Below are positions 1 to 64,000 of a stretch of DNA of 64,000 nucleotides, piece by piece. The notes beneath the pieces are model-generated. The model was not told the DNA's origin and ran no database searches. It worked only from the letters and a program-made list of their open reading frames with translations. Positions within the stretch are counted from its first letter, which is position 1; every line of letters begins with the position of its first letter. Made by a program: the position numbers and the translations under genes. The stretch lies in contig CAWABQ010000022.1 in assembly GCA_963780265.1 (NCBI GenBank), forward strand, positions 8,548 through 72,547. Reading direction: 5' to 3'. Source of the stretch: Candidatus Bathyarchaeota archaeon. GTDB taxonomy: Archaea; Thermoproteota; Bathyarchaeia; 40CM-2-53-6.

Positions 1-2
1 TA

Positions 3-179
3 CTTGGAACGAGTTGGAAGGCAGTGAAGGATAACGTGGTCCGCGCGCGTGTTAGCGAATTGAGGAAAGAAGGGAAACTCATCGCGGATCAAGGACGCTA
101 CTCACTATCAGGCGCTGGGATGCAGTGGATAGGCCAAGAGGTGCTGCCCAAACTCCGGCCCTCAGCGGCGCCAGCCTAA
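3..179 (+). CDS. C-terminal end of a winged-helix (wHTH) protein that starts upstream of the window; paralog of the 733 and 1275 genes
   Basis: Frame 3 is open from the window edge to TAA 177-179. It reads ...VSELRKEGKLIADQGRYSLSGAGMQWIGQEVLPKLRPSAAPA. This is the same C-terminal pattern (G.Y..S/T..G....VLPKL) as the recoded end of the 733 gene. Confidence 0.45.
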   Translation, partial: LGTSWKAVKDNVVRARVSELRKEGKLIADQGRYSLSGAGMQWIGQEVLPKLRPSAAPA

Positions 180-220
180 TATGACTTTTAGTACGAAAAA
201 GACTAATTATGCTATTAGTA

Positions 221-520
221 CTAACTAGTCCTCTGTGGTTTCGATTTCAAGGTTTGCTCCTCAAGCCAACGTAGCCGTTGAATGCCCCGTTCAGTAAGTG
301 CGTACGTGAACATCCCGCCCGCCCTTTCACGCTTCAACAGTCCCTGCTTGTAGTAACGCATCAACGCCATCCTCAACGCGTGAATATCCATAGCGGTTTC
401 CTTCGTCTCCCCGATCGTGCTTGCAAGGGAGCCACTATCCACTGGCCCAGTCTTCGAGAGTAACCGGAGGATTCGTAGCTTCAGTACGTTATAGTCCAAG
501 CCTAGACACCTATGGCGCAC
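221..520 (-). CDS. small winged-helix DNA-binding protein (putative transcriptional regulator)
   Basis: 99-aa ORF. LKLRILRLLSKTGPVDSGSLASTIGETKETAMDIHALRMALMRYYKQGLLKRE...FTYALTERG has the helix-turn-helix plus wing layout of PadR/MarR-like wHTH proteins. It is divergent from the 733 gene. Confidence 0.6.
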   Translation of the reverse strand: MRHRCLGLDYNVLKLRILRLLSKTGPVDSGSLASTIGETKETAMDIHALRMALMRYYKQGLLKRERAGGMFTYALTERGIQRLRWLEEQTLKSKPQRTS

Positions 521-584
521 AGTTTAGCTTTAAGATGTTCGAAAAGAGAGCCTGAGCACATCAGATTTTGTCAGAGTCGAAGGT

Positions 585-673
585 GAGTAACACCTAGCAG
601 AACCATCAATTCTAGCATCATCTTGCTCGACTTCGCACACAGACACAAACTTAGGAAGAGTAACACCTAGCAG
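585..673. promoter_or_regulatory. two perfect 16-nt direct repeats GAGTAACACCTAGCAG (585-600 and 658-673) in the divergent intergenic region; candidate operator
   Basis: Both copies read directly from the sequence, 73 nt apart, between the divergent wHTH genes at 221-520(-) and 733(+). The sequence is certain; the function is inferred. Confidence 0.5.
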
Positions 674-732
674 GTTCACTCCGCACTTCAAAGCTTTTAT
701 ACAGTGTAGGAGTGAATGTGAAGTGAAAGTAC

Positions 733-1146
733 TTGTCTGAAGGCCAACAACAGCTCACTAGGATAGGACTACCTCTAGAGGTAACCATCAAGTACGGAAC
801 CCTTGAGAAAAAAGTCACCGGCCCGCCCGAGCAAGTGGCAAAAGAAGTCTTTGCATTTCTAATGAAAGCGGTCCCTGAACTCGAGCTCGCGTCCCACTTG
901 GCGTTATCAGTTGATCTAAGCGACCTAGCCAAGGCTTGCGAGGGCGTTCTTGCGGTAACTCCGGAGGGTGTCGTTGTCACCGTCCCTGTCGACAACCTGG
1001 CGGACCGCGAACTCATGCTCCTTCACCTAGCAAAAGCGCGAATCGCGCAAATGCTCGGGAAGTCGGACAAAGATTTCGTTCAATCCGCAGGATTTGATCG
1101 CCTCAAGCAAGAAGACTGCTGGTACCGTTGCAGGCCGGTTGAGTGA
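733..1146 (+). CDS. uncharacterised protein, N-terminal domain fragment; frameshifted, with the wHTH C-terminus continuing in the +1 frame to the TAG at 1259-1261
   Basis: Frame 2 is open 1031-1261 and reads ...FNPQDLIASSKKTAGTVAGRLSELCGESLAERKGKGEYRATTLGLHLFRTQVLPKLKEKS. This aligns with the wHTH of the downstream paralog (SIEEIATGVGKAPKTIRNVIVELQKAGLIDRAERGKYRITLKGL). The break lies at the A/T runs around 1069-1077. Confidence 0.6.
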   Translation: MSEGQQQLTRIGLPLEVTIKYGTLEKKVTGPPEQVAKEVFAFLMKAVPELELASHLALSVDLSDLAKACEGVLAVTPEGVVVTVPVDNLADRELMLLHLAKARIAQMLGKSDKDFVQSAGFDRLKQEDCWYRCRPVE

Positions 1147-1274
1147 ACTCTGCGGCGAAAGCTTGGCCGAGAGGAAGGGTAAAGGTGAGTATAGGGCCAC
1201 AACCCTGGGTCTACATCTTTTCCGAACACAAGTCCTTCCCAAATTGAAGGAGAAATCATAGCGAGCTGCAAGCC

Positions 1275-1790
1275 ATGACACAAGCCGAAACCATGCAAGT
1301 TAGGGTCCAGATTGAAGTAAACGGTATGCGTTACGAAGGAAGTGGTTCCGTCCAGGAAATTGTTCCGCAGATTCTTCAATTCCTGTCCCAAGCAGTTCCG
1401 GCGTACGACCTGGCGAGGAAGTTGGTGTACGTCCCTGACCTGGCCGGTTTGGCCGACAAGATTTCGGAATTCGCCAAGATGACTAATACAGGTCAGTTAC
1501 TCCTGGCTAAGCGGGATCTTCCGGCCGAGAGAGCAATTGCGATTGTTCTGTTCATGGCTCACCTAGCGAGCAAGATGGGTAAACGTGACGCCGACTCGCT
1601 TAGCATCGAGGAAATCGCCACCGGAGTGGGCAAAGCGCCCAAGACGATTAGAAACGTGATAGTCGAACTTCAGAAGGCCGGACTTATCGATCGGGCGGAG
1701 AGGGGGAAATATCGAATCACCTTGAAAGGATTGATGGAGCTGGAGAACTCTCCATCCGGCGTCTCCCAAAAAGGAGGTACCTCACAGTAG
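1275..1790 (+). CDS. uncharacterised protein with C-terminal wHTH; intact tandem paralog of the 733 gene
   Basis: 171-aa ORF starting at ATG. The N-terminal ~100 aa align with the 733 product (FLSQAVPAYDLA.. versus FLMKAVPELELA..). The C-terminus is a wHTH. Confidence 0.7.
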   Translation: MTQAETMQVRVQIEVNGMRYEGSGSVQEIVPQILQFLSQAVPAYDLARKLVYVPDLAGLADKISEFAKMTNTGQLLLAKRDLPAERAIAIVLFMAHLASKMGKRDADSLSIEEIATGVGKAPKTIRNVIVELQKAGLIDRAERGKYRITLKGLMELENSPSGVSQKGGTSQ

Positions 1791-1831
1791 CGGGGTGTCT
1801 TGCAAGCTCATGCCGTCACTCATAACTGAGT

Positions 1832-1903
1832 GGTGCGGCGGCTGCGGGAGATTCGGGGGAATCCCACCGCAAAGGGGGCGAGAGTGAAACGAACCGCCGC
1901 ACC
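1832..1903 (+). other. GC-rich nested hairpin between the wHTH gene and the NurA-like gene
   Basis: GGTGCGGCGG (1832-1841) is the exact reverse complement of CCGCCGCACC (1894-1903). An inner hairpin GGGAGATTC-GGGG-GAATCCC sits at 1846-1865. Function is unknown. Confidence 0.3.
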
Positions 1904-2098
1904 CACCCAACGTCAAATGCACAACAGAGGATAAGTAATTTTCTCTACGCGGAAGACTCGCTCAGCGGAGTCATACCTGAGCGTTTCGTCGAATTTTGTC
2001 GGCACTCAATCGAAGGCATACGGGGCAACCTCATCTACACCAACCCCGTCCTGTCGCCCGACCCAACAGGTACGGAGTACGACGGTGCCGAAGCCTCG

Positions 2099-3004
2099 AT
2101 GCTGGAATTGAACGGATTCGACGACGAGCGTCTTGTTCGACTAGAACCAATCCCATCTAGTCGGCCAGTTGTGGCGGTCGATACCTCCACCATCAAGCTT
2201 GGTGAGATGGCCGACGGTGCGCTTTGCGCTGTAAGGGGCGCGCTTGTCTTACTTGAGCAAAAACGCTACAGGTATGTGAGGTATGGGCCCCTGGTCTTCT
2301 CAATCGGCTACAACAACCTCGCCATTTCACAGGACTTCGCGGGACTAGGGCTACCACCATTCACCGGCGAGCCAAACGTCGACAGCCTCCTCAAGCGAAT
2401 ACGGAACCTTGTCGAACGCTGGCTGCAATTCAACGCGAGTTCCTCAATTGCCGGCGGCTTCATCCTGCTCGACGGGTCGCTAACGGCGGGAACACCTGAC
2501 AATCCGTCGAAGGAACTCGAACGAATCCTCGAAACCGCCCGGCGGGCCGGAAGCGCTGTAATCGCCATTTCGAAGAAAACGAAACTGCGAATCAACAATC
2601 AGTCGCTAACTGAACTTCTCGAGAACCAGTCGGAACCCTGCATATTGGAAGTTGACGAACAGGTCACCGATCAATTCCCCCCGTACCCGGTACGTTTCCT
2701 CGGGCGTGTGTTCGTTGGAAAACTTGCAAAGCCAGGATTCCCCTTCAGGATCGACGTGGATCGTGAAATCTCGATGCCTGAAACAATGAAAGGATTTCGC
2801 GAATTGGCTGGAACGGACATCGTAGACCAGGGCTACCCTGAAACCCTCAGGATGGCCCACATCCTATCAACTTTCACAGCCAGTGACGTGTTAGCAATGC
2901 AAGCCTTTGCGGCTGCGCGTTATGGGGTACAGCTGCTACCGAAACTGGCCTTGCGCCGGTCGCTCTTCGGCCCATTCGGAACCGCTTGGGAGGCCTGGCA
3001 TTGA
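2099..3004 (+). CDS. nurA: NurA-like 5'-3' nuclease
   Basis: VVAVDTSTIKL (catalytic Asp region) and FILLDGSLTAG match NurA-domain motifs. The stop overlaps the HerA fragment start. The frame is open upstream to 1826 with protein-like sequence, so the true start is probably upstream (see findings). Confidence 0.7.
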   Translation: MLELNGFDDERLVRLEPIPSSRPVVAVDTSTIKLGEMADGALCAVRGALVLLEQKRYRYVRYGPLVFSIGYNNLAISQDFAGLGLPPFTGEPNVDSLLKRIRNLVERWLQFNASSSIAGGFILLDGSLTAGTPDNPSKELERILETARRAGSAVIAISKKTKLRINNQSLTELLENQSEPCILEVDEQVTDQFPPYPVRFLGRVFVGKLAKPGFPFRIDVDREISMPETMKGFRELAGTDIVDQGYPETLRMAHILSTFTASDVLAMQAFAAARYGVQLLPKLALRRSLFGPFGTAWEAWH

Positions 3005-3309
3005 AAATCCTCCGCAAAGAAGGCGACAACATACAGCTTCTCTGCTTCCCAGAAGAAGAAGTGGAGAAGGGCGACTACCTACTCATCACCGACAAAATCA
3101 AGGAACGCTCGCTAATCGTTCAGATAATCGACATTCAATACGCAAACATCCCGGGCATTCTCGAAGACCTGCTGAGGGACGGCATATCGGAGGGCTCACT
3201 TTCCGGTGACGAAGTTGACCCATTCAAAGTCTCCTCCCAAATCACCGTTCTCAAAGATACAAGGTTACTTCTAGGGAAGATAGCGGAGCAATCGAAGAGG
3301 GCCGAATAA
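2986..3309 (+). CDS. herA: HerA-like ATPase, N-terminal HAS-barrel fragment (frameshifted)
   Basis: A 107-aa beta-rich N-domain (DYLLITDKIKERSLIVQIIDIQY...TRLLLGK). Reading continues in frame 3 from about 3276 (EDSGAIEEGRISRDVSWLPSRNHSQVEV) into the ATPase ORF. The break is at the G-run 3274-3276. Confidence 0.65.
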   Translation: MGGLALKILRKEGDNIQLLCFPEEEVEKGDYLLITDKIKERSLIVQIIDIQYANIPGILEDLLRDGISEGSLSGDEVDPFKVSSQITVLKDTRLLLGKIAEQSKRAE

Positions 3310-3356
3310 GCCGAGACGTTTCTTGGCTGCCGTCAAGAAACCACTCTCAGGTCGAG

Positions 3357-4454
3357 GTGATGCCGCCCAAATTCCTCACCGAGTCACTCCCCAAACACCC
3401 CTTTGAGCTAGGTTCCATGCGCCGATTCCTCCACATATCCTCCGACCTCGGTACGCTAGACGGGCGCCTTAACATTGTCACAGGGCGGAAGGGAACGGGT
3501 AAGTCACACCTCACCAAACTTCTCGTCACCAGCCTCGTACAAGAAGGTGCCCCCGTCGTCGTCCTCGACGTTAACGGAGAATACGCAAATCTGGGAAAGA
3601 CGCCGGACGGCCGGCAGATGCACCTTTCACCCAAGATAATCTCCCTGATTCCCGGCCTGAACCTGAGGTTCGGCTTAAGGGAAGTCGGCCTGAGCACGCT
3701 CCTCGGAACGCTAATCTACGCGCTGTCACTACCTGAGAATTCAGCGCGCGTATTCGCTCGCATTTGGCATGAGCTCGAGGAACAGAACCAACTCACGATG
3801 AGCGGCTTAGGTGCAGCGATCGCGAACTTCGACTGCCATGAAAGCATTAAAGACGCCCTCCAAGCTAGGTTCAACACACTCGACGACTCCGGCATCTTCA
3901 CAGACGATCCACGAACGGCGCTCAACCTGGAAGAGGTCTTCAGGAATCATGCCACCGGCTGTGCGCTCATAGTCAACCTGAAAGACCAGTACTCAGCGCT
4001 TCGCAGAATGACAGTCGAACTGCTCATCAGCAAATTCACGGACCTCCTATCCGCTCAGAAGCTGAGGGCATTGTTCCTATTCGCTGAAGAAGCCCACCTT
4101 TACCTCCGGGAGACCTACTGGGACGATGTGGTCACACGGATGCGTCACCTAGGCTTATTCACCACCTTCGTCACCAACCAGCCTGACACGATTCAGGCCA
4201 GCATATACCGCCAAGCCGACAACATCTTTCTCTTCAACTTCAGCAACGAACACGACTTGGAGATCGTATCGAAAGTCGCGAAGGTCGACGCAGACACGAT
4301 AAGAATGATTGTGCGCGACCTACCGCCGCACCGCTGCCTGATGATCGGTGATGTCGTAGCTAACTTTCCACTCGTAGTAAACGTTAGGCCACTAGAGGTC
4401 CAGACTCTTGGCGCGACGCGCTACTTTTTCGAAAACCAACTCGCCCTAGCCTAG
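3357..4454 (+). CDS. herA: HerA/FtsK-superfamily ATPase domain (C-terminal fragment of the same gene)
   Basis: Walker A is VTGRKGTGKSHL and Walker B is ALFLFAEEAH. VVVLDVNGEYANLG is typical of HerA/DUF87 ATPases. Confidence 0.8.
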   Translation: MMPPKFLTESLPKHPFELGSMRRFLHISSDLGTLDGRLNIVTGRKGTGKSHLTKLLVTSLVQEGAPVVVLDVNGEYANLGKTPDGRQMHLSPKIISLIPGLNLRFGLREVGLSTLLGTLIYALSLPENSARVFARIWHELEEQNQLTMSGLGAAIANFDCHESIKDALQARFNTLDDSGIFTDDPRTALNLEEVFRNHATGCALIVNLKDQYSALRRMTVELLISKFTDLLSAQKLRALFLFAEEAHLYLRETYWDDVVTRMRHLGLFTTFVTNQPDTIQASIYRQADNIFLFNFSNEHDLEIVSKVAKVDADTIRMIVRDLPPHRCLMIGDVVANFPLVVNVRPLEVQTLGATRYFFENQLALA

Positions 4455-4469
4455 GGCGATTATGCGAGC

Positions 4470-4694
4470 TTACGAGCCTACTGCGATAACCTGTTCAGGT
4501 GCGAACCGTTGCTCGTGGCCGTGGGTTGTTGCATGAAAGAAACAATACGCATGGCCGCATTCAGAACAAGTCCAATTCGCTGGGCTCACACAGATAAAAC
4601 CGGAACAACGACTCAAAGTAACACCTATTTCCAAAACCGCTCGGGTGGAGCGAATATAAGGGTTGCCGGAATCGTCGCAGACTGGCGCAACCAA
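4470..4694 (-). CDS. small Cys/His-rich (zinc-finger-like) protein
   Basis: 74-aa ORF with a TTG start and CSGFIC...CSECGHAYCFFHATTHGH. Another frame just upstream also encodes Cys pairs (SCGQETCRVDYC), so the gene may be longer and frameshifted. Confidence 0.35.
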   Translation of the reverse strand: MVAPVCDDSGNPYIRSTRAVLEIGVTLSRCSGFICVSPANWTCSECGHAYCFFHATTHGHEQRFAPEQVIAVGS

Positions 4695-5509
4695 ACCTTC
4701 CTAAGTAGAATCCCGAGGCACAATAGTCCACGCGGCAGGTTTCTTGCCCACAGGAAGCTAAGCGTGAAAAGACTATATACGATGATATTCCTCTTTGCTG
4801 CTGAAGAGCGGAGGTGTGAGAGTTACCAACTCACGGATCATTGACCAAGGCTGGGAAGGTTCGTTCCCAAACTCCGAAAGTCCCGGCACGAACGACACTC
4901 CCCGATTCCTAAGATCAGGGTCAGGCGGAATTCCGAGAAACGCTTTGACTTAGGCCGAAAACCTGGTCAAAACACCATGCGACCCATGCGAACTTAACAG
5001 CCCGCTTTTTTCGGGCCTCCCTTCACGTTCTATTCCTCAGTAACCATACACGTAGATTCAGGTCTGAAGCTGCCTTGCGCGGCCATAGCTGTGAATCGGG
5101 TTTAGTGATTCAAGAAATGACGGTGCGTATGTTCGGGGTTTAGGGTGGGGGGTATAACGGAGCTCTGGAGGTGTTCCTGTGTCTAGAGCAGGAGGCTCAT
5201 TAGTTTCTTGAATCTAGACATTCTCTTCTGGTATGACCCGAGGGACATGATTTCCTCGAGGCCGTCCGACTTGCTCATTTACCCACACTACGGGTTGTGA
5301 ATGAACGGGCTGAGAATAAAGGTAATCGTATGATTTCCAACCTGTCGAAAGTATTACTCCCAAACATACTAGGAAGAGTGGACAAAATTTTCAGGACTCG
5401 AAATCTCCAAAAAAATCTGGCGGATTCTAATTGAATCTGTTCGCGCGAATGCTCATGGCGGGCCAATCATACAACGCCGGAGTCCTGAATTTATCGCGAA
5501 TCGCAAAAA

Positions 5510-5614
5510 TGGCGGGCCCGGAGGGATTTGAACCCTCGACCTCCGGCTCCGCAGGCGTTCGCGAAATCTGTTAGGCATCTCTCAGCGTCCTAATCCGGAC
5601 TAGACTACGGGCCC
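5510..5614 (-). tRNA. tRNA-Arg (anticodon GCG) with a ~26-nt intron at a non-canonical position in the anticodon stem; CCA encoded
   Basis: The reverse complement reads GGGCCCG-TA-GTCT-AGTCCGGATTA-GGAC-G-CTG[AGAGATGCCTAACAGATTTCGCGAAC]GC-CTGCGGA-GCCGG-AGGTC-GAGGG-TTCAAAT-CCCTC-CGGGCCC-G-CCA. The acceptor, D and T arms pair fully. The anticodon stem CUGGC/GCCGG forms only after removing 5557-5582. Confidence 0.8.
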
Positions 5615-5664
5615 TGGGGTCTGATTGCGGATTGTGGTTAAAGAATTGTTGGGAGCGTGCAGGG

Positions 5665-7299
5665 TCAAGTGTGTGTAGAGTTTTCGATTGCTCTCTCTAG
5701 GGCGCGTGCGACGTTTTCGCTTCCCATCGCTTTGATGTATGGGCCCAGTCTCGGTCCTTTCGGGGAACCCAATAGAATCGTGTAGAGTAATCTAAAGAAC
5801 TCCGGTGGGTCAAGGGAGTATTTCTTCGCGATATTGAATATCGAATTTTGAATAATCCTTTCGTCGGTCTCCGACTTGACGACTAAGATGAGATCCTCAA
5901 TCCCCAGCTTCTGAGGACCGGGGATTGTGATTCGTGTTTCAGGTATCTCGGTGAAGTCCTTCGCCCAATTCACCGCATAGTCTAGCCTTCGCTGGAAATC
6001 GGGCAATGGTTGTGTTTTCAAGTAGCCGTATTCTCGAAGCTTCGATTCTACGTATTCCCTTCTCTTGTCAGGCGGCGCTACCGTGACCAAGTACACTAGT
6101 AGGTTGTAAGGCACGTGTGTGCCGGGGGCGGAGGGCGGCTTCAGGAACCATGAGTATTCGAACAGGCCTCTGAGTTTCGTGAGCTCCTTCTCATCGCTGG
6201 GCTTCTTGATGTTGAAGTAAACCTGTTCAAGATAATCGAGTTCATTGGCGTAGGTGGGTATGTCTTCGACTCCGACGCTACGAGCGCCAGTGATGCGCTT
6301 GAACATCAGCAAATTGAGCGATGTTGGAGGAGCGTACTTGAACCAAGTCTGCGGCGTGATGACATCAACTGCTGATTTCGATTTAGAGATTTTCTTCCCG
6401 CCTTTGTCGAGGAAGAGTTCGTAACGGACGTGGTACGGCGGAGGAGAGCCTAAGATTTCTTCGCAGACTCTGTCATTGACGCGAACTGAGTCCGTGAGTT
6501 CTTTGCCGTGCGCCTCGAAGTTTATCTTCAATGCGTCCCAGCGAACGGCGAACTCGGCTTTCCATGGGACCTTTCCGCGGCCTTCCTTGAAGTCTATTTC
6601 GCCCTTGTAACCGCATCCCTCAAGCGTTTGCCCTTTAATTTCGGACCCGCCTTCGCAGGCGTACAGAACCTTGTCGGTTCTTGATTCGAACTCTAGGCTA
6701 CGGGTTGTATAGATCCTTCCACAGGAACCACAAATAGGGAAGTACGGTAGGACCGTGGTATACTTCTCCTGCCCCACTTCCTCTTTCACAATCTTGCCGA
6801 CTCGGTCGGCTTCTAGTAGGATTTTTCGAATCTGAGTTGTGAACCGCCCTTTTCTGTAATCTTCTGTCGCTGAATGGAAAACGTACTCAACGGTGCACTG
6901 GTCCATTGCTTCCCTCAAAAGGGAGTTCATGTGCGTACCGTAACTTTCATGGCAATTGTATGGGTCCGGGATGGCTGACACTGGGTGCCCTAGATACTTC
7001 TTGAGCGAATCAGGCATGCCCGAAGGAACCTTTCTTAGACCGTCCAAGTCGTCGGAGTACGCGATGAATTCCGCTTTCCCTCCCTGGGTATCGAGGGCGA
7101 GTTTGACTCCATACGCCCGAATCACGTCCCCTAGACTGCCGATGTGAGGAATCCCTGAAGCTCCCAGGCCGCTTTCCGTTCTCAAGACATCGCTTTTCCT
7201 ACCAAGCTTTTCTTCGCGTTGGAGGACACGCTGAGCAACCATGTCGAGCCATGTTCCCCGCCCCACGACCTCGAGCTTCGCACGGTTGCCCAAACTCAA
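5665..7299 (-). CDS. lysS: lysine--tRNA ligase, class I
   Basis: HIGH-type motif GIPHIGSLGD, the signature SDDLDGLRKVP, and KMSKS-type motif KKISKSKS. The 544-aa length fits archaeal class I LysRS. Confidence 0.9.
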   Translation of the reverse strand: MSLGNRAKLEVVGRGTWLDMVAQRVLQREEKLGRKSDVLRTESGLGASGIPHIGSLGDVIRAYGVKLALDTQGGKAEFIAYSDDLDGLRKVPSGMPDSLKKYLGHPVSAIPDPYNCHESYGTHMNSLLREAMDQCTVEYVFHSATEDYRKGRFTTQIRKILLEADRVGKIVKEEVGQEKYTTVLPYFPICGSCGRIYTTRSLEFESRTDKVLYACEGGSEIKGQTLEGCGYKGEIDFKEGRGKVPWKAEFAVRWDALKINFEAHGKELTDSVRVNDRVCEEILGSPPPYHVRYELFLDKGGKKISKSKSAVDVITPQTWFKYAPPTSLNLLMFKRITGARSVGVEDIPTYANELDYLEQVYFNIKKPSDEKELTKLRGLFEYSWFLKPPSAPGTHVPYNLLVYLVTVAPPDKRREYVESKLREYGYLKTQPLPDFQRRLDYAVNWAKDFTEIPETRITIPGPQKLGIEDLILVVKSETDERIIQNSIFNIAKKYSLDPPEFFRLLYTILLGSPKGPRLGPYIKAMGSENVARALERAIENSTHT

Positions 7300-7407
7300 T
7301 CCAACTCTTCTCGCTAGTATACGGTTCGATTAAGATATTCTTTATAGCAGCACTACGTTACGGTACAAAAACCGCAACACAGGGACAGTCGTTAAGGAAG
7401 TCTGTTC

Positions 7408-7968
7408 ATGGCCTGGAGTACAAACCGCGCAAAGTCGATATCGGTAGTCGGAATTTCGGCGCTCATCGCCGCCTTGGACTGGTTCTTCATGTTCTACATC
7501 ACCTCATACAATTTCGAAGTCAAGACACAGAACCTGGGGGTCGGCGGCCTCACATTTGCGATGCCGATTCTGTGGTTGCCGATTCTGGGAGTCTTTTTGG
7601 TCGCCTTGGTCGCTTGGTATGAGGTGTTGACGAGGATATTTCCTCGGCGAGCCGGTCCTGAAATTGACCCGCTCACCAACGCACGCTGGCTTCGAGCAAT
7701 CGCGTTTTCAGTCATGACCTTTGTCTGTGTTCTCTACATTCCGTACCTTCTAGGTTCGGTTTGGTTTTGGGCTAAGGTAAGCAAGCTCGGCCACAGTATT
7801 CCTCAGATTCAAGGTCTCGGCCTATCACTACTAAACACACAAACGCCCGTTATGACGATAAACCCGCTTTGGCAATATTCTCTATCCCAAGTCCTCGCCA
7901 CCGCTGCCATGGTAATAGTCGCTTGGGCCTTCAGCCGAACTGTAAGGCGGCCAAGGAAGCCTCGGTAA
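7408..7968 (+). CDS. membrane protein, function unknown
   Basis: 186-aa ORF with about 5 hydrophobic helices and a basic C-terminal tail RRPRKPR. Confidence 0.55.
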   Translation: MAWSTNRAKSISVVGISALIAALDWFFMFYITSYNFEVKTQNLGVGGLTFAMPILWLPILGVFLVALVAWYEVLTRIFPRRAGPEIDPLTNARWLRAIAFSVMTFVCVLYIPYLLGSVWFWAKVSKLGHSIPQIQGLGLSLLNTQTPVMTINPLWQYSLSQVLATAAMVIVAWAFSRTVRRPRKPR

Positions 7969-8052
7969 GAGTCGGATAGACTAGGCCTTGCCAATAAGGC
8001 CTAAAGCGCTCTATTTCGGTTAAGCGAAAATCGAAACACGACGGTTAACAGC

Positions 8053-8286
8053 ATGGCCGATCATTGCCCGCTCTGCGAAAGGCCAAGGCAAGCTCCATCG
8101 GAATTCTGCGCTCTCCACGACGCAGCCCACGCTAACCTCGAAAACGCGTACTTGGCATGGAACAAATCCTACGGCGGTAATTTGACTAAAGAAGAATACT
8201 TTGCTCAACTGGAGAAGAGAGAAGAAACCGGCAGAGCCGTGAAATCTGTTATTCAATACCTTCTCGGGAAAGGAGGCGTTGCCTAA
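8053..8286 (+). CDS. small protein with an N-terminal CxxC...C..H motif
   Basis: 77-aa ORF starting MADHCPLCERP...FCALHD. Its TAA abuts the GTG start of the topoisomerase gene, which suggests co-translation. Confidence 0.45.
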   Translation: MADHCPLCERPRQAPSEFCALHDAAHANLENAYLAWNKSYGGNLTKEEYFAQLEKREETGRAVKSVIQYLLGKGGVA

Positions 8287-9696
8287 GTGGCAACAACTCT
8301 CATCGTTACTGAGAAACCGGACGCAGCGCTCCACGTGGCGGAAGCTCTCAGTAGCGAGCAGGGTCCGAAGAAGATTAGCGTAGGGGGCGTTCCGTTTTTC
8401 GAGGTTCAGAAGGACGGTGGGCGAATACTCGTTTGCTCAGCGCTTGGCCACCTATACGCAGTATCAGCTAAGGGGACCGAGGTACGTTCGCAATATCCCG
8501 TCTGGGATCTTGCTTGGAAGCCCAAGTATCTGGCGGAACGCGGCCAAGGAAGGCAGGAGAAATGGATCCAGTCAATTTCGATAGTATCCAAAGAGGCCGA
8601 CCGTTTCATCAATGCCTGCGATTACGATGTTGAAGGTTCGCTAATCGGGTACACGATACTCAAGTACGCTTGTGACGGGGCGGACAAGAAGGCGCAACGA
8701 ATGAAATTTTCAACCCTCACTGTCAAGGAATTACGTGACTCGTACGCTAATGTGTTACCTGAGCTTGATTTTCCGCTCGTTTTTGCGGGGATGTGTCGGC
8801 ATGAGGTCGATTGGCTTTATGGGATCAATTTGTCTCGTGCACTCACGCAGTCTGCCCTGAAAGCAGGCAACCGGTACTCAACCCTAAGCACCGGACGAGT
8901 GCAGGGGCCAACGCTGCGCTTTGTCGTCGACAGGGAACGGGAAATCGAAACCTTCGTCCCACTGCCGTACTGGGCTTTGGCAGCGCGAGTCGATATTGAC
9001 GGCAAGGTCATCGAAGCTGAGTACGAGTTCGAGCGGTTGGAGACGAAAGCGCAAGCTGAGCAGGCGATTAGGGACTGTGCAGGGAAGAAAGGGCTCATTG
9101 AGAAACTTGAATCCAAAACGTACCAATTGTCGCCCCCCACTCCATTTGACCTCTCCACACTTCAAAGCGAAGCGTACAGGCATTTTGGCTACACTCCTCG
9201 AACCGCGCTCAGCATCGCGGAACGCCTCTACTTGGACCAATTAATCTCCTACCCGCGAACCTCCAGTCAAAAGCTTCCTCCCTCGATTAACTACGAAGAG
9301 ATCCTGAAAGGACTCAGCCAGATCGGCGCTTATCGTTCTGATTCGTCAAGCCTTCTGGCTTCGGGGAGCTTGCGCCCCAACGATGGAAAGAAGGGTGATC
9401 CGGCGCATCCAGCTGTATACCCAACCGGGGCTGTTCCACGAGGTGAACTTGACTCTCGGGGACAGAAGCTCTTCGATTTGGTCGTAAGGCGCTTTCTTGC
9501 CACCTTCGGCAGAACCGCGACAAAACAGAGTGACAAGGCCACGGTCAAGGTCGGGAAACATACGTTCTTCCTACGGGGCTCAAGAACCCTGGAGAAGGGA
9601 TGGGTCGCTCTCTACGGGCCTTACGCGAAATTCCAAGAAATCATCCTGCCCCCCTTGAGGGAAGGACAGCAGGTCACAATGGCCGCGCTCTCTTAG
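8287..9696 (+). CDS. topA: DNA topoisomerase, type IA, N-terminal fragment (frameshifted)
   Basis: Toprim start TLIVTEKPDAA, acidic cluster ACDYDVEGS, and catalytic-Tyr motif LISYPRTSSQKLP. Reading continues in frame 3 near 9682-9686. Confidence 0.9.
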   Translation: MATTLIVTEKPDAALHVAEALSSEQGPKKISVGGVPFFEVQKDGGRILVCSALGHLYAVSAKGTEVRSQYPVWDLAWKPKYLAERGQGRQEKWIQSISIVSKEADRFINACDYDVEGSLIGYTILKYACDGADKKAQRMKFSTLTVKELRDSYANVLPELDFPLVFAGMCRHEVDWLYGINLSRALTQSALKAGNRYSTLSTGRVQGPTLRFVVDREREIETFVPLPYWALAARVDIDGKVIEAEYEFERLETKAQAEQAIRDCAGKKGLIEKLESKTYQLSPPTPFDLSTLQSEAYRHFGYTPRTALSIAERLYLDQLISYPRTSSQKLPPSINYEEILKGLSQIGAYRSDSSSLLASGSLRPNDGKKGDPAHPAVYPTGAVPRGELDSRGQKLFDLVVRRFLATFGRTATKQSDKATVKVGKHTFFLRGSRTLEKGWVALYGPYAKFQEIILPPLREGQQVTMAALS

Positions 9697-10400
9697 AGGA
9701 AAAGTACACTCAACCTCCGCCCCGCTACAACCCGAGCAGTCTACTGAAAGCGATGGAGGACGCGGAAATTGGAACAAAGGCGACCCGGGCCGACATAATT
9801 GAAACCCTCTACAAGCGCGGCTACGTGAAGGAGCAGCGGATGAGTGCGACCCCACTAGCATTTCGAGTGACAGAGATTCTGATGAAATATTGCCCCAAAG
9901 TCATCGACGTCACCTTCACCCGCGAACTTGAAACCAAGATGGAGCAAATCGAACATGGAAAACAAACCCGCGAAAACGTGGTCCTAGAAACTGTAGCCTA
10001 CTTGAAGCCAGTAATCGAAGACCTGAAGGCGAAGCAGCAGGAAGTGGGCAAAGAGCTCACCGCAATAATCGGTGATAGGTGGCAAGCTTCAACAACACTC
10101 TTCGTCCCATGCCCGCAGTGCGGGTCGACCCTGAAAGTTGTAAGAAACCCGAAGACGAAGAAACGTTTCATCGGCTGCGCCGGCAAATGGACGAAGAACT
10201 GCACATACGGATTACCATTACCGCAGTTCGGGGCACTAACGCTCTTGGAGAAACGATGCCCCAAATGCAGTTTTCAATTAATCCAAGCAAAGTCGAAGGG
10301 GCGGCGCCCCCTGGTTTCCTGCCCCAAATGCTTCATGGAGAGGCTAATGGCTAAGAGGGCTGCGGAAACGGTGACCATCAAGTCAACGGTAACGAAATGA
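9600..10400 (+). CDS. topA: DNA topoisomerase, type IA, C-terminal fragment with two zinc ribbons
   Basis: From about 9684 it reads ALLEEKYTQPPPRYNPSSLLKAMEDAEIGTKATRADIIETL (domain IV). This is followed by CPQCGS...CAGKWTKNC and CPKCSF...CPKC. Confidence 0.85.
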   Translation: MGRSLRALREIPRNHPAPLEGRTAGHNGRALLEEKYTQPPPRYNPSSLLKAMEDAEIGTKATRADIIETLYKRGYVKEQRMSATPLAFRVTEILMKYCPKVIDVTFTRELETKMEQIEHGKQTRENVVLETVAYLKPVIEDLKAKQQEVGKELTAIIGDRWQASTTLFVPCPQCGSTLKVVRNPKTKKRFIGCAGKWTKNCTYGLPLPQFGALTLLEKRCPKCSFQLIQAKSKGRRPLVSCPKCFMERLMAKRAAETVTIKSTVTK

Positions 10401-10404
10401 TTAC

Positions 10405-11595
10405 TCAAGAAAGAGCTTCCCTGTACACCTGAATAGTCCTTTTCGCCATTTCATCCCAGGTGAACCGCTTGCAACTTCTCCTGCCCTCTTCTGCGAGCTT
10501 CCGCCGGAGGCGCGAATCAGAGGCGACACGTTCCATTGACTCCGACAACGAGTCAGGATCAGCTGGAGGAACGAGTAAGCCGTTGCGGCCATTGCGCACG
10601 ACTTCCGGTATTCCACCGACACGAGTGGCGATTACCGGCGTCTCTGAAGCCATCGCCTCCAACACAGTCATACCGAAGGCTTCAGCCAAGGATGGTAGAA
10701 CCAGACACCTCGCCCGGCCGAGGATTTCAATAGTGCCCCTTTCAGGAAGTCTGCCGGTAAACTTGACCCTTTCATGAATACCGAGTTCCTTGGACAGGTG
10801 TATGAGCGAGGGGTCGACTCCGCCCTCCAAGCGTTCGCCCACAATCACTAACTCATATTTTCGGTGGCTGCGCGCGAATTTCGCAAATGCCTGCAGAAGG
10901 TAAGGCAATCCCTTGTGCGCCGTCTGCCGACCAATGTACAAGAAAATATTCTGGCGGTCCCGTGAAGGCTGATAATCTTCTACGTTCACTCCATTATGTA
11001 TAACATGCACCTTATCCGGATCAAGGTCATACCTAGAAACGAGTTCGTGCTTGACGCTTTGTGAGACCGCAATCACTGCATTCGAAATGATAGCCAGTTT
11101 CCTCTCAACCTTGATTAGCATTTGATTCGTCCCTGCCAGCTGCAAATCAAATACTGAAATTGGTCGTTGACGGCGCAAGGCATCCGAATATTCAGCCCAA
11201 ACGACATGGAAAGTGGAAACAATTCGCCTCCCGCCTCGCGGCAGAAAGGCATGTGGCACATGGATGTGGATTAATTCGTCATCTTTCAATCGTACGAGCC
11301 TGAGACCTGAAAGATACTGAGCGAGCAGCAAGGGGAAATTCCTTGCCCGAAGGCGCGCGAGGTTGTTGATTTCGAATTGTTCAACAGGCCGCCCATAAGT
11401 GGCGGTAACCAGCCGCAGGCTGACGTTAGGATGCAACCTTCTGCAAAGGTTCTGTACGTGTTTGCCCACGCCGCCCCAGCAAGGAGGATACTCGGATGAA
11501 AACATCCTAACGCTGAACCTTCGACTATTCCATGATCCGTCTCTCTCTGATCCCACAAGTTTCACCAGTTCAATATTCTGGAAAGCCTTATACAC
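10405..11595 (-). CDS. glycosyltransferase, GT-B fold (GT4 / glycosyl transferase group 1)
   Basis: The C-terminal signature LVLPSLAEAFGMTVLEAMASETPVIATRVGGIPEVV carries the E-x7-E motif. Confidence 0.85.
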   Translation of the reverse strand: MYKAFQNIELVKLVGSERDGSWNSRRFSVRMFSSEYPPCWGGVGKHVQNLCRRLHPNVSLRLVTATYGRPVEQFEINNLARLRARNFPLLLAQYLSGLRLVRLKDDELIHIHVPHAFLPRGGRRIVSTFHVVWAEYSDALRRQRPISVFDLQLAGTNQMLIKVERKLAIISNAVIAVSQSVKHELVSRYDLDPDKVHVIHNGVNVEDYQPSRDRQNIFLYIGRQTAHKGLPYLLQAFAKFARSHRKYELVIVGERLEGGVDPSLIHLSKELGIHERVKFTGRLPERGTIEILGRARCLVLPSLAEAFGMTVLEAMASETPVIATRVGGIPEVVRNGRNGLLVPPADPDSLSESMERVASDSRLRRKLAEEGRRSCKRFTWDEMAKRTIQVYREALS

Positions 11596-11640
11596 GATGA
11601 AGCTACGCTACGAATCGTTCCGTCACTCGGAAGTCGACTC

Positions 11641-12228
11641 ATGTCTTGGTTTCCCGCGAACCTAACCAACCTCCAGCAGTTAGTGCTGTTCTTGGTTGCG
11701 ATGGTCACGGGCCTAATTTCGATTTATGCCTTTAACATCTGGGTTCTAACCCTTCTGTCGATAAGGGGAAGGAGAAAAGTGGCGGATCCCGCAACCCTCA
11801 GTTCATGGCCAAGAGTTTCGGTTCACCTCCCACTCTTTAACGAGGAACAAGTCGCGAGGCGCCTCCTCGATGCTTGCACGAAACTCGATTACCCACGCGA
11901 TAAACTCGAGATAGTCGTAGTAGACGACTCGACCGATGGAACGACGAAGATCGCTCGGGAATTCGAGGCCAAGTTTCCAGGCCTGGTGAATGTAATCCAG
12001 CGAGAAGAACGGACCGGGTTCAAGGCCGGGGCCCTTCAGCTAGCGATGGAGAAAAGTAGCGGCGAATTCATCGCCCTTTTCGACGCGGACTATATTCCGC
12101 CTCGAGACTTCCTGAGGAAGATGATTCCCTACCTCTACGTGGACGAAAAAGTTGCTTTGCGCAATCCAGATGGAGTTACCTTGATGGACAATTCTCCTGG
12201 ATCGCCAAAGCTATCTCACTTGCAATAG
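11641..12228 (+). CDS. processive family-2 glycosyltransferase (cellulose/chitin-synthase-like), N-terminal fragment (frameshifted)
   Basis: An N-terminal TM helix, then VSVHLPLFNEE, VVVDDSTDGT and ALFDADY (the D, DxD region). The break is at the T-run 12156-12158. Confidence 0.85.
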   Translation: MSWFPANLTNLQQLVLFLVAMVTGLISIYAFNIWVLTLLSIRGRRKVADPATLSSWPRVSVHLPLFNEEQVARRLLDACTKLDYPRDKLEIVVVDDSTDGTTKIAREFEAKFPGLVNVIQREERTGFKAGALQLAMEKSSGEFIALFDADYIPPRDFLRKMIPYLYVDEKVALRNPDGVTLMDNSPGSPKLSHLQ

Positions 12229-12950
12229 ATGTCTATGCCTTTGTAGATCAGCGGGCTCGGTACGTCGGCAACCTACTTGCACATTTCAGCGGGACGTGCG
12301 GGGTTTTCAGAAGAAGTGCAATCGAGGATGCAGGCGGGTGGAGTTCGGACACGCTTGCGGAGGACCTTGACCTATCAATTAGGCTACACCTGAAAGGCTG
12401 GCGATACATTTACGTCCCTACAGTTGTCTGCCCGGGCGAGATTCCACCGAGTTTTGACAATTTGAGGCATCAACAGTTCCGTTGGGCGAAAGGCTTCTCC
12501 GAATGCTTAAGGAAATACGGTGGCGCAATCATTCGCAGCAAGCGCCTGAACTTCTTTCAGAAAATGGAAGCTTTGCTCCATTTGGGGACCTACTTCATCT
12601 GCCCATTAACGATCATCGGCATTGTTGTCGGCTTGTTGTACTACTCGATTTTTCCCCCGTCCTTTTGGTTGATGGGTTTCTGGAGGTACCAGGTCGCTCT
12701 GTTGACGTTCTTTCTCTCACTTGTAATCTATAGCGCGCCGCTAATCGCTTCAGGGGTGACGTTATCGGAGTTTTCGCAAGTCGGAATAACAAAAGCCAGA
12801 CGGTTGCTGCACCTTGGCTACTTGGGCGCACTTGTCTATGGCTTGCTTCTCAGCAATACGAGAGCCGTTATTGAGGGTCTCTTCTCGAGGACGTCGTACT
12901 TCTATCGCACACCCAAACTCGGCTCCATTCCGAGTGCAATAGAAAATTAG
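12159..12950 (+). CDS. family-2 glycosyltransferase, C-terminal fragment (the ORF track lists only 12462-12950)
   Basis: Frame 3 is open from 12159 and reads AQSRWSYLDGQF...GTCGVFRRSAIEDAGGW...AEDLDLSIRL...HQQFRWAKG (ED and QxxRW motifs). Four TM helices follow. Confidence 0.8.
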   Translation, partial: AQSRWSYLDGQFSWIAKAISLAIDVYAFVDQRARYVGNLLAHFSGTCGVFRRSAIEDAGGWSSDTLAEDLDLSIRLHLKGWRYIYVPTVVCPGEIPPSFDNLRHQQFRWAKGFSECLRKYGGAIIRSKRLNFFQKMEALLHLGTYFICPLTIIGIVVGLLYYSIFPPSFWLMGFWRYQVALLTFFLSLVIYSAPLIASGVTLSEFSQVGITKARRLLHLGYLGALVYGLLLSNTRAVIEGLFSRTSYFYRTPKLGSIPSAIEN

Positions 12951-13033
12951 GTTCGGCTAAGCAGCCCGAGTCACAAGCAGCTTTCCTAATCTTCACCGAA
13001 ATTACATGCTGAACCGTTCGCGTTGTAGGTAAT

Positions 13034-13513
13034 CTACTGCTTCTCCGCTGACGGTGCAGCCAGTGGTTTGCGTAACATATCGAGTATTCTATCGTTCTTG
13101 AGGATGTTCCTTCGGTCAATTAACAGCAGTAATGAGAGCGTCAGGAATACGAGGTAGAGAATCATGGATACGTTCAGTAGGGCGTTTGGGATGTTCGGAT
13201 ACCATCCTACAACATTGACCGAGAACACAAGCCCGTAAGCAAAGAGAGCGAACAGCAGCGGAAAGGTGAAGATGCCAAGCCAGTAAGCCCACCGCGACAG
13301 GAAATACAACGCGACGGCGGTGATTATTGATAGGCCACCGAGAACCAGTAGATGGTACGCCGTCCTGTCGAATAAGCCCCAGAAAGCAAGCATGTACACT
13401 CCGCCAACCGCGTAGAACACGAAAGGCACCCAGATGCCTGCCGTCCGCTCAGCGAATTCTTCTGTCAATCTCCGCGCCACCAAGTTTTGGGAGGCCTTAT
13501 TACGCCTGAACAT
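13034..13513 (-). CDS. membrane protein, function unknown (start moved to the internal ATG)
   Basis: The track ORF runs to 13663 and overlaps the agmatinase start. The ATG at 13513 (MFRRNKASQ...) precedes 4-5 TM helices and removes the overlap. Confidence 0.5.
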   Translation of the reverse strand: MFRRNKASQNLVARRLTEEFAERTAGIWVPFVFYAVGGVYMLAFWGLFDRTAYHLLVLGGLSIITAVALYFLSRWAYWLGIFTFPLLFALFAYGLVFSVNVVGWYPNIPNALLNVSMILYLVFLTLSLLLLIDRRNILKNDRILDMLRKPLAAPSAEKQ

Positions 13514-13539
13514 GTGCCATAAAGCTTTGCCAGTCTGAA

Positions 13540-14445
13540 GTGGTGCGGAATTTGTTGGAGAATCTGACTTTTCACACCTCAAAGATCGACAATTTCTCAG
13601 GTTTCTCAAAACCATTAGACGAGGCGCGTTACGTAGTACTAGGCGTCCCTTACGATCACACAAGTACTTTCAGGGCAGGGTCCCGTTTTGCGCCAAGAGC
13701 GATTCGCGACGCATCCTTGAACATCGAAACGTACAGCCTTCGAACAGGCATCGATATCGAACACGTTCCAATACACGACGCAGGCGACCTGCACGTAGTC
13801 GATAACGTTTCTGAAACGGTCGACCGGCTCAGTAAGGTTACAAAGGACATTCTGTCCGTGGAGAAAATGCCAGTTTTCATCGGGGGAGAACACACGATTA
13901 CTCAGGGCCCAGTTCGTAGCATGCCGCACTCTGTTGGAGTAGTGAGTTTCGACGCACACGGAGACCTGAGAGATGAATACGGCGGAGGGAAATTATCCCA
14001 CGCGACAGTCCTAAGGCGTATTACCGAGATTGTTGGAACAGACGCCGTTCTAGTCTGCGGCATACGAGCCCTCTGCAAGGAAGAAGTGGATTTCATTCAA
14101 GAACAAAAAATCCAGAAAATGACACCATGGGAAATCAGGGAACTAGGCTTAGCCAAGGCGACGGAACGCGTAAAGGCCTTTACCCATAAGTTCCAACACA
14201 CATACCTAACCATCGACACCGACGTTTTGGACCCAGCCTTCGCACCCGGGGTCGCAAACCCCGAATTCGACGGCTTAACGCCCGAAGAACTCCTCACGCT
14301 AACCGCAGCAGTAGCTGACGAAAGGATGATCGGTTTCGACTTAGTGGAGGTTTGTCCAAACTATGATACCGGTGCCACTGCCGTGGCCGCCGCCCGGCTG
14401 ATATTCGAAGTTATCGCCAGGGCTGAGAAATCAAGAAAGCACTAA
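13540..14445 (+). CDS. speB: agmatinase (ureohydrolase family)
   Basis: The metal-ligand motifs GGEHTIT, SFDAHGDL and LTIDTDVLDPAFAPGV are those of the arginase/agmatinase family. Confidence 0.85.
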   Translation: MVRNLLENLTFHTSKIDNFSGFSKPLDEARYVVLGVPYDHTSTFRAGSRFAPRAIRDASLNIETYSLRTGIDIEHVPIHDAGDLHVVDNVSETVDRLSKVTKDILSVEKMPVFIGGEHTITQGPVRSMPHSVGVVSFDAHGDLRDEYGGGKLSHATVLRRITEIVGTDAVLVCGIRALCKEEVDFIQEQKIQKMTPWEIRELGLAKATERVKAFTHKFQHTYLTIDTDVLDPAFAPGVANPEFDGLTPEELLTLTAAVADERMIGFDLVEVCPNYDTGATAVAAARLIFEVIARAEKSRKH

Positions 14446-14789
14446 CCGGTTCTTTGCATCTTCGCAATGAAGTACCCATTACATTCGTGTATGTGTGGGT
14501 AGAATCTCTGGCACAGGTCAAACCCCCTCAGCCCATGTGAACCCAAGAATGGGGCTTGCGGCACAACTCTGAACTCGGGACTATTTCTCAGAAAGTCCTC
14601 GATTACAAATTCGTTTTCTTCCGGCAAAATGCTGCAGGTGCAATAGACGAGTGTCCCGTTCGGCTTCACATAGTTGGACGCGGCTTGAAGTATCGCGTAT
14701 TGTCTCAACGCGAACTCATTTACGGCTGGGCGGGGGTTAACTTCCATTTCCCGGCGGGGCTTCTGGCAAATACTCCGCTGTTTGAGCAT
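14442..14789 (-). CDS. RNA cytosine-C5 methyltransferase (NOL1/NOP2/Sun, RsmB-like), C-terminal fragment
   Basis: LRQYAILQAASNYVKPNGTLVYCTCSILPEENE (motif VI, TCS). The break from the central fragment lies at the G-runs 14728-14736. Confidence 0.8.
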   Translation of the reverse strand: MLKQRSICQKPRREMEVNPRPAVNEFALRQYAILQAASNYVKPNGTLVYCTCSILPEENEFVIEDFLRNSPEFRVVPQAPFLGSHGLRGFDLCQRFYPHIHECNGYFIAKMQRTG

Positions 14790-15550
14790 GGTGGGTCAAC
14801 AAGGACGATGTCTGCCTCGATCTTGAATGGGAGCCTTCTCGCGTCAGTGCGGATAGGCATCGCAATCTCGCAGCCGCACCGGACCATTTCTCTCTTCCAA
14901 TATGAAAGCCTGGGGCCGGAAATGTCGACCGAATAGATTTGACCTCTATTCTGCATTTGGTCAGCTAGGTGAGTTGTCTTGTTTCCAGGTGCGGCGCAAA
15001 TGTCGACGACAATGTGTCCAGGCTTCGGTGCCGCAACGAACCCTGCCGTAATACTTGCCAGATCCTGTACTACTAGGGCCCCAGACTTAATGAGCCGGGA
15101 CGGCTGGCCCTTCATACCCAGGCAGAAGACGCCATCGACTCCCTCCACTCTCAAGCCGCCTAACTCTGCAGCAATTTCCACCGATTGACTAGCAACCTTC
15201 AGCGAGTTCAAGCGAACGTAAGCAGGCATCGTCTGCAAATTTCGGCGCAGGATTTGGAGGGCGAAGCTTCTTCCGAACACGTTCACGAGCCGTTCGACGA
15301 ACCAAACCGGATGGCAGGTTTCGAGAGAAAGTCTTTCGAATTCAGGTAACGTATGGTAAGGAATTATTCCTCCTGCAACGATTAAGCCAATTTGTTTCTC
15401 ATACGTGCGGAGCTCCTTCCAACCCAAAATTTGCCTAGCCAGCTCTACCTGGCGTTCTAGATCGTTTTGGCGAGTCCCGTCAACATACTTGAGGTATGCG
15501 ATAATTCTCAAGAAGCTCCTTATGCCATGCGGAGCCCGCTCGATTCTCAT
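14720..15550 (-). CDS. RNA cytosine-C5 methyltransferase, central catalytic fragment
   Basis: SAM motif VVDICAAPGNKTTHLA and motif IV IVLVDPPCSNSG. Confidence 0.85.
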   Translation of the reverse strand: MRIERAPHGIRSFLRIIAYLKYVDGTRQNDLERQVELARQILGWKELRTYEKQIGLIVAGGIIPYHTLPEFERLSLETCHPVWFVERLVNVFGRSFALQILRRNLQTMPAYVRLNSLKVASQSVEIAAELGGLRVEGVDGVFCLGMKGQPSRLIKSGALVVQDLASITAGFVAAPKPGHIVVDICAAPGNKTTHLADQMQNRGQIYSVDISGPRLSYWKREMVRCGCEIAMPIRTDARRLPFKIEADIVLVDPPCSNSGVFARSPAGKWKLTPAQP

Positions 15551-15764
15551 CTTGGGAGACTACTTGCGAAATCAAGTAGTCAAGTTGGTTTTGGAATCGC
15601 GTTGTTTCCATGATGAGCCGGTACGCTTGGCGAAGCTCATTAGCTTCCTTGACCCCTATCTGGTCAGCGGCCTTGAATAGAGTAGTTCTCTCGCCGAGGC
15701 CTGCGTAGGCCATCCAGCTGAGAGCTTCAATTGCCACCGCGAGTGAATCCTTCATCAGGTCCAC
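15480..15764 (-). CDS. RNA cytosine-C5 methyltransferase, N-terminal NusB-like fragment
   Basis: A 94-aa helical segment whose frame overlaps the central fragment. The likely join is at the run 15554-15556, giving ...ISQVVSKMRIERAPHG... Confidence 0.55.
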   Translation of the reverse strand: MDLMKDSLAVAIEALSWMAYAGLGERTTLFKAADQIGVKEANELRQAYRLIMETTRFQNQLDYLISQVVSQDENRAGSAWHKELLENYRIPQVC

Positions 15765-16016
15765 GCCAGCTCCGTGGACGCTATCTTGGTTGCCTAATTA
15801 TTTAGTGCGAGTGTTATCCAGAGTTCGTGGCTGAAAATTTTGCTAGGGCTCACGGGGGATTCATCAACAACCCCGATGCAACCCACGCGATGGCGTCTTT
15901 CAAGAAAGTGTTCGACTAGCCGTGGTCCACAGGATGTGAAGGAAAGGAGAGGCAGCGATTTCGATGGAAACAAGACGCGAGACGAGGGTGGAAATTTGTG
16001 ACGGAAAATGTGACAG

Positions 16017-16024
16017 TATATAAA
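16017..16024 (-). promoter_or_regulatory. TATA-box-like element (TTTATATA on the minus strand)
   Basis: An exact match to the archaeal TATA consensus, read on the minus strand within a 620-bp region lacking a convincing CDS. It lies about 250 nt upstream of the 15764 start, so its target is unclear. Confidence 0.3.
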
Positions 16025-16217
16025 GGGAACGGCCTTGGCCAGTTTCAGGCCTAGACCCTGGCCCACTACCCAGCAGAAATATGCTTTCAAAACGAGTTTT
16101 TCGGGGGATTTACCGGTCGTGATTAGTGATAATGAACCTAACGAAAATGGGGTATCGCTCACGGTTGATGGGTTGTGGTGGAAACTTTCGATTGATACGG
16201 GCATTAAGGCAAACGAA

Positions 16218-16291
16218 CTTCCTCTTTCTCTTCCCCCTCTCTTCCCATTCCCCCTTCCGCCTCTCCCTTCCTTTCTCTTCCTACCTCTTTC
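16218..16291 (+). repeat. 74-nt polypyrimidine (CT-rich) tract
   Basis: 71 of 74 bases on the plus strand are C or T; the purines are at 16247, 16259 and 16283 only. It sits in the divergent intergenic region upstream of polB. Confidence 0.9.
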
Positions 16292-16382
16292 AAAATGCGT
16301 TCCACTCGTACGAGTTTGTCGCTGTAACATTCTCCGTAATCTAGTGAATAGGAATCTTTGACTTCAACCAAACTTAGCGAAA

Positions 16383-17087
16383 TTGATAGAACAAAGTCGA
16401 AAGGGCCAACAGAGGCGCAATAATTGCGCGAAGTTGCAATACTATTTAGTAGGAACCCTAAGCACCCTAGGCGGTTTTCGGGAGGACTGGCAGACGGCGA
16501 AGACACTTGAAAGCTACTTCACGGAAAAGCCCGTTGAGGTGAAGCTGGCACCGAGGCCAGCTCTCAACCGGCAGAGCTTGGTTTTTTCCCCTGTAACTCC
16601 GGGGACAATTCCACCATCGTACCTAGTCTCCATAGGATATGACGGGGGCCTCAAGAAGTGTTTCCTGCGCCTTTACGAACCAAAGTCTCATAAGATCTAT
16701 TTCTGGTTCGATGATTCCGGGCACAAGCCCTACTGTTACAGCAAGCAGTCAGTCAGCGAACTTCAGAAAGTCGATGCAGTAGCAAGGAACTTGGGCTTCG
16801 ACCACTTCGAAGAGGAAACGAAATTTGACGCACTTAGAAGTCAACAGGTAAGGGTGACGAAGATCGTTGCCAAAGATCCACTTACAATCGGTGGAAAACC
16901 TACTGGGTCAATGCGTGACGCGATAACTGCTTGGGAAGCGGACATAAAGTACGTTGAGAACTACATCTACGACCGCGGCCTTGAACCTGGGATGATGTAC
17001 GAGTTCAAAGACAAACAGCTCTCGGCCGTCAAGTACGAATTGCCCGAACAGGCGACGATGGAAATTGATAGCCTGTTTCGCGAATGA
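16383..17087 (+). CDS. polB: family B DNA polymerase, N-terminal fragment (frameshifted; start codon uncertain)
   Basis: YLVSIGYDGGLKKCFLRLYEP...HKPYCYS is typical of the PolB N-domain. Removing one T from the run 17076-17078 gives ...EIDSLFANESPEYK.... Confidence 0.85.
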   Translation: MIEQSRKGQQRRNNCAKLQYYLVGTLSTLGGFREDWQTAKTLESYFTEKPVEVKLAPRPALNRQSLVFSPVTPGTIPPSYLVSIGYDGGLKKCFLRLYEPKSHKIYFWFDDSGHKPYCYSKQSVSELQKVDAVARNLGFDHFEEETKFDALRSQQVRVTKIVAKDPLTIGGKPTGSMRDAITAWEADIKYVENYIYDRGLEPGMMYEFKDKQLSAVKYELPEQATMEIDSLFRE

Positions 17088-19104
17088 GTCTCCAGAGTAC
17101 AAGGGGCTAGCAAAAGAATGGATGAGGCTGCTTGAGTGCCCCGTCCCAGAATACAGGAGGGTTGCCGTCGACATCGAGGTCTTTCAGGCTGTAGAGTCAC
17201 GTATCCCTGACCCAGAATTATCGGAATACCCGGTAATCTGCGCAAGCCTTGTGGGCTCCGACGGAGCCCGCAGAGTTCTCCTCTTGCGGCGAGAGGGGAC
17301 GCCTGAGGGTCAAGCCTCGTTGCCAACTGGCGTCGAATTGGAATTCTATGAGAAAGAGGAAGAACTGTTGGTGGCACTGTTTCAGGCACTCTTGGAGTAT
17401 CCGATAGTGGCCACATTCAACGGGGACGATTTTGACTTAAAGTACCTCTACCACCGCGCCCAAAGGTTGGGTTTCAGAAATGAAGAGGTACCAATTGAGT
17501 TGGGCCGTGACGTTGCATTTCTCAAGTATGGCGTCCACATAGATCTCTACAAGTTCTTCTTCAATCGATCAATACAGATCTACGCGTTCGGCCAGAAATA
17601 CCGCGAGAACACTTTGGATGCTGTCGGCGAAGCGCTGATTGGTACTCAAAAGGTTGAGATAGAATCAGTATCGAAAGCATCCTACAAGCAACTGGCCGCG
17701 TACTGTTACCGTGACTCAGAAATCGTCCTCAGCCTAACCTCATTCAACGACGACTTGGTCATGAAGTTGATGACTGCAATTTCGCGAATCAGTTACATGA
17801 CTTTGGATGACGTCTCTAGGCAGGGGGTCTCTGGTTGGATTAGAAGTATTATGTTCTGTCATCACCGCAAACGAGGATACTTGATACCCAGAAAGGACGA
17901 GATTCTCGAGGTCAAAGGCCAAACTGTCACAGAAGCAGTCATCAAAGGCAAGAAGTACAAGGGTGCGCTCGTTGTCGAACCTAAGCCAGGTGTGCATTTC
18001 AACGTCGCCGTCCTCGACTTCGCCTCCCTGTACCCTTCGATCATCAAGGTTTGGAACCTCGGTTATGAGACAGTTCGTTGCCCGCATGAGGACGAGGCAT
18101 GCAAAAGAAACCTGATTCCAGGAACGCCCCACTGGGTCTGCAAGAAAAAACGCGGACTTGAGAGTCTCCTGATCGGGTCACTTAGGGACCTTCGAGTGAA
18201 CAGGTACAAGATCATGTCGAAGGACCGTTCCCTACCAAGGAATGTGCAGAGTTGGTACAAAGTTGTGTCCGATGCGACGAAAGTGATCTTGAACGCAAGC
18301 TACGGTGTCATGGGAGCCGATAATTTTGCATTGTATTGTCCGCCTGTCGCTGAGGCTACCGCCGCGATAGGCAGACATGTGATCACTCAAGCTTTGCAGA
18401 AGGCGCAGGAACTAAACTTGGAGGTTTTCTACGGCGACACGGATTCCATATTCCTCCAAGGCGAGGACGCGGTTTCGCTTAACAAGCTCATTGAATGGTC
18501 GAGCGGCCAGCTAAGAATGGAGTTGGAAATCGATAAGAACTATCGCTACTTGGCCCTGAGTTCAAGAAAGAAGAACTATTTCGGGGTCCTGCCTGACGGA
18601 AGCGTAGACATCAAGGGTTTGACAGGGAAGAAGCGGCATATACCCGAGTTCTTGCATGGCGCCTTCTACGAAATGGTTTCAACTCTCAGCGAAGTCAAAT
18701 CGCGGGAAGACATTGACACTGCGAAAGCGAAAATCACTGAAATTGTGAAGAAATGCTACGGGAAATTGCGAAACAGGGAATACACGCTCCATGAACTAGC
18801 CTTCTCAATGATGATGAGCAGAACCCCGGAGCATTACACGAAAACGACCCCGCAGCATGTGAAAGCGGCTAGGCAATTACAGCAGGCAGGCTCCGAAATG
18901 AAACCCGGCGACATCATATCTTTCGTGAAAGTCCGAGGTGAGCCTGGAGTCAAACCAGTACAACTTGCAAGGCTCGACGAGGTTGACACGGAGAAATACA
19001 TTGAATATATTCGGGGAACTTTCGAGCAGGTACTCGACGCCCTAGGGGTTGAATTCGATGACTTGGCCGGCGTAAAGAAACTCGAATCATTCTTCAGCGG
19101 GTAA
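17065..19104 (+). CDS. polB: family B DNA polymerase, exonuclease and polymerase domains
   Basis: Exo I is VAVDIEV, Exo II is FNGDDFDLKYL, Exo III is YCYRDSEIV. Pol A is LDFASLYPSII, Pol B is KVILNASYG, Pol C is YGDTDSIF. Confidence 0.95.
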   Translation: MIACFANESPEYKGLAKEWMRLLECPVPEYRRVAVDIEVFQAVESRIPDPELSEYPVICASLVGSDGARRVLLLRREGTPEGQASLPTGVELEFYEKEEELLVALFQALLEYPIVATFNGDDFDLKYLYHRAQRLGFRNEEVPIELGRDVAFLKYGVHIDLYKFFFNRSIQIYAFGQKYRENTLDAVGEALIGTQKVEIESVSKASYKQLAAYCYRDSEIVLSLTSFNDDLVMKLMTAISRISYMTLDDVSRQGVSGWIRSIMFCHHRKRGYLIPRKDEILEVKGQTVTEAVIKGKKYKGALVVEPKPGVHFNVAVLDFASLYPSIIKVWNLGYETVRCPHEDEACKRNLIPGTPHWVCKKKRGLESLLIGSLRDLRVNRYKIMSKDRSLPRNVQSWYKVVSDATKVILNASYGVMGADNFALYCPPVAEATAAIGRHVITQALQKAQELNLEVFYGDTDSIFLQGEDAVSLNKLIEWSSGQLRMELEIDKNYRYLALSSRKKNYFGVLPDGSVDIKGLTGKKRHIPEFLHGAFYEMVSTLSEVKSREDIDTAKAKITEIVKKCYGKLRNREYTLHELAFSMMMSRTPEHYTKTTPQHVKAARQLQQAGSEMKPGDIISFVKVRGEPGVKPVQLARLDEVDTEKYIEYIRGTFEQVLDALGVEFDDLAGVKKLESFFSG

Positions 19105-19110
19105 GACCCT

Positions 19111-19857
19111 TTGATCCAGATAATCGGACTCAGGAAGATGCCACTCACCAAACGCGGCGACAACATTGCCGACCAGGTCGTCAACGCGGCAAAAGAGGAA
19201 GGCGTCAAAATATCGAATCATGACATCCTAGTAATCGCCCAAAAAATAATCTCGAAAGCGGAGGGAGGAGTGATAAATCTGAAGACGGTAAAACCGTCCC
19301 CCAAAGCAGAGGAAATGTCGAAGACAACGGGGAAAGATCCCCGACACATTGAGACCATTCTCAGGGAAAGCGCGAAGGTCGTTCGGTTGAAGGGCCCACA
19401 CGTGATTGTGCAGACGCGCCATGGTTTCGTTTGCGCGAACGCCGGTGTCGATAAGTCAAACGTGGAAGATTCCGATTCGGTCGTCGTGCTCCCCGCCGAC
19501 CCTGATAGGTCAGCGCGGGAAATACGTCAGCGAATTCGTGAGCTTACTGGAGCTGATATAGCCGTGGTCATTTCTGACACTTTCGGGCGCGCCTGGCGGA
19601 TTGGGCAAGTAAACGTCGCGATAGGCGCTGATGGGCTGCGGCCCATAATCGATTACCGAGGGTCCAAAGACATGTTCGGTTACGTTCTCAACGTAACACA
19701 AATGGCTGTAGCTGATGAGCTTGCTTCGGCCGCCGAATTAGTCATGAAGAAGAGTGATGGGGTTCCAGTCGCCATCATCAAAGGCGTGGATTACGTAGAA
19801 GGCTCCGGTTCAGCGCGTGACCTCATCAGACCTGAGGAAGAGGACCTATTTCGTTAG
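19111..19857 (+). CDS. cofE: coenzyme F420-0:L-glutamate ligase
   Basis: LVIAQKIISKAEG, HGFVCANAGVDKSN and SDTFGRAWRIGQVNVAIG match CofE/FbiB N-domain motifs. Confidence 0.85.
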   Translation: MIQIIGLRKMPLTKRGDNIADQVVNAAKEEGVKISNHDILVIAQKIISKAEGGVINLKTVKPSPKAEEMSKTTGKDPRHIETILRESAKVVRLKGPHVIVQTRHGFVCANAGVDKSNVEDSDSVVVLPADPDRSAREIRQRIRELTGADIAVVISDTFGRAWRIGQVNVAIGADGLRPIIDYRGSKDMFGYVLNVTQMAVADELASAAELVMKKSDGVPVAIIKGVDYVEGSGSARDLIRPEEEDLFR

Positions 19858-19953
19858 TTACCCGGACATTTGGACAATTCCATCCCCCACCCCCCGTCGC
19901 GGCTTGGTATGCGTTGAAATCGGCCCCTTCGCAAGCTTAATTATTCCTAGATC

Positions 19954-20286
19954 TTGTGTCTCCCTGAAACGGTGTCCTGCATGGAGTCGGTTAAACCGCC
20001 AGTACCTGTCCACGTCGCTGACATGCAGGCTTTCGCGCGGCTCGCACTAGCGCTGACGGAAGGCTCACAAATCCTTTGGTACTTCAAACACAAAGGAAAG
20101 CACGTCTTGGGATTATTCACAGCTTACATGTACTGGGAAGGCGACCTCCCAATACTAGCCTACGCCTATTCAGATACGCCGCCTAAGGCGTTCCTCGCGT
20201 ACAGAAGTGACTCAGTGAAGGGCGAAGAGTGGGCGTTCACCGACGACGTGGATGACACGCGCTTTCAGATATGCTTCGTTCATTGA
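19954..20286 (+). CDS. uncharacterised protein, repeat 1 of an internally duplicated domain (frameshifted)
   Basis: ALTEGSQILWYFKHKGKHVLGLF...ILAYAYSD...TRF. It joins the next ORF at the T-run 20263-20265, giving ...DDTRFRYASFIELKSVPEPF.... Confidence 0.5.
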   Translation: MCLPETVSCMESVKPPVPVHVADMQAFARLALALTEGSQILWYFKHKGKHVLGLFTAYMYWEGDLPILAYAYSDTPPKAFLAYRSDSVKGEEWAFTDDVDDTRFQICFVH

Positions 20287-20821
20287 GCTGAAAAGTGTGC
20301 CAGAACCGTTCGCGGAGAGCTTAGACGGCAAATCACCAGATTTGCCGCCCCCTATGCTTGCTGAGGTTGAAGGACTCAAGTCTATCGCTAGAATCTTGCT
20401 CCCACTCTCGCTGAGGGAAGGAACATTATTCCCGCTGTGGCATTTCATGCGAGGCAAGAAGCATATTATTGGCACGTGTATTCCCTTCGAACATTACTAC
20501 GAAGCGGACGCACTGCCCGTTTTCTTCTACGTGTCCCAAGACGAGGCGCCAGAAAAGGGTTTCATAAAATACATCGCCGTCAAACCAGCTGGCGAGAGAG
20601 TTGAGTACTCGAATAACACCAGCGATGCCAAATTCTTCTACGCCGAAACTCGTCGACGTGAAGGACATGCCAATATTCCCCAAGTAATCGGACTCTTTTG
20701 TCGCTTTTGTGAGCCCCGGAGCCATCTACCCCCCACGGATGGAGGCCCAGGGTCGTCATGGAGGGAAGATATTGCGTGCTATGGAGTTCGGAGACATATC
20801 GCTCGTGATTGGCCATTCTAG
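20252..20821 (+). CDS. uncharacterised protein, repeat 2; true stop probably at 20685-20687
   Basis: SLREGTLFPLWHFMRGKKHIIGTC...VFFYVSQD...AKFFYAE parallels repeat 1. After the A-run 20646-20648, frame 3 reads LVDVKDMPIFPK*, which mirrors FIELKSVPEPFA after repeat 1. Confidence 0.5.
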   Translation: MTRAFRYASFIELKSVPEPFAESLDGKSPDLPPPMLAEVEGLKSIARILLPLSLREGTLFPLWHFMRGKKHIIGTCIPFEHYYEADALPVFFYVSQDEAPEKGFIKYIAVKPAGERVEYSNNTSDAKFFYAETRRREGHANIPQVIGLFCRFCEPRSHLPPTDGGPGSSWREDIACYGVRRHIARDWPF

Positions 20822-20989
20822 CACCCAAGCCCCGCTGATTATTGGCCACCGCAGAACCCGAAATTGCCTAAGTTTGTGGATGGAGTGGATTCCAGTCCCA
20901 TCCCTGAGGCTACATTACTTGGAATATGTCAACTCCAAGACCAAGATTTTTATTCACCGACATTTGTAGCGGGCTAGCAGTGGTTTCTG

Positions 20990-21322
20990 ATGGGTGGGGC
21001 TAAAAAGAAGAGCCTAGCGCAAATGGAGAAGCAACAGGTTCAACAAGACTCTGGAAAGAAACCTGAACCGGCAAAGAAAGCAAAGGGGAAGACCGTCGCA
21101 GAGAAGAAGGTCGCGGGAATAGGCCTTCCAAACTTTGACGACGCCAAGTTCACAGGTGAACTCTCGAAGATGGGTGCCCTTACACCCTACGGTATCGCTA
21201 CACAGTTTAACGTAAGACTGAGTGTTGCAAGAGATATACTTGAGGAACTGGAGCGGCGCCGGCTAGTGAAATCGGTCGGCGGAAACACGAGGATAAAAAT
21301 CTACAAGCTGGCAGCAGCCTAG
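20990..21322 (+). CDS. rps25e: 30S ribosomal protein S25e
   Basis: A Lys-rich N-terminus, then LTPYGIATQFNVRLSVARDILEELERRRLVKSV (the S25e wHTH). Confidence 0.85.
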   Translation: MGGAKKKSLAQMEKQQVQQDSGKKPEPAKKAKGKTVAEKKVAGIGLPNFDDAKFTGELSKMGALTPYGIATQFNVRLSVARDILEELERRRLVKSVGGNTRIKIYKLAAA

Positions 21323-21738
21323 ACTTTCTCAACTCTTATTTTCGTGCCACTCTTCAGCGTCCCGAATAACTCCAAGTTACTTGTTATCTTTCCCACTACA
21401 TTTACGGGGCTGTACGGCTGCGTCGCACCATAGAAGATGCACAGTGCTGAACCCATAGGCCAGTACGCAATAGTCCCAACCTCAACGTTGTTTTTTGCTT
21501 TCTCAACGCCCAACTTCACAGGAGTCTCGAAATAGATCTCTTCCTTCCACCTTGCCGCGCGGCCTTCAAATGGTAAGGCCTTCGCTAAGTTGTCAACAGT
21601 CATTGGACTTTGAAATCGAATCAATTCCCCTTCGGCCTCGCCGTAACCCTCCGCAACCAACCTAACCTTGTAACGACTTACGTCGCTTTCCGGCGGTTGA
21701 GCAGTAGGTTCGGTAGGCGGCGACGAACTGGTTGACAT
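21319..21738 (-). CDS. cyclophilin-like fold protein (TM1367-like family)
   Basis: RWKEEIYFETPVKL...VEVGTIAYWPMGSALCIFYGATQPYSPVNVVGKI matches the Cyclophil_like family pattern as I recall it. Confidence 0.55.
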   Translation of the reverse strand: MSTSSSPPTEPTAQPPESDVSRYKVRLVAEGYGEAEGELIRFQSPMTVDNLAKALPFEGRAARWKEEIYFETPVKLGVEKAKNNVEVGTIAYWPMGSALCIFYGATQPYSPVNVVGKITSNLELFGTLKSGTKIRVEKV

Positions 21739-21898
21739 GATTCCTTACTCCATTGATCCTAGGAGAACCACTTTTGGGCTTCCGTTCTTTAAAAGTTGGA
21801 CGTGCGTTCTCCTTTTCGCCAAAAGACGGTGAAATCTGTAGTTTTCTGACAAAAAGGATAACTACTACGGATTTCTAGCGCCCCGGAGGTAACACGAA

Positions 21899-23239
21899 TT
21901 GAGTAAGGCCATTCGCACCGTAATCATGGGCGCCGCTGGAAGAGATTTTCATAACTTCAACGTATACTTCAGAAACAACCCGGACTACGAAGTGGTGGCC
22001 TTCACAGCGACACAAATTCCAGGAATCGAGGGCCGCACGTACCCGACCGACCTGTCTGGGCCAAGATATCCGAACGGTATCCCAATTCTACCGGAGGATG
22101 ACCTACCCAAGGTCATCAAGGAGAAGAACGTAGACTTGGTCGTACTGGCTTACAGTGATCTATCATACGACGAGGTTATGCACAAGGCCTCTCTGGTTTT
22201 GGCTTGCGGTGCAGATTTCAGGTTGATGGGACCCAAAACGACGATGCTCAAGTCAAGGTTGCCGGTGATTTCTGTCTGCGCTGTGAGAACTGGAGCTGGC
22301 AAGAGCACGGTCTCGCGTTCAGTCTCTAAATCGCTCAAGAAATTCGCCGGCAGGGTGGTCGTAATCCGTCACCCTATGCCTTATGGAAATCTTTCGAAGG
22401 AAATTTGCCAGCGGTTCGCGACATACGACGATATGAAACGGTACGAATGTACCATTGAAGAGCGTGAAGAGTACGAACCCCACATTGACATTGGCAATGT
22501 TGTTTACGCAGGCGTCGATTACGAGAAAATCCTGCGTGAGGCCGAGAAAGAAGCGGACGTGATTTTGTGGGATGGCGGCAATAACGACATGCCATTCTAC
22601 AATCCGGATCTTCAAATCGTGGTTGTCGATCCGCAACGCCCGGGGCATGAACTCCGTTACTACCCGGGTGAAGTCAATCTGAGAATGGCCGATGTTGTCC
22701 TCATTAACAAGGTCGACAGCGCGGCTCCCGATGATATCGAAACCGTTCGCAAGAACATAAAACTGGCAAGGCCGGAGGCGAAAGTTGTGGAGGCAGCCTC
22801 TGATATTTACGTCGAGGACGTTGCGCACATTCGCGGTAAGAGAGTCGTCGCAGTGGAGGATGGACCAACGGTCACACATGGCGGGATGAAGGAAGGCGTC
22901 GGTGCCATGGCAGCAAGGAAGTTTGGGGCAAAGGAACTAATCGACCCCAAGCCATTCGCCATTGGCTCAATCAAACGTACGTACGAAAAATACCCACACC
23001 TTGGCCCAGTGCTCCCAGCCATGGGCTACGGTGAGAAGCAAATCAAGGAACTGGAGGAAACCATCGCCGCTATCGACTGCGATTCTCTCGTTCTCGGCAC
23101 GCCCATCGATTTGAGGAGAATCATGAATTTACCGAAACCTGCTGTTCGCGTCCGGTACGAAATTCGTGAAACCACGAAGCCGACTCTAGATGAAATTCTC
23201 CGATCGGTTCCTATTCTGGTAACCCTAAAGTCACGTTAG
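21899..23239 (+). CDS. P-loop GTPase of unknown function (COG2403-like)
   Basis: The N-terminus is VIMGAAGRDFHNFNVYF. The P-loop is AVRTGAGKSTVS and the GTP-specificity motif is VLINKVDSA. Confidence 0.6.
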   Translation: MSKAIRTVIMGAAGRDFHNFNVYFRNNPDYEVVAFTATQIPGIEGRTYPTDLSGPRYPNGIPILPEDDLPKVIKEKNVDLVVLAYSDLSYDEVMHKASLVLACGADFRLMGPKTTMLKSRLPVISVCAVRTGAGKSTVSRSVSKSLKKFAGRVVVIRHPMPYGNLSKEICQRFATYDDMKRYECTIEEREEYEPHIDIGNVVYAGVDYEKILREAEKEADVILWDGGNNDMPFYNPDLQIVVVDPQRPGHELRYYPGEVNLRMADVVLINKVDSAAPDDIETVRKNIKLARPEAKVVEAASDIYVEDVAHIRGKRVVAVEDGPTVTHGGMKEGVGAMAARKFGAKELIDPKPFAIGSIKRTYEKYPHLGPVLPAMGYGEKQIKELEETIAAIDCDSLVLGTPIDLRRIMNLPKPAVRVRYEIRETTKPTLDEILRSVPILVTLKSR

Positions 23240-23962
23240 AACTCGCTTCAACGTGTCGAAGATATATTCCAACTCGGGCTCGGTGAGCCTCGGATGTACG
23301 GGTAAGGAAAAGACCTGCCTGCAAGCCTTCTCAGTCTCGGGAAGAGGACGGCGCGAAGTAGAACGTTCACGGTACAGGGGAAGGAGGTGTAACGGAGACT
23401 CATAGTACACCGCCGCCTCAATGTTCCGCGACCGAAGCTTCTCCACAACCTTGTTACGCTTCCCAGCATTAGCCCCTCGCAACCTCAACGTATACAGATA
23501 CCACGCACTTCTCCGTCGCTCAGGTTCTTTCGGAGGTACCACTTTTCCAAGCATCCCAAGCTTTTCGCTAAAGAATTGTGCGTTCTTCCGTCTTCGCTCC
23601 AAGAAGGAGGGAAGTTTCCTCAGTTGAGCAATGCCCACCGCGGCGAGTAATTCCGTCATCCTGTAATTGTTACCAACGGTGGTAGGCCAGTAGGGGCGCT
23701 CTTCCCCGTGAGATCTAATCATCCGCAACTTTTCAGAGTAGTCGTCGTCGTTGGTTGTGACCATACCGCCCTCGCCGGTGGTCATGTTCTTTCCGGCATA
23801 CATGCTGAAACAAGTCATGTCCCCAATCGACCCAATCTTGGATCCATTGTACTCCGCGCCGTGAGCTTGCGCTGCATCCTCGATCAAGGTCAAGCCACGT
23901 TCTCTGGCAAGTTTCTTCAATGGGTCCAAGTCCGCTGGCAACCCGTACAAGTGAACCGGCAT
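23231..23962 (-). CDS. DegT/DnrJ/EryC1/StrS-family PLP-dependent sugar aminotransferase, C-terminal fragment
   Basis: PVHLYGLPADLD...LIEDAAQAHGAEYNG...FSMYAGKNMTTGEGG (PLP-Lys region). The break is at the runs around 23976-23980. Confidence 0.85.
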   Translation of the reverse strand: MPVHLYGLPADLDPLKKLARERGLTLIEDAAQAHGAEYNGSKIGSIGDMTCFSMYAGKNMTTGEGGMVTTNDDDYSEKLRMIRSHGEERPYWPTTVGNNYRMTELLAAVGIAQLRKLPSFLERRRKNAQFFSEKLGMLGKVVPPKEPERRRSAWYLYTLRLRGANAGKRNKVVEKLRSRNIEAAVYYESPLHLLPLYRERSTSRRPLPETEKACRQVFSLPVHPRLTEPELEYIFDTLKRVLT

Positions 23963-24183
23963 GATGACCTTTGTATTCCCGTCATCACGGCCTCAACGGT
24001 TTCAGCGGTTATCGTATATGTATCTGGGTCTATATCCGCAAAGACAGGTTCAGCCCCGGTCATCAGGACAACTTCTGCGGTTGCGTGAAATGTAAATGAT
24101 GGAATGATCACTTCATCGCCCGGCTTAACGCCTGCGACGAGTACGGCTGAATGGAGGGCCGCTGTACCGGTGTTAAGAGCCAC
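23917..24183 (-). CDS. DegT-family aminotransferase, middle fragment
   Basis: ALNTGTAALHSAVLVAGVKPGDEVIIPSFTFHATAEVVLMTGAEPVFADID. Confidence 0.8.
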   Translation of the reverse strand: MALNTGTAALHSAVLVAGVKPGDEVIIPSFTFHATAEVVLMTGAEPVFADIDPDTYTITAETVEAVMTGIQRSSCRFTCTGCQRTWTH

Positions 24184-24391
24184 AGCATGCTTGGCTCCAA
24201 CGTAACGCGAAATCTTTCTCGAATTCCAGAACTTTAGGTCCCATCCCGCTCTTCTCAGTCAGGATGCCACTCTTCAAAACTTCAACCGCGGCATCAATCT
24301 CCTCTTTGCCGATACTGGGCTGGTTTATTCGGATTAAGTCACGCACAATGATCGTCCCGAAGCCGCGTTCGCTGTCTACTCGAACGTTCAT
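24173..24391 (-). CDS. DegT-family aminotransferase, N-terminal fragment
   Basis: INQPSIGKEEIDAAVEVLKSGILT...VLEFEKDFA. Removing one base at about 24204-24205 gives ...DFAYVGAKHAVALNTGTAALH. Confidence 0.7.
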   Translation of the reverse strand: MNVRVDSERGFGTIIVRDLIRINQPSIGKEEIDAAVEVLKSGILTEKSGMGPKVLEFEKDFALRWSQACCGS

Positions 24392-24424
24392 CTAAAAGTG
24401 TTTCTAGCCTCGGAAGGAATTGGA

Positions 24425-24826
24425 ATGGGTAGAGAAGTTGCGGAGAAGCCCCGAATCCTAATCACTGACGAACTTACCATAAGAGCTACTTGAAAGAGTT
24501 CTACACGCACAAGCTAGAAACCGGAACTGAACATGTCCGAGACATTAGGCTGAATGAGCGAGTGCACAACAACAAGATGGGATGGTTGAATGGAGAAATT
24601 CGTGGCCGTGAAAAAGTCATGCGCTCGCTCAAGAGACCAAACATGCCTATACTATTTGGCTATCAACTCTTCCACAACTATGTGCGGCCACATGAAGCAC
24701 TAGGCGGTAGAACCCCGCGGGATTCAAGTCGAGGGTGATACCAAGTGGCTAACCCTAATCCTGCACGCAAGCTACCAAACGAAAAATAACAGATTGAAAG
24801 AACGAAACGACCAAAAACCAAGGTAA
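24425..24826 (+). mobile_element. degraded, 5'-truncated IS6-like DDE transposase remnant
   Basis: KPRILITDEL (second Asp region), then ...NNKMGWLNGEIRGREKVMRSLK...FHNYVRPHEALGGRTP, then in another frame GIQVEGDTKWLTLI. There are at least 2 frame changes (about 24491 and 24718). The catalytic Glu position is lost (MGWLNG versus the expected M-E-R-L-N-G), and the N-terminal third is absent. Confidence 0.6.
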
Positions 24827-24898
24827 CCGGCTAACAGAAACCTTATATGAAATTGCTTTTTGTTGGAGGGTTGGTCGGTGTAGCGGAGGCTTTGAGGT

Positions 24899-25606
24899 TT
24901 GTCGGCGACTATTGGTGGACAACGGCAGCAAATACTCAAAGAAGGGACTTCTAGCACACAGGGCCGGGAAGCTCAGCACGCCGATATTATGGCCGTATTG
25001 GTGATTGCGGAATCTGTCAGGTCATCTCTTGGACCCAAAGGCATGGATAAAATGCTCGTCGATGGTTTTGGAGATGTCACGATCAGCAATGACGGCGCGA
25101 CCATTCTCGATGAGATGGATGTGCAACACCCGGCCGCAAAAATGATGGTGGAAGTAGCCAAGACACAGGATGATGAAGTGGGAGACGGAACCACTACCGT
25201 GGTCGTCCTGGCTGGCGAGCTGCTGTCTAAAGCCCAAGTCTTGATGGATAAGGATGTTCACCCAACGGTAATTGTTGACGGCTACCAGATGGCCAGTGAA
25301 AAAGCGCTCGAATTCTTACACAAGATCGCTGTGAAAGTCAACCCGACTGACAAAGTGATGTTAAAGAAAGTCGCCAAAGTTGCCCTTTCGACCAAGTTGC
25401 TGGCAGAACACAAAGACTTCGCTGCGGAGCTTGCCGTTAAGGCGGTTCTTCACGTAACTGAAAAGTCGGGTACCCATTTCGGAGCTGATATTGACGACAT
25501 TAAGGTTGAAAAGAAACCTGGCGGGTCCCTAACGGATACTGTGCTCATTGGGGGTATAGTGCTCGATAAGGAGGTCGTTCACCCGGGGAATGCCCCGCCG
25601 CGTTGA
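24899..25606 (+). CDS. ths: thermosome (group II chaperonin) subunit, N-terminal fragment (frameshifted)
   Basis: [52 protein letters not shown]. The join at runs 25585-25590 gives ...[13 protein letters not shown].... Confidence 0.9.
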
Positions 25607-26549
25607 GAATGCTAGCATCGTGCTGTTGAATTGCCCGCTGGAAGTAGAGAAACCTGAGTTCGATGCGAAACTGAACATCCAGAATCCAGATCAGATGAAA
25701 AGCTTCCTCGACGAGGAAGAGAAGATCTTGAGGGGGATGGTTGACAAGATAGCGTCGAGCGGGGCTAACGTAGTCATCTGCGAGAAGGGTATCGACGATG
25801 TCGTGCAACACTTCATGGCTAAGAAGAATATGTTGGCCGTGAGGCGTGTGAAAGAATCGGACATGGAAAAACTCGCCAAAGCCACAGGCGCTAAAATCCT
25901 CACACAGCTCGAAGACTTAAAGGCCTCTGACCTGGGCCGAGCGAACCTGGTCGAAGAACGAAAGGTTTCAGATGATAAGATGACATTTGTGGAAGGATGC
26001 AAGAATCCAAAGGCCGTCAGCATCCTTGTTCGTGGGGGGACAGAAAGGGTTGTGGATGAAGCGGAGCGCGCTATTCACGATGCTTTATGCGTTGTTCGCG
26101 ACGTGGTCGTTGAACCTTACGTAGTTGCAGGTGGAGGAGCCCCAGAGGCCGAAGTATCGCGAATGCTCAAGGGCTACGCTCAGAGACTATCGGGGAAGGA
26201 GCAATTGGCAGTTCAAGCTTATGCGGAGGCATTGGAAATAATTCCACTGACCCTTGCTGAAAACGCTGGCATGGACCCAATCAACTCACTAATGGAAGTT
26301 AGGTCGAAGCATCAAGCCAAAGCAAAGTGGGTAGGTATTGATCCGTTCAAGGGGAAGGTGGCAGACCTTGCGAAACTCGAGGTTTATGAGCCACTTGCGG
26401 TAAAGGTGCAGGCTCTGCAATCCGCTGGCGAAGCCGCCTGCATGATTCTAAGGATTGACGATATCATAGCGGCCTCAAAGTCGAAGGGAGGCGGAGCGCC
26501 CAAGGGGCCAGAAGAAAGTGCCAAAGAAGAAGGAGAAGGCGAGTCCTAG
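25590..26549 (+). CDS. ths: thermosome subunit, C-terminal fragment
   Basis: [37 protein letters not shown], and an acidic C-terminal tail. Confidence 0.9.
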
Positions 26550-26820
26550 GAAAGCGGCCACTCAGCTTATCGGTCCGAAGAAACTCACGCGTTTTGAACG
26601 TGCTCGGATCGTGGGAGCGAGAGCTCTGCAATTATCCATGGGGGCCCCTGTACTTTTGGACGTGCCAGAATCAATCAAGTCCCCAATAGAACTCGCCGAA
26701 CTTGAACTGCAAGAAGGGGCACTTCCGATCAGTATTCGAAGGTCACTTCCGGACGGAACGAGCTTGAATATTCCACTTAAGACGCTTCTTGAAGGCGAAC
26801 GGGAAGAAGCGGAATTATAG
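26518..26820 (+). CDS. rpoK: DNA-directed RNA polymerase subunit Rpo6 (RpoK)
   Basis: [25 protein letters not shown] is the Rpo6/omega core motif. The GTG start overlaps the thermosome 3' end. Confidence 0.85.
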
Positions 26821-27034
26821 TTTGGCAGTTTCGCCAAATTCAACAGACGAAAGAAGGCTTTGGCTCTTCGCGTTCTTGATCCTTCTGCTAGTCTCGCTGT
26901 GGATCCTTACGATGCGCCTGTTGAATGGCGCATTCTTAGCATTGGATTTCGAAGTCACAATCGTATATCTGCCCACAGTGCTTGCAGGGATGATTGTTCT
27001 CTACCTTTTTCTGAGGATGAAATCCAGTCAGTAG
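26789..27034 (+). CDS. small two-helix membrane protein (start possibly the TTG at 26822)
   Basis: [20 protein letters not shown] and [18 protein letters not shown] are hydrophobic helices. No similarity recognised. Confidence 0.35.
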
Positions 27035-27059
27035 GCTTCTGCAGTCGTAACTCCTCGAA

Positions 27060-27440
27060 TCAGCCAAAGGTTTTGCAGCCGTACGAGTATTTTGGGTAAG
27101 GCAACATCGGCCCTGGGAAGAATGGCATGCTGAGTCGGGGCGGAGAGCGGCGCACGTGGCATAGGGGGCAATAGGCATTTCTAGATTCGTACCGTATGCA
27201 GCTCATGCAGATCGGTGCTCCGCACATGGCGCAATTGAACTGGCTCGGAAGCCATGGATGGTAAAGGCATCCTGCAGACCTTTCGATGGGCAAGACTGGA
27301 ATCGTCGCAGCGACCTCTGTTGTTGCAGGAACATAGTGGGCGGGACGAACTACAACTGATTGCCCGCACTTCAAACAGTAGTTGGCTTCGTCTCTGCTTT
27401 CGGCTCCACACGCTGAGCACTTCTTGACCAACACGCTCAC
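27060..27440 (-). CDS. zinc-ribbon protein
   Basis: The N-terminal ribbon is CSACGA...CLKCG. The C-terminus has CAMCGAPICMSC...CPLCH. Confidence 0.55.
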   Translation of the reverse strand: MSVLVKKCSACGAESRDEANYCLKCGQSVVVRPAHYVPATTEVAATIPVLPIERSAGCLYHPWLPSQFNCAMCGAPICMSCIRYESRNAYCPLCHVRRSPPRLSMPFFPGPMLPYPKYSYGCKTFG

Positions 27441-27547
27441 GCAATAATGGCAGATGCGGACGAGTTAGATAATATTTCCTCAGCTCCCTGACAACTTGAA
27501 ACTCTTATGAATGCGAGGGTTCAAACTGGAGGCCAATCGGGAGAAAC

Positions 27548-27655
27548 ATGTCGTTCACGAGCTGCCCGAGATGCGGTGGCCCTCTTGAGTTCATTTCGGG
27601 TAGCAAGACAAGGTCGAAATGTAGGAGCTGCGGTTTCTACGACGATTGTTGCTAG
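27548..27655 (+). CDS. 35-aa zinc-ribbon mini-protein (below the ORF-track size cutoff)
   Basis: ATG 27548 ... TAG 27653-27655 encodes MSFTSCPRCGGPLEFISGSKTRSKCRSCGFYDDCC. The stop abuts the GTG start of the methyltransferase. Confidence 0.35.
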   Translation: MSFTSCPRCGGPLEFISGSKTRSKCRSCGFYDDCC

Positions 27656-28300
27656 GTGCAGATGATGCGGTACGAAGATGTCGTGGACTATGTCCAGCGA
27701 ATGGTTGGGGAAGGCGATGGGCTCCAGAAATGGGTATATGAGAAGTCACAGGAATTAAGGGGCCACGGTGTCTTCTCAATCGACCCCACAAGGGGGCGGT
27801 TCTTGGAGTTAGTGGCCAGAATGACTAGTCCTGACCGGGTGCTTGAGATTGGTTCCGGCGCCGGCTACAGCGCGCTCTGGTTCATGAAAGGCATGGATGT
27901 AAAGGGAACGTTGGACGCGATCGAGGTTGATCCGCAAGTTGTAGAAGTACTCCGAACAGTCATAGGAAAGGCTGGTTTGGAAGGACGGATTGAGATTCAT
28001 AACGGGTCGGCCTTAGAAATTCTTGGCAAGATGAATGGACCCTACGATCTAGTCTTCATTGACGCCGACAAAGATGAATACCCTGCTTACTTAGATCATG
28101 CTCTAAGATTCACCAGAGCTGGAAGCACCATCTTGGCAGATAACCTGCTGTGGAGTGGCGCCACTGTTCGAGCCGATAGGCGCCGGAAAGGTGTACGTGG
28201 CATTATGGAGTATACGAAGCGCATTTTCGCCGACCCGAGGTTGTCCAGCATACTCGTCCCATTAGGAGACGGCGTGGCTCTAAGCTACCGTATCAAATAA
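27656..28300 (+). CDS. class I SAM-dependent O-methyltransferase (family 3, caffeoyl-CoA OMT-like)
   Basis: SAM motif VLEIGSGAGYSALW, then YDLVFIDADKDEYPAYL. Confidence 0.8.
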   Translation: MQMMRYEDVVDYVQRMVGEGDGLQKWVYEKSQELRGHGVFSIDPTRGRFLELVARMTSPDRVLEIGSGAGYSALWFMKGMDVKGTLDAIEVDPQVVEVLRTVIGKAGLEGRIEIHNGSALEILGKMNGPYDLVFIDADKDEYPAYLDHALRFTRAGSTILADNLLWSGATVRADRRRKGVRGIMEYTKRIFADPRLSSILVPLGDGVALSYRIK

Positions 28301-28369
28301 ACTCGGAACCTGGAATTCTCCGATAAACCCATTAATCCGCCAACGTTCGAACCGCACTCGTTCACATCG

Positions 28370-29026
28370 ATGCTAAGGATCACGAAGACAGGGGCGCTGA
28401 AAGTGTCCCTGCTCGGAATCGTCTCAGTCATAGTAGTGGAAAGCTTCGCCGCATTAACCACAGGAAGCCTAGCCCTACTGAGCGATTCCGCTCATGCCTC
28501 TTTCGATGCACTATCGACTTTGATTCTGCTCGTCGCAACGAGCCTATCCTTGAAACCTGCAGACGAAGACCACACCTACGGCCACGGGAAATTCGAGTCG
28601 CTGGGCGCCCTCATCGGCGGAATCGTACTCTTCATTCTAGCAATCGGCATCGTCGCCCTAGCGGTATTCCGATTGAGCGTTGGAAGTGTGATGCACCCTA
28701 GTGTGTTAGGGTACGCTGCAGCGGGGTACACGATCGGTATAGACATCATGAGGATAGTAGTTCTGACCGCCGCATTAAAGACCGGAAGCTTAACGGTGCG
28801 CGCCGACCTTTACCATGCGATATCAGATTTCTTTTCCACTTCACTTGTTTTCGTTGCTCTGGGCTTGGCCAGCTTTGGATACTCGGTTGGAGACACAGCC
28901 GTTTCACTCGCACTCGCAGCAATGCTCGGCTACCTGAACACTCGACTGATCCACGCATCGATACTCGACCTCAGTGACGCCGTTTCTGGGAAACTTGTAC
29001 AGTCAATTCTCCCGCGAGATCCGTAA
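28370..29026 (+). CDS. cation diffusion facilitator (CDF) transporter, membrane-domain fragment (frameshifted)
   Basis: SLALLSDSAHASFDALS and ADLYHAISD are metal-site motifs in TM2 and TM5. The join at the C-run 29011-29013 gives ...LVQSILREIRKTVE.... Confidence 0.85.
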   Translation: MLRITKTGALKVSLLGIVSVIVVESFAALTTGSLALLSDSAHASFDALSTLILLVATSLSLKPADEDHTYGHGKFESLGALIGGIVLFILAIGIVALAVFRLSVGSVMHPSVLGYAAAGYTIGIDIMRIVVLTAALKTGSLTVRADLYHAISDFFSTSLVFVALGLASFGYSVGDTAVSLALAAMLGYLNTRLIHASILDLSDAVSGKLVQSILPRDP

Positions 29027-29729
29027 AACTGTCGAGGTGCTCAAAATCAAAGAACTCCGAGTGAGACGTGTTGGGCAAGTAACCTACGTCGATGCCGTGG
29101 TCGCCGTCTCACCATTCGCGGGAATTACAGATGCCGACACGATCGCTTCGAAGATTGAAAACAATCTCACGAAACTCCTCGGCAAATCGTCAATATTGAT
29201 CCACCTCGAACCATTAGAATGGGCTGTCCCGCTCGAGTTGAAGATTCGGGACGCAGCGAGTAGGGTTGAAGGCGCCCGAGGACTTCACAACCTGTCGGTC
29301 ACGAAAATTGGCAATGGGTTGTACGTGACGCTTCACGTTCAGGTAGATCCTTCATTGCCGCTTGAGAAGGCACACGGAATAGCAGAGTCCATAGAAAAAG
29401 GGATTGGAAAATCCGTTCCGGAAGTGCGTCAGGTTACGGTTCACCTCGAACCTTCGATTCCGGAGAGTGAGAGAGGGACATTCGTTGACGACAAATACGT
29501 ATCCGAAACAATCAGGTCGGTGGTCCAAGGCTACCCGGACGTACTTGAAATCAGCGCAATCACAATCTATGCAACCGGCGACAAGTTGCACATCAACGTC
29601 CACTGCCTGTTCACAGGTGACGCGCCTATCTCAGAAATACATGAGATGATTTCACGGATCGAAGAAGGCGTCAGGCAGAGAATCAACAATGCAATTGTAA
29701 CGATACACCCTGAGCCTATTCGGCGATAG
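28974..29729 (+). CDS. CDF transporter, cytoplasmic C-terminal domain fragment (appears duplicated)
   Basis: VLKIKELRVRRVGQVTYVDAVVAV and GLHNLSVTKIGNGLYVTLHVQV look like two ZT_dimer-like alpha-beta units. Confidence 0.75.
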   Translation: MTPFLGNLYSQFSREIRKTVEVLKIKELRVRRVGQVTYVDAVVAVSPFAGITDADTIASKIENNLTKLLGKSSILIHLEPLEWAVPLELKIRDAASRVEGARGLHNLSVTKIGNGLYVTLHVQVDPSLPLEKAHGIAESIEKGIGKSVPEVRQVTVHLEPSIPESERGTFVDDKYVSETIRSVVQGYPDVLEISAITIYATGDKLHINVHCLFTGDAPISEIHEMISRIEEGVRQRINNAIVTIHPEPIRR

Positions 29730-29771
29730 CCTTCACAAGTTAGTTTCGCCCTAGCGCTCACTTGTGGAGAG

Positions 29772-30278
29772 TCAGTTCAGTAGTTTTGTCATAACGTAGG
29801 CGTCGAACCCATCAAAATAGTAGCGGGGAATCGTGCGGGTAATCTCGAAACTCATCTTCTTGTATAGGTTGATGGCCTCGACGTTATTGGTTCGGACCTC
29901 TAAGTAACATTCGTCAGAATGATGCACGGATAGCGCTGATAACGCTTGTTCCACAAGCGAGTGACCAATGCCCAGGTTCCTGAAGTCTGGCATCACTGCC
30001 ACAGAAATGATGTGTCCTTTTCTTGCGAACCTGAGTTTCTTCAAGTCTGAGAAACCATGTTCCAGGCGGCACATTATGTAACCTACAACCTGCCCATGAG
30101 ACTCAGCCACTATGAAGGTCTCTGGTAGAGTGTTGAAAGTGTCGATGAAGAAGTAGGCGGCGTAATTTTCAGGTAGGCAGACGCGATTAATGTTGATGAC
30201 CGCTTCAAGGTCTGAAGGGCCGAAGCGCCTGAGTGTGTATTCTTTCTGAATCAGCAAAGGGCTGTCCGATTTTTCCAT
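29772..30278 (-). CDS. rimI: GNAT N-acetyltransferase (RimI / archaeal Ard1-like)
   Basis: GHIISVAVMPDFRNLGIGHSLVEQAL (acetyl-CoA motif) and YLEVRTNNVEAINLYKKMSF. Confidence 0.8.
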   Translation of the reverse strand: MEKSDSPLLIQKEYTLRRFGPSDLEAVININRVCLPENYAAYFFIDTFNTLPETFIVAESHGQVVGYIMCRLEHGFSDLKKLRFARKGHIISVAVMPDFRNLGIGHSLVEQALSALSVHHSDECYLEVRTNNVEAINLYKKMSFEITRTIPRYYFDGFDAYVMTKLLN

Positions 30279-30383
30279 GGAGCCCTCAACTATATGATAC
30301 TATCTGCGTATTCGCACAACGATTCCGAGAATACGTTTAAATGACATTTTTCTGTAAGCGCAGAAAGCCAGAAGGACAACTCA

Positions 30384-31529
30384 GTGACCGCTGCCACAGG
30401 GCCTGTAACAGAGTGGCGTCCGCCATCTTTTCCAGTCGATTTCGGGTCATTACGTAACATGGTCGAGTATCGTTTTACACTGAAGGATGCCTATGTTGAT
30501 GTCGAAGGCTTGCCCACATTCATAGTCGCCCAGGAACCGATGAAAGATAAGTTCAGGGAACTGCTCCATGATTTGGCCAATCATAATCTTATGGCGAAGA
30601 TTAGGAGGGTGCAGGATAAGCTTGTCATCTCCATGTTTCCTAAACCGAGCCTTGGCAAACCTCGCAAGATCATTAATTTAGTCATGTTCGTTGCCACCAT
30701 TTTTACAGTTGGAATAGCAAGTTCTGCCCTCATATTCGATGTTGACCCACGCCTGACCGCTGCGCTTTTTGCAAAATCTGATTTGAACATTCAGGTTGTC
30801 ATCCTCGGGGCATCAATTCTCGGAATAGTTGTCTTACATGAGTTGGGACACGTGGTTGCGGTGCGTCACCATGGGATGGACGCTACTTTACCCTACTTTG
30901 TTCCCGCCCCGCCCCCGTTCCCCTTCGGAACCTTCGGAGCCCTTATCTCACTTCGCGGGCCGCCGGCCAACCGTGACCAGCTATTCGACCTTGGCTTCAG
31001 TGGCCCGCTCGCAGGGTTCTTGGCTACGATTGGGGTGGGGATATTCGCATTTCTCACAGCACCCATAATCGCAGAGCAAGAGGCATCAAGCCTCATAGCC
31101 GCAAACCTTCTCTCGTCGAGGCCCTGGCCCTATACTCCATTATTCTTGCAACTCTTGGGCCAACTAGGTTTGAGAACAGTTCCAGCCGGCCACGTACTAG
31201 TTTTGACTCAAATTGCGTTCGCGGCTGAAGTGGGGGCACTCATAACCTTCTTGAACATTCTACCAGTCTGGCAGCTTGATGGCGGCCATATTTCCCGGGC
31301 CACTTTCGGAAACCAAGGGCACAAGTATGCTGCGCTGGTCGGGTTCGGGGTCTTGTTTCTGGCTGGTTACTGGGGGTTTGCACTGCTCCTCCTCCTATTC
31401 ATGTTCATAAGCCGCCGCCCTCTCGAAGGTGTTGAACCTTTAGACGACGTATCCCCACTTTCGACCACAAGAAAATTGCTATTTGCCGTAGCTCTCGGTA
31501 TGCTCGTCCTCTCATTCGTAATCTTCTAA
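30384..31529 (+). CDS. M50 family (site-2 protease-like) membrane metalloprotease
   Basis: HExxH is HELGHVVAVRHHG. The second motif is NILPVWQLDGGH. Multiple TM helices. Confidence 0.8.
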   Translation: MTAATGPVTEWRPPSFPVDFGSLRNMVEYRFTLKDAYVDVEGLPTFIVAQEPMKDKFRELLHDLANHNLMAKIRRVQDKLVISMFPKPSLGKPRKIINLVMFVATIFTVGIASSALIFDVDPRLTAALFAKSDLNIQVVILGASILGIVVLHELGHVVAVRHHGMDATLPYFVPAPPPFPFGTFGALISLRGPPANRDQLFDLGFSGPLAGFLATIGVGIFAFLTAPIIAEQEASSLIAANLLSSRPWPYTPLFLQLLGQLGLRTVPAGHVLVLTQIAFAAEVGALITFLNILPVWQLDGGHISRATFGNQGHKYAALVGFGVLFLAGYWGFALLLLLFMFISRRPLEGVEPLDDVSPLSTTRKLLFAVALGMLVLSFVIF

Positions 31530-31554
31530 GAGTCCCACGCCAACGGGAAAACGC

Positions 31555-32274
31555 TTGCAGCCCGACATTCAAATCAAACTACTCGAACTCACTAGGCACA
31601 GTCGGAGAATTTCCTTAAGTGAATTGGCGCAAGGGCTCCGCGCCGGACCAGCTACTTTGACCTCGCAAGTCGAAGAGCTGCGTAGCAAAGGCCTAGTGAC
31701 CTTTAGTCAGGAGCAAATCGAACTTGATTCACGGCAACGAATCATGTTGGCCGAAGAACTAATCCATGGCGGGCGCGACCCTCAGAGAGTTTCGCGGTTC
31801 TTGGAGTGGCAGGAATTCGAGAATTTTGCAGCGCTTTCGTTTGAGGAGAACGGCTTTCACACCGCCAAGCATGTCGTCTTCAAGACTGGAGCCGGGCGGA
31901 GAGAGGTCGATATGTTCGCTTGGAACGACACATTTCTTTTCGCAGTTGATTGCAAACATTGGCTGCGAGGCTTTTCCCCGGCACGAATGAGGGACGCCGT
32001 TCAAGCCCAGGTTGAAAGAACCACGGCCATGGCCGATAGACCTGAACTATTAGTCAAAATCGGGGTCATGCACCCTGGCAGGAGGAACATTGTGCCCGTA
32101 ATATTCGCGTTGGGCAACCCACGCCAGCCGGTTGTTGATGGAGTTCCTGTCGTCTCTGTTTCGAAACTTGTGAGTTTCTTGTACGGGATTTCACCTGTCG
32201 ATGAGAGATTTCGCAGCTTTCCCGTGAAGAATTCGGGTACGGCAACCCTGTTCGGAGAACAACCGAAGCCCTAA
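31555..32274 (+). CDS. wHTH protein with a restriction-endonuclease-like (Mrr_cat / PD-(D/E)XK) domain
   Basis: The N-terminal wHTH is ISLSELAQGL...VEELRSKGLV. Next comes WQEFENFAALSFEENGF...REVDMFAW...FAVDCKHW, giving a D...D-x-K layout. Confidence 0.5.
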   Translation: MQPDIQIKLLELTRHSRRISLSELAQGLRAGPATLTSQVEELRSKGLVTFSQEQIELDSRQRIMLAEELIHGGRDPQRVSRFLEWQEFENFAALSFEENGFHTAKHVVFKTGAGRREVDMFAWNDTFLFAVDCKHWLRGFSPARMRDAVQAQVERTTAMADRPELLVKIGVMHPGRRNIVPVIFALGNPRQPVVDGVPVVSVSKLVSFLYGISPVDERFRSFPVKNSGTATLFGEQPKP

Positions 32275-32304
32275 TTTCATCGGACTGGCACAACGGCAGT
32301 AACC

Positions 32305-32964
32305 TTGAGCGATATCGAACCAACTACCCAACAGTTGACGAACGCACTGCTCGCTGGAAGAGCTGAAGAGGTCCGACAGAGCACTAATGCAGCGTTAGCT
32401 GGAGGTAGCACCCCCAACGAAATACTGGATGCGTTGGTTGACGCGGTGAACATCGTCGTTGACCTGCATGAAGTTGGAGAATACGATCAGGGCAGAGTGG
32501 ACGCTGTGGAGAATGCGGTCGGCTCGTGTCTTCAGGTTATTGAAGACCGACTTGCAGTGGCTGAGGGGAAGTTCAACATCAAGGCGACCACAGGCCCAAT
32601 TGGCCTCAAAGCTGGAAACTTGCTCTCAATGGCGGTATCTGCATCGCTCAGGTCCGCAGGGTTTCGGTCCGTAAACTTGGGCAAGAGCCAGACACCATTG
32701 GAACTTCTTCGAAACTCGGAAGAGCTCGGAGCGGATTTAGTTGTCCCGTTACTATCGAGTGAAGAAGTTGAAAAACAACTACAGACCTTCACCGAGGCTG
32801 TTGAACGCGGAGGGTTCAAAACGAAATTCGGGGTCATCCCAGTCGCACCTGGCCTACCAGAAACCATTCAGACTTCCTTTATGATCGCGAGAAACTCCAG
32901 CGAGGCAATCAGCAAAGCAACTGAATGGGCGTTGAAACGCCAAAGTCAGAACAGGGCTAAATGA
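32305..32964 (+). CDS. corrinoid-protein-like (B12-binding-domain-like) protein lacking the DxHxxG motif
   Basis: The N-terminal helical cap is LTNALLAGRAEEVRQSTNAALAGGSTPNEILDALVDAV. A Rossmann-like half follows with TTGPIGLKAG at the place where DxHxxG is expected. Confidence 0.45.
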   Translation: MSDIEPTTQQLTNALLAGRAEEVRQSTNAALAGGSTPNEILDALVDAVNIVVDLHEVGEYDQGRVDAVENAVGSCLQVIEDRLAVAEGKFNIKATTGPIGLKAGNLLSMAVSASLRSAGFRSVNLGKSQTPLELLRNSEELGADLVVPLLSSEEVEKQLQTFTEAVERGGFKTKFGVIPVAPGLPETIQTSFMIARNSSEAISKATEWALKRQSQNRAK

Positions 32965-32985
32965 ACTAGCGAAGGCAACGAGGCA

Positions 32986-33519
32986 TCAGGTTTTCCAGAA
33001 TCCGTCGAAGGTTGAGAATGCAAGGTCACCGATCTCCGGAATGAAATGGTCTGTCACGATTATCAGAAACGCCACTGCGAACACGCCAAGAATGAGGCCT
33101 GTGGGGTAGTGGGCGAGGGACCACGGTAAGATCCCGTTGTAGAGCAGCCATATCTCCAAGGCTATCCGGCCAATGTTCGCGACGTAGACGGTTACGGCAA
33201 CAATCCCAAGAGCAGTGAGTCTTTTCTTGATGGCAACTTTAGGCATGGCAACAATAATTCCCAAGAAGACCGCAATCACTTGAACACCAGTACACATTCG
33301 CTGGATTTCGAATTGATTCAAGAAGACTTGATTGCCCTGGTACCAAACGGTTGCCTTAATTCCAATTAACTCCATCAGGATAGCTGAATGTTCCGCAATG
33401 AGTTTTTCGAAGAAGAAATAGTTCGGTAAGTAGTATAACACGAGTGCGATAACGGATGTTATTCCGAGAACCCGTCCGATTTCGAAAATCTTCTGCCGCT
33501 GGAAGTGCTCCGATCCCAT
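32986..33519 (-). CDS. exosortase/archaeosortase-family protein (short form) with a Cys/Arg/His triad
   Basis: 177 aa with about 5 TM helices. Motifs are EIQRMC(76)TGVQV, VANIGR(118)IALE and LAH(137)YPTG. It is adjacent to a PEF-CTERM gene. Confidence 0.7.
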   Translation of the reverse strand: MGSEHFQRQKIFEIGRVLGITSVIALVLYYLPNYFFFEKLIAEHSAILMELIGIKATVWYQGNQVFLNQFEIQRMCTGVQVIAVFLGIIVAMPKVAIKKRLTALGIVAVTVYVANIGRIALEIWLLYNGILPWSLAHYPTGLILGVFAVAFLIIVTDHFIPEIGDLAFSTFDGFWKT

Positions 33520-33710
33520 AGCCTATGCTTCCTCGCATGGCACATAATGAAAGTTGCTTGCACTCCCCTTGCAGGGGCTGCGACTGCGTGCCCGTCCTAG
33601 GCACTGTTGTGGGCTGAGAATCTTGCAGAAACAAAACAAGTTCAAGGCTTTCCTCATTCACAAATGCCCATATAAAACGCAGAACTTGCGCTGGCAGTTT
33701 GCCCGTTCTG

Positions 33711-34178
33711 TTACCTTTTTCGTTTCCTGTGCTTCATTACCGTTAGGGCTGCTGTGATCGCTACGATCGCAATGGTCGATGCCATTCCCGTGGGAAATTC
33801 AGGTACTGGTACGTGGGATTGTTCAAGGGTGAAATTGCTTGGAGTCGATGAACCGTCCGAGACGGCAACAGTGTTACTGTAAGCCGTGTACCCTGGTTCT
33901 ATAACAGTGACGTTGTAAGTGCCTGTGGGTACGTACATTTCATAATAGCCGCTTGAGCCCGTATATGCCACGAATTTGTATTGGCCGTTGGTCGCGGTTA
34001 CAGTGGCCCATTCGATGGGTTGAAGTTGGTCGTACATATCGAATCCTAGCACCTGGCCCCTAATCAGTCCGCCTCCGTAACTCGGATTTGGTTGAGACTG
34101 CGCGATTGCTACTCTTGCTCCGAGCAGGGCCAGTGCGATCATTCCCGCCGCCATAAGGACGTAACACACGAGCTTCAT
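33711..34178 (-). CDS. secreted CarboxypepD_reg-like beta-sandwich protein with a PEF-CTERM sorting signal
   Basis: Signal peptide MKLVCYVLMAAGMIALALLGARVAIA. Then GYYEMYVPTGTYNVTVIEPGYTAY. The C-terminus is VPVPEFPTGMASTIAIVAITAALTVMKHRKRKR. Confidence 0.75.
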   Translation of the reverse strand: MKLVCYVLMAAGMIALALLGARVAIAQSQPNPSYGGGLIRGQVLGFDMYDQLQPIEWATVTATNGQYKFVAYTGSSGYYEMYVPTGTYNVTVIEPGYTAYSNTVAVSDGSSTPSNFTLEQSHVPVPEFPTGMASTIAIVAITAALTVMKHRKRKR

Positions 34179-34391
34179 CTAGAGTCGTTAGAGGGATGGA
34201 TGAAAGTTCCAATAAACGTTTTGCAGGAAAGGACCATTGTCTACACAAAAACCGTTCTGTAGATACGATACCTGAACATGAATAACGCAATTGCGTAAAC
34301 AATTGCCACATGGACATTTAGCAGTAGGCGTGGGGAAGGTACATGTCTACATTTTCAGTAGGCGCATTGGCGCCACTCGAGGCAATTTGCC

Positions 34392-36692
34392 ATGCTATCC
34401 AGAAATTTCGCGCTCAGCATCCTGTTGGCCGTGATTCTAGCGGGTTTCGTGGCCCCGTCTGTGAGTGGGCAGAACGTTTTCCTTACGGTGCCGCAACCGA
34501 GTGGTTCGGTATCGAATCAAATAATCGATTTCTACGCAGGGGGAAGCTTTGAAGGGTACCAGCTTCAAGTTTCTCCGAAGGGCGGCACTTTATCGATAAA
34601 CGATAACCTTGCGATGAGTCTGGTGCCTTGGGGTTACATCTCTGCCAAATGGACCGTCGGCAGAATTTACATCATTTTCCTGGTTAATGTTACGGAAACC
34701 AATTTCAGGATTGGTTTTCTTTATTTGACAAACTCCTCGGCGCAGGCGTTCTTGCTTCGTTGGTTCGACTATAGCAGCGGACAAGTCAGCACCTTGAACC
34801 TCCAGGGAGTTCAGCACGTGTATAACAGAACTGTGGCAACGAGTTCCGTGGAACTGCCAAGATTACACATCCCAACCTTGCCGACGGCGGTGAGTGGCAT
34901 GTACGCCCTCGGTTCTCGGCTGTACCTCAACGGGAAAGGAGGACTCCTACTGAATGATTCACGCCAACTCAAAATTGTCCCTCTACTGAACCAACTCTTC
35001 TACGGGCCAACGGATTATAACGAACTCTGGTCCCTCCTCGTTGATGATGCCGGTGGCTATTATTTTGCAATCCTATACTTACAAAATTCCGATTCGTCTC
35101 ACGTGATTATCGAACACCAACTGAGATTGAATGATTATAGAAAACTCAACGGCCAGACGGTTGATGCGAAATGGACTAAGGGACCGTTTGATCACCAAGT
35201 CATTGTGAGAACGCCAGCCGCAAGCATCACCGTCAAGATCGACGGGTTTCCGTTCCAAACAAACAACAACGGAGTAGCCTCGACCAGTGTTCCAAACGGT
35301 GTCGTGACCGTGCAGGTGCCCCAAGAGATCACGAACCCGGCTAACGCCAAGGTAATTTTCTCCAGATGGAACAAATATGGCGCTTCAAACCCGCTTAGCA
35401 TACAGGTAAATTCCTCGCTAGATATCACCGCAAAATACGACCAGCAGGTTCCATTGCTCGTAACGAGCCTATACGGAAACCCTCAGGGCTCGGGCTGGTA
35501 CCTGAGAGGTACAAATGCAACCTTTTCGGTGGAGAACGAGGTAAACAATGGCAACGGGACCAGAAGGGTTTTCCAACGTTGGGAGGGCGGTTCCAATTCT
35601 ACAGATAATCAGGCGTGGATTATTCTCAACTCTCCGGCACAGGTTTCAGCATCATGGAAAACTCAATTCCAAGTAACTGTAAATGCTGTCGGCTTGCCAG
35701 CGAACGCGAGTGCGGTTGCGCTCGTTGGCAATAACCTTGTGACGATCAACGGGTCCGAAGTGTATACGCAGTGGATTGACGCGAACACTCAGCTACCAAT
35801 TGTTGTGCAAACCAAGCAGATCACGGGCGCTTCAAACAATTACTTCCTCTCAGAACTTCGCGCCGACAACCAGACACTCACAGGAAACCTGGAGGTCGTG
35901 AAGCCCGTCGACGTCTCGCTGGTATACTCTGTAACTCCAAAACTAGCTCCAAAGCTCAGTCTCAATATTCTCCCATCCGTTGCGGTCGCAGGGTACCCGT
36001 TATCGATTACGTGCTCGGTTGATGGGTTGACGGGTGGACCTGCAATGGTCGACATAGGATACAGCTTGACCGACGGCAACTGGCAAGAGCTCGCAAAGGT
36101 GCCGGCGACACAAAACGGTGTGTTTGCTTACACGTGGCAACCGAGTACAGCCGGAAACTATTCGATTAGAGCCTATTGGCCGGGTGACCAAATGCATTCT
36201 TCAGCTTCCCGTGTAGTCGCGGTGAGAGTGGTGGGTTCCTCGGTTCCAACGTTCGGTGGTTCCGACGTGCTTACGCCGCTCTTCCAGGCCGGTTTAGCAG
36301 CCATTGGGCAAGTACCGTACCTTTCCTCTCTAATCACCTTCGCCGCGTCCATGCTAACCTTGGGGTACGTTTTGACATCATTCCTTCTCCCCGGCGGCTC
36401 ACCAATGTTTGGATACTTTATCGGAAGCATCTTCGTCGGATTCATCTATGTTTTCCCACTTAGTGCCGCTGTGGTACTCATCAGGGCCTCGAAGACAGGG
36501 CGTAGGCCTAGTTTGCTCTGGCTTACGCCGCTACTGACTATTTGGTTATTATCACTAGCCTTAGTTATCATCAGTCCTACGCTCGTTACACCACAGCCTC
36601 TGGTCGTGGCATCACAGATCCTACTCGTGTTCAGCAACGTGTTTGTGATTCCCTTGCTTGCAGCCTTCGGGCTTGCTAGATTAGTTATTTGA
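34392..36692 (+). CDS. large surface protein with a polytopic C-terminal membrane domain
   Basis: Signal/anchor MLSRNFALSILLAVILAGFVAPSVSG. It has a GSGWY-type beta repeat and an Ig-like segment YSIRAYWPGDQMHSSASRVVAVRV. About 5 TM helices lie in the last 170 aa. The ORF is intact. Confidence 0.7.
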   Translation: MLSRNFALSILLAVILAGFVAPSVSGQNVFLTVPQPSGSVSNQIIDFYAGGSFEGYQLQVSPKGGTLSINDNLAMSLVPWGYISAKWTVGRIYIIFLVNVTETNFRIGFLYLTNSSAQAFLLRWFDYSSGQVSTLNLQGVQHVYNRTVATSSVELPRLHIPTLPTAVSGMYALGSRLYLNGKGGLLLNDSRQLKIVPLLNQLFYGPTDYNELWSLLVDDAGGYYFAILYLQNSDSSHVIIEHQLRLNDYRKLNGQTVDAKWTKGPFDHQVIVRTPAASITVKIDGFPFQTNNNGVASTSVPNGVVTVQVPQEITNPANAKVIFSRWNKYGASNPLSIQVNSSLDITAKYDQQVPLLVTSLYGNPQGSGWYLRGTNATFSVENEVNNGNGTRRVFQRWEGGSNSTDNQAWIILNSPAQVSASWKTQFQVTVNAVGLPANASAVALVGNNLVTINGSEVYTQWIDANTQLPIVVQTKQITGASNNYFLSELRADNQTLTGNLEVVKPVDVSLVYSVTPKLAPKLSLNILPSVAVAGYPLSITCSVDGLTGGPAMVDIGYSLTDGNWQELAKVPATQNGVFAYTWQPSTAGNYSIRAYWPGDQMHSSASRVVAVRVVGSSVPTFGGSDVLTPLFQAGLAAIGQVPYLSSLITFAASMLTLGYVLTSFLLPGGSPMFGYFIGSIFVGFIYVFPLSAAVVLIRASKTGRRPSLLWLTPLLTIWLLSLALVIISPTLVTPQPLVVASQILLVFSNVFVIPLLAAFGLARLVI

Positions 36693-36853
36693 CGATAATC
36701 TGAAATCTTTCAGAATTCGCGACTAAGCAGTAACGTTGCATGATTATTGTTAATCCGGATGAATAGTCGCATTTGGGCGTGCATGTTTCCATGCCCCTAA
36801 ACACTTTATGAAATCAGAGAGAACACGATCGAAAAGGTTCGGTCGACGAAATT

Positions 36854-37561
36854 ATGGTCGCAGGGACTAGACGGACACTTACGATACTCGCTCTCCTCTT
36901 TTTCGGATTATTCTCCGCGCCAAACCTGTCGTCGGCCGTCTTTGCGCAAAGTCATCCGGTTGTGGTTTTTGCGCCAGGGACCTCCATGCCGCTCCCCCCC
37001 TCCATGCCGCTTCCGGTTCCGGCTCCTGGCTATGTGCCACACGCTGCCCCTGTTTCAGGAGTGATACGGGTTCTTCTGATAGCCGCCGCTTTCTCAAACC
37101 TCAACTACACGGTCAGTATTGCTACGTTAAAGCAGCAGTATTTTGGAACCCTAGCCGCATACTACCGTGAAGCATCGCTTGGGACGCTGACAATTCAGGG
37201 GGATGCAATCGGTTGGTACAAGCTTCCCTATCCCGAATCGCATTATGGAATGGACTGCCAAGCGATCGACGATGCCGACTGCAGCGGAGCGGACCAGTCA
37301 TGGCAGATTGCACAGGACGCTGCAAATCTGGCCCAGAAAGATGTTGACTTCACCAATTACGGTTATTTCGTCTTCATACACTCTGGGAATGGTGAGGAAT
37401 CTTCAGGCGTGAAGAGTGACGTATGGTCAGTAACCTACCTTGGCGGAGTGTGGGTTAGAACAAATTCGAAAACTCTCACAAAATTCAACATTGACCCGGA
37501 ACTTGAAGCCGGTGGGCCGTACCTAACGGAGTCTGGGTTCACGAATTCGGACACAACCTAG
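36854..37561 (+). CDS. secreted M6-like (immune inhibitor A-type) metalloprotease, N-terminal fragment (frameshifted)
   Basis: Signal peptide MVAGTRRTLTILALLFFGLFSAPNLSSAVFA. The break is at about 37507-37530. Confidence 0.7.
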   Translation: MVAGTRRTLTILALLFFGLFSAPNLSSAVFAQSHPVVVFAPGTSMPLPPSMPLPVPAPGYVPHAAPVSGVIRVLLIAAAFSNLNYTVSIATLKQQYFGTLAAYYREASLGTLTIQGDAIGWYKLPYPESHYGMDCQAIDDADCSGADQSWQIAQDAANLAQKDVDFTNYGYFVFIHSGNGEESSGVKSDVWSVTYLGGVWVRTNSKTLTKFNIDPELEAGGPYLTESGFTNSDTT

Positions 37562-39591
37562 GATTGCCCGATCTATACAACACCAGTACCGGCAAAACAA
37601 TTCTAGGCCCCTGGGAGCTGATGGACAAAGGTTTGTGGAACGGCGCTCCGCCTGGATCAAGCCCAGCCCACATGACGGCCTGGCCTAAACTTCAGCTGGG
37701 GTTCATCAGTGGATCCCAACTCGCAATGGCGAACCTTGGAGTGACAACGACCTTTGTTGTTGATCCAACTGAGATACCTTCAAGTAACGTGCACGCAGTC
37801 GAGATACCGCTCACGAGCAGTTCGGACCAAAGCCATTACTACCTGGTTGAAGTGCGATCAGCGACGGGCTTCGACGCGGCTTTACCTGAGACAGGTGTGC
37901 TGATCACCTACGTAGATGAGAATGCCGTCATCGGTAAAGTACACGTTATGGATGGCCATCCAGGCGTTCCAGACTTGGAGGATGCTGTTTGGAATGTCGG
38001 CCAAACCTTCAGTGACAGTCAGAACCACATCGCCGTAACTGTGACCGGCAAGGTAGGAAATTCCTACCAAGTAACTGTGAATAGGGGCAACGAACAGCCG
38101 CCGCCACCACCGAATCAGAACCAAACAACCTACATCGACCTCGCAATAACAGGAGTCAACGCTCAACCCCAAGTGATCACAAGCCCGAACACGACGGTTA
38201 CCATCACCATCCAAGTATCAGACCTAGGAACTCAAGCAGCAACCAATGTTCCCGTCGGAGTTGACTTGGATGGCCAGCACTACACGAACACCGAGATCAG
38301 CGTAGCCGCAGTTTCTTCAACTCAGACTAGTTTCACCTGGGTTTCAGTCCTCGGAAGTCACACGTTTCAAATAACCATAGATCCGTACCGTACGATTAAT
38401 GACACGAACACCGCGAATAATAATGCGACCTTCACCGTAAACGTTGGACCCGTACTTACCATCAACGTTCCTGGCAATCTAACGTCCGCCGGCAACATGT
38501 GGGTTCTTATTGATGGGGTGAAGTACAATTTGACCTCAAGCCAATTTCAGACGAGCGTCCCTAACGGTACAATAACAGTTCAAATCCAGCCTGCAGTCAA
38601 CACCTCGCTGGGCGTTCGACAATCGTTCACTGGATGGTCAGACGGAGACTTAACCAACCCGCGGAAAATCGTGATCACCTCCAACACCGTAATACAGGCC
38701 GAGTACGCGACCCAGTACCTACTCGCCGTCGATCAGAATGGCGGCACAACAACAGCCAGTGGATGGTACACCCCAGACAGCATAGTGAATGTTAACGCCG
38801 CGAATCCATCAAACGTAACGACAAACGCGTCGCGACTAATATTTTCCAGTTGGACCGGAGACCTCAATTCAAATTCAACTTCACTCACAGTCAACATGAC
38901 CAACCCGGTTACAGTGAAAGCAAACTGGATGAAGCAGTACTATGTCACCATAATCTCCCCGACTGGCTCGCCTACGGGCAGTGGCTGGTATAATGCAGGG
39001 AACGTAGCCACGGTGGCCGTTCAATCAATTGTTCAATACTCGAATGGAACCAGACAACTCTTCACGGGCTGGAATTCGACCTCGCTTGGAAACAACCCGA
39101 CAGCACAGATTTACGTAAACGCCCCCACGACACTGCAAGCCGGGTGGAAGACGCAATATCGGATAACGGTAGATTCAGAATACGGAACACCGCTCGGATC
39201 AGGGTGGTACAATGTTGGGTCAACTGTCTCAATCTCCGTACAAAATGAGGTGGACTATGGAAACGCAACACGCCGAACATTCGCTGACTGGACAGGGGAC
39301 TATTCAGGCACCTCACCCAGCATAACACTACAAGCAAATGCGCCGAAGAACTTGACAGCAAGATGGAACACGGCGTACTTGGTCACCTTCATCGTTAATG
39401 GTGTCTCAAATTCAACAATTCTCAAACTCAACCTGAACAATTCGTACCATGACCTGTCAGTCAACAACAACTACCATTTTTGGTTCCAAAAGGGTACCAC
39501 GATAAACCCCTCATTGAACCAAACGATAATTGACGGATTCACTGTTCACCAGTTCGCCGGATGGAAAAACGCAGACGGGAGGGACAATTGA
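37507..39591 (+). CDS. M6-like metalloprotease: catalytic motif, CARDB-like domain and GSGWY repeats (the track ORF starts at 37564)
   Basis: Frame 1 reads GVWVHEFGHNLGLPDLY (HExxH at 37540-37554). A CARDB-like segment follows (TVTITIQVSDLGTQAATNVPVGVDLDG...NDTNTANNNATFTVNV). There are at least 3 tandem ~75-aa repeats containing GSGWY. Confidence 0.75.
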   Translation, partial: SRWAVPNGVWVHEFGHNLGLPDLYNTSTGKTILGPWELMDKGLWNGAPPGSSPAHMTAWPKLQLGFISGSQLAMANLGVTTTFVVDPTEIPSSNVHAVEIPLTSSSDQSHYYLVEVRSATGFDAALPETGVLITYVDENAVIGKVHVMDGHPGVPDLEDAVWNVGQTFSDSQNHIAVTVTGKVGNSYQVTVNRGNEQPPPPPNQNQTTYIDLAITGVNAQPQVITSPNTTVTITIQVSDLGTQAATNVPVGVDLDGQHYTNTEISVAAVSSTQTSFTWVSVLGSHTFQITIDPYRTINDTNTANNNATFTVNVGPVLTINVPGNLTSAGNMWVLIDGVKYNLTSSQFQTSVPNGTITVQIQPAVNTSLGVRQSFTGWSDGDLTNPRKIVITSNTVIQAEYATQYLLAVDQNGGTTTASGWYTPDSIVNVNAANPSNVTTNASRLIFSSWTGDLNSNSTSLTVNMTNPVTVKANWMKQYYVTIISPTGSPTGSGWYNAGNVATVAVQSIVQYSNGTRQLFTGWNSTSLGNNPTAQIYVNAPTTLQAGWKTQYRITVDSEYGTPLGSGWYNVGSTVSISVQNEVDYGNATRRTFADWTGDYSGTSPSITLQANAPKNLTARWNTAYLVTFIVNGVSNSTILKLNLNNSYHDLSVNNNYHFWFQKGTTINPSLNQTIIDGFTVHQFAGWKNADGRDN

Positions 39592-39799
39592 AGCACCATT
39601 GGTTGTCAACGCCCCCGGAACGTATGTGGCATCGTACTCAACCTCCTTCACACTTCCTCCAATACCCGGATTCCCAACCGAGGGAATTATCCTGGGCATC
39701 CTTATCGGGATGCTAATGTTGGCAGCCATTCGAAGACGTAGGCATGAAAAGCCGAACTTTGATAGCCGCCTGTCCGGAACGCAGGAAGCCATCAACTAA
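39530..39799 (+). CDS. C-terminal sorting-signal fragment of the M6-like protease
   Basis: The join at the G-runs 39577-39583 gives ...GWKNADGGTIEAPLVVN.... The end is LPPIPGFPTEGIILGILIGMLMLAAIRRRRHE, i.e. PGF/PEF-type motif, TM helix and basic cluster. Confidence 0.65.
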   Translation: MTDSLFTSSPDGKTQTGGTIEAPLVVNAPGTYVASYSTSFTLPPIPGFPTEGIILGILIGMLMLAAIRRRRHEKPNFDSRLSGTQEAIN

Positions 39800-39803
39800 G
39801 AAC

Positions 39804-41984
39804 TTATGCAGCTAATCTACGGTTCTTAGATTTGGTAAGGAACACGATGCCCCGCATTTCCTCGACCTGGAAACGTATCCAATTGTCGATGTAGGGTTTA
39901 TCCCGCAGCTTCTTGATCCTCAACCGCCTTCTTTGGCCCACCCCCGACTCCTGCAGCTGAGTCTCTATCACACAATCGGAAAATTCCTCGAGCTTTGTCA
40001 TATCCTCGCTCTCGATGCCCGTGCCGACGGTTACGCAGAATTTTCCGTTATTTGCCTTAACCTTAGCTGCCACTGATTGAAGGAAATTAATCAAGTAATC
40101 AATACGCAATGCGGTGATTAGCGGGTTTAACGAGTCAAGATAGACGTCTGCTTTGGGACCTGCGATCTCAAGGCACTTTGTGATGTTCAAACCCAAGTTC
40201 GTCAAGTCTGTGTGTGAACCAACTGAAAATTCCTCTTTTGACGAGCCTCCTCCAACCGCGGAATAAGCATCGATGAAAATGACTCTGCCGTTTTTCAAAT
40301 CGGCTTCGGTACAAACTCCGAGCTTGATGAGGCTTTCGCGGATTTTGTCCGGGTATTCGGTGTTGGTGATGTATACTGATTTGCCTAAAGCCAAGTGCTC
40401 TCCTGCCAAAGAGTTCAACAAAACAGATTTGCCCGAGCCGGAGTTGCCTGCTATGGTTGTGAAACATGCTTCGGGTAAACCACCATGGGTCAGCTCCGTG
40501 AAGTACTTGAAGCCCGTCGGATAGAGCTTGCCCCTCCTCCTCCGAATTAGCACGACCGACGCGACGGATATTATGGCCAGCGTGGCGATGACAGTGATTG
40601 TCCGATGTGGGAACGGAACCCTAACAATTGCTCCACCGTTTGCTATCACATTCAATGGCGACTGATATGTAGCGAAAAAGTAGTCTGCGCGAACGGTATA
40701 GTTGCCCCCCGGGATTTTCTGGAAGTTAGCAACGCCATCTATCCCAGTAAGGACATCCTGAACCACGGATTTCTGGGACAGCGTGACGTGAGCCGCAGGG
40801 ACTGGTAGCGCGAGCAGCGGTGTGTCCATAACTATCCGGACTGAGATATCGTAGAGTGCCAGTCGAAGTACAAACATTGAAGCGCAGTCGATAGAGGGAA
40901 GAGGTAGAAACGTTTGTGTCCCAAGCCAGGAGATTGTCAGATTCATCGGACCGACTATCTGGCTTGAAGGTAGTGACAAGATGCCAACACCAGACGCGTT
41001 TGTGGCAGTGCTCCAAACTGCTTCGCCTCCAAACTTTACAGTTAAAGTAGCGTTCGGGAGAGACGTATTATCTGAAGTTACAACTTTAATTGAAACGGGG
41101 AAGAAATTGCTTACCCAGAAATGGTCGGTAAAGGAATAACTATCACCTGAGAGGTCGCGCAGCAGCAAGACTAGCTGCCATTGTCCCTGACTAAACCTCG
41201 AAGCAACCGAAGCCAGGCCTGAGTAGTCAGTGTTGTTCTTGAGGTTGATTGGAAAATTAATGTTCGTCCCGTTGGGAGCTGTCAGCTGAAAGGAAACGTA
41301 TGCGAAACGGTAAGCGCCAACTGAATCATTGACCGCCGCGCCGATTTTGACCGCCGCGCTGCCCCCAGCATCTGCTTGAAAGATTCTGCCGAAACTATGT
41401 TCTCCTTGCAAGCTCAGGTCGGCTGTTGTGGGCGATAGAGTTGGAAGCCTGAGACCTGTCGGAGCCGCCGGGTCGTCCCACACAAGCAGCGGCGTTCCTG
41501 AGCCTGATGTTTGAAGAACCCCGATGTGAAGTACTATTGCCGAGCCTGTTCGGAATTGGTAGTCGATAATTCCAACTCCAACGGTCACTGGCAAAATCGT
41601 TGTTCCCAACCTGATCGGGCCTGTGTCCACGATTGCAGAGGGGACCGCGATTTCTGTTCCTCCCTTAGGGAGTTCAGCTAGCCGTAAGCCAACCGTTCCG
41701 AAGAAGGCGTTGCTAGCCCGCAGGTATACTGTGAATGTTATGGCCCCGTAGATCCGCAGATTGTCACCAAGCACCGGGGTGAGCCTGAAAGTGATTCCTT
41801 TACTAACGTCGGCAGTTTTCTGGCCCGTCGGTTGTGGGAGGGCGTTAAGAATCGTTTGGTCCCCGTAAGAATGAGCGTACAGCGTAATGTTATGGGACGT
41901 AGGCGTAGGCTGGGCTTGCGCCCCGGCAGCCATCAACATTGGTAGAAGAATGATTGAGATGAGAAGTAGGCATGAGGAGCGCAT
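39804..41984 (-). CDS. single-pass transmembrane protein: large ectodomain plus cytoplasmic KaiC/RecA-like ATPase domain
   Basis: Signal peptide MRSSCLLLISIILLPMLMAAGAQA. The ~440-aa beta-rich ectodomain includes CarboxypepD_reg-like segments. The TM helix TVIATLAIISVASVVLI is followed by RRRRGK. Walker A is AGNSGSGKS and the Walker B-like motif is RVIFIDAYS. The ORF is intact. Confidence 0.7.
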   Translation of the reverse strand: MRSSCLLLISIILLPMLMAAGAQAQPTPTSHNITLYAHSYGDQTILNALPQPTGQKTADVSKGITFRLTPVLGDNLRIYGAITFTVYLRASNAFFGTVGLRLAELPKGGTEIAVPSAIVDTGPIRLGTTILPVTVGVGIIDYQFRTGSAIVLHIGVLQTSGSGTPLLVWDDPAAPTGLRLPTLSPTTADLSLQGEHSFGRIFQADAGGSAAVKIGAAVNDSVGAYRFAYVSFQLTAPNGTNINFPINLKNNTDYSGLASVASRFSQGQWQLVLLLRDLSGDSYSFTDHFWVSNFFPVSIKVVTSDNTSLPNATLTVKFGGEAVWSTATNASGVGILSLPSSQIVGPMNLTISWLGTQTFLPLPSIDCASMFVLRLALYDISVRIVMDTPLLALPVPAAHVTLSQKSVVQDVLTGIDGVANFQKIPGGNYTVRADYFFATYQSPLNVIANGGAIVRVPFPHRTITVIATLAIISVASVVLIRRRRGKLYPTGFKYFTELTHGGLPEACFTTIAGNSGSGKSVLLNSLAGEHLALGKSVYITNTEYPDKIRESLIKLGVCTEADLKNGRVIFIDAYSAVGGGSSKEEFSVGSHTDLTNLGLNITKCLEIAGPKADVYLDSLNPLITALRIDYLINFLQSVAAKVKANNGKFCVTVGTGIESEDMTKLEEFSDCVIETQLQESGVGQRRRLRIKKLRDKPYIDNWIRFQVEEMRGIVFLTKSKNRRLAA

Positions 41985-42228
41985 TACGGTGGCCCCTTCG
42001 TGGTACCCACCCGTCCCAAATTAGGATTACCGTTGTTTGAGTCGGTTTCCTACTATTGAATGCTCAATTGGAAATGCGACCTTATCTCGCAGCGGCTACG
42101 TCGCCGGGAACAATATTCGCGAAAACAGCGTTCACATCACGCTCTACCCTGAATCCGCAGGAATGGCACTTCGGCTTTTCGCGGCATGACAAGATTGGAA
42201 GTATTGATTCAGCGTTCGAATCGATCTA

Positions 42229-42810
42229 CTATACTCGCTTCAGTTCTCGCATACGTTTCAGATTGGTTACAACGGCGCTGGGAATTTCACTGGGACTGTA
42301 CATGCTCAAGTGGTATTCCTCCAAATTCGGCCTTACAACACAAACGTAGAGGTTCATGCCGAGAAATTGCAAAAACGCCGAAACCGCAGCGTGATTTCGT
42401 ATCTGCCGAGAAGGCGAAGTCGTAATTTGGATCGCGCATGGCTTTCCACCTTTGTAAGCCAAAGCATCAAATACCCAGAAACTTGCCACGTCACCCTGCT
42501 CTCGCGACCTCAGCCCTTGCGGCCAGAGGATCTTCCTAAATCCTTCCTTTGGTAAGATCTTCTCTAAGGCTACCTTCTTTGCTGCGAAGATCCTTTCATG
42601 GTCGATAGTTGGGCTGGGTTTTCCCTCAAACCAACCTGAGTAGAGTGTGGATATGTACTTCTTCGCTCTGAGCCGTTCTTTTTCACTGTTTGCACGGTAG
42701 CGTTTTCTTTTGACTTGTTTCTGGCGGTCGCGGTACTCCTTATGGGTCCGCCAGTAGTTTCGATGGTAGCTTCGGAAGTATTGCTTGTATTTTTGGTAGG
42801 GTGTTGACAT
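42229..42810 (-). CDS. basic hypothetical protein (possible degenerate PD-(D/E)XK-like C-domain)
   Basis: The N-terminus is Lys/Arg/Tyr-rich. The C-half LEKILPKEGF...FDALAYKGGKPCAIQITT resembles an Hjc-like nuclease layout but lacks the ExK lysine. Confidence 0.45.
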   Translation of the reverse strand: MSTPYQKYKQYFRSYHRNYWRTHKEYRDRQKQVKRKRYRANSEKERLRAKKYISTLYSGWFEGKPSPTIDHERIFAAKKVALEKILPKEGFRKILWPQGLRSREQGDVASFWVFDALAYKGGKPCAIQITTSPSRQIRNHAAVSAFLQFLGMNLYVCVVRPNLEEYHLSMYSPSEIPSAVVTNLKRMRELKRV

Positions 42811-42872
42811 TGTTGATTGCGTTAATGCGAATTGCTTATTGCTACTTAAATATCGTTCCCCAAGTCGTCCCC

Positions 42873-42946
42873 TTATATATGGTTTGATGGGCCTATCGTC
42901 GCTTGGTATACGTCAAGCAAGTTGACGTAACCGAAAAATTAAGGGA
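42873..42946 (+). promoter_or_regulatory. promoter/leader of the 4.2-kb surface-protein gene: TATA-like box, perfect palindrome, SD-like GGGAG
   Basis: TTATATAT lies at 42873-42880. TACGTCAA-gcaag-TTGACGTA lies at 42909-42929. GGGAG lies at 42943-42947, about 12 nt before the TTG start at 42959. Confidence 0.4.
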
Positions 42947-42958
42947 GAAAAAGAAAAT

Positions 42959-43378
42959 TTGCATAAGAAATTTGCTGCAGGGCTAACAATAGCCATATTT
43001 CTAATTAGCACTCTAGCGATTGTGAGTCAACTGACTCCAGTTAGCGCCCACTTCACATTGGGCGACTATACCTCAACTTCCCCATACCATGCCTGCGACT
43101 TTGACGGGGGACGCCACCAAATGTGTTCAAGCTTCAACAAACAAGTTCACGTGCCAGGCGTAATCGGTTATGTGTGGCCAGGATCTGGCTCAGCCGATTA
43201 CATGGGCCAAGGCCCAGCGCTCGGATTCTCATATGGGAATAACGCAGCGCCAGGCTACATGCCTCCGAACCCCGCGGCGGACCTCGCAGGGACGGGAGCG
43301 CCCCAAAACTGGCTTCAGCTTGACCTGATGCGTACGCTCCATTCGGAGCAGTCCTCACCGGCTCAACCGGTGACTTGA
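42959..43378 (+). CDS. giant PEF-CTERM surface (S-layer candidate) protein, fragment 1 of 6
   Basis: Signal peptide MHKKFAAGLTIAIFLISTLAIVSQLTPVSA. The frame breaks near 43322-43326, and frame 1 continues PDAYAPFGAVLTGSTGDLIF. Confidence 0.7.
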   Translation: MHKKFAAGLTIAIFLISTLAIVSQLTPVSAHFTLGDYTSTSPYHACDFDGGRHQMCSSFNKQVHVPGVIGYVWPGSGSADYMGQGPALGFSYGNNAAPGYMPPNPAADLAGTGAPQNWLQLDLMRTLHSEQSSPAQPVT

Positions 43379-43644
43379 TTTTCGCAGTGAACGCAACCAA
43401 GCTGGCTCATGAGGCGCACTTCACGAGACTCTACATAGCCATCCCACCCGAATTCACCCTACCCGGCGGTGTCGATAACATCGTCACCACCATAACCAAC
43501 AAGTACGGCAACATCATCAATTACGGACACATCAGCCCGTACGACAGATGGGCACCAGGGTGGACCCTTCTGCGAATCGGTGCTGACAACATACCAGACA
43601 GAGCTGTCAGGGTGACTAGTAAGCAAGCCGCAACCCAGGCCTAG
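43375..43644 (+). CDS. giant surface protein, fragment 2 of 6
   Basis: Coding in this frame actually runs from 43324: ...FAVNATKLAHEAHFTRLYIAIPPEFTLPGG.... Confidence 0.65.
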   Translation: MIFAVNATKLAHEAHFTRLYIAIPPEFTLPGGVDNIVTTITNKYGNIINYGHISPYDRWAPGWTLLRIGADNIPDRAVRVTSKQAATQA

Positions 43645-43738
43645 GATCTGGAATCAACTTCAAGAGCACAGGCTTGCAGATACAGTAGGACCGAACGGCG
43701 TTTCAACGACGGGCGGTATCTGCGACCCATGGTACTAC

Positions 43739-44536
43739 GTGAGGATTAACGGTGTCACTGCACCCACAGTTGCTGGAAAATACTTCTTCAAACTATCATT
43801 CCGACACGACGGAGCGGTCGGCGGTGCTACTGGCGCCAGTGCAACCGACTCGTACTTTGTCCCAGTTGAGAACTGGCCAGTCATGCTCGTTAAGGGTGAG
43901 ATTGACCCAGCAATCATTACTGGCAACATAAAGTACGGCGGATACAATGCTTCACTCTACGGATTACCCGTAGAAGAGGCAGGCCAAGTTTGGGCTCACA
44001 TGACGACCAAGCTTGACCCGTACACGGGCAACAAGCTCATCGACTGCTCAACCGGAACACTCATGGCCCCGACTGCAGGATGCACTGATGCCGTTGGATA
44101 CTTCAACGCAACAGCCCACGGCCACTACGAGGTGGAGGGTGTAGCGCCAGGTACCTACGACATCTACGCTGAAGCGGCAGGATACCCACAGTTAGTCATC
44201 GCATCAGGCGTGACTGTTCTGAAGGGCCAATCGCTGCACTTCGACGGATACCTACAACCCGGAGCAGTGATTCACGGCGACATCAACTCCAAGCACCAAT
44301 TCGGAGTTGAGCCATGGCCATACACAGAATACATTAAGGTTGAACTCTACGACCAACCAACCAACAACCACGCACCGCAAGACTCCTCAGGCAACGCACT
44401 CGTACCAGTATACTTGGTCCCCGCTTCCATGTGTTGCGGGTGGTCAAGACAGTGTACCGAGGCGGAACTGATGCGCAAGGTTGCGGTGACCCGCGAACCG
44501 CCAGCCAAATTGCCTTCCCATGGCATGAATGGCTGA
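43739..44536 (+). CDS. giant surface protein, fragment 3 of 6
   Basis: The frame is open from 43616. It contains a CarboxypepD_reg-like unit GHYEVEGVAPGTYDIYAEAAGYPQLV. Confidence 0.65.
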   Translation: MRINGVTAPTVAGKYFFKLSFRHDGAVGGATGASATDSYFVPVENWPVMLVKGEIDPAIITGNIKYGGYNASLYGLPVEEAGQVWAHMTTKLDPYTGNKLIDCSTGTLMAPTAGCTDAVGYFNATAHGHYEVEGVAPGTYDIYAEAAGYPQLVIASGVTVLKGQSLHFDGYLQPGAVIHGDINSKHQFGVEPWPYTEYIKVELYDQPTNNHAPQDSSGNALVPVYLVPASMCCGWSRQCTEAELMRKVAVTREPPAKLPSHGMNG

Positions 44537-45105
44537 CGCAAGACGGGTTCCCAGGAGCAGGCAACGGCTTCAGCTACGACTTCTCACTCTCCGGAGTTCC
44601 AAAGTTCGGTCCAGCACCAGCGGCTAACCCAGGTGCTGGGAGCAACATCAACATGTTGACAACTGACCCAGCAGGAGTTGGGCCAGCACAGAACTGGTTC
44701 GTTGTCGCAGGCTCAACCGCACCATTCCACTTCGAATTCGGCCTCAAGGGTGAATTCGGAGCACCAAGAGACATGAGCGGGGAGGTCCCGCAACTGTTCG
44801 CGACATGGATCAACGGGCTAACGCCCGGAAGATACTATGTGCGAGCATGGACCTTCAGGTATGTCCAATCTGCGCTTGACGGTGCAACATTCCAAGAATA
44901 CCCATTCGACGTCACACCCCAAGAATGGGCGGGTGACGTTACGCTACCAATCGACATCCGCTTGAGCAGCTGGGTGAACAAGACTGTTCACTTCCACGAC
45001 CTGCCAGGCACCATCAACACCGACCCCCTCAGCACGGGAGTTCAAAACTCCTACGACCCCTACATGGTTGGAGGACTCTACGGCGGCCCTATACGGGGAC
45101 TCTAG
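44431..45105 (+). CDS. giant surface protein, fragment 4 of 6
   Basis: ...IAFPWHEWLTQDGFPGAGNGFSYDF...RYYVRAWTFRYVQSALDGATFQEYPFDV.... It ends at an in-frame TAG at 45103-45105. Confidence 0.65.
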   Translation: MLRVVKTVYRGGTDAQGCGDPRTASQIAFPWHEWLTQDGFPGAGNGFSYDFSLSGVPKFGPAPAANPGAGSNINMLTTDPAGVGPAQNWFVVAGSTAPFHFEFGLKGEFGAPRDMSGEVPQLFATWINGLTPGRYYVRAWTFRYVQSALDGATFQEYPFDVTPQEWAGDVTLPIDIRLSSWVNKTVHFHDLPGTINTDPLSTGVQNSYDPYMVGGLYGGPIRGL

Positions 45106-45249
45106 GATCAACGCAGCCTAGCTTCATGGAACGTCACCAACATCAGCAACGGCGAAGGCAGCCAAGCAATCACTTTCTTCGGCTTCAACGACACATGGAT
45201 CGGCGATAATTACGGTATCCCAGCCGGCACATACACACCTTAGGTGTAG

Positions 45250-45498
45250 GTGCAAGGATACTTACAGCAAACCTTCGAACAAGTTTCCGTAACTCTCAGC
45301 GGTAACCCAACATTCATCAGCGACCACATGTATCGAGGCGTAGGCCTCAACATCACGGCCTACAGCGTCGACTGGGAGAGGCCCAGAGTCAACAGGAACT
45401 GGGTCTGGGATGGCGCTGAAATCGACTTCGCAGTACTGAACGCAACGGCACCCAAGTCAACAACATATGCTACGAATGCAATGCTGGCAACGGAGTAA
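45250..45498 (+). CDS. giant surface protein, fragment 5 of 6
   Basis: Same frame as fragment 4, separated from it only by TAG codons at 45103, 45241 and 45247. The stretch between them (SWNVTNISNGEGSQAITFFGFNDTWIGDNYGIPAGTYT) is clearly coding. Confidence 0.6.
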   Translation: MQGYLQQTFEQVSVTLSGNPTFISDHMYRGVGLNITAYSVDWERPRVNRNWVWDGAEIDFAVLNATAPKSTTYATNAMLATE

Positions 45499-45643
45499 CC
45501 GGTGGACTAGCAACTACAGTTCCACCTTATCCAGCGGATACCCAAAGCTTTGAGATCAGCGGCACACCAGGCGTCATATCATATGTGGTGGCGCCGGTAT
45601 CTGTACTACACCTGCTGTCGACCAAGAAGCCAATACATACTTC

Positions 45644-47182
45644 ATGGAAGTTCCAGGCTTGGGCGTAGGTAACGCCAACGGAGCCTGGTTCGGCATCGAA
45701 ACCATCGGTGAGGCCAATGCGGGCCACGCTGATGTCGGTGGATACACAGGTTACGCTTCAGGACCCCCAGGTGCAACTGGAGCAGACCCGCACGTACAGT
45801 CACCACTGGTTGGAGGCTTCGGCTTTACAACCGCGGTGATCAACAACTGGCACCACGTAAGCTACTTCAAACCAACCGCACTAGACTCCGGCCAATACTG
45901 CATTGCAGGATGGACCTACGGCTACGTACAGGACAAGCAATTCTGCGTCTACGCTAACAAAGGTGAAATTGCAGACATCAAAGTGAACTTCCTGATCGGC
46001 GTGAACATAACGTTGGATATACTCTTCAAGAAAGAGCATATCATAACGCCAACGGCGTTCAACATGTCTGCAAGAGTCCGAGTCTTCGATGACTCAGGCG
46101 TCCTTGTTGGTGAATGGATGACCAGCGAAGGCACATACGTTACAGGCAATGGCCAGGCGACGTCAGCCACATGTGGCGACGACATCTTTGGACATACAGG
46201 TCCAGGATCCGGATGCCTATACCCATGGGACGGAGGACTAGAGGGCGCTACCCCGATCGGCTTCAACTACCTACCGGGCGGCGTTACCAACCTCCACGTA
46301 CTCATCGCAGGCTTAGCACCAGACGCGACGGACACCACCACGGGAACGTGGGGTGACCCCGTCTTCGCGAACTCGGCTATCAACTGCGACTTCGAAGTCG
46401 ATTGCACAGGCCCAGGATTAGGCTACCCGTCACCCTGGTTTGTCAACAATGGCATATCGGGTGCACCGGACTATACGGGAAGCTGGACTGTTGAAACCGA
46501 CTTCGTCAATTGGTACGCTAACAACACAAGCTTCACAACGGAACCGGCAGGAGTTGTGATAAACCACAGCGTTCCACAATACTACCCACCAGTGGTCGGC
46601 TTACTGCAAGGTGAGTCATACCACATAATACCCGGCACCACAGCCACGACAGGCGTAAGCTTGACAGAGGACGGTGCCGAAAACAGCGCATTCCTTGGAC
46701 TGGCCGCACCAGGCATGGAGCGTAACCATCTTGGTCCGTACCAGCAACAAGGAGTCTGGCAACTATCCAACGCTCACCTAAGCGGTGAAGTCAGCGGAGT
46801 ATTCGAACTTGACCTCGCAGGCTACGTGTCAGGCTCAGCGTGGGCCTTCACATGGAGCAACGAGTTCAGGCCACTCAGCTGGGCAACCGTAACCATCGCT
46901 AGCGCAGACGGCAAATGGACCTTCACACAATACACCCAAGACGGAATCTACGAAGGGTACCTACCGCCTGGATCGTACACTATGACGATCTCGGCGCCAG
47001 GAATTACTTCGCAGACCCAGAGCTTCGTCGTAACAGCAGGCCAATCCTCAGGTGTAGGAACCGGCCAACAACTCTACATGGAACAGAGCAACATTCCAGT
47101 CCCAGAATTCAGCGGAATCGCAATCATGGCATTCTCAGCCCTAGCAGCATCACTATACCTACTACGACGCAGACGCCGCTAG
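45644..47182 (+). CDS. giant surface protein, fragment 6 of 6, with PEF-CTERM
   Basis: CarboxypepD_reg-like unit DGIYEGYLPPGSYTMTISAPGITSQTQSFVV. The C-terminus is SNIPVPEFSGIAIMAFSALAASLYLLRRRRR (PEF at 47102-47110). Confidence 0.75.
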   Translation: MEVPGLGVGNANGAWFGIETIGEANAGHADVGGYTGYASGPPGATGADPHVQSPLVGGFGFTTAVINNWHHVSYFKPTALDSGQYCIAGWTYGYVQDKQFCVYANKGEIADIKVNFLIGVNITLDILFKKEHIITPTAFNMSARVRVFDDSGVLVGEWMTSEGTYVTGNGQATSATCGDDIFGHTGPGSGCLYPWDGGLEGATPIGFNYLPGGVTNLHVLIAGLAPDATDTTTGTWGDPVFANSAINCDFEVDCTGPGLGYPSPWFVNNGISGAPDYTGSWTVETDFVNWYANNTSFTTEPAGVVINHSVPQYYPPVVGLLQGESYHIIPGTTATTGVSLTEDGAENSAFLGLAAPGMERNHLGPYQQQGVWQLSNAHLSGEVSGVFELDLAGYVSGSAWAFTWSNEFRPLSWATVTIASADGKWTFTQYTQDGIYEGYLPPGSYTMTISAPGITSQTQSFVVTAGQSSGVGTGQQLYMEQSNIPVPEFSGIAIMAFSALAASLYLLRRRRR

Positions 47183-47212
47183 GCGCCTGCGCACGTAGAA
47201 ACTCCCTTCCCC

Positions 47213-47219
47213 TTTTTTT
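47213..47219 (+). terminator. oligo-T tract (T7), archaeal terminator-like, 30 nt after the surface-protein stop
   Basis: The sequence CCCCTTTTTTTCTTCTC follows the TAG at 47180-47182. Confidence 0.4.
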
Positions 47220-47477
47220 CTTCTCAAAAACCCGTAAGACGACAGTCTACCCCGCAAACACTTCAGCCGTATTTCTGAAGAATGTGCTTCAGTTCAACGA
47301 TAAGAGGTCCGCGATTTTTGCCTATTTTTGCACTATTCTGTTGACATGTTGCCTACGAAATCAAAGGCGAGAAAGCAACATTCCATGTCGCTAACACGAA
47401 ATGTGCGTGGTATCGTTCTCGGTGTCCTCTGAAATGGAGCAAACAAGTTCGTTAGGACTAGGTTGCGAGGTCGGTGG

Positions 47478-48977
47478 CTACCGGGGTTTTTTGCTTGCCG
47501 AGCGGCGAATCCGTGAGCGCTTGCGTTTTTTCTTCGTTCTCGATTTGAACGCGTATAATCCTGCTGAGGCTCCTATCACAACGACTAGCCCTACTACCGC
47601 GTAAAGGCTAAGGTTTGCGAACGCAGCTTCCGTCTCATGAGTTATGGATATCGTTGGCTCAGTAGTGACTAGATGAGTTGAGCTGGAAGTCCTAGTAAAC
47701 CTTGGGGGGTTAGAAACAGAAACAGGGTAGGTGCCTGGGATCCTGACAAACGCCGCCCTGATTATCGAGTATAGGGCGAGCATAGTGGTTGCCAAGTCTG
47801 ATGGACGCAACTGGCGGCCGTCAACGGGGCCTTCGTAGAAGTTTCCTTGCGGAGTCTGCATGTCTGTTGATCGTTCGTCGCTTCCCGTCAACCAAGCATA
47901 GATCCTGTTTGAATCATTCCAGTATTTTGCGGGGCCGAGGTTGATCCAGACGTCAACTGTGGCCGCAAGCGTCGCAGATGTCGTCCACGTAAGCCTTGGG
48001 TATGGTATCGGGCCATTCGTATCGCGTCCGAAGGATACGCCCCCATAAGAGTCCGTGATATTCTCGACGTATCCTTCTTCCCATTGCTGCATCATGTTGC
48101 GCATACCATCCAACTCAGTTCGCTGGCTCGGGATCAGTAGTCCGATCCCTTTGTAGTAGCTGTTCAGCCCGAACATCGCGAATGCGTTTTCCTCGCTCGG
48201 TTGGAGGTTCATCGAGGCGTTCGAGTAGAAGCCGCCATTCCCCCAACGTGATCTATCGCGCTCCTGCAAAGAATTGAGCCAAGTCGCCATGAGCCGAGCG
48301 TAGCCGGCAAATCGTTCTGCAATATCTTTTCTCCCCCAATAATATTCGAAGGCTGCTACGTACATTAGCCCCATCAAGAGCGCTCCCTGGTATCTCACGT
48401 CCGTACCGCGCAAGCCGTTCGGAAACGCGAAAACGACGCCACCATCTCCGTTCAGCGAAGCAGGAAGCCAAACGTCAAGGCATAAACTTAGCCTGTCAAC
48501 TATCGGAGACCAGAAGCCATTTTCCGAGTTTATCTGACTGGTAACCGTAAAGGCGGCGTATGCAACACTCATCAAGACAAGGGAATTCCAATAGTAGAAT
48601 TTCCCGCTCGATTTCCAAGTCCCGTTTCCAAAGTCGTAGTATTGGTAGAAATCCCCATCCGGCGCCTGGGCGGCTGCCACGAACCTTGCCGCCCTCTGCA
48701 AGTCCACATAGTGACTTGTAGAGAAATGAGTTTCCTGGAATGAGGAGAGCGCCAAAGCAACCAGCGCATTGTCTTCCGTATACGCGCGCATAACCGAACC
48801 GTTTTGGTCGTGGAGGTATCCAGACACAACTGCGCTGCTGTGATAATTATTCTCGACGAATGTGATTGCACGCAGAATGCGATTCTCAATATCTGTGGTC
48901 GAAGTAACGGCAAGGCTCGCTGGCACAAAGGCCGGAATTACGACTAGTGCTAACAGGAGGAATACCAATTGCCTCAT
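47478..48977 (-). CDS. anchored extracellular alpha/alpha-toroid protein (prenyltransferase/terpenoid-cyclase-like repeats)
   Basis: The signal peptide begins at the ATG at 48977 (MRQLVFLLLALVVIPAFVPASLA); the track ORF starts at 49061. Repeated patterns are AAQAPDGDFYQYYD and WGNGGFYSNAS. The C-terminus is a TM helix plus KKKRKRSRIRR, with no PEF motif. Confidence 0.55.
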   Translation of the reverse strand: MRQLVFLLLALVVIPAFVPASLAVTSTTDIENRILRAITFVENNYHSSAVVSGYLHDQNGSVMRAYTEDNALVALALSSFQETHFSTSHYVDLQRAARFVAAAQAPDGDFYQYYDFGNGTWKSSGKFYYWNSLVLMSVAYAAFTVTSQINSENGFWSPIVDRLSLCLDVWLPASLNGDGGVVFAFPNGLRGTDVRYQGALLMGLMYVAAFEYYWGRKDIAERFAGYARLMATWLNSLQERDRSRWGNGGFYSNASMNLQPSEENAFAMFGLNSYYKGIGLLIPSQRTELDGMRNMMQQWEEGYVENITDSYGGVSFGRDTNGPIPYPRLTWTTSATLAATVDVWINLGPAKYWNDSNRIYAWLTGSDERSTDMQTPQGNFYEGPVDGRQLRPSDLATTMLALYSIIRAAFVRIPGTYPVSVSNPPRFTRTSSSTHLVTTEPTISITHETEAAFANLSLYAVVGLVVVIGASAGLYAFKSRTKKKRKRSRIRRSASKKPR

Positions 48978-49229
48978 TGGATCATCGGCCTTCGTTCCTG
49001 GGCGCACATTACATTTAAGTTGTATTGGGATCTGCCATAGCTCTGCCAACGCCAAGGTCAAACCATATGGCAGGACGGATCAAATGTTTGGCCCCCCTGT
49101 TTGACGCAGAAGTGCGCGCTTGGGACTGCCTATTCTTAGCCTAATGGTTCAGTTGGTTTGTTGACAGAACCAGCAAATAATTATGGGAGCCGCTAACTCT
49201 CATTGAAGCAAGCTTAGGATGCGGCTGGA

Positions 49230-49979
49230 TTGGACAGAGTTACGACAGGCATTAAAGGCCTCGATGAAGTATTGAACGGCGGCCTACCGAAGGATAGAAC
49301 GATCCTAGTTGTGGGAAGCCCAGGGTCAGGAAAGACAACTTTCGCGATACAGTTCCTTGTTGGTGGGGCGAAGGCTGGGGAACCAGGCCTCTATGTCTCC
49401 TTAGATGAGAAGCCTGAACGCATCAAAGCTAACCTCTCATCATTCGGTTGGAACCTGGATTCCCTCGAAGATGCCGGGAAGCTCACATTCATAGACGCAA
49501 CGCAACTCAAACGCCCGGGGCAACGAATCAACCAGCCACCCATTGACTCTGAAAACCCCGTGAGCCTCACCCTCCCAGAACTAACCTTAGGGTCCCTCGT
49601 CCGAACTATCAGGCGCGTTGCAGCAGAGGAAGGCACGCAAAGAATCGTAGTCGACCCCATAACCTCACTAATGCTCCGCTATCCAGAGGAGGCCAAACGA
49701 AGGCGCGCGCTTCTACTCTTCTTCGACGCACTCGAGTCAACCGGATGCTCCTGCATCGTAACCAGCGAACTCCGCACATCAATGCTTGCTCGGCGATTTC
49801 AAGTCGAAGAATTTCTATCACAAGGCGTCGTACTACTTCATACAATGGTACATGAGGGAAACGTTATTCGAGGGTTACAGGTTGAGAAGATGCGAGGCAT
49901 AAGCCACGACGCACAACTCCGCCCGTACCAAATTGGCCCGTCAGGCGTCGAAGTCTTTCCAAAGGACAGAGTCTTCTAG
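49230..49979 (+). CDS. KaiC/RadA-like single-domain ATPase (COG0467-type)
   Basis: GIKGLDEVLNGGLPKDRTILVVGSPGSGKTTFAIQFL (Walker A), RIVVDPITS (Walker B), LQVEKMRG. Confidence 0.8.
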   Translation: MDRVTTGIKGLDEVLNGGLPKDRTILVVGSPGSGKTTFAIQFLVGGAKAGEPGLYVSLDEKPERIKANLSSFGWNLDSLEDAGKLTFIDATQLKRPGQRINQPPIDSENPVSLTLPELTLGSLVRTIRRVAAEEGTQRIVVDPITSLMLRYPEEAKRRRALLLFFDALESTGCSCIVTSELRTSMLARRFQVEEFLSQGVVLLHTMVHEGNVIRGLQVEKMRGISHDAQLRPYQIGPSGVEVFPKDRVF

Positions 49980-50066
49980 CCGCTTCCGGTTGGAAGGCTC
50001 CATACTTCGGAAGCTTCCAACCCCAGCTTCGCTTGAACACGAAAGTGCCCGTGGAGTCAACAAAAC

Positions 50067-50819
50067 ATGACTAAACGTGAGGTAATCAGAAAACATGAAA
50101 GTTCAATACTGAAAGGAATCGCTGTCATTTCTCTCCTAGTTCTAATTGTGCTCGGCTCAACCCTCGTAATGGTTCGTTTTCTCCGAACAAATCCCCGCAC
50201 CGATATTGGGGCAACCGGATGGCAACAAACGCCGGAGGTTCGAATAATCATGGATTCAACGGCAGATTGGGCACGCATGATGTTCAACGACCTGTACGGA
50301 ACCGACTCCAACGGCATCAGAATTGTTGACTTTCACTCCCACGGATGGTTGTTGGGTAACGATAGCAACTACCGAATAGACGCCGCCCGCGGCCTCACTT
50401 TCCTCGACATAATCTACAACTCAACAGTCATGAAGACGGGTGACATTATCGGGTTCTTCAAAGGCAATAATGATTTCAGGCACACTAGGATGTTCGCGGA
50501 CGTAATCCTTGAAGTGAACTTCGACATGACGAGGGTGTCCGTGTACCTAATGCTGGCGGGCGCGGGAACGACAACGTTTCAGTTCATAAACAAGGAAACC
50601 GGAGTAGTATTATGGGAAGACACCGAAACGGGGCGTAGCGTCACCCAGTATCTACCGAGGTACATATTCCCTCAAGTGTTCTACGCAAAGGAAAAGATCG
50701 ATACCTACCTAGTCTTAGCACTGCTCGCGGGTACAATTCTTACCATCATAGTTCTTAACCCAATGTACCTCCCCAGACCGGCCGAACGCAGATCTAAGAA
50801 AGAATCTGGTGGTCTCTAA
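50067..50819 (+). CDS. bitopic membrane protein, function unknown
   Basis: An N-terminal TM helix (GIAVISLLVLIVLGSTLVMV), an extracytoplasmic domain, and a C-terminal TM helix plus RRSKK. Confidence 0.5.
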   Translation: MTKREVIRKHESSILKGIAVISLLVLIVLGSTLVMVRFLRTNPRTDIGATGWQQTPEVRIIMDSTADWARMMFNDLYGTDSNGIRIVDFHSHGWLLGNDSNYRIDAARGLTFLDIIYNSTVMKTGDIIGFFKGNNDFRHTRMFADVILEVNFDMTRVSVYLMLAGAGTTTFQFINKETGVVLWEDTETGRSVTQYLPRYIFPQVFYAKEKIDTYLVLALLAGTILTIIVLNPMYLPRPAERRSKKESGGL

Positions 50820-50909
50820 AACTGCCAGCAAAGAAGCAAAGAATACGCGGCGGATTAGTCGACCGAACGCTGAACAAGAATTCACCCTACCTTTTGATCG
50901 GGGCCCTGA

Positions 50910-51941
50910 TTGATCTCCGTCATCATTACGCTCCCACGCTTTGGTGCGGGCATTCCAATGAGCGTCGATACGACCAGCCATCTCTACAAGATTCTATTCC
51001 TGCAAAACTGGTGGAAACAGGGTGTCTTCCCATTCTGGAGCCCCGACTGGTACGCGGGGTCCCCTGCACTCTTGCTGTACCCGCCCTTGAGTTACTATAT
51101 CACGGCCGGATTTTCCATGCTAGGCGTGGATCCACTCCTATGCTACAAGTTAGTTGACGCAGTTTTCTATTTGCTCGCCCCAGTCGCGGTCTACTTTCTC
51201 GCAAAGGAGTTTGGCTTGAGCAAAGGCCAAAGTGCCCTTGGAGCCTTGCTCTTCAGCGTAGTTCCTGAGGTTATTGAGAACCACATATTTTTCGATAGGT
51301 TCCCAACGGTAATGGCAATCCCAATTTTCTGCTCTTTCATCATAATGTTTCACCGGGCTCTCAAGGAGCAGGCCGGTCTTACCTACTCACTGGGCTCGAT
51401 TCTAACAATGTCGGCTCTACTCCTTACACACCATCTTTCGGCACTAATTGCCGGAATAGTCGCCGTCCTTATGGTTTTGCTTACGATTGGAAAACAAGGC
51501 CTGAGTAGGCCTCTCATGAAACTCATTCTTGTCGGGGTAGGAACAGCTGGGGTTACAGCCTTTTGGCTTGCTCCCTTCCTAACGTCATTCGGCTTATTCA
51601 CAGGGAATCAATTCTATAATAGAAACGTGACATTTCCGTTCCTGAGGTTCACCTATTTCGGCTTCGACGTCACCTCCTACCTTCTCGGAATCGCACAATT
51701 CATTCTCGCTGCCATCGGCGTACAGTCAATCGTCGGCCGCAAATTCGGGAAACGAATTCCCATCAACGCCGTCATATTCTTCGCGGCTCTGCTCTGCGGC
51801 ATGGCATTGTTCCAAACAGGAGAGGTGGCGAACAACCTGATTCTGATGGGCTTGGGGGAAGCGGTTGTAGCTGGCTCTTTCACAGTATTCCTTGGGCAGT
51901 TGATTGTTTTCAGTCACATTCGACGGATTTTGTCGCTGTAA
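50910..51941 (+). CDS. YfhO-like GT-C-fold membrane glycosyltransferase candidate, N-terminal fragment (frameshifted)
   Basis: VDTTSHLYKILFLQNWWKQGVFPFWSPDWYAGSP, then about 8 TM helices. The break is at the T-runs around 51928-51957. Confidence 0.55.
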   Translation: MISVIITLPRFGAGIPMSVDTTSHLYKILFLQNWWKQGVFPFWSPDWYAGSPALLLYPPLSYYITAGFSMLGVDPLLCYKLVDAVFYLLAPVAVYFLAKEFGLSKGQSALGALLFSVVPEVIENHIFFDRFPTVMAIPIFCSFIIMFHRALKEQAGLTYSLGSILTMSALLLTHHLSALIAGIVAVLMVLLTIGKQGLSRPLMKLILVGVGTAGVTAFWLAPFLTSFGLFTGNQFYNRNVTFPFLRFTYFGFDVTSYLLGIAQFILAAIGVQSIVGRKFGKRIPINAVIFFAALLCGMALFQTGEVANNLILMGLGEAVVAGSFTVFLGQLIVFSHIRRILSL

Positions 51942-51955
51942 ATGGGTCCATTTTT

Positions 51956-53017
51956 TTGGTTCTGTGGTTCATTCTCTTCCTTTGGCTCAGCTTGGGATAC
52001 TACGCGCTTCCTATTCTCCAGCTTCCATACATTAGCCCAATTTGGGTAAAGACCATGGACGTCTACAGAATCTGGCTATATCTCGCTCTTCCCATGAGCA
52101 TACTCGCAGCCTGGGGACTTCAAAGATCCATCACAAAGCTCCATTCCTGGAAACCGCTAGCGGTCATTTTTCTGGTCGCTCTCGTAACTGCCCCAATCGG
52201 CGCGGGCGTTGTGCTGACAACGAATTATGCCTTCAACAATAACGTTAACCTCGTACTACCGTACTCAGCCGCGAACGCGGAAATTCCCCCGGCAATAATA
52301 CACTATTTCCAAAACGACCCATCGCCGGGAAGAATTTTAGCCTTCAACGTGCCATTCTGGATTTATGTTCTGCCTAACTACGTCGACAAGTCAATCGTTG
52401 ACGGGTGGTATCCGCAAACTAAACTAGTCACCCAACTCGTAATCATAAATGACTACCGACTAGACGACTTGGAAAACGCCTCTAACGACACAGCACGCTT
52501 GGACACTTGGAGAAGCCTCCTTTCCGAAGCCAGCCAACTTGACGTAACCTGGGTTGTGATTGGTGATAACGGGACACTAGCGAACACGATCATGAATAAC
52601 GCACCTTTCAACGAACAGTTAACCGTCCCATACGGAAAAGTGGACCTGAAGGTGTACAAAGCATCACAGGTGCCGTCGCTCATTGATTCGGGCCAAGAGC
52701 TTTCAGAGAGCGTAGCTCGTCCAAACCCGGACACAATCATCCTAACCCTCAAACCCATTCCCAGCAGCAACACGCTAATCGTGAAAGAGGCTTACTTCCC
52801 GACCTGGGCTGCTACAGCAGACGGGCAAGCCTTGCTCGTGAAACGCGAGGCCAGCACGGGGTATATTATGCTAACAATCCCAGCATACACTCGACAAGTC
52901 ACAATTTACCAGAAACCGGGCACCAACATTTGGAACGCGCTTTCCCTCGTTAGTCTCTTAGCTTGTGTCGCTCTAATGGCGGCGTTGCTCCTGAAAAGAG
53001 GACGATGGAGGACCTAG
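51956..53017 (+). CDS. YfhO-like membrane glycosyltransferase candidate, C-terminal fragment
   Basis: The periplasmic-type domain ends EAYFPTWAATADGQALLVKRE...YTRQVTIYQKPG, followed by a final TM helix. This is the YfhO-like C-terminal pattern as I recall it. Confidence 0.55.
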   Translation: MVLWFILFLWLSLGYYALPILQLPYISPIWVKTMDVYRIWLYLALPMSILAAWGLQRSITKLHSWKPLAVIFLVALVTAPIGAGVVLTTNYAFNNNVNLVLPYSAANAEIPPAIIHYFQNDPSPGRILAFNVPFWIYVLPNYVDKSIVDGWYPQTKLVTQLVIINDYRLDDLENASNDTARLDTWRSLLSEASQLDVTWVVIGDNGTLANTIMNNAPFNEQLTVPYGKVDLKVYKASQVPSLIDSGQELSESVARPNPDTIILTLKPIPSSNTLIVKEAYFPTWAATADGQALLVKREASTGYIMLTIPAYTRQVTIYQKPGTNIWNALSLVSLLACVALMAALLLKRGRWRT

Positions 53018-53168
53018 GTTCAGTGTCAAAACGGACTGTGGTCTTGGAGGAGCAATTTCTCATTAGGATCAGCCTCCTCTTCGCGGCGGGCTTCATTTTG
53101 CGGAGGGACTCCAGAACTGGATCCGCGGAAAGATTGTAACTCACCCTGAAGTTGTCGCATTACTGCTC

Positions 53169-54248
53169 TTGACTTACGTGACAGCGTTTGTTCTCCTCAT
53201 CCTCGCAACATTAGACACCAATGCAATTCTCAGACTACGCAACGTCGCACTTGTATCATTGATTCTGGCTACTGTGGTAAGCTGGTATGTCATAACCCAA
53301 GTGGAACATCCAGCGGCATACCAAACAGACGCGCTCGCCTTCGCACATTACTCGGCCATCCTCCTCGCCAAGGGAGTGAATCCATACACTCAGGACCTAC
53401 AATCCGCCCTTTCCATGTTTTCAGTAGATCCACAGTTCGTCACCCTCACGCCCAACGGGGGGCTGGTTAGCACACTCAACTACCCCGCGCTGCAGGTGAT
53501 TCTCTTGCTTCCCGTAGTCTGGTCTGGGCTACACGACGCAAGAATCGTCGTTTACATTTTCGAGGTAGCCTCGATACTCGTAGTGTACCTTTGGGCGCCT
53601 AGAGAAATTCGGCCAATAGCCCTGGTCCCCCTGTTCGCCGGCTCTGACTTGGCCGTAAACTTCAGCGCCGGGGCGGTAGCGGACTTCCTCTGGGTTTTTC
53701 CACTAGTCCTGATGGTTGTCTACCTTGATCGCCCTCGAATCGCCGGAATCATGTTCGGCTTGGCGAGTGCGGTAAAGCAGACACCTTGGATATTGGCTCC
53801 CTTTCTCCTGGTCTGGTTTCTGCAAAGCAACCAAACTCTCCAGTTCAAGGAACGGCTGAAGCGAACAGGAGCTTTCGCCACCTTCGCGCTGACATCATTT
53901 CTAATTCCCAACCTGTGGTTCATGCTAGTTGACCTCGGTGCCTGGTATTCGGGAGTGGTTACCCCAGCGTTCGGCAACCTGGTGGTGTTGAGCCAAGGCC
54001 TATCTCTCATCACATTAGCAGCGGGCGTCCCATTACCCCCCGCCTTCTACCTGACTGCAACGCTTTCAGTAGCGGGAGTACTTCTCGTGTGTTACTTCAT
54101 TTACTTCGAAAAGCTTGCCTTAACTGTCTGGGCCTTCCCAGCGATCGTTCTCTGGTTCTCCTACCGTGGTTTACAGAACTACTTCATCTTCTGGACGCCA
54201 TTGCTCGTGATGTCCGCCATCATGCTCTATAAGAAGGCGCAACCATGA
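53169..54248 (+). CDS. polytopic membrane protein, possible DUF2029/GT87-like GT-C glycosyltransferase
   Basis: About 10 TM helices. QTDALAFAHYSAILLAKGVNPY...YPALQ resembles DUF2029. The call is weak and from memory. Confidence 0.4.
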   Translation: MTYVTAFVLLILATLDTNAILRLRNVALVSLILATVVSWYVITQVEHPAAYQTDALAFAHYSAILLAKGVNPYTQDLQSALSMFSVDPQFVTLTPNGGLVSTLNYPALQVILLLPVVWSGLHDARIVVYIFEVASILVVYLWAPREIRPIALVPLFAGSDLAVNFSAGAVADFLWVFPLVLMVVYLDRPRIAGIMFGLASAVKQTPWILAPFLLVWFLQSNQTLQFKERLKRTGAFATFALTSFLIPNLWFMLVDLGAWYSGVVTPAFGNLVVLSQGLSLITLAAGVPLPPAFYLTATLSVAGVLLVCYFIYFEKLALTVWAFPAIVLWFSYRGLQNYFIFWTPLLVMSAIMLYKKAQP

Positions 54249-55108
54249 AAGCGACCAGGCCAGCGGCCGCAGTACTGTCGATATCGATTTGTATTCTGGT
54301 CATTAGCCTAAGTTTCACCTCATATTACGGTCAAATATACCAACCATCGCCACTGCTCAACACGAACATGAAATTCTGGACCCTTGACCCAGCCAACAAC
54401 ATAACCAAACCATACCTTTGGCAAGTCGATATAATCAAAGGGGTTTCTGATAACGTCAGCATTTATCAATTCAATGTGGAAAATCGCTCATCCATTGCGC
54501 TAAGAGTGAATCGTAGCAACCAAAACTACACTTCGGTCTGGACGACTCTGCACCTCAGACAGGATTTGAATGGTCAAGGTCTTGATGCTATCTTCCGATC
54601 TACGATTTCGCTCTGGGTCTTTCCAACATTCACTTATTGGTACGATAACTCATCCTATAACCCTGAGAATGCGTTCGGCATCGAAATTAACGACGGAACG
54701 AATTTGATTTGGTTCATATTCGCCGATGAACCCAGCCAAGTCTTCCAATTGCCTCATCACAGGATTGTATTGACACAGACCCCGTTGAACATTTGGTCAC
54801 AAAGGGAAATTGATATCGCTAAACAATATGATGAAGCGGGCTGGAAGAAACCTGAGTCTTTATCCTTCATCCTTCTACTGGGGACGACAAAAGATCACCC
54901 AGGTGACTGGGTTGGCTATGTCTCAGGACTAAGCGTGGATGTAAGCCCATTACAGACTGAAAGCCTATCTGCCTCACAGAGGCTAACCGTCCTGGCCATA
55001 GATGCAGTGGTTATACTAGCTGTTGCAGCAGCTGCAATCAGCTTGCGTATGCGAAAGGGAGCAAGGAGATTTAGTAGGGCTAAGAGAAAGACTGTAGTCA
55101 AAAGGTGA
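54245..55108 (+). CDS. bitopic surface protein, function unknown
   Basis: An N-terminal anchor, a ~220-aa ectodomain with several N-x-S/T sequons, then a C-terminal TM helix plus RMRKGARRFSRAKRK. Its start overlaps the upstream stop (ATGA). Confidence 0.5.
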   Translation: MKATRPAAAVLSISICILVISLSFTSYYGQIYQPSPLLNTNMKFWTLDPANNITKPYLWQVDIIKGVSDNVSIYQFNVENRSSIALRVNRSNQNYTSVWTTLHLRQDLNGQGLDAIFRSTISLWVFPTFTYWYDNSSYNPENAFGIEINDGTNLIWFIFADEPSQVFQLPHHRIVLTQTPLNIWSQREIDIAKQYDEAGWKKPESLSFILLLGTTKDHPGDWVGYVSGLSVDVSPLQTESLSASQRLTVLAIDAVVILAVAAAAISLRMRKGARRFSRAKRKTVVKR

Positions 55109-55138
55109 CCTGTAACGCATAGGAAATCACACCAGGAA

Positions 55139-55726
55139 TTGAAGCGGACAGTGCCCTCGACTTGGCCCGAAATTCTGTCACAAACAAAGGCTAACGTCTT
55201 TTCGATTCTTTCAGTAGCCTTCGGCGTGGCAGCGCTAGCAATGATACTTGGGGCAACTCTCGCCCCTACGGGACAGATCAGTGGAGAGAGTCTCGTCCTG
55301 ATTGAGGTCCAGGTTCTTCCGGGGTTCTACATGAAGCCCATTACGTTCTTCACGTTCTCGCTCTTCCTGTCCTTTGCCTTCGGCCTCTACACACCCCAAA
55401 CCAGGCGGAGGTTCCTAGGAGCAAGGCCAAGTGTGCTTAGGACGGTGTACATCGGGGCCTGGCTCGTCGCGATGGGCAGCGGTTTCGAGATAGTGTATCA
55501 AATAGTGATTTGGTCAGCAGCCCTCGCTGTGCAGGGCCTGGCGAACCCCGATATCATAGTGAATCCCTTCCCTGTCTCTGTAAACCCAACTCCAATAAAC
55601 GTGGTCTTCGCCTCAAAGATGGTTGTCGTCATATTCTTCATGGCAATCTTCCTCATAGACTACATCCATCGAATTGACAGAATACTGCACGAGAGAGAGT
55701 TGGTAGAAACACTTCTCGGCAAATAA
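55139..55726 (+). CDS. membrane protein, function unknown
   Basis: 195 aa with about 5 TM helices. Confidence 0.45.
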   Translation: MKRTVPSTWPEILSQTKANVFSILSVAFGVAALAMILGATLAPTGQISGESLVLIEVQVLPGFYMKPITFFTFSLFLSFAFGLYTPQTRRRFLGARPSVLRTVYIGAWLVAMGSGFEIVYQIVIWSAALAVQGLANPDIIVNPFPVSVNPTPINVVFASKMVVVIFFMAIFLIDYIHRIDRILHERELVETLLGK

Positions 55727-55780
55727 CCTACCGCGAAGGCCTGAGTCAAAGAGGCTCAATTGAAAGGCAGCACATGAATA

Positions 55781-56899
55781 ATGCCTACATTAACAGGACG
55801 GCTAAAGAAATTCTGCGTAAACGTGTATCATGAGTTCCGCACTCGTGACGCTATTCCACTTCTACTAATTTTGTTCCCAGTAGTTTTCCTAATAGTGATC
55901 GACCCTGACTCTTTCTCATTAGTGTGGTTCTGGGGTCGCCAAGTCGGCAGGGCCGGTTTCGCGTTTCTCTTCTTCCTGGTAGCTTGGGATTGGCATGACT
56001 CAAGACGAATGATGAAAGCCACGCGGGCAAGGTGGCGATATGTGCTAGCCGGTCTGGTCCTAATTGTGATCCTCGTGTACTATTGGGAACGCGTAGTCAA
56101 CGTTGGTTTAACAGACTACCTCCGTGTATACGTCACTAGTCAATTGGGCGTTTCACAAAACTCGCCGCTCAGTTTTCTGCTGGCAATGGATTACTTTGTG
56201 TACGGCGCCTATTCCGTAGCGGTAACCGCCCTCCTGTACTCACCGAAAGTAATCCTCCGAATGGCCACCCCGGTAATCTACGTTGTCGGCAGCGGAATAC
56301 TTGACATGATGGACGCCTTCTTTCCTGAGGACTCCCTGGCCTTCCTACAGATCTGGGTCTACCTGATTTGGAATGTCGTAGTCTTCTTACTCGGTTTCAT
56401 GGGATACAATACAACCGTAAACCCACTTGTCAGCAAGATACCAATACCTAGCTTGCTGTTGCAAGGGAACCGTTTGTACCTTTGGGGTTTCAAGGGACCC
56501 ATGACCCTTGCCATATACTGGCCCTCATCCGGAGTCGTGAGCATGATTGTCTACAGCTTGGTAATTCTAGTTCTGATGGTGAAACTGGAGGCGCCAAGGA
56601 GGCGCAAGCTTGTCTACGCTGTGGTCGGGGCTGCAGGAACTTATTTCGTCAACGTTATACGCATCACATCGATCGTGCTCTACGTTACCTACATCAGCCT
56701 CGACGTGGAAGCTTTTCATCAATCCATCGGCGAGGTACTGTTCATCTGCTGGATTTTCATTTACCTACTGCTCGTCCTTCATGTAGAGGACAGTTACCAC
56801 GGAAACAAGTCCAACCAATCAGGGGTCAGAACCAAGAAACCGGGCTTGCCACAAACCCGTACACGTCACACCAAGAAAGCTAGAGGAACGAGAAGCTGA
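55781..56899 (+). CDS. exosortase/archaeosortase-family homolog with Ser replacing the catalytic Cys
   Basis: Polytopic. AIYWPS(249)SGVVSM, FVNVIR(294)ITS and AFH(313)QSIG align with C76, R118 and H137 of the 32986 paralog with matching spacing. The Ser codon TCA lies at 56525-56527. Confidence 0.6.
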   Translation: MPTLTGRLKKFCVNVYHEFRTRDAIPLLLILFPVVFLIVIDPDSFSLVWFWGRQVGRAGFAFLFFLVAWDWHDSRRMMKATRARWRYVLAGLVLIVILVYYWERVVNVGLTDYLRVYVTSQLGVSQNSPLSFLLAMDYFVYGAYSVAVTALLYSPKVILRMATPVIYVVGSGILDMMDAFFPEDSLAFLQIWVYLIWNVVVFLLGFMGYNTTVNPLVSKIPIPSLLLQGNRLYLWGFKGPMTLAIYWPSSGVVSMIVYSLVILVLMVKLEAPRRRKLVYAVVGAAGTYFVNVIRITSIVLYVTYISLDVEAFHQSIGEVLFICWIFIYLLLVLHVEDSYHGNKSNQSGVRTKKPGLPQTRTRHTKKARGTRS

Positions 56900-57189
56900 A
56901 ACCGTAGCGGACCTGAGCGCCGCGGATCTGTAACAATAAGTGGTTCTTAGAAAGTTTCTAAAGACAGGTCGTCGAAGGCAGGAGCCACTCATGGTTTTTC
57001 TTGGACAGAGAGGTAATTGTTCTCGCTAATTGAGGTTAGAGTGAAGACGATTTCAGTCTGCGTCTCCTGAAGGCTGTATAACTCAATGGAACCGGACTTT
57101 CGAGGTTCTCTTAGAGAGTCTACATATCCATGAGCGTTTCCAAGACATTTAAACTACCAACCCGCCAGACAGCCTCAGGCTGAGTTTCA

Positions 57190-58845
57190 TTGACCGCGGT
57201 AACGGAGCTAATGGAAATCGCACTTGGCAGACTGGACGAGTTAGCTCCGTCAACTCAAAGGGTAGCTATATGCGAATACGGCCCCGCCGTATACGCAAAA
57301 CCAGGTTCGTACAAGGGCCAAGACGTTTTGGTTGTATGCGACAGTTACGCTAACGGCCTGCGGGCCCATCTGAGGGTTATTGACGGACACGAAATCAGGT
57401 TCCTAATTACAGATCGCAGCTTAATGGAGTCAGACATCGCAAGAGGAACGCTCGGTGATTTTCTCACCGAGAAATTCCTCTACCCCAACCGCGCATTAAC
57501 CAACAGCGAATATCTGGAAAACATGAATATCCAAGCGAAGACGCGTGTGGTGAAAGAAGAAACGCGAGACTTAGTGGTAGAATACGGAGAAATGTGCCGC
57601 GGTTTGGTTGCAAAGCCAGAGTTCTTCGGAATCTCGCGAATGCGAAAGCAGGCGCGTGTCTTCCTGCCAAGCATGGCAGATTATCTGAGGCTGTTGGAAT
57701 CTTCGGTTCGCCAACAGAACATCTCGATTCTTCACGATTCCTTCAAAGCGGCAATAGTAACGATGAAGGGCGATGTGGTCGAGCTTGACGGCGACTATGC
57801 TACCTTCCAAGACAACGCCATCGACAAATGGCTTAAGGACAGAGCGTCGGAACAGGCAGTCAACATACTCCGGCAGAGCCAGAGGGCCTTTTACTCCTAC
57901 CTTACGAAGGGACGTTCGATTTACCTTAACCTCGACCTGCTTGCACGTGAACTCAGCGAGCCCTTGAGGGCAGGGTTGGACCCCGCACTGGCGGGGAGGA
58001 AGCCAGAGAACCCGAAAGACTACCTATACCTCAGAACATCAGAAGGGTTCGCCACGTTCAATGAGACGGCATCGTTTGAAGACATTGTCGCAAAACTGCG
58101 ACCCGGCCGTCCCATAACAATTTCTCCTTTGGCCGGGGTGCTGAACGAAGTTGTCCTCGTGACGGCGGGAAATGAGCAGTTCGTTGCAAAGAAGTTCACG
58201 GACTGGCATGGCTTCAAATGGTTCACCTTAAACCTGGTTTCGTTCGGCAGCAAAGTTTTCGCAGTCTCGGGTAAGACCAGGATGACCAACGAGTATGGAA
58301 TTAATCGTTACCTAGCCAAGAAAGGGTTGAAGGTTCCCCACATGATCCATGTGAACCTGAAGCAGCGAATCTTGGTCGAGAAGTATGTTGCAGGTAATGG
58401 ATTGAACGATTTCGCAACGAAAGCAATCAAGCAGAGGACGCTGACCGAGTCGCAGTCTCGAATAGCCGCAACTCTGGGTGAGACTCTAGCCCGGATACAC
58501 AGTGTTGGAGTATCAGTGGGAGACGCCAAACCAGAGAACTTTGTAGCAACGGAGAGTGGAATTTTCACGGTGGACCTTGAGCAAGCAGATAAGCGAAGAG
58601 ACTTTGCGTGGGACATAGCCGAGTTGCTCTTCTACACGGGACATTATAGCACCAGCCCTACACCGACTGGCGGGCTTAGCGAGATGGTTGAAGCCTTCAC
58701 GGCAGGCTATTTGCGCAAAGGTCACGCAACAGAATTGAAACAGGCAGCTGGGGTGAGATACGCAAAGGCATTTTCTTTTTGGACGCCGGCGCCTATTATC
58801 CTTGAGATTTCAAAGATACTTAATGAGGCCAGCCGAACGGGTTGA
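57190..58845 (+). CDS. fusion protein: N-terminal nucleotidyltransferase-like (Tam41/Mmp37-like?) domain plus C-terminal atypical (Bud32/RIO-like) protein kinase domain
   Basis: The N-half has VAICEYGPAVYA...DVLVVCD and IRFLITDRSLMESDIARGTLGDFLTEKFLYPNRAL. The C-half has FVAKKF (VAxK Lys), LVEKYVAG (hinge) and SVGDAKPENF...TVDLEQA (catalytic loop and DFG-like motif). Confidence 0.5.
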   Translation: MTAVTELMEIALGRLDELAPSTQRVAICEYGPAVYAKPGSYKGQDVLVVCDSYANGLRAHLRVIDGHEIRFLITDRSLMESDIARGTLGDFLTEKFLYPNRALTNSEYLENMNIQAKTRVVKEETRDLVVEYGEMCRGLVAKPEFFGISRMRKQARVFLPSMADYLRLLESSVRQQNISILHDSFKAAIVTMKGDVVELDGDYATFQDNAIDKWLKDRASEQAVNILRQSQRAFYSYLTKGRSIYLNLDLLARELSEPLRAGLDPALAGRKPENPKDYLYLRTSEGFATFNETASFEDIVAKLRPGRPITISPLAGVLNEVVLVTAGNEQFVAKKFTDWHGFKWFTLNLVSFGSKVFAVSGKTRMTNEYGINRYLAKKGLKVPHMIHVNLKQRILVEKYVAGNGLNDFATKAIKQRTLTESQSRIAATLGETLARIHSVGVSVGDAKPENFVATESGIFTVDLEQADKRRDFAWDIAELLFYTGHYSTSPTPTGGLSEMVEAFTAGYLRKGHATELKQAAGVRYAKAFSFWTPAPIILEISKILNEASRTG

Positions 58846-59474
58846 AGCGGAACATCCGATTAGTCATCTTCGACCTAGACGGTACTCTGACACCAGTTGA
58901 CAGCTTGTGGCGGTACTTACATAATGCGTTCGGGACATGGGAGCGTGGGAAGATTGCTGCTGCTAAGTACAGGCGGGGCGAAATATCATACAAGCAGTGG
59001 GCTGAAACTGATGCAGGATACTGGGCGGGGGCATCGCTATCCGACGTTACGAGGATGCTTGAGCAAATACCCTACAGGCGAGGAGTAAGGGAAGTGTTTG
59101 AGGAACTCAAACGACGGAAAGTGAAGACTGCAATAGTGAGCGCAGGCTTATCGCTTCTGGCAAATAAAGCCGCAATCGAGCTCGGAGCGGACGTGGCAAT
59201 TTCAAACGAACTTGAGACCAACGATGGCCGGTTAACTGGCGGAATTGCCGTGAAGGTCGCGGTTAACAACAAGAAGGAAATGATCGAGCAGGTGGCCAAC
59301 GCCCTCGAGGTTCCTCTAAGGGAAGTCGCTCTTGTAGGGGACAGGGCCTTTGACTTGTCGCACGACGAATGTTTGCGAATCGCCTTCAAACCAAAGGACG
59401 AGCTTGCTAGGCGCGAAGCTGATGTCGTTGTCTCGGACGATGACTTAACCAGTATCCTTCAATACCTTATCTAG
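58842..59474 (+). CDS. HAD-superfamily hydrolase, subfamily IB (phosphoserine phosphatase-like)
   Basis: Motif I is VIFDLDGTL, motif II is AIVSAG, motif IV is LVGDRAFD. It overlaps the upstream stop by 4 nt. Confidence 0.7.
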   Translation: MKRNIRLVIFDLDGTLTPVDSLWRYLHNAFGTWERGKIAAAKYRRGEISYKQWAETDAGYWAGASLSDVTRMLEQIPYRRGVREVFEELKRRKVKTAIVSAGLSLLANKAAIELGADVAISNELETNDGRLTGGIAVKVAVNNKKEMIEQVANALEVPLREVALVGDRAFDLSHDECLRIAFKPKDELARREADVVVSDDDLTSILQYLI

Positions 59475-59524
59475 CGAGTCTAGGTAAACGACTACGCCCT
59501 CAAGGAGCATCGAGGATACGGCCA

Positions 59525-60034
59525 TTGCCCGCAGTGGAGGAACCTTTCAATTGCAGAGGGTTGGTTGGTTCCATCAGCCTACATAATGACCGAATGGTCA
59601 TTACCGGCAAGGAATGGGGCGTTTCCAAATCCTATCAGCTTCCCATCGAACGAATAAGGTCAGTTGTAGTTGAACGTAAGAGTGTAATTCCATTCGCAAC
59701 ACTGACGTTGCTCGCCGCAGTAGTCGCAGTCATAGCGGGATACAACGCGCTCTGGTTTTTGTTCAACCTCTCGCCCAAAAATGCGCAAATAGTGAGCTCA
59801 GCCGCACTTTTCGTCACAGTCGTAGGCGCTATTCCCACCCTATTCCGCATATTGTTTGTTAGTGTCTCCATTACTTGGGACGGCGATCCAACATCTTTTG
59901 CGTCGGCTTCGTGCCCGTGCATCCAGGGAAACGTTTGGCACGGAAATTTCAACAATCGCCGGCATGGAGCTGATTTCAGCCGTTGGATAACCCGATCGCA
60001 GATGGTTCATTGGTTCTTCTCCATTTCGATGTAA
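59525..60034 (+). CDS. membrane protein with an N-terminal PH-like (bPH/YdbT-like) segment; 3' end possibly frameshifted
   Basis: SLHNDRMVITGKEWGVSKSYQLPIERIRSVVVE followed by two TM helices. After about 59895 an alternative frame ends at about 59966, before trmI, which would avoid the overlap. Confidence 0.4.
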   Translation: MPAVEEPFNCRGLVGSISLHNDRMVITGKEWGVSKSYQLPIERIRSVVVERKSVIPFATLTLLAAVVAVIAGYNALWFLFNLSPKNAQIVSSAALFVTVVGAIPTLFRILFVSVSITWDGDPTSFASASCPCIQGNVWHGNFNNRRHGADFSRWITRSQMVHWFFSISM

Positions 60035-60768
60035 AGCGTCAATGGCTCATACGAATCGAAAAAGGCAGGCAATTTCACACGCACAAGGGATTCATCGCCC
60101 TTGCCGACCTCGTCGGGCAGCCATTTGGAAGCGAAGTTAAAAGTTCGCTCGGGTATACGTTCTGGGCCTTGAAACCTGCCACCTACGATTTCATAATGCA
60201 TAGCGCCCGAAGAACCCAGATAATGTATCCGAAAGACATCGGCTTGATTATCCTCAAACTGGCGCTCTCCTCTGGGTTGAAGGTTCTAGAAATAGGAACG
60301 GGTAGCGGTGCCATGACACTTGCCGCAGCGTTGGCAGTCAAACCCGCTGGTCATGTTCACACGTACGAAGCGAGGGCTGAATTCGCGGAGATGGCTGAAC
60401 GGAATCTCAAAAGGGCAGCTATCTCCGAATACGTGACTATTCACATTGCAGACGCCGGCGCAGGTATCGAAGAGTCCAATTTCGACGCAGCCATTATCGA
60501 CGTAGGCGACCCGTGGCCCTTGATTCCACATATTCACAAAGCCCTGTCAGGCGGCTCACCCGTAGTCTCTTTCAGCCCGACGGTCAACCAGGTTGAAAAG
60601 ACAACTGAAGCCTTCGGGAAGGAGGGGTTCGTGAATGTTCAAACCGTGGAATGTTTCATTCGCGAGATAAGAGCTGATACCGGGAAAACTAGGCCTGCAA
60701 CAATCATGGTCGGGCACACGGGGTACATGACTTTCGCCCAAAAGGCCGTACGCACGGCCCCGGTCTAG
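59983..60768 (+). CDS. trmI: tRNA (adenine-N1)-methyltransferase TrmI (GCD14 family)
   Basis: RRTQIMYPKDIGLII, SAM motif VLEIGTGSGAMTLAAA, AAIIDVGDPW, and HTGYMTFAQK at the C-terminus. Confidence 0.8.
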   Translation: MDNPIADGSLVLLHFDVKRQWLIRIEKGRQFHTHKGFIALADLVGQPFGSEVKSSLGYTFWALKPATYDFIMHSARRTQIMYPKDIGLIILKLALSSGLKVLEIGTGSGAMTLAAALAVKPAGHVHTYEARAEFAEMAERNLKRAAISEYVTIHIADAGAGIEESNFDAAIIDVGDPWPLIPHIHKALSGGSPVVSFSPTVNQVEKTTEAFGKEGFVNVQTVECFIREIRADTGKTRPATIMVGHTGYMTFAQKAVRTAPV

Positions 60769-60805
60769 TCTTCGTTCGAAGCGTATTGCTCAGTGCGAGT
60801 TCAAT

Positions 60806-61192
60806 TCAAGCTAAGCGCTCGATTAATTCGAGCCAGTTACCGTCCGGATCCTTGATGAACGCTATCCTAGAAGAGGAACCACTCAACGAAAATGGTTCCA
60901 TTGCTATGGTTACCCCGCTTGCCTTGAGTTCGCCTATGGTGGCGCCCACGTCCTTGACGGCGAAGGCTATGTGGTCAAAATTATCGCCTTCAACTAAGAC
61001 CTTTTTGTCCCGCCAGTGTGTGAGCTCGATCGCTGCTCCACCCTCGTCCTCCAGAAATGCGATCTCAGCATTGTTCTGCTTGACTTCCCGGCGGCTTATG
61101 AGATTCAGCCCGATGAATTTCGTATAGAATCCAATCGACCTGTCAAGGTCGGATACGTTTAGGCAGCTATGGAGAATCTTCATGGAAACCAT
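60806..61192 (-). CDS. VOC-family protein (glyoxalase I / lactoylglutathione lyase-like)
   Basis: HSCLNVSDLDRSIGFYTKFIGL, AIELTHW, FDHIAFAV, AFIKDPDGNWLELIE. Confidence 0.75.
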   Translation of the reverse strand: MVSMKILHSCLNVSDLDRSIGFYTKFIGLNLISRREVKQNNAEIAFLEDEGGAAIELTHWRDKKVLVEGDNFDHIAFAVKDVGATIGELKASGVTIAMEPFSLSGSSSRIAFIKDPDGNWLELIERLA

Positions 61193-61254
61193 TCGCTGGG
61201 TGGATGATGATGGGGGGAGTTAATGAAGAATAAGTGAGGGGCTACGGGTGGGGC

Positions 61255-62550
61255 TTATACCCAGCCACGTAGCTTCACGGCGTCGGCGACCCGTTTGACT
61301 GCTACCATGTAAGCAGCGGCTCTCATGTGCACTTTTTCTTTCTTGGACATTTCATAAACGTCTTTGAACGCCTTGGTCATGTGCGCATCTAATTGCTTGT
61401 GGACATCTTCGAGTGTCCAGAAGTAGTTGTACGTGCCTTGAACTTGCTCAAAGTAGGAAACAGTGACTCCACCAGCGTTGGCGAGGAAGTCAGGAAGTAC
61501 GAGGACCCCGTTCTTGTAGAGGACTTCGTCTGAGTCGGGTGTGGTCGGGCCGTTGGCAAGTTCGCACTGTATCTTCGCTTTGATTTTGTTGCAGTTTTTC
61601 GCGGTTATGACGTTCTCCAGAGCCGCGGGAATGAGCACGTCGACCTGGAGTTCCAGAAGTTCGTCGTTTGAGATGGGTTTGGTGCCAGGGAATCCAGCAA
61701 CCTTTCCCGTCTTCATCTTGTGCGCGACGAGGGCTACTGGGTCAATGCCGTTATCACTGTAAACGCCGCCCTGCGAATCGCTGGCAGCTAATAGCTTCAG
61801 GCCGAGGATTTCTGGTCCTAGGGTAGCAGCAAACTGGCCGGCGTTGCCGAATCCCTGAATTGCCATGGTTGCTCCTCGAGTGTTCATCCCTATTGCCTTC
61901 GCCGCTTCACGCATGCAGTAGACCCCGCCTCTAGCTGTGGCGTCTCCTCTGCCCTGCGATCCACCAAGTGGGATGGGTTTCCCTGTTATGACCGAGGGGC
62001 TGTTCATTCTCACGATCGTCTCATACTCATCCATCATCCAAGCCATAATCTGCGGGTCGGTGTAGACGTCCGGCGCTGGGACATCTTTGAAGGCGCCCAG
62101 CTCCGAAGCTACACATCTAATGTATCCTCTCGCCAACCGCTCTTTTTCAGGTGCAGAGAGTTTCTTCGGGTCAACAGTCACTCCACCCTTTCCGCCGCCA
62201 AGAGGAATATCCATCATGGCCGTCTTCCAAGTCATCCAGGCGGCCAACGCCCTCACAGTGTCTATGGTTTCTGCTGGATGCCATCTCAGGCCGCCCTTAC
62301 ATGGCCCCCGGGCATTGTTGTATTGAACTCGATAGGTGCGCAAAACTTGCACAGATCCATTATCCATTTTCAGAGGAATTGTATACACGAATTCCCTCAT
62401 CGGCCACTTCAGGAACTCGGTCATGGCTTTGTCCAATCCGAGTCTCTTCCCGGCCATTTCAAGCTCTCTTTGAGCTATTTTGAAGGGATTGAGCTCTTCT
62501 GTCATCACATCTTCGCCTTTGTAATCGGGCTGCCGGAAGGCGGAGCCCAT
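61255..62550 (-). CDS. gdhA: glutamate dehydrogenase
   Basis: [12 protein letters not shown] (catalytic Lys region) and the dinucleotide fold [11 protein letters not shown]. The Met16 at about 62505 (MTEELNPF...) is the more typical start. Confidence 0.9.
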
Positions 62551-62747
62551 TATGTAAATGCTCCGGGGAACTATCAGGGCAAATAATGAATGCTCCAGTC
62601 ACCAGCATGATTTCGAAGCATTTATCACGATTCGTAGGTAGCGTAGGAAGATTTTATTTGGTGAAATGCGAAGAGCGCCCAACCAAAGGGTGAGGTGCGC
62701 TGGCCGAGAAAGAACCGCAGAAAAAACGCGGCATTTGGGAGGCTCTG

Positions 62748-62903
62748 TTGGTCGTGGTCGCCGGAGTACTAATAATTTCTCCCAGCTACGTGGCCCTAAT
62801 TATTCTTCACCGGACCAAACTTGACATTTCAATCGTGGCAGTAATGGCACTAGCGCTCTTTCTGGTCGGCGCTTTCTTACTCGTGACAGTAGTAAAGGAA
62901 TGA
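62748..62903 (+). CDS. possible small two-helix membrane protein (below track cutoff; 5' end unclear)
   Basis: Frame 3 is open from 62694 and reads ..AEKEPQKKRGIWEALLVVVAGVLIISPSYVALIIL...VAVMALALFLVGAFLLVTVVKE*. The first start codon in frame is the TTG at 62748. An ATG at 62666 lies in another frame. Confidence 0.25.
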   Translation: MVVVAGVLIISPSYVALIILHRTKLDISIVAVMALALFLVGAFLLVTVVKE

Positions 62904-62918
62904 GAAGAATCGCTCGGG

Positions 62919-63815
62919 CTAAGAGAAGGGCCGTAGAACGAAGTTAGTGTAAATCGTCAGGGCCAGCGATACGAAGAACAAAGTTGCCCAGTACCGCCTG
63001 TTCCAGTAGTAGACTTTCCGTCCATCAAAAACTGAGAACGGGATCATGTTAAACAGGGCGAGAAACGCGTTGATGCCAGCGCCGAACAAGATCGGAAGGT
63101 ACACGAGTGATTGCCGAAGAACCGGAAGAAGGGTGAGAAGTGCCAGAGTTATTATCACATTTACAATGGGCCCAGCGATGGCGGTACGGCCGATATGGTC
63201 TTTCTCTGCGAACCCTGAGATCATGACCGCCCCAGGCGCGATGAATTTTATGGGAGAGACAATGGAAAGGGCCGTCAAAATCACCCCAGTTGCATTTACT
63301 CGAAACTCGGCCCAAAGCCCGTACCCTTGGGCTACATACTTGTGAGCGAGCTCATGGAGTATGAAGCCCATCGAGAAAATTAATGCTGCCACTACCAGCC
63401 CAAGTAGGGTGAATGAGTTTCCGATGATAAAGGAAACGCCGGCTGCGGTCACTAACGCTGTACCAACTGTCAAATGGCGCAACTCAGTCCGGCTGAAACG
63501 GATGCCACGCAAGCTAGGTGAAAGAAGCATGCTCCGAGCCCCAGACGCGAGTTGCATCGGTGAAGCGTTCGCCCTAGCAGACCTGACGGCCTTCACTCGC
63601 CATGTCTCACTACACTCGTGGTTTTCGGGTAACCGATGGTCGGGGCAGTAGTAGTGTTCGCAGTAATTGCACTTGAAGGGAAGGTCGACCTCGACCCCAC
63701 ACCTCTCACAATTCAAACAACTAGGCGCCCCGGGACAGGCAAATATCTCCCTACTCCTTACTTTTAATGTTGGTACCCCGAATTGGCATGGGATTAAGGT
63801 TGCCAAAATGTGCAA
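62919..63815 (-). CDS. AN1-type zinc finger fused to an M50-like membrane metalloprotease
   Basis: CERCGVEVDLPFKCNYCEHYYCPDHRLPENHEC has the AN1 pattern. HExxH is ILHELAHKYV. The second motif is NMIPFSVFDG. The start is uncertain because of overlap with the next ORF. Confidence 0.7.
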   Translation of the reverse strand: MHILATLIPCQFGVPTLKVRSREIFACPGAPSCLNCERCGVEVDLPFKCNYCEHYYCPDHRLPENHECSETWRVKAVRSARANASPMQLASGARSMLLSPSLRGIRFSRTELRHLTVGTALVTAAGVSFIIGNSFTLLGLVVAALIFSMGFILHELAHKYVAQGYGLWAEFRVNATGVILTALSIVSPIKFIAPGAVMISGFAEKDHIGRTAIAGPIVNVIITLALLTLLPVLRQSLVYLPILFGAGINAFLALFNMIPFSVFDGRKVYYWNRRYWATLFFVSLALTIYTNFVLRPFS

Positions 63816-63976
63816 CGTGCGGAAAAGAACTGCCTAAACTTGAAAAGTGTCAGTATTGCGGGAATGAGTTCTGCGAAGAGGATTACCCGAAACATATGGC
63901 GTGGGAGCGACGGCACGCGGGGCTGGCTGAGGAAGAGGGAAAGTTCTGGAGGGAAAGGAGAGAAGCTCCTTCTTGA
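63767..63976 (+). CDS. small zinc-finger protein (start probably the internal Met at about 63788)
   Basis: CATCGKELPKLEKCQYCGNEFCEEDYPKHMAWE has a Cys4-type ribbon. It is divergent from the AN1-M50 gene. Confidence 0.45.
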   Translation: MLVPRIGMGLRLPKCATCGKELPKLEKCQYCGNEFCEEDYPKHMAWERRHAGLAEEEGKFWRERREAPS

Positions 63977-64000
63977 AAGAACCCACTGCCGAACTCCGGC

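Follow-up and report, generated by a model that had tools for sequence, protein, structure and literature searches.

Conserved linkage of two sortase-type membrane enzymes, candidate glycosyltransferases and KaiC-type ATPases in Bathyarchaeia

Within a 64,000-nt stretch of Candidatus Bathyarchaeota DNA (the window), positions 32986–56899 (about 24 kb) hold a real gene neighbourhood that is conserved in uncultured soil and peat Bathyarchaeia. It unites two sortase-type membrane enzymes, likely surface-protein cargo, two candidate glycosyltransferases using lipid-linked sugars and a pair of KaiC-type ATPases, and it is not a mobile island. The individual parts are of known kinds; what appears to be new is their combination, and in the literature searched we found no paper describing a locus that links sortase, KaiC and GT-C genes. 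The open reading frames given in the preliminary description of this DNA were all found, and the bitopic and polytopic topologies it assigned are consistent with a hydropathy scan. Its claim that the KaiC link lies outside known archaeosortase systems also holds, as the link is conserved and no paper in the literature searched describes it. In contrast, its term "ATP-regulated", like the functional coupling of all the locus proteins, is only suggested by gene linkage and gene order.

The core of the locus is a same-strand array of seven genes, encoding in order a soluble KaiC-type ATPase, a bitopic protein, a GT-C and a GT87-like glycosyltransferase candidate, a second bitopic protein, a small polytopic protein and the Ser/Arg/His sortase 2. 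A receptor-like transmembrane KaiC-type ATPase (TM-KaiC) and a PVPEF-tailed protein of about 1400 residues are encoded nearby. The array is complete in 21 of the 22 metagenome loci with at least 6.7 kb upstream of the sortase, and in all eight distinct genome or contig loci (L001 and L005 are the same and were counted once), with partial copies only at contig ends. The arrangement extends to distant relatives: L023, with a sortase of 36% identity, keeps the bitopic protein, small membrane protein, sortase, KaiC, TM-KaiC and a 766-aa membrane protein in rearranged order, and in L101 and L102 (44% identity) the KaiC gene is close by on the opposite strand. The complete layout, with sortase 1 at one end and sortase 2 at the other, is also seen in contig_12384 (sortases 83–85% identical) and in contig_40402 (60–68%), and L024 and L025 have the sortase 1 half. 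Just downstream of the array, relatives carry a variable block with GT2 and epimerase genes.

Both sortase candidates exceed the cut-off of 23 bits of the exosortase/archaeosortase signature model TIGR04178, with 40.1 bits for sortase 1 and 46.9 bits for sortase 2. Since both match this profile and the genes are found together in related genomes, the preliminary description withstands the two checks on which it had staked itself. Sortase 1 (32986–33519, minus strand) is a 177-aa Cys-type mini-archaeosortase of an unnamed Bathyarchaeia subfamily, and 120 homologues keep without exception the residues singled out earlier, C76, R118 and H137. Its nearest named families are heimdallarchaeosortase and ArtH (43 bits each, with cut-offs of 130 and 200); the ArtA profile gives 32.7 bits (cut-off 75) and the ArtC profile no match. 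The gene lies directly downstream of that for a small secreted cargo (33711–34178, minus strand) in five loci (L016, L017, L018, L024 and L025). This 155-aa protein consists of a signal peptide, a CarboxypepD_reg domain (PF13620, 43 bits) and the tail SHVPVPEFPTG, TM helix and KHRKRKR, for which PEF-CTERM is the best model (19.1 bits, below the cut-off of 23) and which orthologues keep. Together the two genes form module 1, a classical archaeosortase pairing.

Three proteins had been described as ending in a tripartite signal of motif, TM helix and basic cluster. All three signals are present, and the window has no other P-x-P-[EG]-F tails; that of the M6 metalloprotease, however, is not the C-terminal end, being followed by 20 residues after RRRRHE. 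Their designation as PEF-CTERM signals is not supported: the PVPEF tails of the small cargo and of the large secreted protein match this model best, but neither reaches its cut-off of 23 bits (17.6 bits for the large protein), nor do the tails of orthologues (11.6–18.8 bits), and as sequences they can only be called PEF-CTERM-like. The proposed pairing with archaeosortase C failed, as sortase 2 gives only 24 bits with the ArtC model (cut-off 100); with no archaeosortase C present, the rule that PEF-CTERM pairs with this enzyme is not directly applicable.

The large secreted protein (42959–47182, plus strand) carries a CarboxypepD_reg domain followed by the tail SNIPVPEFSG, TM helix and RRRRR. 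Intact orthologues have 1382–1456 residues, and the protein is a candidate for the main envelope protein. The tail is kept in L001, L003, L006, L007, L012 and L079; in the first five of these, and in several metagenome loci, the gene is directly upstream of the array, and in L079 it is 4 kb away from a sortase 2 paralogue without an array. The large cargo tracks sortase 2-type genes, and the small cargo adjoins sortase 1. The M6 metalloprotease (36854–39799, plus strand; about 980 aa) gives, after frame correction, 66.1 bits with PF05547 (cut-off 22) and 44.4 bits with CARDB, and contains HEFGH; its orthologues are intact (963, 989 and 973 aa). Its tail, PPIPGFP, TM helix and RRRR, fits Loki-CTERM (cut-off 19.9) rather than PEF-CTERM; the isolated tail gives 21.1 bits, and the full reading frame 19.6 bits. 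The 766-aa membrane protein (34392–36692, plus strand) has a signal peptide, a large ectodomain with Ig-like and "GSGWY" repeats (the Big_3_5 match is weak) and four to five C-terminal TM helices by hydropathy; it is syntenic in L016, L017 and L024 and adjoins TM-KaiC in L009, L023, L044 and L047.

Sortase 2 (55781–56899, plus strand) is a Ser-type member of the exosortase/archaeosortase family with 372 residues, and its S249, R294 and H313 are as previously described. These residues are invariant in 110 homologues, and the Ser, Arg and His remain so across 46 sequences that include the thaumarchaeosortases of Nitrososphaeraceae. A WPSSGV motif is invariant as well. The best named family is thaumarchaeosortase (TIGR04297), at 118 bits against a cut-off of 250. 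The Ser-type enzyme had been placed outside the known archaeosortase systems, but this nearest curated family carries the same Ser in its true members, so it is not an orphan. In an AF2 model (pLDDT 77.7) the protein is a membrane bundle of helices only, apart from one small sheet, and a PDB fold search with this model gave no match.

The two KaiC-type ATPases claimed earlier are well supported by PF06745 (cut-off 26.6), with 203.6 bits for the soluble protein and 72 bits for TM-KaiC. The soluble ATPase (49230–49979, plus strand; 249 aa, single domain) opens the array, has the Walker A motif GSPGSGKT and matches KaiC and PH0186 structures in the PDB with E values of 1e-40 to 1e-56. At 76–92% identity among relatives, it is one of the most conserved proteins of the array. 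TM-KaiC (39804–41984, minus strand; 726 aa) has a signal peptide, an ectodomain of about 440 residues, a TM helix and a cytoplasmic KaiC-type ATPase domain with Walker A GNSGSGKS at residue 513; hydropathy places the helices at about 4–22 and 462–480. The ectodomain ends in CarboxypepD_reg (PF13620, 36 bits), followed by VPFPH, the TM helix and RRRR, and 11 of 12 distinct orthologues retain [VLITI]P[FL]P[HFY] with TM helix and basic cluster. Scores with the named KaiC subfamily models are all below their cut-offs.

Two GT-C-like polytopic proteins had been proposed. One of them (50910–53017, plus strand; about 702–708 aa) is confirmed by PF10131 (PTPS_related; 60.2 bits, 56.2 frame-corrected, cut-off 26.4) and is a single 708-aa gene in L001. 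The other (53023–54248, plus strand; about 408 aa, with an L001 orthologue of 408 aa) stays slightly under the cut-off of 25 of the GT87/DUF2029 model PF09594 (23.9 bits, 22.7 frame-corrected). Two further array proteins gave no family match: a bitopic 250-aa protein (50067–50819, plus strand) with N- and C-terminal TM helices around an ectodomain by hydropathy, at the same position in every complete array, and a bitopic 287-aa protein (54245–55108, plus strand) with a C-terminal TM helix and basic tail, which all arrays and also the distant L023 encode. The ectodomain of the latter is rich in N-x-S/T sequons (six, or 21 per 1000 residues), and sequon density is elevated in the ectodomains of the locus, in favour of the glycosylation step proposed below. 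The small polytopic protein (55139–55726, plus strand; 195 aa) is always immediately upstream of sortase 2, including in L023 at 36% sortase identity; an alignment of 11 sequences reveals an invariant internal LPGF[YF]MKP with TM helix and RRR, and the protein has no Pfam or PDB match. An anchored protein of 497–527 aa (47478–49061, minus strand) has an N-terminal signal or TM segment, a C-terminal TM helix and a basic tail, and most likely starts at Met28, near 48980. Its earlier label as an alpha/alpha-toroid protein is not upheld, with no Pfam, NCBIfam or PDB match and a single-sequence AF2 model of pLDDT 36, and it occurs only in close relatives (L001, L004, L026, L029 and L095). A 193-aa basic protein (42229–42810, minus strand) has no family match and does not belong to the core of the locus: L016 has it, but in L017 a MazE/PIN pair takes its place.

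We propose, at somewhat better than even confidence, a conserved cell-envelope biogenesis locus with two sortase modules, module 1 and the seven-gene array as module 2. The sortases would cleave the PVPEF and PGF tails, and the proteins would be re-anchored at the membrane surface, as by ArtA in Haloferax. On the outer face, the two GT-C-type enzymes would use lipid-linked sugars to glycosylate either the cargo or its anchor. The KaiC pair would form a membrane-tethered ATPase ring that would sense the envelope through the TM-KaiC ectodomain and would gate or power module 2.

Four genes of the locus are not intact in the window, contrary to the preliminary description. The M6 protease runs over three frames, one nucleotide being lost at 37517 and one gained at 39573, and the 4.2-kb gene of the large cargo has at least five frame changes and in-frame stops. 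The GT-C and GT87-like genes each carry one 1-nt deletion, at 51938 and near 53100. With at least nine frame breaks in 24 kb, the locus might be decaying and the protease, large cargo and glycosyltransferase genes might be true pseudogenes, but we consider this very unlikely. Outside the locus, 1-nt indels are just as frequent and disrupt the genes for the thermosome, DegT and cation efflux; L026, a contig of 98.4% identity, is free of all three coding indels that fall within its span. Relatives read CGCG at those three indels and at 39573 (the last judged against L016), and this shared context indicates a systematic base-calling error. These comparisons identify the frameshifts as assembly errors, and the genes are almost certainly intact in the organism. 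A chance juxtaposition of functionally unrelated genes has practically no probability, given that the array is incomplete in just one of 22 metagenome loci and in none of the eight distinct genome or contig loci with enough flank, and that a rearranged yet linked version exists at 36% sortase identity.

The replacement of the nucleophilic Cys by Ser could mean a different chemistry or a loss of catalysis, and sortase 2 might be a dead pseudo-sortase, acting only as scaffold or receptor for glycosylation proteins. This reading is improbable in our estimate: ArtA does need Cys173 (PMC9263693) where sortase 2 has Ser249, but the invariance of Ser, Arg and His in both homologue sets is expected of an active site, and within 10-kb flanks the Nitrososphaeraceae loci showed no sortase besides the Ser-type gene. 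The main competitor, to which we give a real but minority chance, is that two independent systems are stable neighbours. Sortase 1 and the PVPEF/PGF proteins would then work as archaeosortase systems usually do, the array of sortase 2 would make a surface glycan or lipoglycan, as in bacterial exosortase/EPS loci, without acting on those proteins, and the KaiC proteins would be general signalling ATPases. The tight pairing of sortase 1 with its own small cargo in five loci fits such a division, as do an array with two glycosyltransferase candidates and no cargo gene, and the GT2/epimerase block behind it in relatives. However, the large PVPEF protein sits immediately upstream of the array in the five genome or contig loci named above and in several metagenome loci, and also near the array-less sortase 2 paralogue, and in L023 TM-KaiC and the 766-aa protein move with sortase 2. 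A single envelope locus with two sortase modules remains our preferred reading.

Among known systems, thaumarchaeosortase resembles sortase 2 in length and helical layout, and the P-S-[SA]-G motif, Arg and His are invariant in both, but its true members are only 26–32% identical and the score lies far under the cut-off. TIGR04297 and the PEFG-CTERM model TIGR04296 have consecutive numbers, and we take them to be a sortase–signal pair. The PEFG-CTERM cargo of Nitrososphaeria shares PEF with the tails described here, but these reach only 6.5 and 11.7 bits (cut-off 25). PEFG-CTERM proteins have been reported from Nitrosopumilus proteomes (PMC6593220). In the 10-kb flanks of three Nitrososphaeraceae thaumarchaeosortase genes, KaiC, GT-C and small membrane protein genes are all absent, in contrast to the Bathyarchaeia locus, so the ATPases are not a general requirement of Ser-type sortases.

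PEF-CTERM (TIGR03024) pairs with archaeosortase C (TIGR03762), according to Haft et al. 2012 as cited in PMC5244752. The PVPEF tails share with it the PEF motif, TM helix and basic cluster, and it is their best signal model, but they lack an ArtC partner and score below the cut-off. ArtA/PGF-CTERM serves as working model, in which Cys and Arg are essential to a polytopic transpeptidase that cuts a tripartite signal for lipid anchoring. In Haloferax volcanii, ArtA requires Cys173, Arg214 and Arg253, and also processes an internal, non-terminal signal (PMC9263693). Sortase 1 keeps the Cys and Arg, but it has only 177 residues, scores below the ArtA cut-off and has a different motif, and neither PssA nor PssD was found among the locus genes. 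The Asgard heimdallarchaeosortase and ArtH are the best subfamily matches for sortase 1, although far below their cut-offs, and the IPGFP tails of the M6 protease (21.1 bits) and of an L025 protein (28.3 bits) reach the cut-off of Loki-CTERM, among the Asgard Loki-CTERM/Heimdall-CTERM signals; the host here is a Bathyarchaeia archaeon.

Bacterial PEP-CTERM/exosortase (EpsH) systems are embedded in polysaccharide biosynthesis clusters, and Haft's description of PEP-CTERM is said to place a sortase-family gene inside a glycosyltransferase-rich operon, as in the Bathyarchaeia array. The latter differs in its GT-C-type membrane enzymes, Ser sortase and KaiC ATPases. No KaiC–sortase link was found reported in the literature searched. 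Archaeal single-domain KaiC-like ATPases (ArlH/FlaH, PH0186, PH0284) have the same RecA-like KaiC domain with Walker A and B, and Makarova and colleagues reportedly proposed in 2017 that such ATPases form a "signal transduction hub". With ArlH there is already a KaiC-like protein that serves a membrane machine, whereas one of the two KaiC domains of the Bathyarchaeia locus follows a 440-aa ectodomain and a TM helix in the same polypeptide.

The locus (32986-56899) is read in both directions. The small cargo gene (33711-34178) and, after it, the gene of a Cys-type sortase of 177 residues (sortase 1, 32986-33519) form a unit on the minus strand, which is followed by a plus-strand unit encoding a 766-aa membrane protein and then an M6 protease (36854-39799), by a minus-strand unit encoding a 193-aa protein and then a receptor-like transmembrane KaiC (TM-KaiC, 39804-41984), by the large cargo gene alone on the plus strand (42959-47182), and by the gene of a 527-aa anchored protein on the minus strand (47478-49061). 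The remainder is an array of seven genes on the same strand (plus, 49230-56899), encoding a soluble KaiC (49230-49979), a 250-aa bitopic protein, a GT-C candidate, a GT87-like protein, a 287-aa bitopic protein, a 195-aa membrane protein and a Ser-type sortase of 372 residues (sortase 2, 55781-56899). The spacing inside the array ranges from 4-bp overlaps to 150-bp gaps, where the start of the GT87-like gene and its 5-nt gap are values after frame correction. In NCBI and GTDB records the nearest protein homologues carry the names Candidatus Bathyarchaeia or Bathyarchaeota, in agreement with the source lineage, and no tRNA genes or Rfam elements were found in the window. A horizontally acquired island can be ruled out, because the GC content of 32986-56899 (0.48-0.55) matches that of the flanks and the locus shares synteny with its housekeeping neighbours.

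The neighbourhood is strongly conserved in relatives. All 8 distinct loci from genomes or contigs that reach far enough upstream have the seven-gene array in full and in collinear order (the loci listed for the array are L001 = L005, L003, L004, L006, L007, L009, L012, L013 and L015), and it is incomplete only through contig ends in three others (L008, L010 and L011). In the metagenome scan, 22 loci extended 6.7 kb or more beyond the sortase on its upstream side, and 21 of them had the full array. The exception, L079, carries a 55% identical sortase 2 paralogue without the array, of the same type as the array-less paralogue at L014:10001-11077, whose genome also contains a copy of the array (L009/L014). 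Two contigs, contig_12384 (L001 and L016) and contig_40402 (L012 and L017), reproduce the full 24-kb layout, sortase 1 through sortase 2, and the sortase 1 half (cargo, sortase 1, 766-aa protein, M6 protease and TM-KaiC) is also found in L024 and L025.

More distant sortase homologues keep some of these partners in another order. In L023, with a 36% identical sortase, the genes of the 287-aa protein, the 195-aa protein and the sortase are followed by those of KaiC and TM-KaiC on the opposite strand, and these by a homologue of the 766-aa protein, while at 44% identity (L101 and L102) a KaiC gene is located 3 kb downstream on the opposite strand. That the same partners are kept in altered order is the best available evidence for what would be a functional link. 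None of these neighbours is present in three Nitrososphaeraceae thaumarchaeosortase loci, and a 43% identical homologue (L022) is set among GT2 genes instead.

The surroundings of the two sortase genes also recur. A Peptidase_M50 (site-2 protease) and two proteins of 239 and 219 residues without known function adjoin sortase 1 (30384-32964), as they also do in L016, L017, L024 and L025. In almost every locus the 3' side of sortase 2 is occupied by a four-gene block (57190-60768; L001:11203-15047) encoding a kinase-like 551-aa protein, a HAD hydrolase, a 169-aa membrane protein and a TrmI-type methyltransferase, which also adjoins the 43% identical sortase homologue in L022. GT2 and epimerase genes are inserted between sortase 2 and this block in relatives, with no insertion in the window. 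The 193-aa basic protein (42229-42810), whose gene separates TM-KaiC from the large cargo gene, occurs in a relative with 83-85% identical sortases and is replaced by a MazE/PIN toxin-antitoxin pair (L017:3438-4042) in one with 60-68% identical sortases, so that this position is a variable slot inside the locus.

Several genes of the locus are interrupted in the assembly. The large cargo gene, previously described as a 4.2-kb gene with a PVPEF tail, does carry this tail, but is not open, since its coding sequence passes through frames 2, 1, 2, 3, 1 and 2 with in-frame stops. Nor is the M6 protease one open gene, having a 1-nt deletion at 37517, just before the HEFGH motif, and a 1-nt insertion at 39573. 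The GT-C and GT87-like genes have 1-nt deletions at 51938 and near 53100, respectively. Intact orthologues are found on a 2.36-Mb contig and on other contigs, with 963-989 residues for the M6 protease, 1382-1456 for the large protein, 708 for the GT-C candidate and 408 for the GT87-like protein. Frame switches also occur outside the locus: one near 25600-25700 in the thermosome gene (about 24884-26525), three in a DegT aminotransferase gene (23234-24416) and two in a cation-efflux gene (28307-29344). Pseudogenisation of the locus genes can be ruled out, as breaks of this kind also affect the thermosome gene, whose inactivation is not biologically credible.

On L026, a metagenome contig with 98.4% identity to positions 45799-64000, the coding indels at 51938, 53100 and 59900 are absent. 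At these three sites (compared with L026) and at 39573 (compared with L016) relatives read CGCG, a motif that covers only about 1.6% of positions and is called correctly at most of its sites. A general loss of CGCG sites was rejected, since the window segment has 63 where L026 has 73, which limits the effect to a fraction of them. The pattern suggests a systematic, context-specific base-calling error at a subset of sites, and a base-modification effect would possibly fit it. The gene calls of this assembly are corrupted by systematic single-base errors and, as the assembly is error-prone throughout, ORF calls in the window are untrustworthy without a reference.

Both sortases pass the TIGR04178 model of the exosortase/archaeosortase signature domain (40.1 bits for sortase 1 and 46.9 bits for sortase 2, curated cut-off 23 bits), which confirms the family proposed for them in the preliminary description, and the residues quoted there are exact (C76/R118/H137 and S249/R294/H313, respectively). 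At the nucleophile position, Cys173 in ArtA, sortase 1 has C76, invariant in 120 sequences, while in sortase 2 the Cys is absent and Ser249 is found instead, invariant in sets of 110 and 46 sequences. The downstream Arg and His are invariant in both proteins (R118/H137 and R294/H313). In Haloferax ArtA, activity requires Cys173, Arg214 and Arg253 (PMC9263693). Sortase 1 scores below the models of Heimdallarchaeosortase (NF045528, 43.5 bits, cut-off 130) and archaeosortase H (ArtH, NF041736, 43.2 bits, cut-off 200) and, judging from its sequence, belongs to no named subfamily. The pairing of PEF-CTERM signals with archaeosortase C, cited earlier, does not apply directly here, as neither protein is ArtC: against TIGR03762 (cut-off 100 bits) sortase 1 gave no match at E ≤ 0.01 and sortase 2 reached 24.1 bits.

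The closest named family of sortase 2 is thaumarchaeosortase (TIGR04297), for which it obtains 118 bits, under the cut-off of 250. A search of 1.84 billion proteins with a profile of the sortase 2 family gave no more than 332 cluster representatives at E ≤ 0.001. The nucleophile position of these matches reads P-S-[SA]-G in the clade of the window and in its closer relatives, but P-C-[AS]-G in those more distant. P-S-[SA]-G is also present in NCBI-named Nitrososphaeraceae thaumarchaeosortases and in one further Ser-type match (P0258), whose 363 bits on TIGR04297 identify it as a true thaumarchaeosortase. Ser249, Arg294 and His313 are invariant in an alignment of 46 sequences that comprises Bathyarchaeia proteins and the Nitrososphaeraceae enzymes. 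Sortase 2 had been regarded as a Ser-type paralogue outside any known system; since true thaumarchaeosortases carry the same Ser, the Cys to Ser replacement can be taken as a hallmark of this already curated family and not as a peculiarity of the locus. That none of the three residues varies speaks for an active site and against a dead enzyme, and the Ser common to sortase 2 and the thaumarchaeosortases would mean either a serine nucleophile in this exosortase branch or another activity. Sortase 2 has no sequence match in the PDB, and its structure model (pLDDT 77.7) gave no Foldseek match there at E ≤ 0.001.

A scan of all ORF tails in the 64-kb window for P-x-P-[EG]-F, a TM helix and a basic cluster retrieved only the three proteins already singled out, all in this region. 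The small and large cargo proteins have the common tail context [LM]-E-[QE]-S-[NH]-[IV]-P-V-P-E-F. Their assignment as PEF-CTERM cargo is not supported, the tails being PEF-CTERM-like only: PEF-CTERM (TIGR03024, cut-off 23 bits) is the best-scoring signal model for both of them and for most PVPEF tails, despite scores that all lie below the cut-off (19.1 and 17.6 bits in the window, 11.6-18.8 bits for the orthologous tails). On PEFG-CTERM (TIGR04296, cut-off 25 bits) the two tails score 6.5 and 11.7 bits. For the M6 protease, the motif (IPGFP), TM helix and basic cluster exist as described, but 20 residues follow, so the signal is not strictly C-terminal. This tail obtains 21.1 bits alone and 19.6 bits within the ORF on Loki-CTERM (NF033507, cut-off 19.9 bits), for which the M6 orthologue in L016 has 17.9 bits and an IPGFP tail in L025 has 28.3 bits. 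The proposed M6-like family (Peptidase_M6; PF05547, TIGR03296) is correct, with 66.1 bits for the frame-corrected protein (cut-off 22) and HEFGH as the HExxH motif; the CARDB model is passed as well. 'GSGWY...F.GW' repeat domains are common to the 766-aa protein (35211-36011) and the C-terminal half of the M6 protease (38700-39400), and the M6 protein of L016 aligns with the 766-aa gene region with 25-32% identity (E down to 7e-16).

As to which enzyme would act on which substrate, adjacency favours sortase 1 for the small cargo. The large PVPEF protein goes with sortase 2-type genes in two independent contexts, one of which is the array-less locus L079. There the sortase 2 paralogue (L079:9920-11065) has, 4 kb upstream, a 1589-aa protein (L079:1150-5916) with the tail SNIPVPEFSG, whose end consists of QQSNIPVPEFSG, a TM helix and RRRHY.

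Profile search also confirmed the two KaiC-like ATPases. With the KaiC/RecA-like model PF06745 (cut-off 26.6 bits, plus a Walker A motif), the soluble KaiC scores 203.6 bits (Walker A GSPGSGKT) and TM-KaiC 72 bits (GNSGSGKS). Both are single-domain KaiC-type ATPases with Walker A and B motifs, and the circadian KaiC model TIGR02655, which covers two tandem domains, is not reached (117.5 and 16.7 bits, cut-off 546 bits). TM-KaiC has a sorting-signal-like module, VPFPH, TM helix and RRRR, at residues ~445-485, between its ectodomain and the ATPase domain. The motif directly follows a CarboxypepD_reg domain, like the domain preceding the cargo tails. The module ([VLITI]P[FL]P[HFY], TM helix and RRRR) is present in 11 of 12 distinct orthologues, being absent in L090. 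Sorting-signal models gave only sub-threshold matches on this internal segment, restricted to the TM and basic part.

Of the two GT-C glycosyltransferase candidates proposed, the first, with at least seven TM helices in a hydropathy scan, passes PTPS_related (PF10131, a GT-C family; 60.2 bits, 56.2 after frame correction, cut-off 26.4), while the second falls just below the cut-off of 25 bits for GT87/DUF2029 (PF09594; 23.9 bits, 22.7 frame-corrected), and the matches of its orthologues to this model are flagged weak. The suggested search with YfhO gave no match at E ≤ 0.01; PTPS_related and a weak PMT_2 match were found instead. The 250-, 287-, 195-, 527- and 193-aa proteins have no family matches, and the 527- and 195-aa proteins no sequence match in the PDB. 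The alpha/alpha-toroid label given earlier to the 527-aa protein is unsupported by Pfam or PDB searches up to E = 10, and its single-sequence AF2 model, mostly helical, is unreliable (pLDDT 36).

The 195-aa protein (55139-55726) is always found upstream of sortase 2 and contains an invariant internal stretch in which LPGF[YF]MKP precedes a TM helix and RRR. This stretch resembles an internal PGF-type signal, although such a role would be speculative; sorting-signal models matched it below threshold, in the TM and basic part only. In the clade of 50-53% identical sortases (L083, L087-L091; e.g. L090:9807-13419) a second, divergent copy of the 195-aa gene follows sortase 2, and the same clade has, after sortase 2, a homologue of the 766-aa protein with ~1000 residues on the opposite strand.

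From these data a working scheme can be proposed. By analogy with ArtA, a sortase would recognise and cleave the cargo tails, with re-anchoring of the proteins. Enzymes of the GT-C class generally act on the outer face with lipid-linked sugars, and the two candidates may do so here; the raised sequon density of the ectodomains would fit a glycoprotein cargo. The KaiC pair might assemble into a ring tethered to the membrane, by which the array would be regulated or powered. The TM-KaiC motif and the stretch in the 195-aa protein would suggest, speculatively, a physical link. For ArtA there is a precedent for the processing of an internal tripartite signal (PMC9263693).

A bolder reading, which we consider unlikely, is that the array is an unrecognised type of sortase machine, with a Ser-nucleophile sortase that shares one membrane complex with two GT-C glycosyltransferases and is coupled by a KaiC ring to cytoplasmic ATP turnover. 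The coupling device would then be TM-KaiC, which could itself be a sortase substrate or pseudo-substrate, because its own sorting-signal-like module lies between a cargo-like ectodomain and the ATPase domain. The evidence for this ATP-coupled machine, including TM-KaiC as its substrate or pseudo-substrate, consists only of gene order and a short motif. If true, this would make it the first sortase system with ATP linkage or feedback control, and would give a concrete cellular role to an archaeal KaiC homologue.

The strict linkage of KaiC to the sortase array provides a testable hypothesis on what a part of the numerous KaiC homologues of archaea do. To our knowledge, the Bathyarchaeia, which abound in soils and sediments, have hardly been cultured, and the envelope of their cells is uncharacterised; the locus supplies candidate envelope proteins, likely anchoring enzymes and glycosylation enzymes for this group. 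In the literature searched we found no account of a fixed seven-gene array of a Ser-type sortase, two GT-C-type proteins and KaiC, nor a description of the receptor-like KaiC that accompanies it or of its co-residence with a second, Cys-type sortase module, and an earlier mention of any of these is possible. Within that scope, the suggestion of an undescribed system stands for the combination but not for its components, since all the recognisable parts are of known families: archaeosortase-family enzymes, tripartite C-terminal signals, KaiC-like ATPases, GT-C and M6 protease.

Follow-up and report, generated by a model that had tools for sequence, protein, structure and literature searches.

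A Bathyarchaeia family of predicted single-pass membrane proteins that joins surface beta-sandwich domains to a KaiC-like ATPase domain

The KaiC family of ATPases has undergone great expansion in archaea, where its members have been proposed to form the core of a signalling network whose input from outside the cell is mostly unknown. Makarova, Galperin and Koonin reportedly argued in 2017 that KaiC-family ATPases combined with varied input and output domains serve as archaeal signalling hubs, and according to secondary citations the fusions they described include REC, HalOD1 and PAS domains. No membrane-anchored KaiC with an ectodomain is described in the searchable literature, a body of work that does not include the 2017 survey itself. 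Among the described systems, ArlH, a KaiC-like protein regulated by autophosphorylation, forms a hexamer docked at the membrane on the ring ATPase ArlI; the residue at its catalytic glutamate position varies, and is glutamine in some Euryarchaeota (bioRxiv 10.1101/2021.03.19.436134). The phosphorylation state of KaiC-family ATPases has also been described as governing their interaction with a second component (PMC4858521).

We identified a membrane-anchored KaiC-like protein that looks like a receptor, or a device for coupling at the cell surface, of a kind apparently not described before. Its gene lies in a 64,000-nucleotide stretch of DNA (the window) from a member of the Bathyarchaeia, an abundant uncultured sediment lineage. 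Our best explanation, to which we assign as a whole a probability of about one half, is that the protein belongs to a family of Bathyarchaeia, with one representative in Nezhaarchaeales, in which a transmembrane (TM) helix and a divergent KaiC-like domain are fused to interchangeable surface domains, and that it acts as a ring-forming, membrane-tethered nucleotide switch that couples the cell surface to the cytoplasm together with a soluble KaiC. The orthologue family, the presence of the same TM and KaiC module on other Bathyarchaeia proteins, and the pairing with a soluble KaiC are new here.

The gene, which we refer to as mKaiC, occupies positions 39804-41984 on the minus strand, and the coordinates given below for its parts are on the same strand. 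It is an intact ORF with an ATG start that encodes 726 amino acids, and it is further defined by its orthologues and by an AF2 model with a mean pLDDT of 87.7. A sequence-only reading of the window had divided this intact ORF into a signal peptide, a beta-rich ectodomain with CarboxypepD_reg-like segments, a single TM helix followed by RRRRGK, and a RecA-fold domain with the Walker A motif GNSGSGKS, and each of these parts was recovered in our analysis.

Only two hydrophobic peaks are found by hydropathy. The first, residues 1-25, is MRSSCLLLISIILLPMLMAAGAQA, in which an A-x-A precedes Q25. Residues 1-24 (41913-41984) are assigned to the signal peptide from hydropathy, alignment and the AF2 model, which has a helix at residues 3-17 followed by a low-confidence stretch at 18-27. 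Cleavage would occur after AQA, and both A24 and Q25 are near-invariant across the orthologue alignment. The second peak, residues 460-483, is TITVIATLAIISVASVVLI and coincides with an AF2 helix of the same extent. The hydrophobic core of this single TM helix spans residues 462-480 (40545-40601; hydropathy 2.56), and the basic cluster RRRRGK that comes after it (residues 481-486; 40527-40544) is assigned to the cytoplasmic side. In 71 full-length orthologues, N-glycosylation sequons (N-X-S/T) number 2.0 per 100 amino acids in the ectodomain compared with 0.47 on the cytoplasmic side, a four-fold excess that supports an N-out, C-in topology. With its signal peptide, one TM helix and inner positive charges, the protein is a type I single-pass membrane protein by hydropathy, the positive-inside rule, the AF2 helix and the sequons, with the ectodomain outside the cell and the KaiC-like domain inside.

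The tether between the membrane and the ATPase domain is very short. Only about eight residues separate RRRRGK from the first conserved KaiC element (F492), and the orthologue alignment keeps RRRRGKLYP-x-x-F-x-YF. RecA-superfamily rings with N-terminal membrane anchors exist, and a tether of this length would suit a membrane-tethered ring translocase in which six TM helices and a RecA-type ring form an ATP-driven conduit (compare TrwB/VirD4 and FtsH-type hexamers). However, no conserved secretion, conjugation or protease genes were found near the loci of the target family or near the PKD-type loci described below, the Pfam and NCBIfam matches to VirB4/TraC are limited to the P-loop, and conduits of this type do not typically have a single TM helix in each subunit preceded by a 430-aa ectodomain. 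We consider a translocase barely credible.

The ectodomain is all-beta over residues 30-456 in the AF2 model and consists of four domains; a separate AF2 model of residues 25-295 has a pLDDT of 93. D1 (residues ~28-184; 41433-41903) is a jelly-roll beta-sandwich resembling galactose-binding domains. In Foldseek it matches hydrolases of the CocE/NonD and PepX type in their C-terminal jelly roll (E 2e-8, TMq 0.47), and the same region also matches GH2 sugar-binding plus Ig modules. D2 (residues ~185-293; 41106-41432) is modelled as an Ig-like beta-sandwich, the fold of which matches GH2 Ig-like domains and RbmA. D3 (residues ~294-376; 40857-41105) appears from its AF2 strands and a weak Pfam match to Big_3_5 at 297-361 to be a transthyretin-like or Big_3_5-like beta-sandwich. 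D4 (residues ~377-456; 40617-40856) is a transthyretin-like CarboxypepD_reg domain that matches Pfam PF13620 at residues 394-446 with 36.4 bits (cut-off 32.3), and this match covers the segment quoted in the sequence-only reading for its beta-rich ectodomain, which here spans ~430 aa. We summarize D3 and D4 as two predicted transthyretin-like CarboxypepD_reg domains.

As a whole the ectodomain is similar by Foldseek to adhesin stalks built of tandem Ig-like domains, for example those of TIE, SpaC and SdrD, and a profile search shows its homology to giant repeat surface proteins elsewhere, over their N-terminal ~430 aa. The domain types found in this protein and its relatives (jelly roll, Ig, transthyretin-like, PKD and CARDB) look typical of adhesins and S-layer-type proteins and unlike classical ligand sensors such as Cache, 4HB and PAS. 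We also considered the ectodomain as a paralogue of the giant S-layer-like protein encoded next to it and rejected this, as a tblastn search of the whole window with residues 25-460 returned, at BLAST sensitivity, only the ectodomain itself.

The KaiC-like domain (residues 488-720; 39825-40523) has a RecA/KaiC fold in the AF2 model, with a pLDDT of about 80-90. Residues 489-718 match Pfam KaiC PF06745 with 72 bits (cut-off 26.6), and the PDB profile match to PH0284 is 7e-12. Target-normalised Foldseek TM-scores are 0.81-0.83 to PH0284 (2dr3), 0.82 to 2w0m and 0.78 to KaiC CI, and the domain also matches the structures of SSO2452 and FlaH. A marginal match to DUF7504 (PF24336; 28.2 bits compared with a cut-off of 27) overlaps the KaiC match at 545-674 and is stronger in relatives (36-49 bits). 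Of the searches that the sequence-only reading had proposed, the domain-profile search returned KaiC and CarboxypepD_reg, each above cut-off, and the structural search of the ectodomain returned jelly-roll and GH2 sugar-binding/Ig-type folds.

The nucleotide site and the putative subunit interface are well-conserved. The Walker A motif GNSGSGKS (residues 513-520; 40425-40448) and the Walker B motif VYLDS (residues 614-618; 40131-40145) contain K519 and D617; these two residues, together with D572 and D670, do not vary across the 23 diverse module sequences compared. The segment K692-L-R694 (39903-39911) aligns to the K-x-R-G motif of KaiC (KMRG in PH0284, KFRG in KaiC), with K692 present in all 23 sequences and R694 in 21. 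We take this motif to be the inter-subunit Lys/Arg finger K224/R226 of KaiC, and its conservation would imply assembly into a ring. HMM alignment to the ALEEHP of PH0284 places T542-E543 (40356-40361) at the twin catalytic glutamate positions that follow strand 2 in KaiC (E77/E78 and E318/E319). The first is threonine and the second acidic, and members of the wider family usually retain one acidic residue at one position or the other. As threonine replaces the proposed general base (the equivalent of KaiC E318/E77), catalysis by this domain may, judging from its sequence, be slow or absent.

The loss of the first catalytic glutamate would suit a structural surface protein, in which the KaiC-like domain is a catalytically dead pseudo-ATPase that serves as a platform for oligomerisation or anchoring, bundling the stalks into a spike and holding them to the cytoplasm. 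The Walker A motif is also degenerate in some relatives (GEANVEKG in P0204 and GEAVAEKD in P0225), the ectodomain is like the Ig-like adhesin stalks named above, and archaea are known to have inactivated KaiC domains (iKaiC; PMC5847659). However, divergent members show little or no variation in the Walker A lysine, the Walker B aspartate and the Lys/Arg finger, and no part of the protein is more conserved than the cytoplasmic domain, which has a mean identity of 75% compared with about 50% for the domains of the ectodomain. In addition, a nucleotide-dependent function is favoured by the conserved pairing with a soluble KaiC that is itself intact. A purely structural role is rather improbable, and the reading as a nucleotide switch is preferred.

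Immediately before the TM helix is the motif VPFPHRT (residues 456-462; 40599-40619). In the orthologue alignments A1 and A2, P457 is invariant and V456, P459 and H460 are each conserved in at least 90%. A small archaeosortase-family gene of 177 aa (32986-33519, minus strand; NCBIfam exo_archaeo 40 bits compared with 23; ArtH/heimdallarchaeosortase-like) is syntenic with the target in every locus examined. The near-invariant motif, the TM helix and the RRRR cluster could belong to an archaeosortase-processed precursor, cleaved by the neighbouring enzyme so that the ectodomain would be freed or lipid-anchored and a TM-KaiC stub left behind, and the Loki-CTERM model (NF033507) does score the TM helix and Arg cluster at 19.2, close to its cut-off of 19.9. 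However, the match extends over profile positions 6-25 only, which is the TM and Arg part and not the signature. Known sorting signals are C-terminal, whereas 243 residues follow here, and the VPFPHRT motif was not found in the PKD-type relatives. For comparison, the end of a neighbouring M6 protease passes the Loki-CTERM cut-off with 22.5, and the neighbouring PEF-CTERM ends score 17.6-19 against a cut-off of 23. We rejected the TM helix and RRRR as a PEF-CTERM (TIGR03024) or Loki-CTERM signal, and processing of this kind is very improbable.

We found at least 79 full-length orthologues of the target with the same length and architecture, sharing 47-98% identity, so the architecture is no chance fusion. 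All of those with an organism name are from Bathyarchaeia, with the exception of one short contig labelled Methylomirabilota. The phyletic and neighbourhood survey that had been suggested on reading the sequence yields a Bathyarchaeia family whose genes usually occur beside one for a soluble KaiC.

The TM and KaiC module is not confined to these orthologues. A profile search of 1.84 billion representatives (profile positions ~455-712, E about 1e-50) identified it as the C-terminal part of proteins of 460-1689 aa, in which the ectodomains ahead of the module contain PKD, CARDB, Ig-like or CarboxypepD_reg domains. In most relatives hydropathy places the TM helix 35-50 aa ahead of an intact Walker A motif, with a few falling below threshold. 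One relative (P0174) is from Nezhaarchaeales and has a polytopic N-terminal membrane domain in place of the ectodomain. The occurrence of one module behind many unrelated ectodomains follows the modular logic of receptor families. Species genomes were scanned with the PKD-type subset (alignment A4) of the broad module alignment A3. Of the 15 PKD-type loci obtained, 14 are titled Bathyarchaeia or Bathyarchaeota and the other is a short contig binned as Rikenellaceae; weak matches from Nitrososphaerales, Chloroflexota and Bacteroidia (L024-L033; 22-36% identity) are generic KaiC and were not counted. A word-indexed protein search with A3 returned mainly short fragments and added little taxonomy.

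The proposed partner is a soluble canonical single-domain KaiC of 249 aa encoded at 49230-49979 on the plus strand (167 bits to the NCBIfam KaiC model, 1.7e-56 to PDB KaiC). The sequence-only reading had noted a soluble KaiC-like paralogue 7 kb from the target, with the two genes flanking an S-layer candidate; both observations stand, as this gene is a canonical KaiC and a PEF-CTERM gene (42902-47182) lies between the two. In 14 of the 15 PKD-type loci a soluble KaiC, 41-46% identical to that of the window, adjoins the membrane KaiC and is the sole conserved neighbour. The two genes are often convergent with overlapping stop codons, and since they are convergent in most of these loci they are not co-transcribed. 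In the target family a soluble KaiC is found within 10 kb in five of nine informative genomes (the window, L005, L008, L034 and L035), directly divergent from the target orthologue in L005. No soluble KaiC occurs within the 8-10 kb examined in the other four (L001/L002, L004, L006 and L007). Within the family the soluble partner is 84-91% identical compared with 60-68% for the target. The adjacency could in part be a relic of tandem duplication. The association of the module with unrelated ectodomains, and a soluble KaiC as its one conserved neighbour, strengthen the receptor-like reading, which began as a suggestion.

The gene between the two KaiC genes (42902-47182, plus strand) is divergent from the target and was delimited by tblastn and orthologues. 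It encodes a large S-layer-like PEF-CTERM surface protein containing CarboxypepD_reg domains, and in the window it is broken by at least four frame changes (tblastn frames). Its orthologues are ~1280-1580 aa when called as one gene; in L004 and L008 the orthologue is divided between two calls. A divergent gene of this type is present in nine of 11 related loci, the exceptions being L005 and the truncated L036. The small archaeosortase gene and a small CarboxypepD_reg gene occur in all 11, although in L005 the latter is seen as a partial match by tblastn where no gene is called, and an M6 protease with a Loki-CTERM signal occurs in most. Genes for a PTPS_related protein, other polytopic membrane proteins and a second (thaum)archaeosortase are found 3' of the soluble KaiC. 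Among the called neighbours in the 11 target-family loci there are no archaellum genes, and no KaiB-like domain is annotated by Pfam among the genes called in these loci.

This conserved island is consistent with an envelope-assembly factor that works from the inside out. In such a factor the KaiC-like ring would use ATP or autophosphorylation to organise or regulate envelope assembly, with the ectodomain as a scaffold or stalk, and would act on the S-layer-like PEF-CTERM protein, archaeosortase substrates or glycosylation in a manner likened to Wzc-type autokinases in capsule export or ArlH in archaellum assembly. The family also behaves like a single-copy orthologue whose ectodomain shows moderate conservation, which is housekeeping-like rather than what an environmental sensor would show, and the homology of the ectodomain to giant repeat surface proteins points the same way. 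However, the PKD-type relatives share the soluble KaiC only, without archaeosortase or S-layer genes. The synteny of the target family is weak evidence because it reaches unrelated housekeeping genes (an M50 protease and an acetyltransferase), and the target ectodomain has no homology to the adjacent giant protein that tblastn can detect. We consider such a factor unlikely. The island, with its S-layer candidate, archaeosortases and their substrates, may also inform on the unstudied envelope of Bathyarchaeia.

Under the preferred reading, a membrane-tethered KaiC-like switch working with a soluble KaiC, the four-domain beta-sandwich stalk would project from the cell surface and the KaiC-like domain would sit about eight residues below the membrane. 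The KaiC-like domains would bind ATP and form a RecA-type ring under the membrane, probably a hexamer. Ring assembly, nucleotide state or phosphorylation state would be coupled to external contacts of the clustered ectodomains, for which envelope or S-layer components, glycans or another surface are candidates. The membrane-distal free face of the ring could then dock a soluble KaiC ring, with precedents in the stacking of CI on CII in cyanobacterial KaiC and of ArlH on ArlI, and the soluble KaiC would relay the state through ATPase activity or autophosphorylation. What the analysis documents is the architecture, the indicators of topology, the fold, the conserved residues of the nucleotide site and interface, the modularity of the family and the pairing of the genes; ring formation, catalysis, the interaction with the soluble KaiC, the direction of signalling and the output are what we infer.

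A broader proposal is possible, and we offer it tentatively: these proteins might be a third kind of prokaryotic transmembrane signalling system beside histidine and Hanks-type kinases, comprising single-pass receptors with interchangeable surface inputs, a KaiC-like autokinase/ATPase ring as output, and a dedicated soluble KaiC ring stacked on it as a split CI/CII-like relay. If so, the KaiC receptors would provide the membrane input that the archaeal KaiC signalling network, as proposed, has lacked. In the membrane KaiC and its soluble counterpart, the network idea has a concrete two-protein system in which it can be tested.

Several known systems bear comparison with the target. Archaeosortase substrates (PEF-, PGF- and Loki-CTERM) likewise have a signal peptide, CarboxypepD_reg domains, a Pro/Phe-rich motif, a TM helix, an Arg cluster and an archaeosortase nearby. 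However, their TM helix and Arg cluster are C-terminal and those of the target internal. Wzc-type tyrosine autokinases of bacteria and single-pass receptor Ser/Thr kinases such as PknB link an extracytoplasmic domain to an oligomerising, autophosphorylating nucleotide-binding domain that controls the envelope, and here the resemblance is by analogy only. Wzc is a MinD-like P-loop protein with two TM helices and PknB a Hanks kinase, and their catalytic folds or P-loop classes are unrelated to that of KaiC. No Wzz, GNVR or protein-kinase domains were found in the target by a Pfam scan with E up to 1, and assignment as a BY-kinase/Wzc co-polymerase was rejected given the lack of Wzz/GNVR matches, the one TM helix and the lack of a C-terminal tyrosine cluster.

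ArlH is like the target in having a single KaiC-like domain that acts at the membrane and a variable catalytic glutamate position. It differs in being soluble and recruited via ArlI and ArlJ, and the target scores 46 bits with the ArlH/FlaH model (NCBIfam NF052589) compared with a cut-off of 215. PH0284 (2DR3, deposited with six chains), PH0186 and SSO2452 (PF06745) share the fold, the Walker A and B motifs, the K-x-R motif and a domain length of ~230 aa. However, these proteins are soluble and stand alone, while in the target the domain is preceded by a signal peptide, a 430-aa ectodomain and a TM helix. In sequence the target is about 20% identical to the single-domain archaeal KaiC-like ATPases and has threonine for the first catalytic glutamate. 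Finally, cyanobacterial KaiC is a cytoplasmic two-domain protein that functions with KaiA and KaiB, whereas the target has one domain and is membrane-anchored; its scores with the clock KaiC models NF006799 and TIGR02655 are 53 bits compared with 408 and 16.7 compared with 546. The domains are nevertheless homologous. By analogy, autokinase/ATPase chemistry would be expected in the target, and the proposed membrane and soluble rings would resemble a CI/CII stack held together non-covalently.

The reading frame at window positions 39804-41984 (minus strand) begins with an ATG and runs uninterrupted for 726 residues, as the sequence-only reading had claimed; all coordinates and motifs were derived anew from the DNA sequence. 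A Kyte-Doolittle scan shows no hydrophobic peaks other than those at residues 1-25 and 460-483, in agreement with the signal peptide and single transmembrane (TM) helix proposed in that reading. The first 25 residues form a typical signal sequence, with a basic residue, a hydrophobic core and AQA followed by Q, and both A24 and Q25 are nearly invariant in the alignment of relatives. The second peak is followed directly by RRRRGK, also as proposed. Pfam models match KaiC at residues 489-718 (72 bits; cut-off 26.6) and CarboxypepD_reg at residues 394-446 (36.4 bits; cut-off 32.3), the latter covering exactly the segment previously quoted for that domain. The NCBIfam matches, to circadian KaiC, ArlH/FlaH and 'KaiC_arch' models, are all below threshold. 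Across 71 orthologues, the ectodomain has a fourfold higher density of N-X-S/T sequons than the cytoplasmic portion (2.0 versus 0.47 per 100 residues), which agrees with a predicted topology of N-terminus outside and C-terminus inside.

An AlphaFold2 model built on 79 homologues (mean pLDDT 87.7) consists of an all-beta region at residues 30-456, arranged in four sandwich domains, a helix at residues 460-483, and an alpha/beta domain at residues 488-720. The ectodomain had been expected to be beta-rich, and the model upholds this. In Foldseek searches of the PDB the C-terminal domain matches the Pyrococcus KaiC-like ATPase PH0284 with a TM-score of 0.81-0.83. Further matches are SSO2452, PH0186, the KaiC CI domain, and FlaH, and a sequence profile search picks the same structures. 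Together with the Pfam match, this confirms the proposed C-terminal KaiC/RecA-like ATPase and places the domain firmly within that superfamily. Taken whole, the ectodomain is similar to adhesin stalks built of tandem Ig-like domains. In a separate model of residues 25-295 (pLDDT 93), D2 is Ig-like and D1, at the tip, adopts a jelly-roll fold; D1 matches the C-terminal domain of hydrolases of the CocE/NonD and PepX types as well as the GH2 sugar-binding domain. As modeled, these are generic binding or scaffold folds that point to no particular ligand.

A word-indexed search identified 79 proteins with 47-98% identity to the target. Almost all are 700-745 residues long with the same Pfam architecture, and those that carry a name are called either 'Candidatus Bathyarchaeia archaeon: ATPase domain-containing protein' or 'KaiC/GvpD/RAD55 family RecA-like ATPase', with the single exception of a short contig labeled Methylomirabilota. 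Mean identity within the family is 75% for the cytoplasmic domain versus 48-58% for the ectodomain domains. The juxtamembrane motif VPFPHRT (residues 456-462; window positions 40599-40619, minus strand) is nearly invariant across these 79 orthologues and missing from relatives outside them. It resembles the P-x-F-P part of sorting signals in neighboring genes.

A profile search over 1.84 billion representative proteins returned 1904 hits, 129 of them below 1e-30. The TM helix together with the divergent KaiC domain (profile positions ~455-712) forms a module found at the extreme C-terminus of proteins of 460-1689 residues whose N-terminal parts are unrelated to the target; these matches, with E-values around 1e-50, score far above generic KaiC matches. 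In most of the 50 module proteins inspected, a hydrophobic N-terminal signal precedes a long ectodomain, and a single TM helix lies 35-50 residues ahead of an intact Walker A. Some of the 50 are truncated, a few have TM helices under the detection threshold, and two have a degenerate Walker A. The ectodomains contain PKD repeats, CARDB, Ig-like or CarboxypepD_reg domains, and a relative from Nezhaarchaeales carries a polytopic membrane domain in place of an ectodomain. The target ectodomain (profile positions ~60-455) in turn matches the N-terminal ~430 residues of giant repeat proteins of 1200-1960 residues; the five inspected end in a TM anchor. These matches suggest that the target joins a surface-protein head to a cytoplasmic KaiC.

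The sequence-only reading had pointed out a soluble KaiC-like paralogue 7 kb from the target (49230-49979, plus strand), and pairing with such a protein is the most informative feature of the system. Scanning one genome per species for relatives in which the module lies behind unrelated ectodomains such as PKD repeats (PKD-type) gave 15 true loci. All are titled Bathyarchaeia or Bathyarchaeota, the BA2 genome included, except for one short contig binned as Rikenellaceae, probably a mis-bin. A soluble KaiC, 41-46% identical to that in the window, lies right beside the membrane KaiC in 14 of the 15 loci and is the only gene family that they have in common. We count this pairing as decisive evidence; the flanks of these loci are otherwise unrelated. 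In most cases the two genes converge, their stop codons touching or overlapping, and in L009, L010, and L014, all PKD-type loci, their 3' ends overlap by about four bases (5909-5912, 4402-4405, and 6708-6711, respectively). Co-transcription is thereby ruled out, and antisense interference could occur.

We also compared eleven loci of target-family orthologues (L001-L008 and L034-L036). A soluble KaiC occurs within 10 kb of the membrane KaiC in the window, L005, L008, L034, and L035, and is directly divergent from it in L005. It is not found in the examined flanks of L001/L002, L004, L006, or L007, and L003 and L036 are truncated loci. The soluble proteins of L008, L034, and L035 are 84-91% identical to that of the window, compared with 60-68% for the membrane KaiC orthologues, and are thus under much stronger constraint.

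The target family shares a conserved island of genes encoding an archaeosortase, a small CarboxypepD_reg protein, an Ig-domain membrane protein (766 residues), an M6 protease, the target, and an S-layer-like protein, continuing with the soluble KaiC, a bitopic protein and a PTPS_related polytopic protein (50910-53017). Synteny extends to housekeeping genes (M50 protease, acetyltransferase) as well, so it mostly reflects collinear chromosomes and is weak evidence by itself. In the window, the archaeosortase is small (177 residues; 32986-33519, minus strand) and ArtH/heimdallarchaeosortase-like. A second archaeosortase-family gene, thaumarchaeosortase-like (372 residues; 55781-56899, plus strand; 118 bits, below the cut-off of 250), places two different types within one 25-kb region. 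The M6 protease, which carries CARDB (36821-39799), ends in PPIPGFPTEG...RRRR (39530-39799, plus strand) and passes the Loki-CTERM model (22.5; cut-off 19.9). The small CarboxypepD_reg protein (33711-34178, minus strand) and the giant S-layer-like protein (42902-47182, ending at 47080-47182, plus strand), which is divergent from the target, have PEF-CTERM-like ends of PVPEF, a TM helix, and arginines that fall below the model cut-off (17.6-19 versus 23). Differing sorting signals stand side by side. Orthologues of the giant protein have 1280-1580 residues where called as one gene.

Three further genes lack recognizable families. A very basic 193-residue protein (42229-42810, minus strand) with no family match is encoded just upstream of the target in the same orientation; it is conserved in L001, L008, and L034 and absent in the other loci. 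Between the giant gene and the soluble KaiC lies a 527-residue secreted or C-terminally anchored protein (47478-49061, minus strand) without a Pfam or NCBIfam match, present in L001 and L034 only. The bitopic protein (250 residues; 50067-50819, plus strand), which likewise matches no family, comes after the soluble KaiC in the window and in L005, L034, and L035; L008 has a weaker match that is not adjacent. This protein may belong to the system as an additional component. In L035 the target orthologue is followed immediately by an inserted MazE/PIN toxin-antitoxin pair (12388-12992). Frame changes split three surface or membrane genes of the window that have intact orthologues in L001, L034, and L035: two in the M6 protease gene, at least four in the giant gene, and one in the PTPS_related gene. 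These may be assembly indel errors or pseudogenes. An intact 2.2-kb target among approximately seven breaks in about 9 kb is statistically unremarkable.

With its archaeosortases, sorting-signal proteins, and S-layer candidate, the island would suit an inside-out role of the target in envelope or S-layer assembly. However, PKD-type relatives lack the archaeosortase and S-layer context, and we consider this role possible but rather unlikely. Cleavage of the target by an archaeosortase at its conserved juxtamembrane motif is an appealing but very unlikely alternative: the Loki-CTERM model covers only the TM and arginine part, the score is below cut-off, and the segment is internal rather than terminal. 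We do not class the target among archaeosortase substrates.

In an alignment of 23 diverse module sequences, the Walker A lysine (K519), the Walker B aspartate (D617), D572, D670, and K692 are invariant, and R694 is kept in 21. In PH0284 and KaiC the counterpart of K692-x-R694 is the 'K-x-R-G' segment, which we take to be the site of the inter-subunit Lys/Arg finger; that this interface pair is conserved speaks for a ring as the working form of the domain. T542-E543 occupy the positions of KaiC's twin glutamates (E77/E78 and E318/E319), so the equivalent of the proposed general base is lost in the target family. The second acidic residue is retained, and in the wider family an acidic residue usually occupies one or other position. 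A purely structural stalk anchored by a pseudo-ATPase would account for the lost glutamate and the adhesin-like ectodomains, but it is hard to reconcile with invariant nucleotide-site and finger residues or with a partner KaiC, and appears improbable. ArlH shows comparable variation at the catalytic glutamate and nonetheless autophosphorylates (bioRxiv 10.1101/2021.03.19.436134). Given this precedent, the residues kept, and the one glutamate lost, we expect that the domain is not dead but binds nucleotide and carries out slow chemistry of a regulatory kind.

Overall, we favor a membrane-tethered KaiC-like nucleotide switch that would form a ring under the membrane and pair with the soluble KaiC, a reading to which we give a probability of about one half. 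Only about eight residues separate the arginine cluster from the first conserved KaiC element, which would hold the ring tightly against the membrane. Tethering involves the N-terminal face, which would leave the opposite face free; a second ring could stack there, much as CII follows CI in KaiC, and the soluble KaiC, being genetically linked, is the obvious candidate for it. A translocase-type ring finds no contextual support and is the least likely of the alternatives. For the favored switch, the interchangeable ectodomains suggest that outside events may control the assembly or state of the ring, or be controlled by it. Candidate events are contact with components of the envelope, with glycans or with other surfaces, or clustering alone. 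The analysis establishes the fold, the architecture, the modularity, the conserved residues, and the pairing of the genes; the oligomeric state, catalysis, the physical partnership with the soluble KaiC, and the direction and output of coupling are inferred. The host organisms are uncultured. The family, which is conserved and modular, gives the proposed archaeal KaiC signaling network a specific membrane input that can be tested.

Database annotations of the target family are generic. A KaiC-like ATPase behind a signal peptide, ectodomain, and TM helix is undescribed in the literature searched, which did not take in Makarova et al. 2017, the study most likely to have cataloged such fusions, and our claim of novelty carries this caveat. 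The target is neither a circadian KaiC nor an ArlH, since it misses the NCBIfam equivalog cut-offs by a wide margin. Its resemblance to Wzc-type autokinases and single-pass receptor kinases is functional only. A direct precedent for a single-domain KaiC-like ring set against another ring at the membrane is ArlH, which docks as a hexamer on ArlI and is modulated by autophosphorylation (bioRxiv 10.1101/2021.03.19.436134).

Follow-up and report, generated by a model that had tools for sequence, protein, structure and literature searches.

The window analysed here, which is the whole stretch of 64,000 nucleotides, carries a large gene for a predicted secreted surface protein that can be read only if at least nine frame switches are made and three in-frame TAG codons are crossed. 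Do these breaks record the loss of a gene in its host, or were they produced in the assembly? Three readings had been left side by side in the earlier note: strain heterogeneity collapsed into a consensus, a real decaying pseudogene, or locally poor read quality. The analysis reported below points to a consensus artefact, in which two intact co-occurring alleles were very probably blended on top of small indel errors present throughout the draft, and not to biological decay.

Judged by its sequence, the gene is a local member of a large and widespread family of Bathyarchaeia surface proteins that are secreted and anchored at the C-terminus. Proteins of this family measure ~1200-1560 aa and combine a putative signal peptide with a CarboxypepD_reg domain and a sorting tail of the PEF type; an archaeosortase-family gene lies nearby. 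There were 624 homologues at E<=1e-10, and the best 120 of these 624 span 810-1596 aa and are nearly all full length. Intact full-length relatives of the gene measure 1405, 1403 and 1382 aa, the 1403-aa protein (P0002) being recorded in NCBI, Logan and ENA. The CarboxypepD_reg match (PF13620) covers residues 409-471 of the 512-aa C-terminal ORF, directly before the anchor. The label of PEF-CTERM surface (S-layer) candidate given in the earlier note was reasonable, but the curated model TIGR03024 (arch_PEF_CTERM), which is the top match of the C-terminus over model positions 1-25 of 25, scored 17.2 bits, under its cut-off of 23. No sequence similarity was detectable between the gene product and any solved structure. 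In a wetland metatranscriptome, the k-mer depth of the gene family was ~1e4 over most of 42854-47165, with some bins far lower, zero at 45472-45625 and zero outside the span; the family is apparently highly transcribed. Its members are plausibly S-layer or major envelope glycoproteins. An S-layer has been observed by electron microscopy in a cultivated member of the Bathyarchaeia (PMC10477458).

The reading path was established from stop-to-stop frames and from frameshift-aware protein-to-DNA alignments against four intact relatives, and the same path was obtained from all. Frame switches were located at ~43326, 43601-43631, 43675, 44411, 44451-44454, 45086-45091, 45108-45114, 45443 and 45581-45598. 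TAG codons are in frame at 45241 and 45247, and the TAG at 45103 lies inside a short shifted stretch (45089-45112). The path described from the sequence in the earlier note, with its frame changes and three TAGs, was therefore recovered. Nucleotide alignments revealed an extra compensated -1/-1/-1 group at 43107-43126, absent from that note, and split the 43675 event into two +1 insertions, for a total in the gene of 12-13 non-3n indel events and two nonsense codons. When the repaired path was aligned to orthologs, as the note had proposed, the same breaks were needed and amino acid identity to P0002 was 93% (frameshift-aware alignment). The proposed comparison of indel density with the flanks gave 2.8-3.1/kb in the gene versus 0.47/kb in three flanks (26 listed events in 55.7 kb), or up to 0.61/kb in the flanks if all 8 unlisted rows are counted. 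The gene/flank ratio is thus 4.7-6.6 (Poisson P 1.7e-5 to 1.8e-7), in agreement with the ~5-fold excess first claimed; a share of the flank indels could reflect natural divergence of strains in spacers, in which case the background would be lower and the excess larger. All indel events of the gene fall within 43107-45581, and its final 1.5 kb, ~99.5% identical to peat contigs, is free of breaks.

Table 1. Features of the locus, with positions in the window and the basis of each assignment.
Feature	Position	Strand	Basis or reading
Exosortase/archaeosortase-family membrane protein	32986..33519	-	TIGR04178 signature, 40.1 bits (cut-off 23)
Promoter/leader segment; switch from peat-type background to G021 allele type	42650..42958	+	identity jump to G021
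Large secreted surface-protein gene (predicted)	42959..47182	+	TTG start, TAG stop; ~1400 aa when intact; assembly frames 2/1/0/2/0/1/0/2
Putative N-terminal signal-peptide-like segment (MHKKFAAGLTIAIFLISTLAIVSQLTPVSA)	42959..43048	+	kept in all relatives; by eye from sequence
Three single missing bases (net -3), ~7 codons scrambled, no stop	43107..43126	+	nucleotide alignment; patch length varies among alleles
One missing base, frame 2 to 1	43324..43326	+	allele types differ: ..LDADAY.. vs ..LDQNAY..
Peat-type variable patch (..DRAV..SK..) within G021-type sequence	43596..43680	+	frames 1 to 0 to 2
+1 union insertion	44410..44412	+	window GTATACT; peat GTA TCT (V S); G021 GTT ACT (V T)
+1 union insertion	44451..44453	+	window AGTG; peat AGG (R); G021 GTG (V)
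Losses of 1 nt and 2 nt (net -3) flanking a hybrid patch, creating in-frame TAG 45103	45089..45112	+	peat allele comparison
Two TAG stops as hybrid codons	45241..45249	+	peat TAC GTG TAC (Y V Y); G021 AAG GTG TGG (K V W); window TAG GTG TAG
One missing base, frame 1 to 0	45443..45443	+	T inserted after 45443 in all covering peat runs
One missing base, frame 0 to 2	45581..45581	+	C inserted after 45581 in runs X9 and X8
CarboxypepD_reg (Ig-like beta-sandwich) domain	46868..47056	+	PF13620, 36.7 bits (cut-off 32.3)
C-terminal sorting signal: PEF motif, hydrophobic helix, RRRRR tail	47063..47179	+	tripartite layout, ..IPVPEFSGIAIMAFSALAASLYLLRRRRR

Frame breaks also occur outside the gene. The other genes of the window had been described as intact, which did not hold: at least 10 of them are split by 1-2 nt indels and are unbroken in peat metagenome contigs ~99% identical to the flanks. 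Compared with peat contigs from public data that share 98.7-99% identity with the flanks, the window shows 26-34 non-3n indels in 55.7 kb, and the public form extends the open frame at 12-13 of the 14 tested sites (for instance from 469 to 704, from 702 to 913 and from 694 to 926 aa). Two GT2 fragments correspond to positions 1-117 and 152-230 of the Pfam model, an M6 protease is cut upstream of its HEFGH motif and, on another contig (C23), a CDC48-like AAA ATPase is cut within the P-loop region; a HerA-like ATPase and GT-C-like membrane proteins are also split in the assembly. A dicodon Viterbi scan placed frame switches at the same sites. One paralogue of the gene (contig C48) carries 7 frameshifts and another (contig C35) is frame-broken too. 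Poor read quality, suggested as a local cause, is thus retained in a wider sense, as a background of ~0.5 indels/kb in the whole assembly.

The window superimposes two intact allele types, that of a sister species (G021) in the 5' part of the gene and, in the 3' part, the type that prevails among peat populations belonging to the same species (P0002). Protein identity is 96-100% to G021 in the former, with 100% nucleotide identity over 43709-44158, and 96-100% to P0002 in the latter. Upstream, the flank 40030-42895 is ~97.6% identical to a peat contig, and identity to G021 rises from 65-80% at 41300-42649 to 95-99% at 42650-42949. Both allele types are found in a single peat run, at ~260x and ~9x.

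At individual sites, the letters of the two alleles can be told apart. The variable patch at 43596-43680 is 26 nt longer than in G021 and is followed by two +1 insertions; P0002 reads RIGADNIPDRAVSGDYVSKSANPGLG there and frame 1 of the window reads ADNIPDRAVRVTSKQAATQA*. Position 44412 is left out by run X9 (286x) and position 44410 by 4 runs; removing 44412 and 44453 restores the P0002 protein, and removing 44410 and 44451 restores the G021 protein. The stretch 45089-45112 of the window combines a G021-like ATACGGGGAC and a peat-like ..GGATCAAC..; relative to it, the peat allele has one more base (A) following 45089 and two more (CG) following 45112. The earlier proposal of paired compensating indels around the TAGs therefore applies to the one at 45103, which is flanked by a -1/-2 nt pair; those at 45241 and 45247 are substitutions. 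Per-site depth at the latter shows G>C at 45243 and 45249 in 260/269; the minor and sediment allele carries 45241 T>A and 45248 A>G. Across 45195-45276 the origin of the letters is interleaved (GPPPGPGGGPG). An alternative-frame reading near 45241/45247, TYTPLGVGQGYLQQ, was rejected; the intact alleles read TYTPYVYVQGYLQQ or TYTPKVWVQGYLQQ. Rebuilt across 45040-45660, the peat allele is one open frame.

Public sequencing runs, four from peat and four from sediment, carry the unbroken form at every broken site that they cover (43107/9, 43126, 43324, 43600-16, 44410/12, 44451/53, 45089, 45112, 45443 and 45581). All four sediment runs insert C after 43107, 43109 and 43126, and G is inserted after 43324 in 4 runs. 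The disruptions of the gene were not found in these eight runs at the sites each covers, the data being Logan contigs, which show presence and not absence, so that rare broken variants could escape. The fraction of the gene's 31-mers present in the best public runs is 0.39-0.40, and no run exceeds 0.40; a look-up of the exact protein gave no match.

Combined, these results suggest how the breaks most probably arose. The draft, which keeps ~0.5 small indels/kb everywhere, would derive from error-prone reads, probably long reads as judged from the error pattern, and the source sample would have held two divergent, individually intact alleles, of the G021 and P0002 types. The contig would switch from one haplotype to the other and, where the alleles differ, the consensus would mix their letters column by column; from neighbouring substitutions would come either +1 'union' insertions or lost bases, and codons mixed in this way would read as TAG stops. 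The ~5-6-fold indel excess would arise because the indel rate rises with local allelic divergence. Among the readings of the earlier note, collapsed strain heterogeneity is thus favored by the two superimposed intact allele types, the hybrid codons and the union insertions.

A gene lost in this strain and left to neutral decay, as its two paralogues would be, appears very improbable. Families of surface proteins with multiple paralogues can tolerate the loss of copies, and all three genes are broken in this genome. However, long stretches such as 43709-44158 are 100% identical to an intact allele and therefore leave no time for decay, and indels are about as frequent in the gene as unique substitutions, unlike natural mutation spectra. 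Both the stop codons and the +1 insertions are made up of letters from two intact alleles, as codon hybrids and as unions respectively; genes that look essential are broken in the same way genome-wide, and every public population covering the gene has the intact form at the covered broken sites. These observations led us to set aside the pseudogene reading. Programmed recoding, by ribosomal frameshifting or by pyrrolysine at TAG, or on/off switching by phase variation is hardly credible, even though phase variation is classically seen in surface-protein genes, each of the three internal stops is a TAG and the window contains a weak corrinoid-protein-like gene: where the window has TAG, the intact alleles have codons for Tyr, Lys or Trp, with no conserved TAG, the indel sites are neither slippery nor long repeat tracts, and unrelated housekeeping genes are broken by the same kind of indel. 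To our knowledge, nine or more shifts in one gene are without precedent.

The remaining alternatives take the mosaic to be real. Surface-protein genes commonly recombine between related strains, and random read errors at a low-coverage locus could have fallen, without any mixing of haplotypes, on an allele that is itself a natural recombinant. Such errors are consistent with the genome-wide background of ~0.5 indels/kb and with the fact that some of the bases missing from the window fall in short runs of G, C or T. They nevertheless leave unexplained that the extra letters and stop codons exactly match the letters of the other allele; moreover, the breaks are confined to the part of the gene most divergent between the allele types and spare the more conserved last 1.5 kb. 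We consider this account improbable. The 5'/3' mosaic could also be in part a natural recombinant, in which the promoter and the first ~1.5-1.8 kb of the gene came from a different Bathyarchaeia species and the indels are assembly noise on top; the supposed imported segment is 98-100% identical to G021 versus 65-80% in the adjoining DNA. This we regard as unlikely, with some chance of being right; if true, it would indicate that co-occurring species exchange segments of S-layer genes in a cassette-like manner.

The blending of two intact alleles into one consensus, which we favor, has a main value of caution. A species-representative reference genome carries ~0.5 frame-breaking indels/kb, and at its strain-variable loci a blended consensus would mimic pseudogenes. 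Any gene call, pseudogene count, estimate of completeness (75% here) or loss of surface proteins deduced from the assembly would mislead. The locus also points to a widespread family of anchored surface proteins, strongly variable between alleles and apparently very highly transcribed, which is the best candidate for the Bathyarchaeia S-layer protein.

The pattern resembles the consensus errors produced by strain collapse and haplotype switching in genomes assembled from metagenomes with error-prone (long) reads: small indels split genes genome-wide, error density rises where co-occurring strains diverge, letters of both haplotypes are present in the consensus and the contig passes from one haplotype to the other at conserved stretches. 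It differs in that the assignment to this class is based here on the pattern in the sequence together with public data from independent sources. The tail resembles PEF-CTERM/archaeosortase systems (TIGR03024 cargo, TIGR04178 enzymes) in its PEF motif, hydrophobic helix and Arg-rich end, and an archaeosortase-family gene lies 9.4 kb upstream. Unlike in these systems, the tail scores below the model cut-off and the archaeosortase fits no named subtype, the models for ArtH, heimosortase and ArtA/D/E all being under cut-off for this protein. Several other proteins of the same island bear similar tails, and the enzyme is a candidate for the processing of PEF-type tails of the surrounding island. 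A weak local similarity of the C-terminal beta-sandwich (CarboxypepD_reg-like) to the Kustd1514-family S-layer glycoprotein of anammox bacteria (NF052345; E ~0.007) indicates a shared domain type only; at 13.7 bits, far under the 1400-bit family cut-off, membership in that family was rejected. In archaea, S-layer glycoproteins can be anchored through an archaeosortase, as is that of Haloferax volcanii (PGF-CTERM, ArtA). The gene product differs from such glycoproteins in that its sequence shows no detectable similarity to any solved structure and its place in the S-layer is putative; like them, it would be large and secreted, bearing a signal peptide and, at the C-terminus, a sorting signal, and it comes from a family that appears very highly transcribed.

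The gene at 42959-47182 (+) constitutes one long coding region that is not readable in a single frame. Frameshift-aware protein-to-DNA alignment placed nine frame switches at identical positions against four intact proteins (the orthologue from the sister-species genome G021 and the homologues P0001, P0002 and P0006), and its path also crossed two in-frame TAG codons (Table). In nucleotide alignments, three single bases whose losses together restore the frame were missing at 43107-43126, the 43675 event consisted of two +1 insertions, and the TAG at 45103 fell within a short shifted stretch, with one base missing at 45089 and two at 45112. In total, the gene carries 12-13 indel events that change the frame (non-3n indels) and two nonsense codons, all within 43107-45581; no break was found in its final 1.5 kb, a stretch ~99.5% identical to contigs from peat metagenomes. 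An earlier note had reported a broken gene here, and both types of alignment confirmed the break and the accuracy of its list of sites.

Table. Coordinates of disruptions, allele identities and neighbouring genes in the window
Feature	Position (nt)	Strand	Basis or value
Frame switches in the gene	~43326, 43601-43631, 43675, 44411, 44451, 45086-45091, 45108-45114, 45443, 45581-45598	+	frameshift-aware alignment
In-frame TAG codons crossed by the alignment path	45241, 45247	+	frameshift-aware alignment
Bases added in public runs	43107, 43109, 43126, 43324, 45089, 45112, 45443, 45581		
Bases omitted in public runs	43600-43616, 44410/44412, 44451/44453		
Protein identity, repaired path, 5' part	42959-44458		G021 85-100% (96-100% outside variable patches); P0002 73-95%
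Protein identity, repaired path, 3' part	44909-47182		G021 67-98%; P0002 96-100%
1-2 nt indels splitting other window genes	1089, 3282, 9693, 12158, 14725-14727, 15544, 17083, 23979, 25585, 29011, 37515, 51936, 53095		versus public peat contigs
Open frames lengthened by the public form			469 -> 704, 702 -> 913, 329 -> 550, 694 -> 926, 464 -> 702 aa
219-aa protein	32305-32964	+	weak likeness to methyltransferase corrinoid proteins (sub-threshold match)
Exosortase/archaeosortase-family gene	32986-33519	-	
155-aa protein adjoining the archaeosortase-family gene	33711-34178	-	C-terminal part (positions 1306-1416) of Kustd1514 S-layer glycoprotein model, E=1.3e-8, far below family cut-off
726-aa protein	39804-41984	-	C-terminal KaiC/ArlH-like ATPase domain (sub-threshold match)

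Intact relatives of the gene are common. Among 40 related genomes searched in all six frames, those of two sister species have an unbroken orthologue in syntenic position (1405 aa in G021 and 1382 aa in G018), the one in G021 having a TTG start and a signal peptide identical to those of the window gene. With the G021 protein as query, a database search returned 624 homologues at E<=1e-10; the best 120 of these are nearly all full length, most measuring 1200-1560 aa, and the named homologues among the listed matches are annotated as 'carboxypeptidase-like regulatory domain-containing protein [Candidatus Bathyarchaeia archaeon]'. P0002, a 1403-aa protein representing the dominant peat allele type, has records in NCBI, Logan and ENA; its identity to the window gene is 96-100% over the 3' half. 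Two paralogues are present in the draft genome itself: C48:9621-13826 requires 7 frame switches against intact relatives, and C35:15059-18081 is frame-broken and without both protein ends.

The sequence of the gene combines two alleles. Nucleotide identity to the matching G021 locus (contig C14) is 65-80% upstream of 42650, 95-100% over 42650-44458 and lower again beyond; the high-identity stretch takes in the promoter and the gene's first 1.5 kb, and identity reaches 100% over 43709-44158. The flank upstream of 42650 is ~97.6% identical to peat contigs. As identity to G021 rises and then falls and the upstream flank is peat-like, the contig therefore changes haplotype twice. The jump at 42650 may be either an assembly haplotype switch or an exchange of surface genes between species, and the 5'/3' mosaic may come entirely from switching in the assembly or in part from natural recombination.

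The same mixture is visible at individual breaks. At 44410-44412 the window reads GTATACT, where peat has GTA TCT (Val-Ser) and G021 has GTT ACT (Val-Thr); at 44451-44453 it reads AGTG, where peat has AGG (Arg) and G021 has GTG (Val). Deleting 44412 and 44453 yields the exact P0002 protein and deleting 44410 and 44451 the exact G021 protein, so that each '+1 insertion' is a union of the letters of both alleles. The TAG pair is a hybrid as well (peat TAC GTG TAC, G021 AAG GTG TGG, window TAG GTG TAG), and over 45195-45276 the allele-differing sites of the window follow the order G,P,P,P,G,P,G,G,G,P,G (G, G021; P, peat). A 26-nt 'insertion' at 43596-43632 corresponds to a peat-type variable patch (..DRAVSGDYVSKSANPGLG..), 1 base short, lying within G021-type sequence. 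At least one peat sample contains both allele types, at depths of ~260x and ~9x.

The gene as assembled was found in no public run, the best runs containing 0.39-0.40 of its 31-mers versus 0.75-0.78 for the flank. Every disrupted site covered by the peat runs (X1, X4, X8, X9) or by the runs from freshwater sediment (X19, X20, X30, X31) has the unbroken form there. When all listed differences of the dominant peat allele are applied to 45040-45660, this segment becomes one open frame matching P0002.

To place these events against a background, Logan assemblies of peat metagenomes were compared with three flanks (55.7 kb in total, 98.7-99% identical). At least 26 non-3n indels relative to the window were found, concordant in all four runs, with 8 further rows beyond those listed, and small indels amount to ~0.47-0.61 per kb over the 55.7 kb. 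The gene contains 2.8-3.1 events per kb, 4.7-6.6-fold above this background (Poisson P 1.7e-5 to 1.8e-7), in agreement with the 'roughly 5-fold' excess put forward earlier. The accompanying premise of intact genes elsewhere in the window was wrong: at least ten others are split by 1-2 nt indels, including genes for a HerA-like ATPase, a family-2 glycosyltransferase, an M6-type protease and GT-C-like membrane proteins. The two glycosyltransferase fragments align to separate parts of a single Pfam model (positions 1-117 and 152-230), and the protease is broken immediately ahead of its HEFGH motif. On contig C23, a CDC48-like AAA ATPase is broken within ..KPPGILLYGPPGCGKT... The public form gave a longer open frame at 12-13 of the 14 flank sites tested. 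Across 2.08 Mb, a dicodon Viterbi model trained on this genome called 652 same-strand frame switches, and 7 of the 9 located in 1-19000 match indels relative to public contigs; its sensitivity is low (3 of ~12 events in the gene) and its 'strict' filter noisy, and the scan serves as support, not as a rate. Natural intergenic variation at ORF ends was considered for the flank indels and rejected, because three results show that genes are split: the frame switches of the Viterbi scan, the half-domains matched in Pfam and the lengthening of open frames by the public form. The whole assembly so carries ~0.47-0.61 small indels per kb, as confirmed for the window and one C23 gene only. The window corresponds to C22:8548-72547 of the draft genome (2.08 Mb, 48 contigs), whose completeness, estimated at 75%, may be too low as a result of marker genes broken by frameshifts.

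Indels in the window include both insertions and deletions and lie only in part at short homopolymers. Most bases that the assembly lacks are G or C, and many of them lie in CG-rich contexts (e.g. 3282, 4885, 5660, 9693, 12158, 24205, 45112, 51936); speculatively, such losses may stem from base-modification-related basecalling errors.

The disruptions are very probably an assembly artefact, best explained by strain heterogeneity collapsed onto a genome-wide indel background. Two intact haplotypes would have been piled up together and merged into one consensus, in an assembly that has a small-indel problem in general; the source reads were presumably error-prone long reads. At places with adjacent substitutions or a length difference between the alleles, letters of both would be kept or dropped, which would generate frameshifts and hybrid stop codons, and the indel rate would follow local allelic divergence. 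The flanks show ~1 indel per 27 substitution differences at a divergence of 1.25%; the 5' 2.7 kb of the gene has 4.8 indels per kb, and public peat contigs differ there from the window by roughly 8-10% in the two stretches checked. These figures appear consistent with such scaling.

A real pseudogene, disrupted in the organism itself, is very improbable. Hundreds of bases perfectly identical to an intact allele lie beside indel clusters, indels are about as common as unique substitutions, and the stops and insertions are built from the letters of the other allele. Moreover, housekeeping genes show the same defects, and the public populations examined have the intact form at the broken sites covered. 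Read-through of TAG, for instance as pyrrolysine, was rejected, the TAGs being hybrids at positions where intact alleles encode Tyr, Lys or Trp. Explanations by programmed frameshifting or by phase variation were likewise rejected: the sites are without slippery or repeat tracts, and unrelated genes carry indels of this kind too. The probable collapse of strain heterogeneity in the assembly makes the locus a warning on the use of this reference genome, with regard to both its indel background and its blended consensus.

The locus also points to a candidate Bathyarchaeia S-layer family. The intact product, of ~1400 aa, has an N-terminal signal-peptide-like segment, two CarboxypepD_reg-type sandwiches and a PEF-type C-terminal sorting signal; no Pfam domain was detected in long regions of it, and the intact peat allele had no match when its sequence was searched against the PDB. 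The best curated match of the tail, ..IPVPEFSGIAIMAFSALAASLYLLRRRRR, is the PEF-CTERM sorting domain (17.2 bits versus a cut-off of 23). The surrounding island contains an archaeosortase-family gene and other PEF-tailed proteins; the adjoining 155-aa protein may be another anchored beta-sandwich cargo. In a wetland Nanopore metatranscriptome (X32), >1400 small contigs belong to the family, and summed k-mer depth is ~1e4 over most of 42854-47165, with some bins much lower, zero at 45472-45625 and zero immediately outside 42854-47165. This profile agrees with very high expression of a monocistronic mRNA for a surface protein and suggests very high in-situ expression of the family. 'S-layer protein' would be a reasonable label for the candidate product, and an S-layer has been seen by electron microscopy in a cultivated member of the Bathyarchaeia (PMC10477458).
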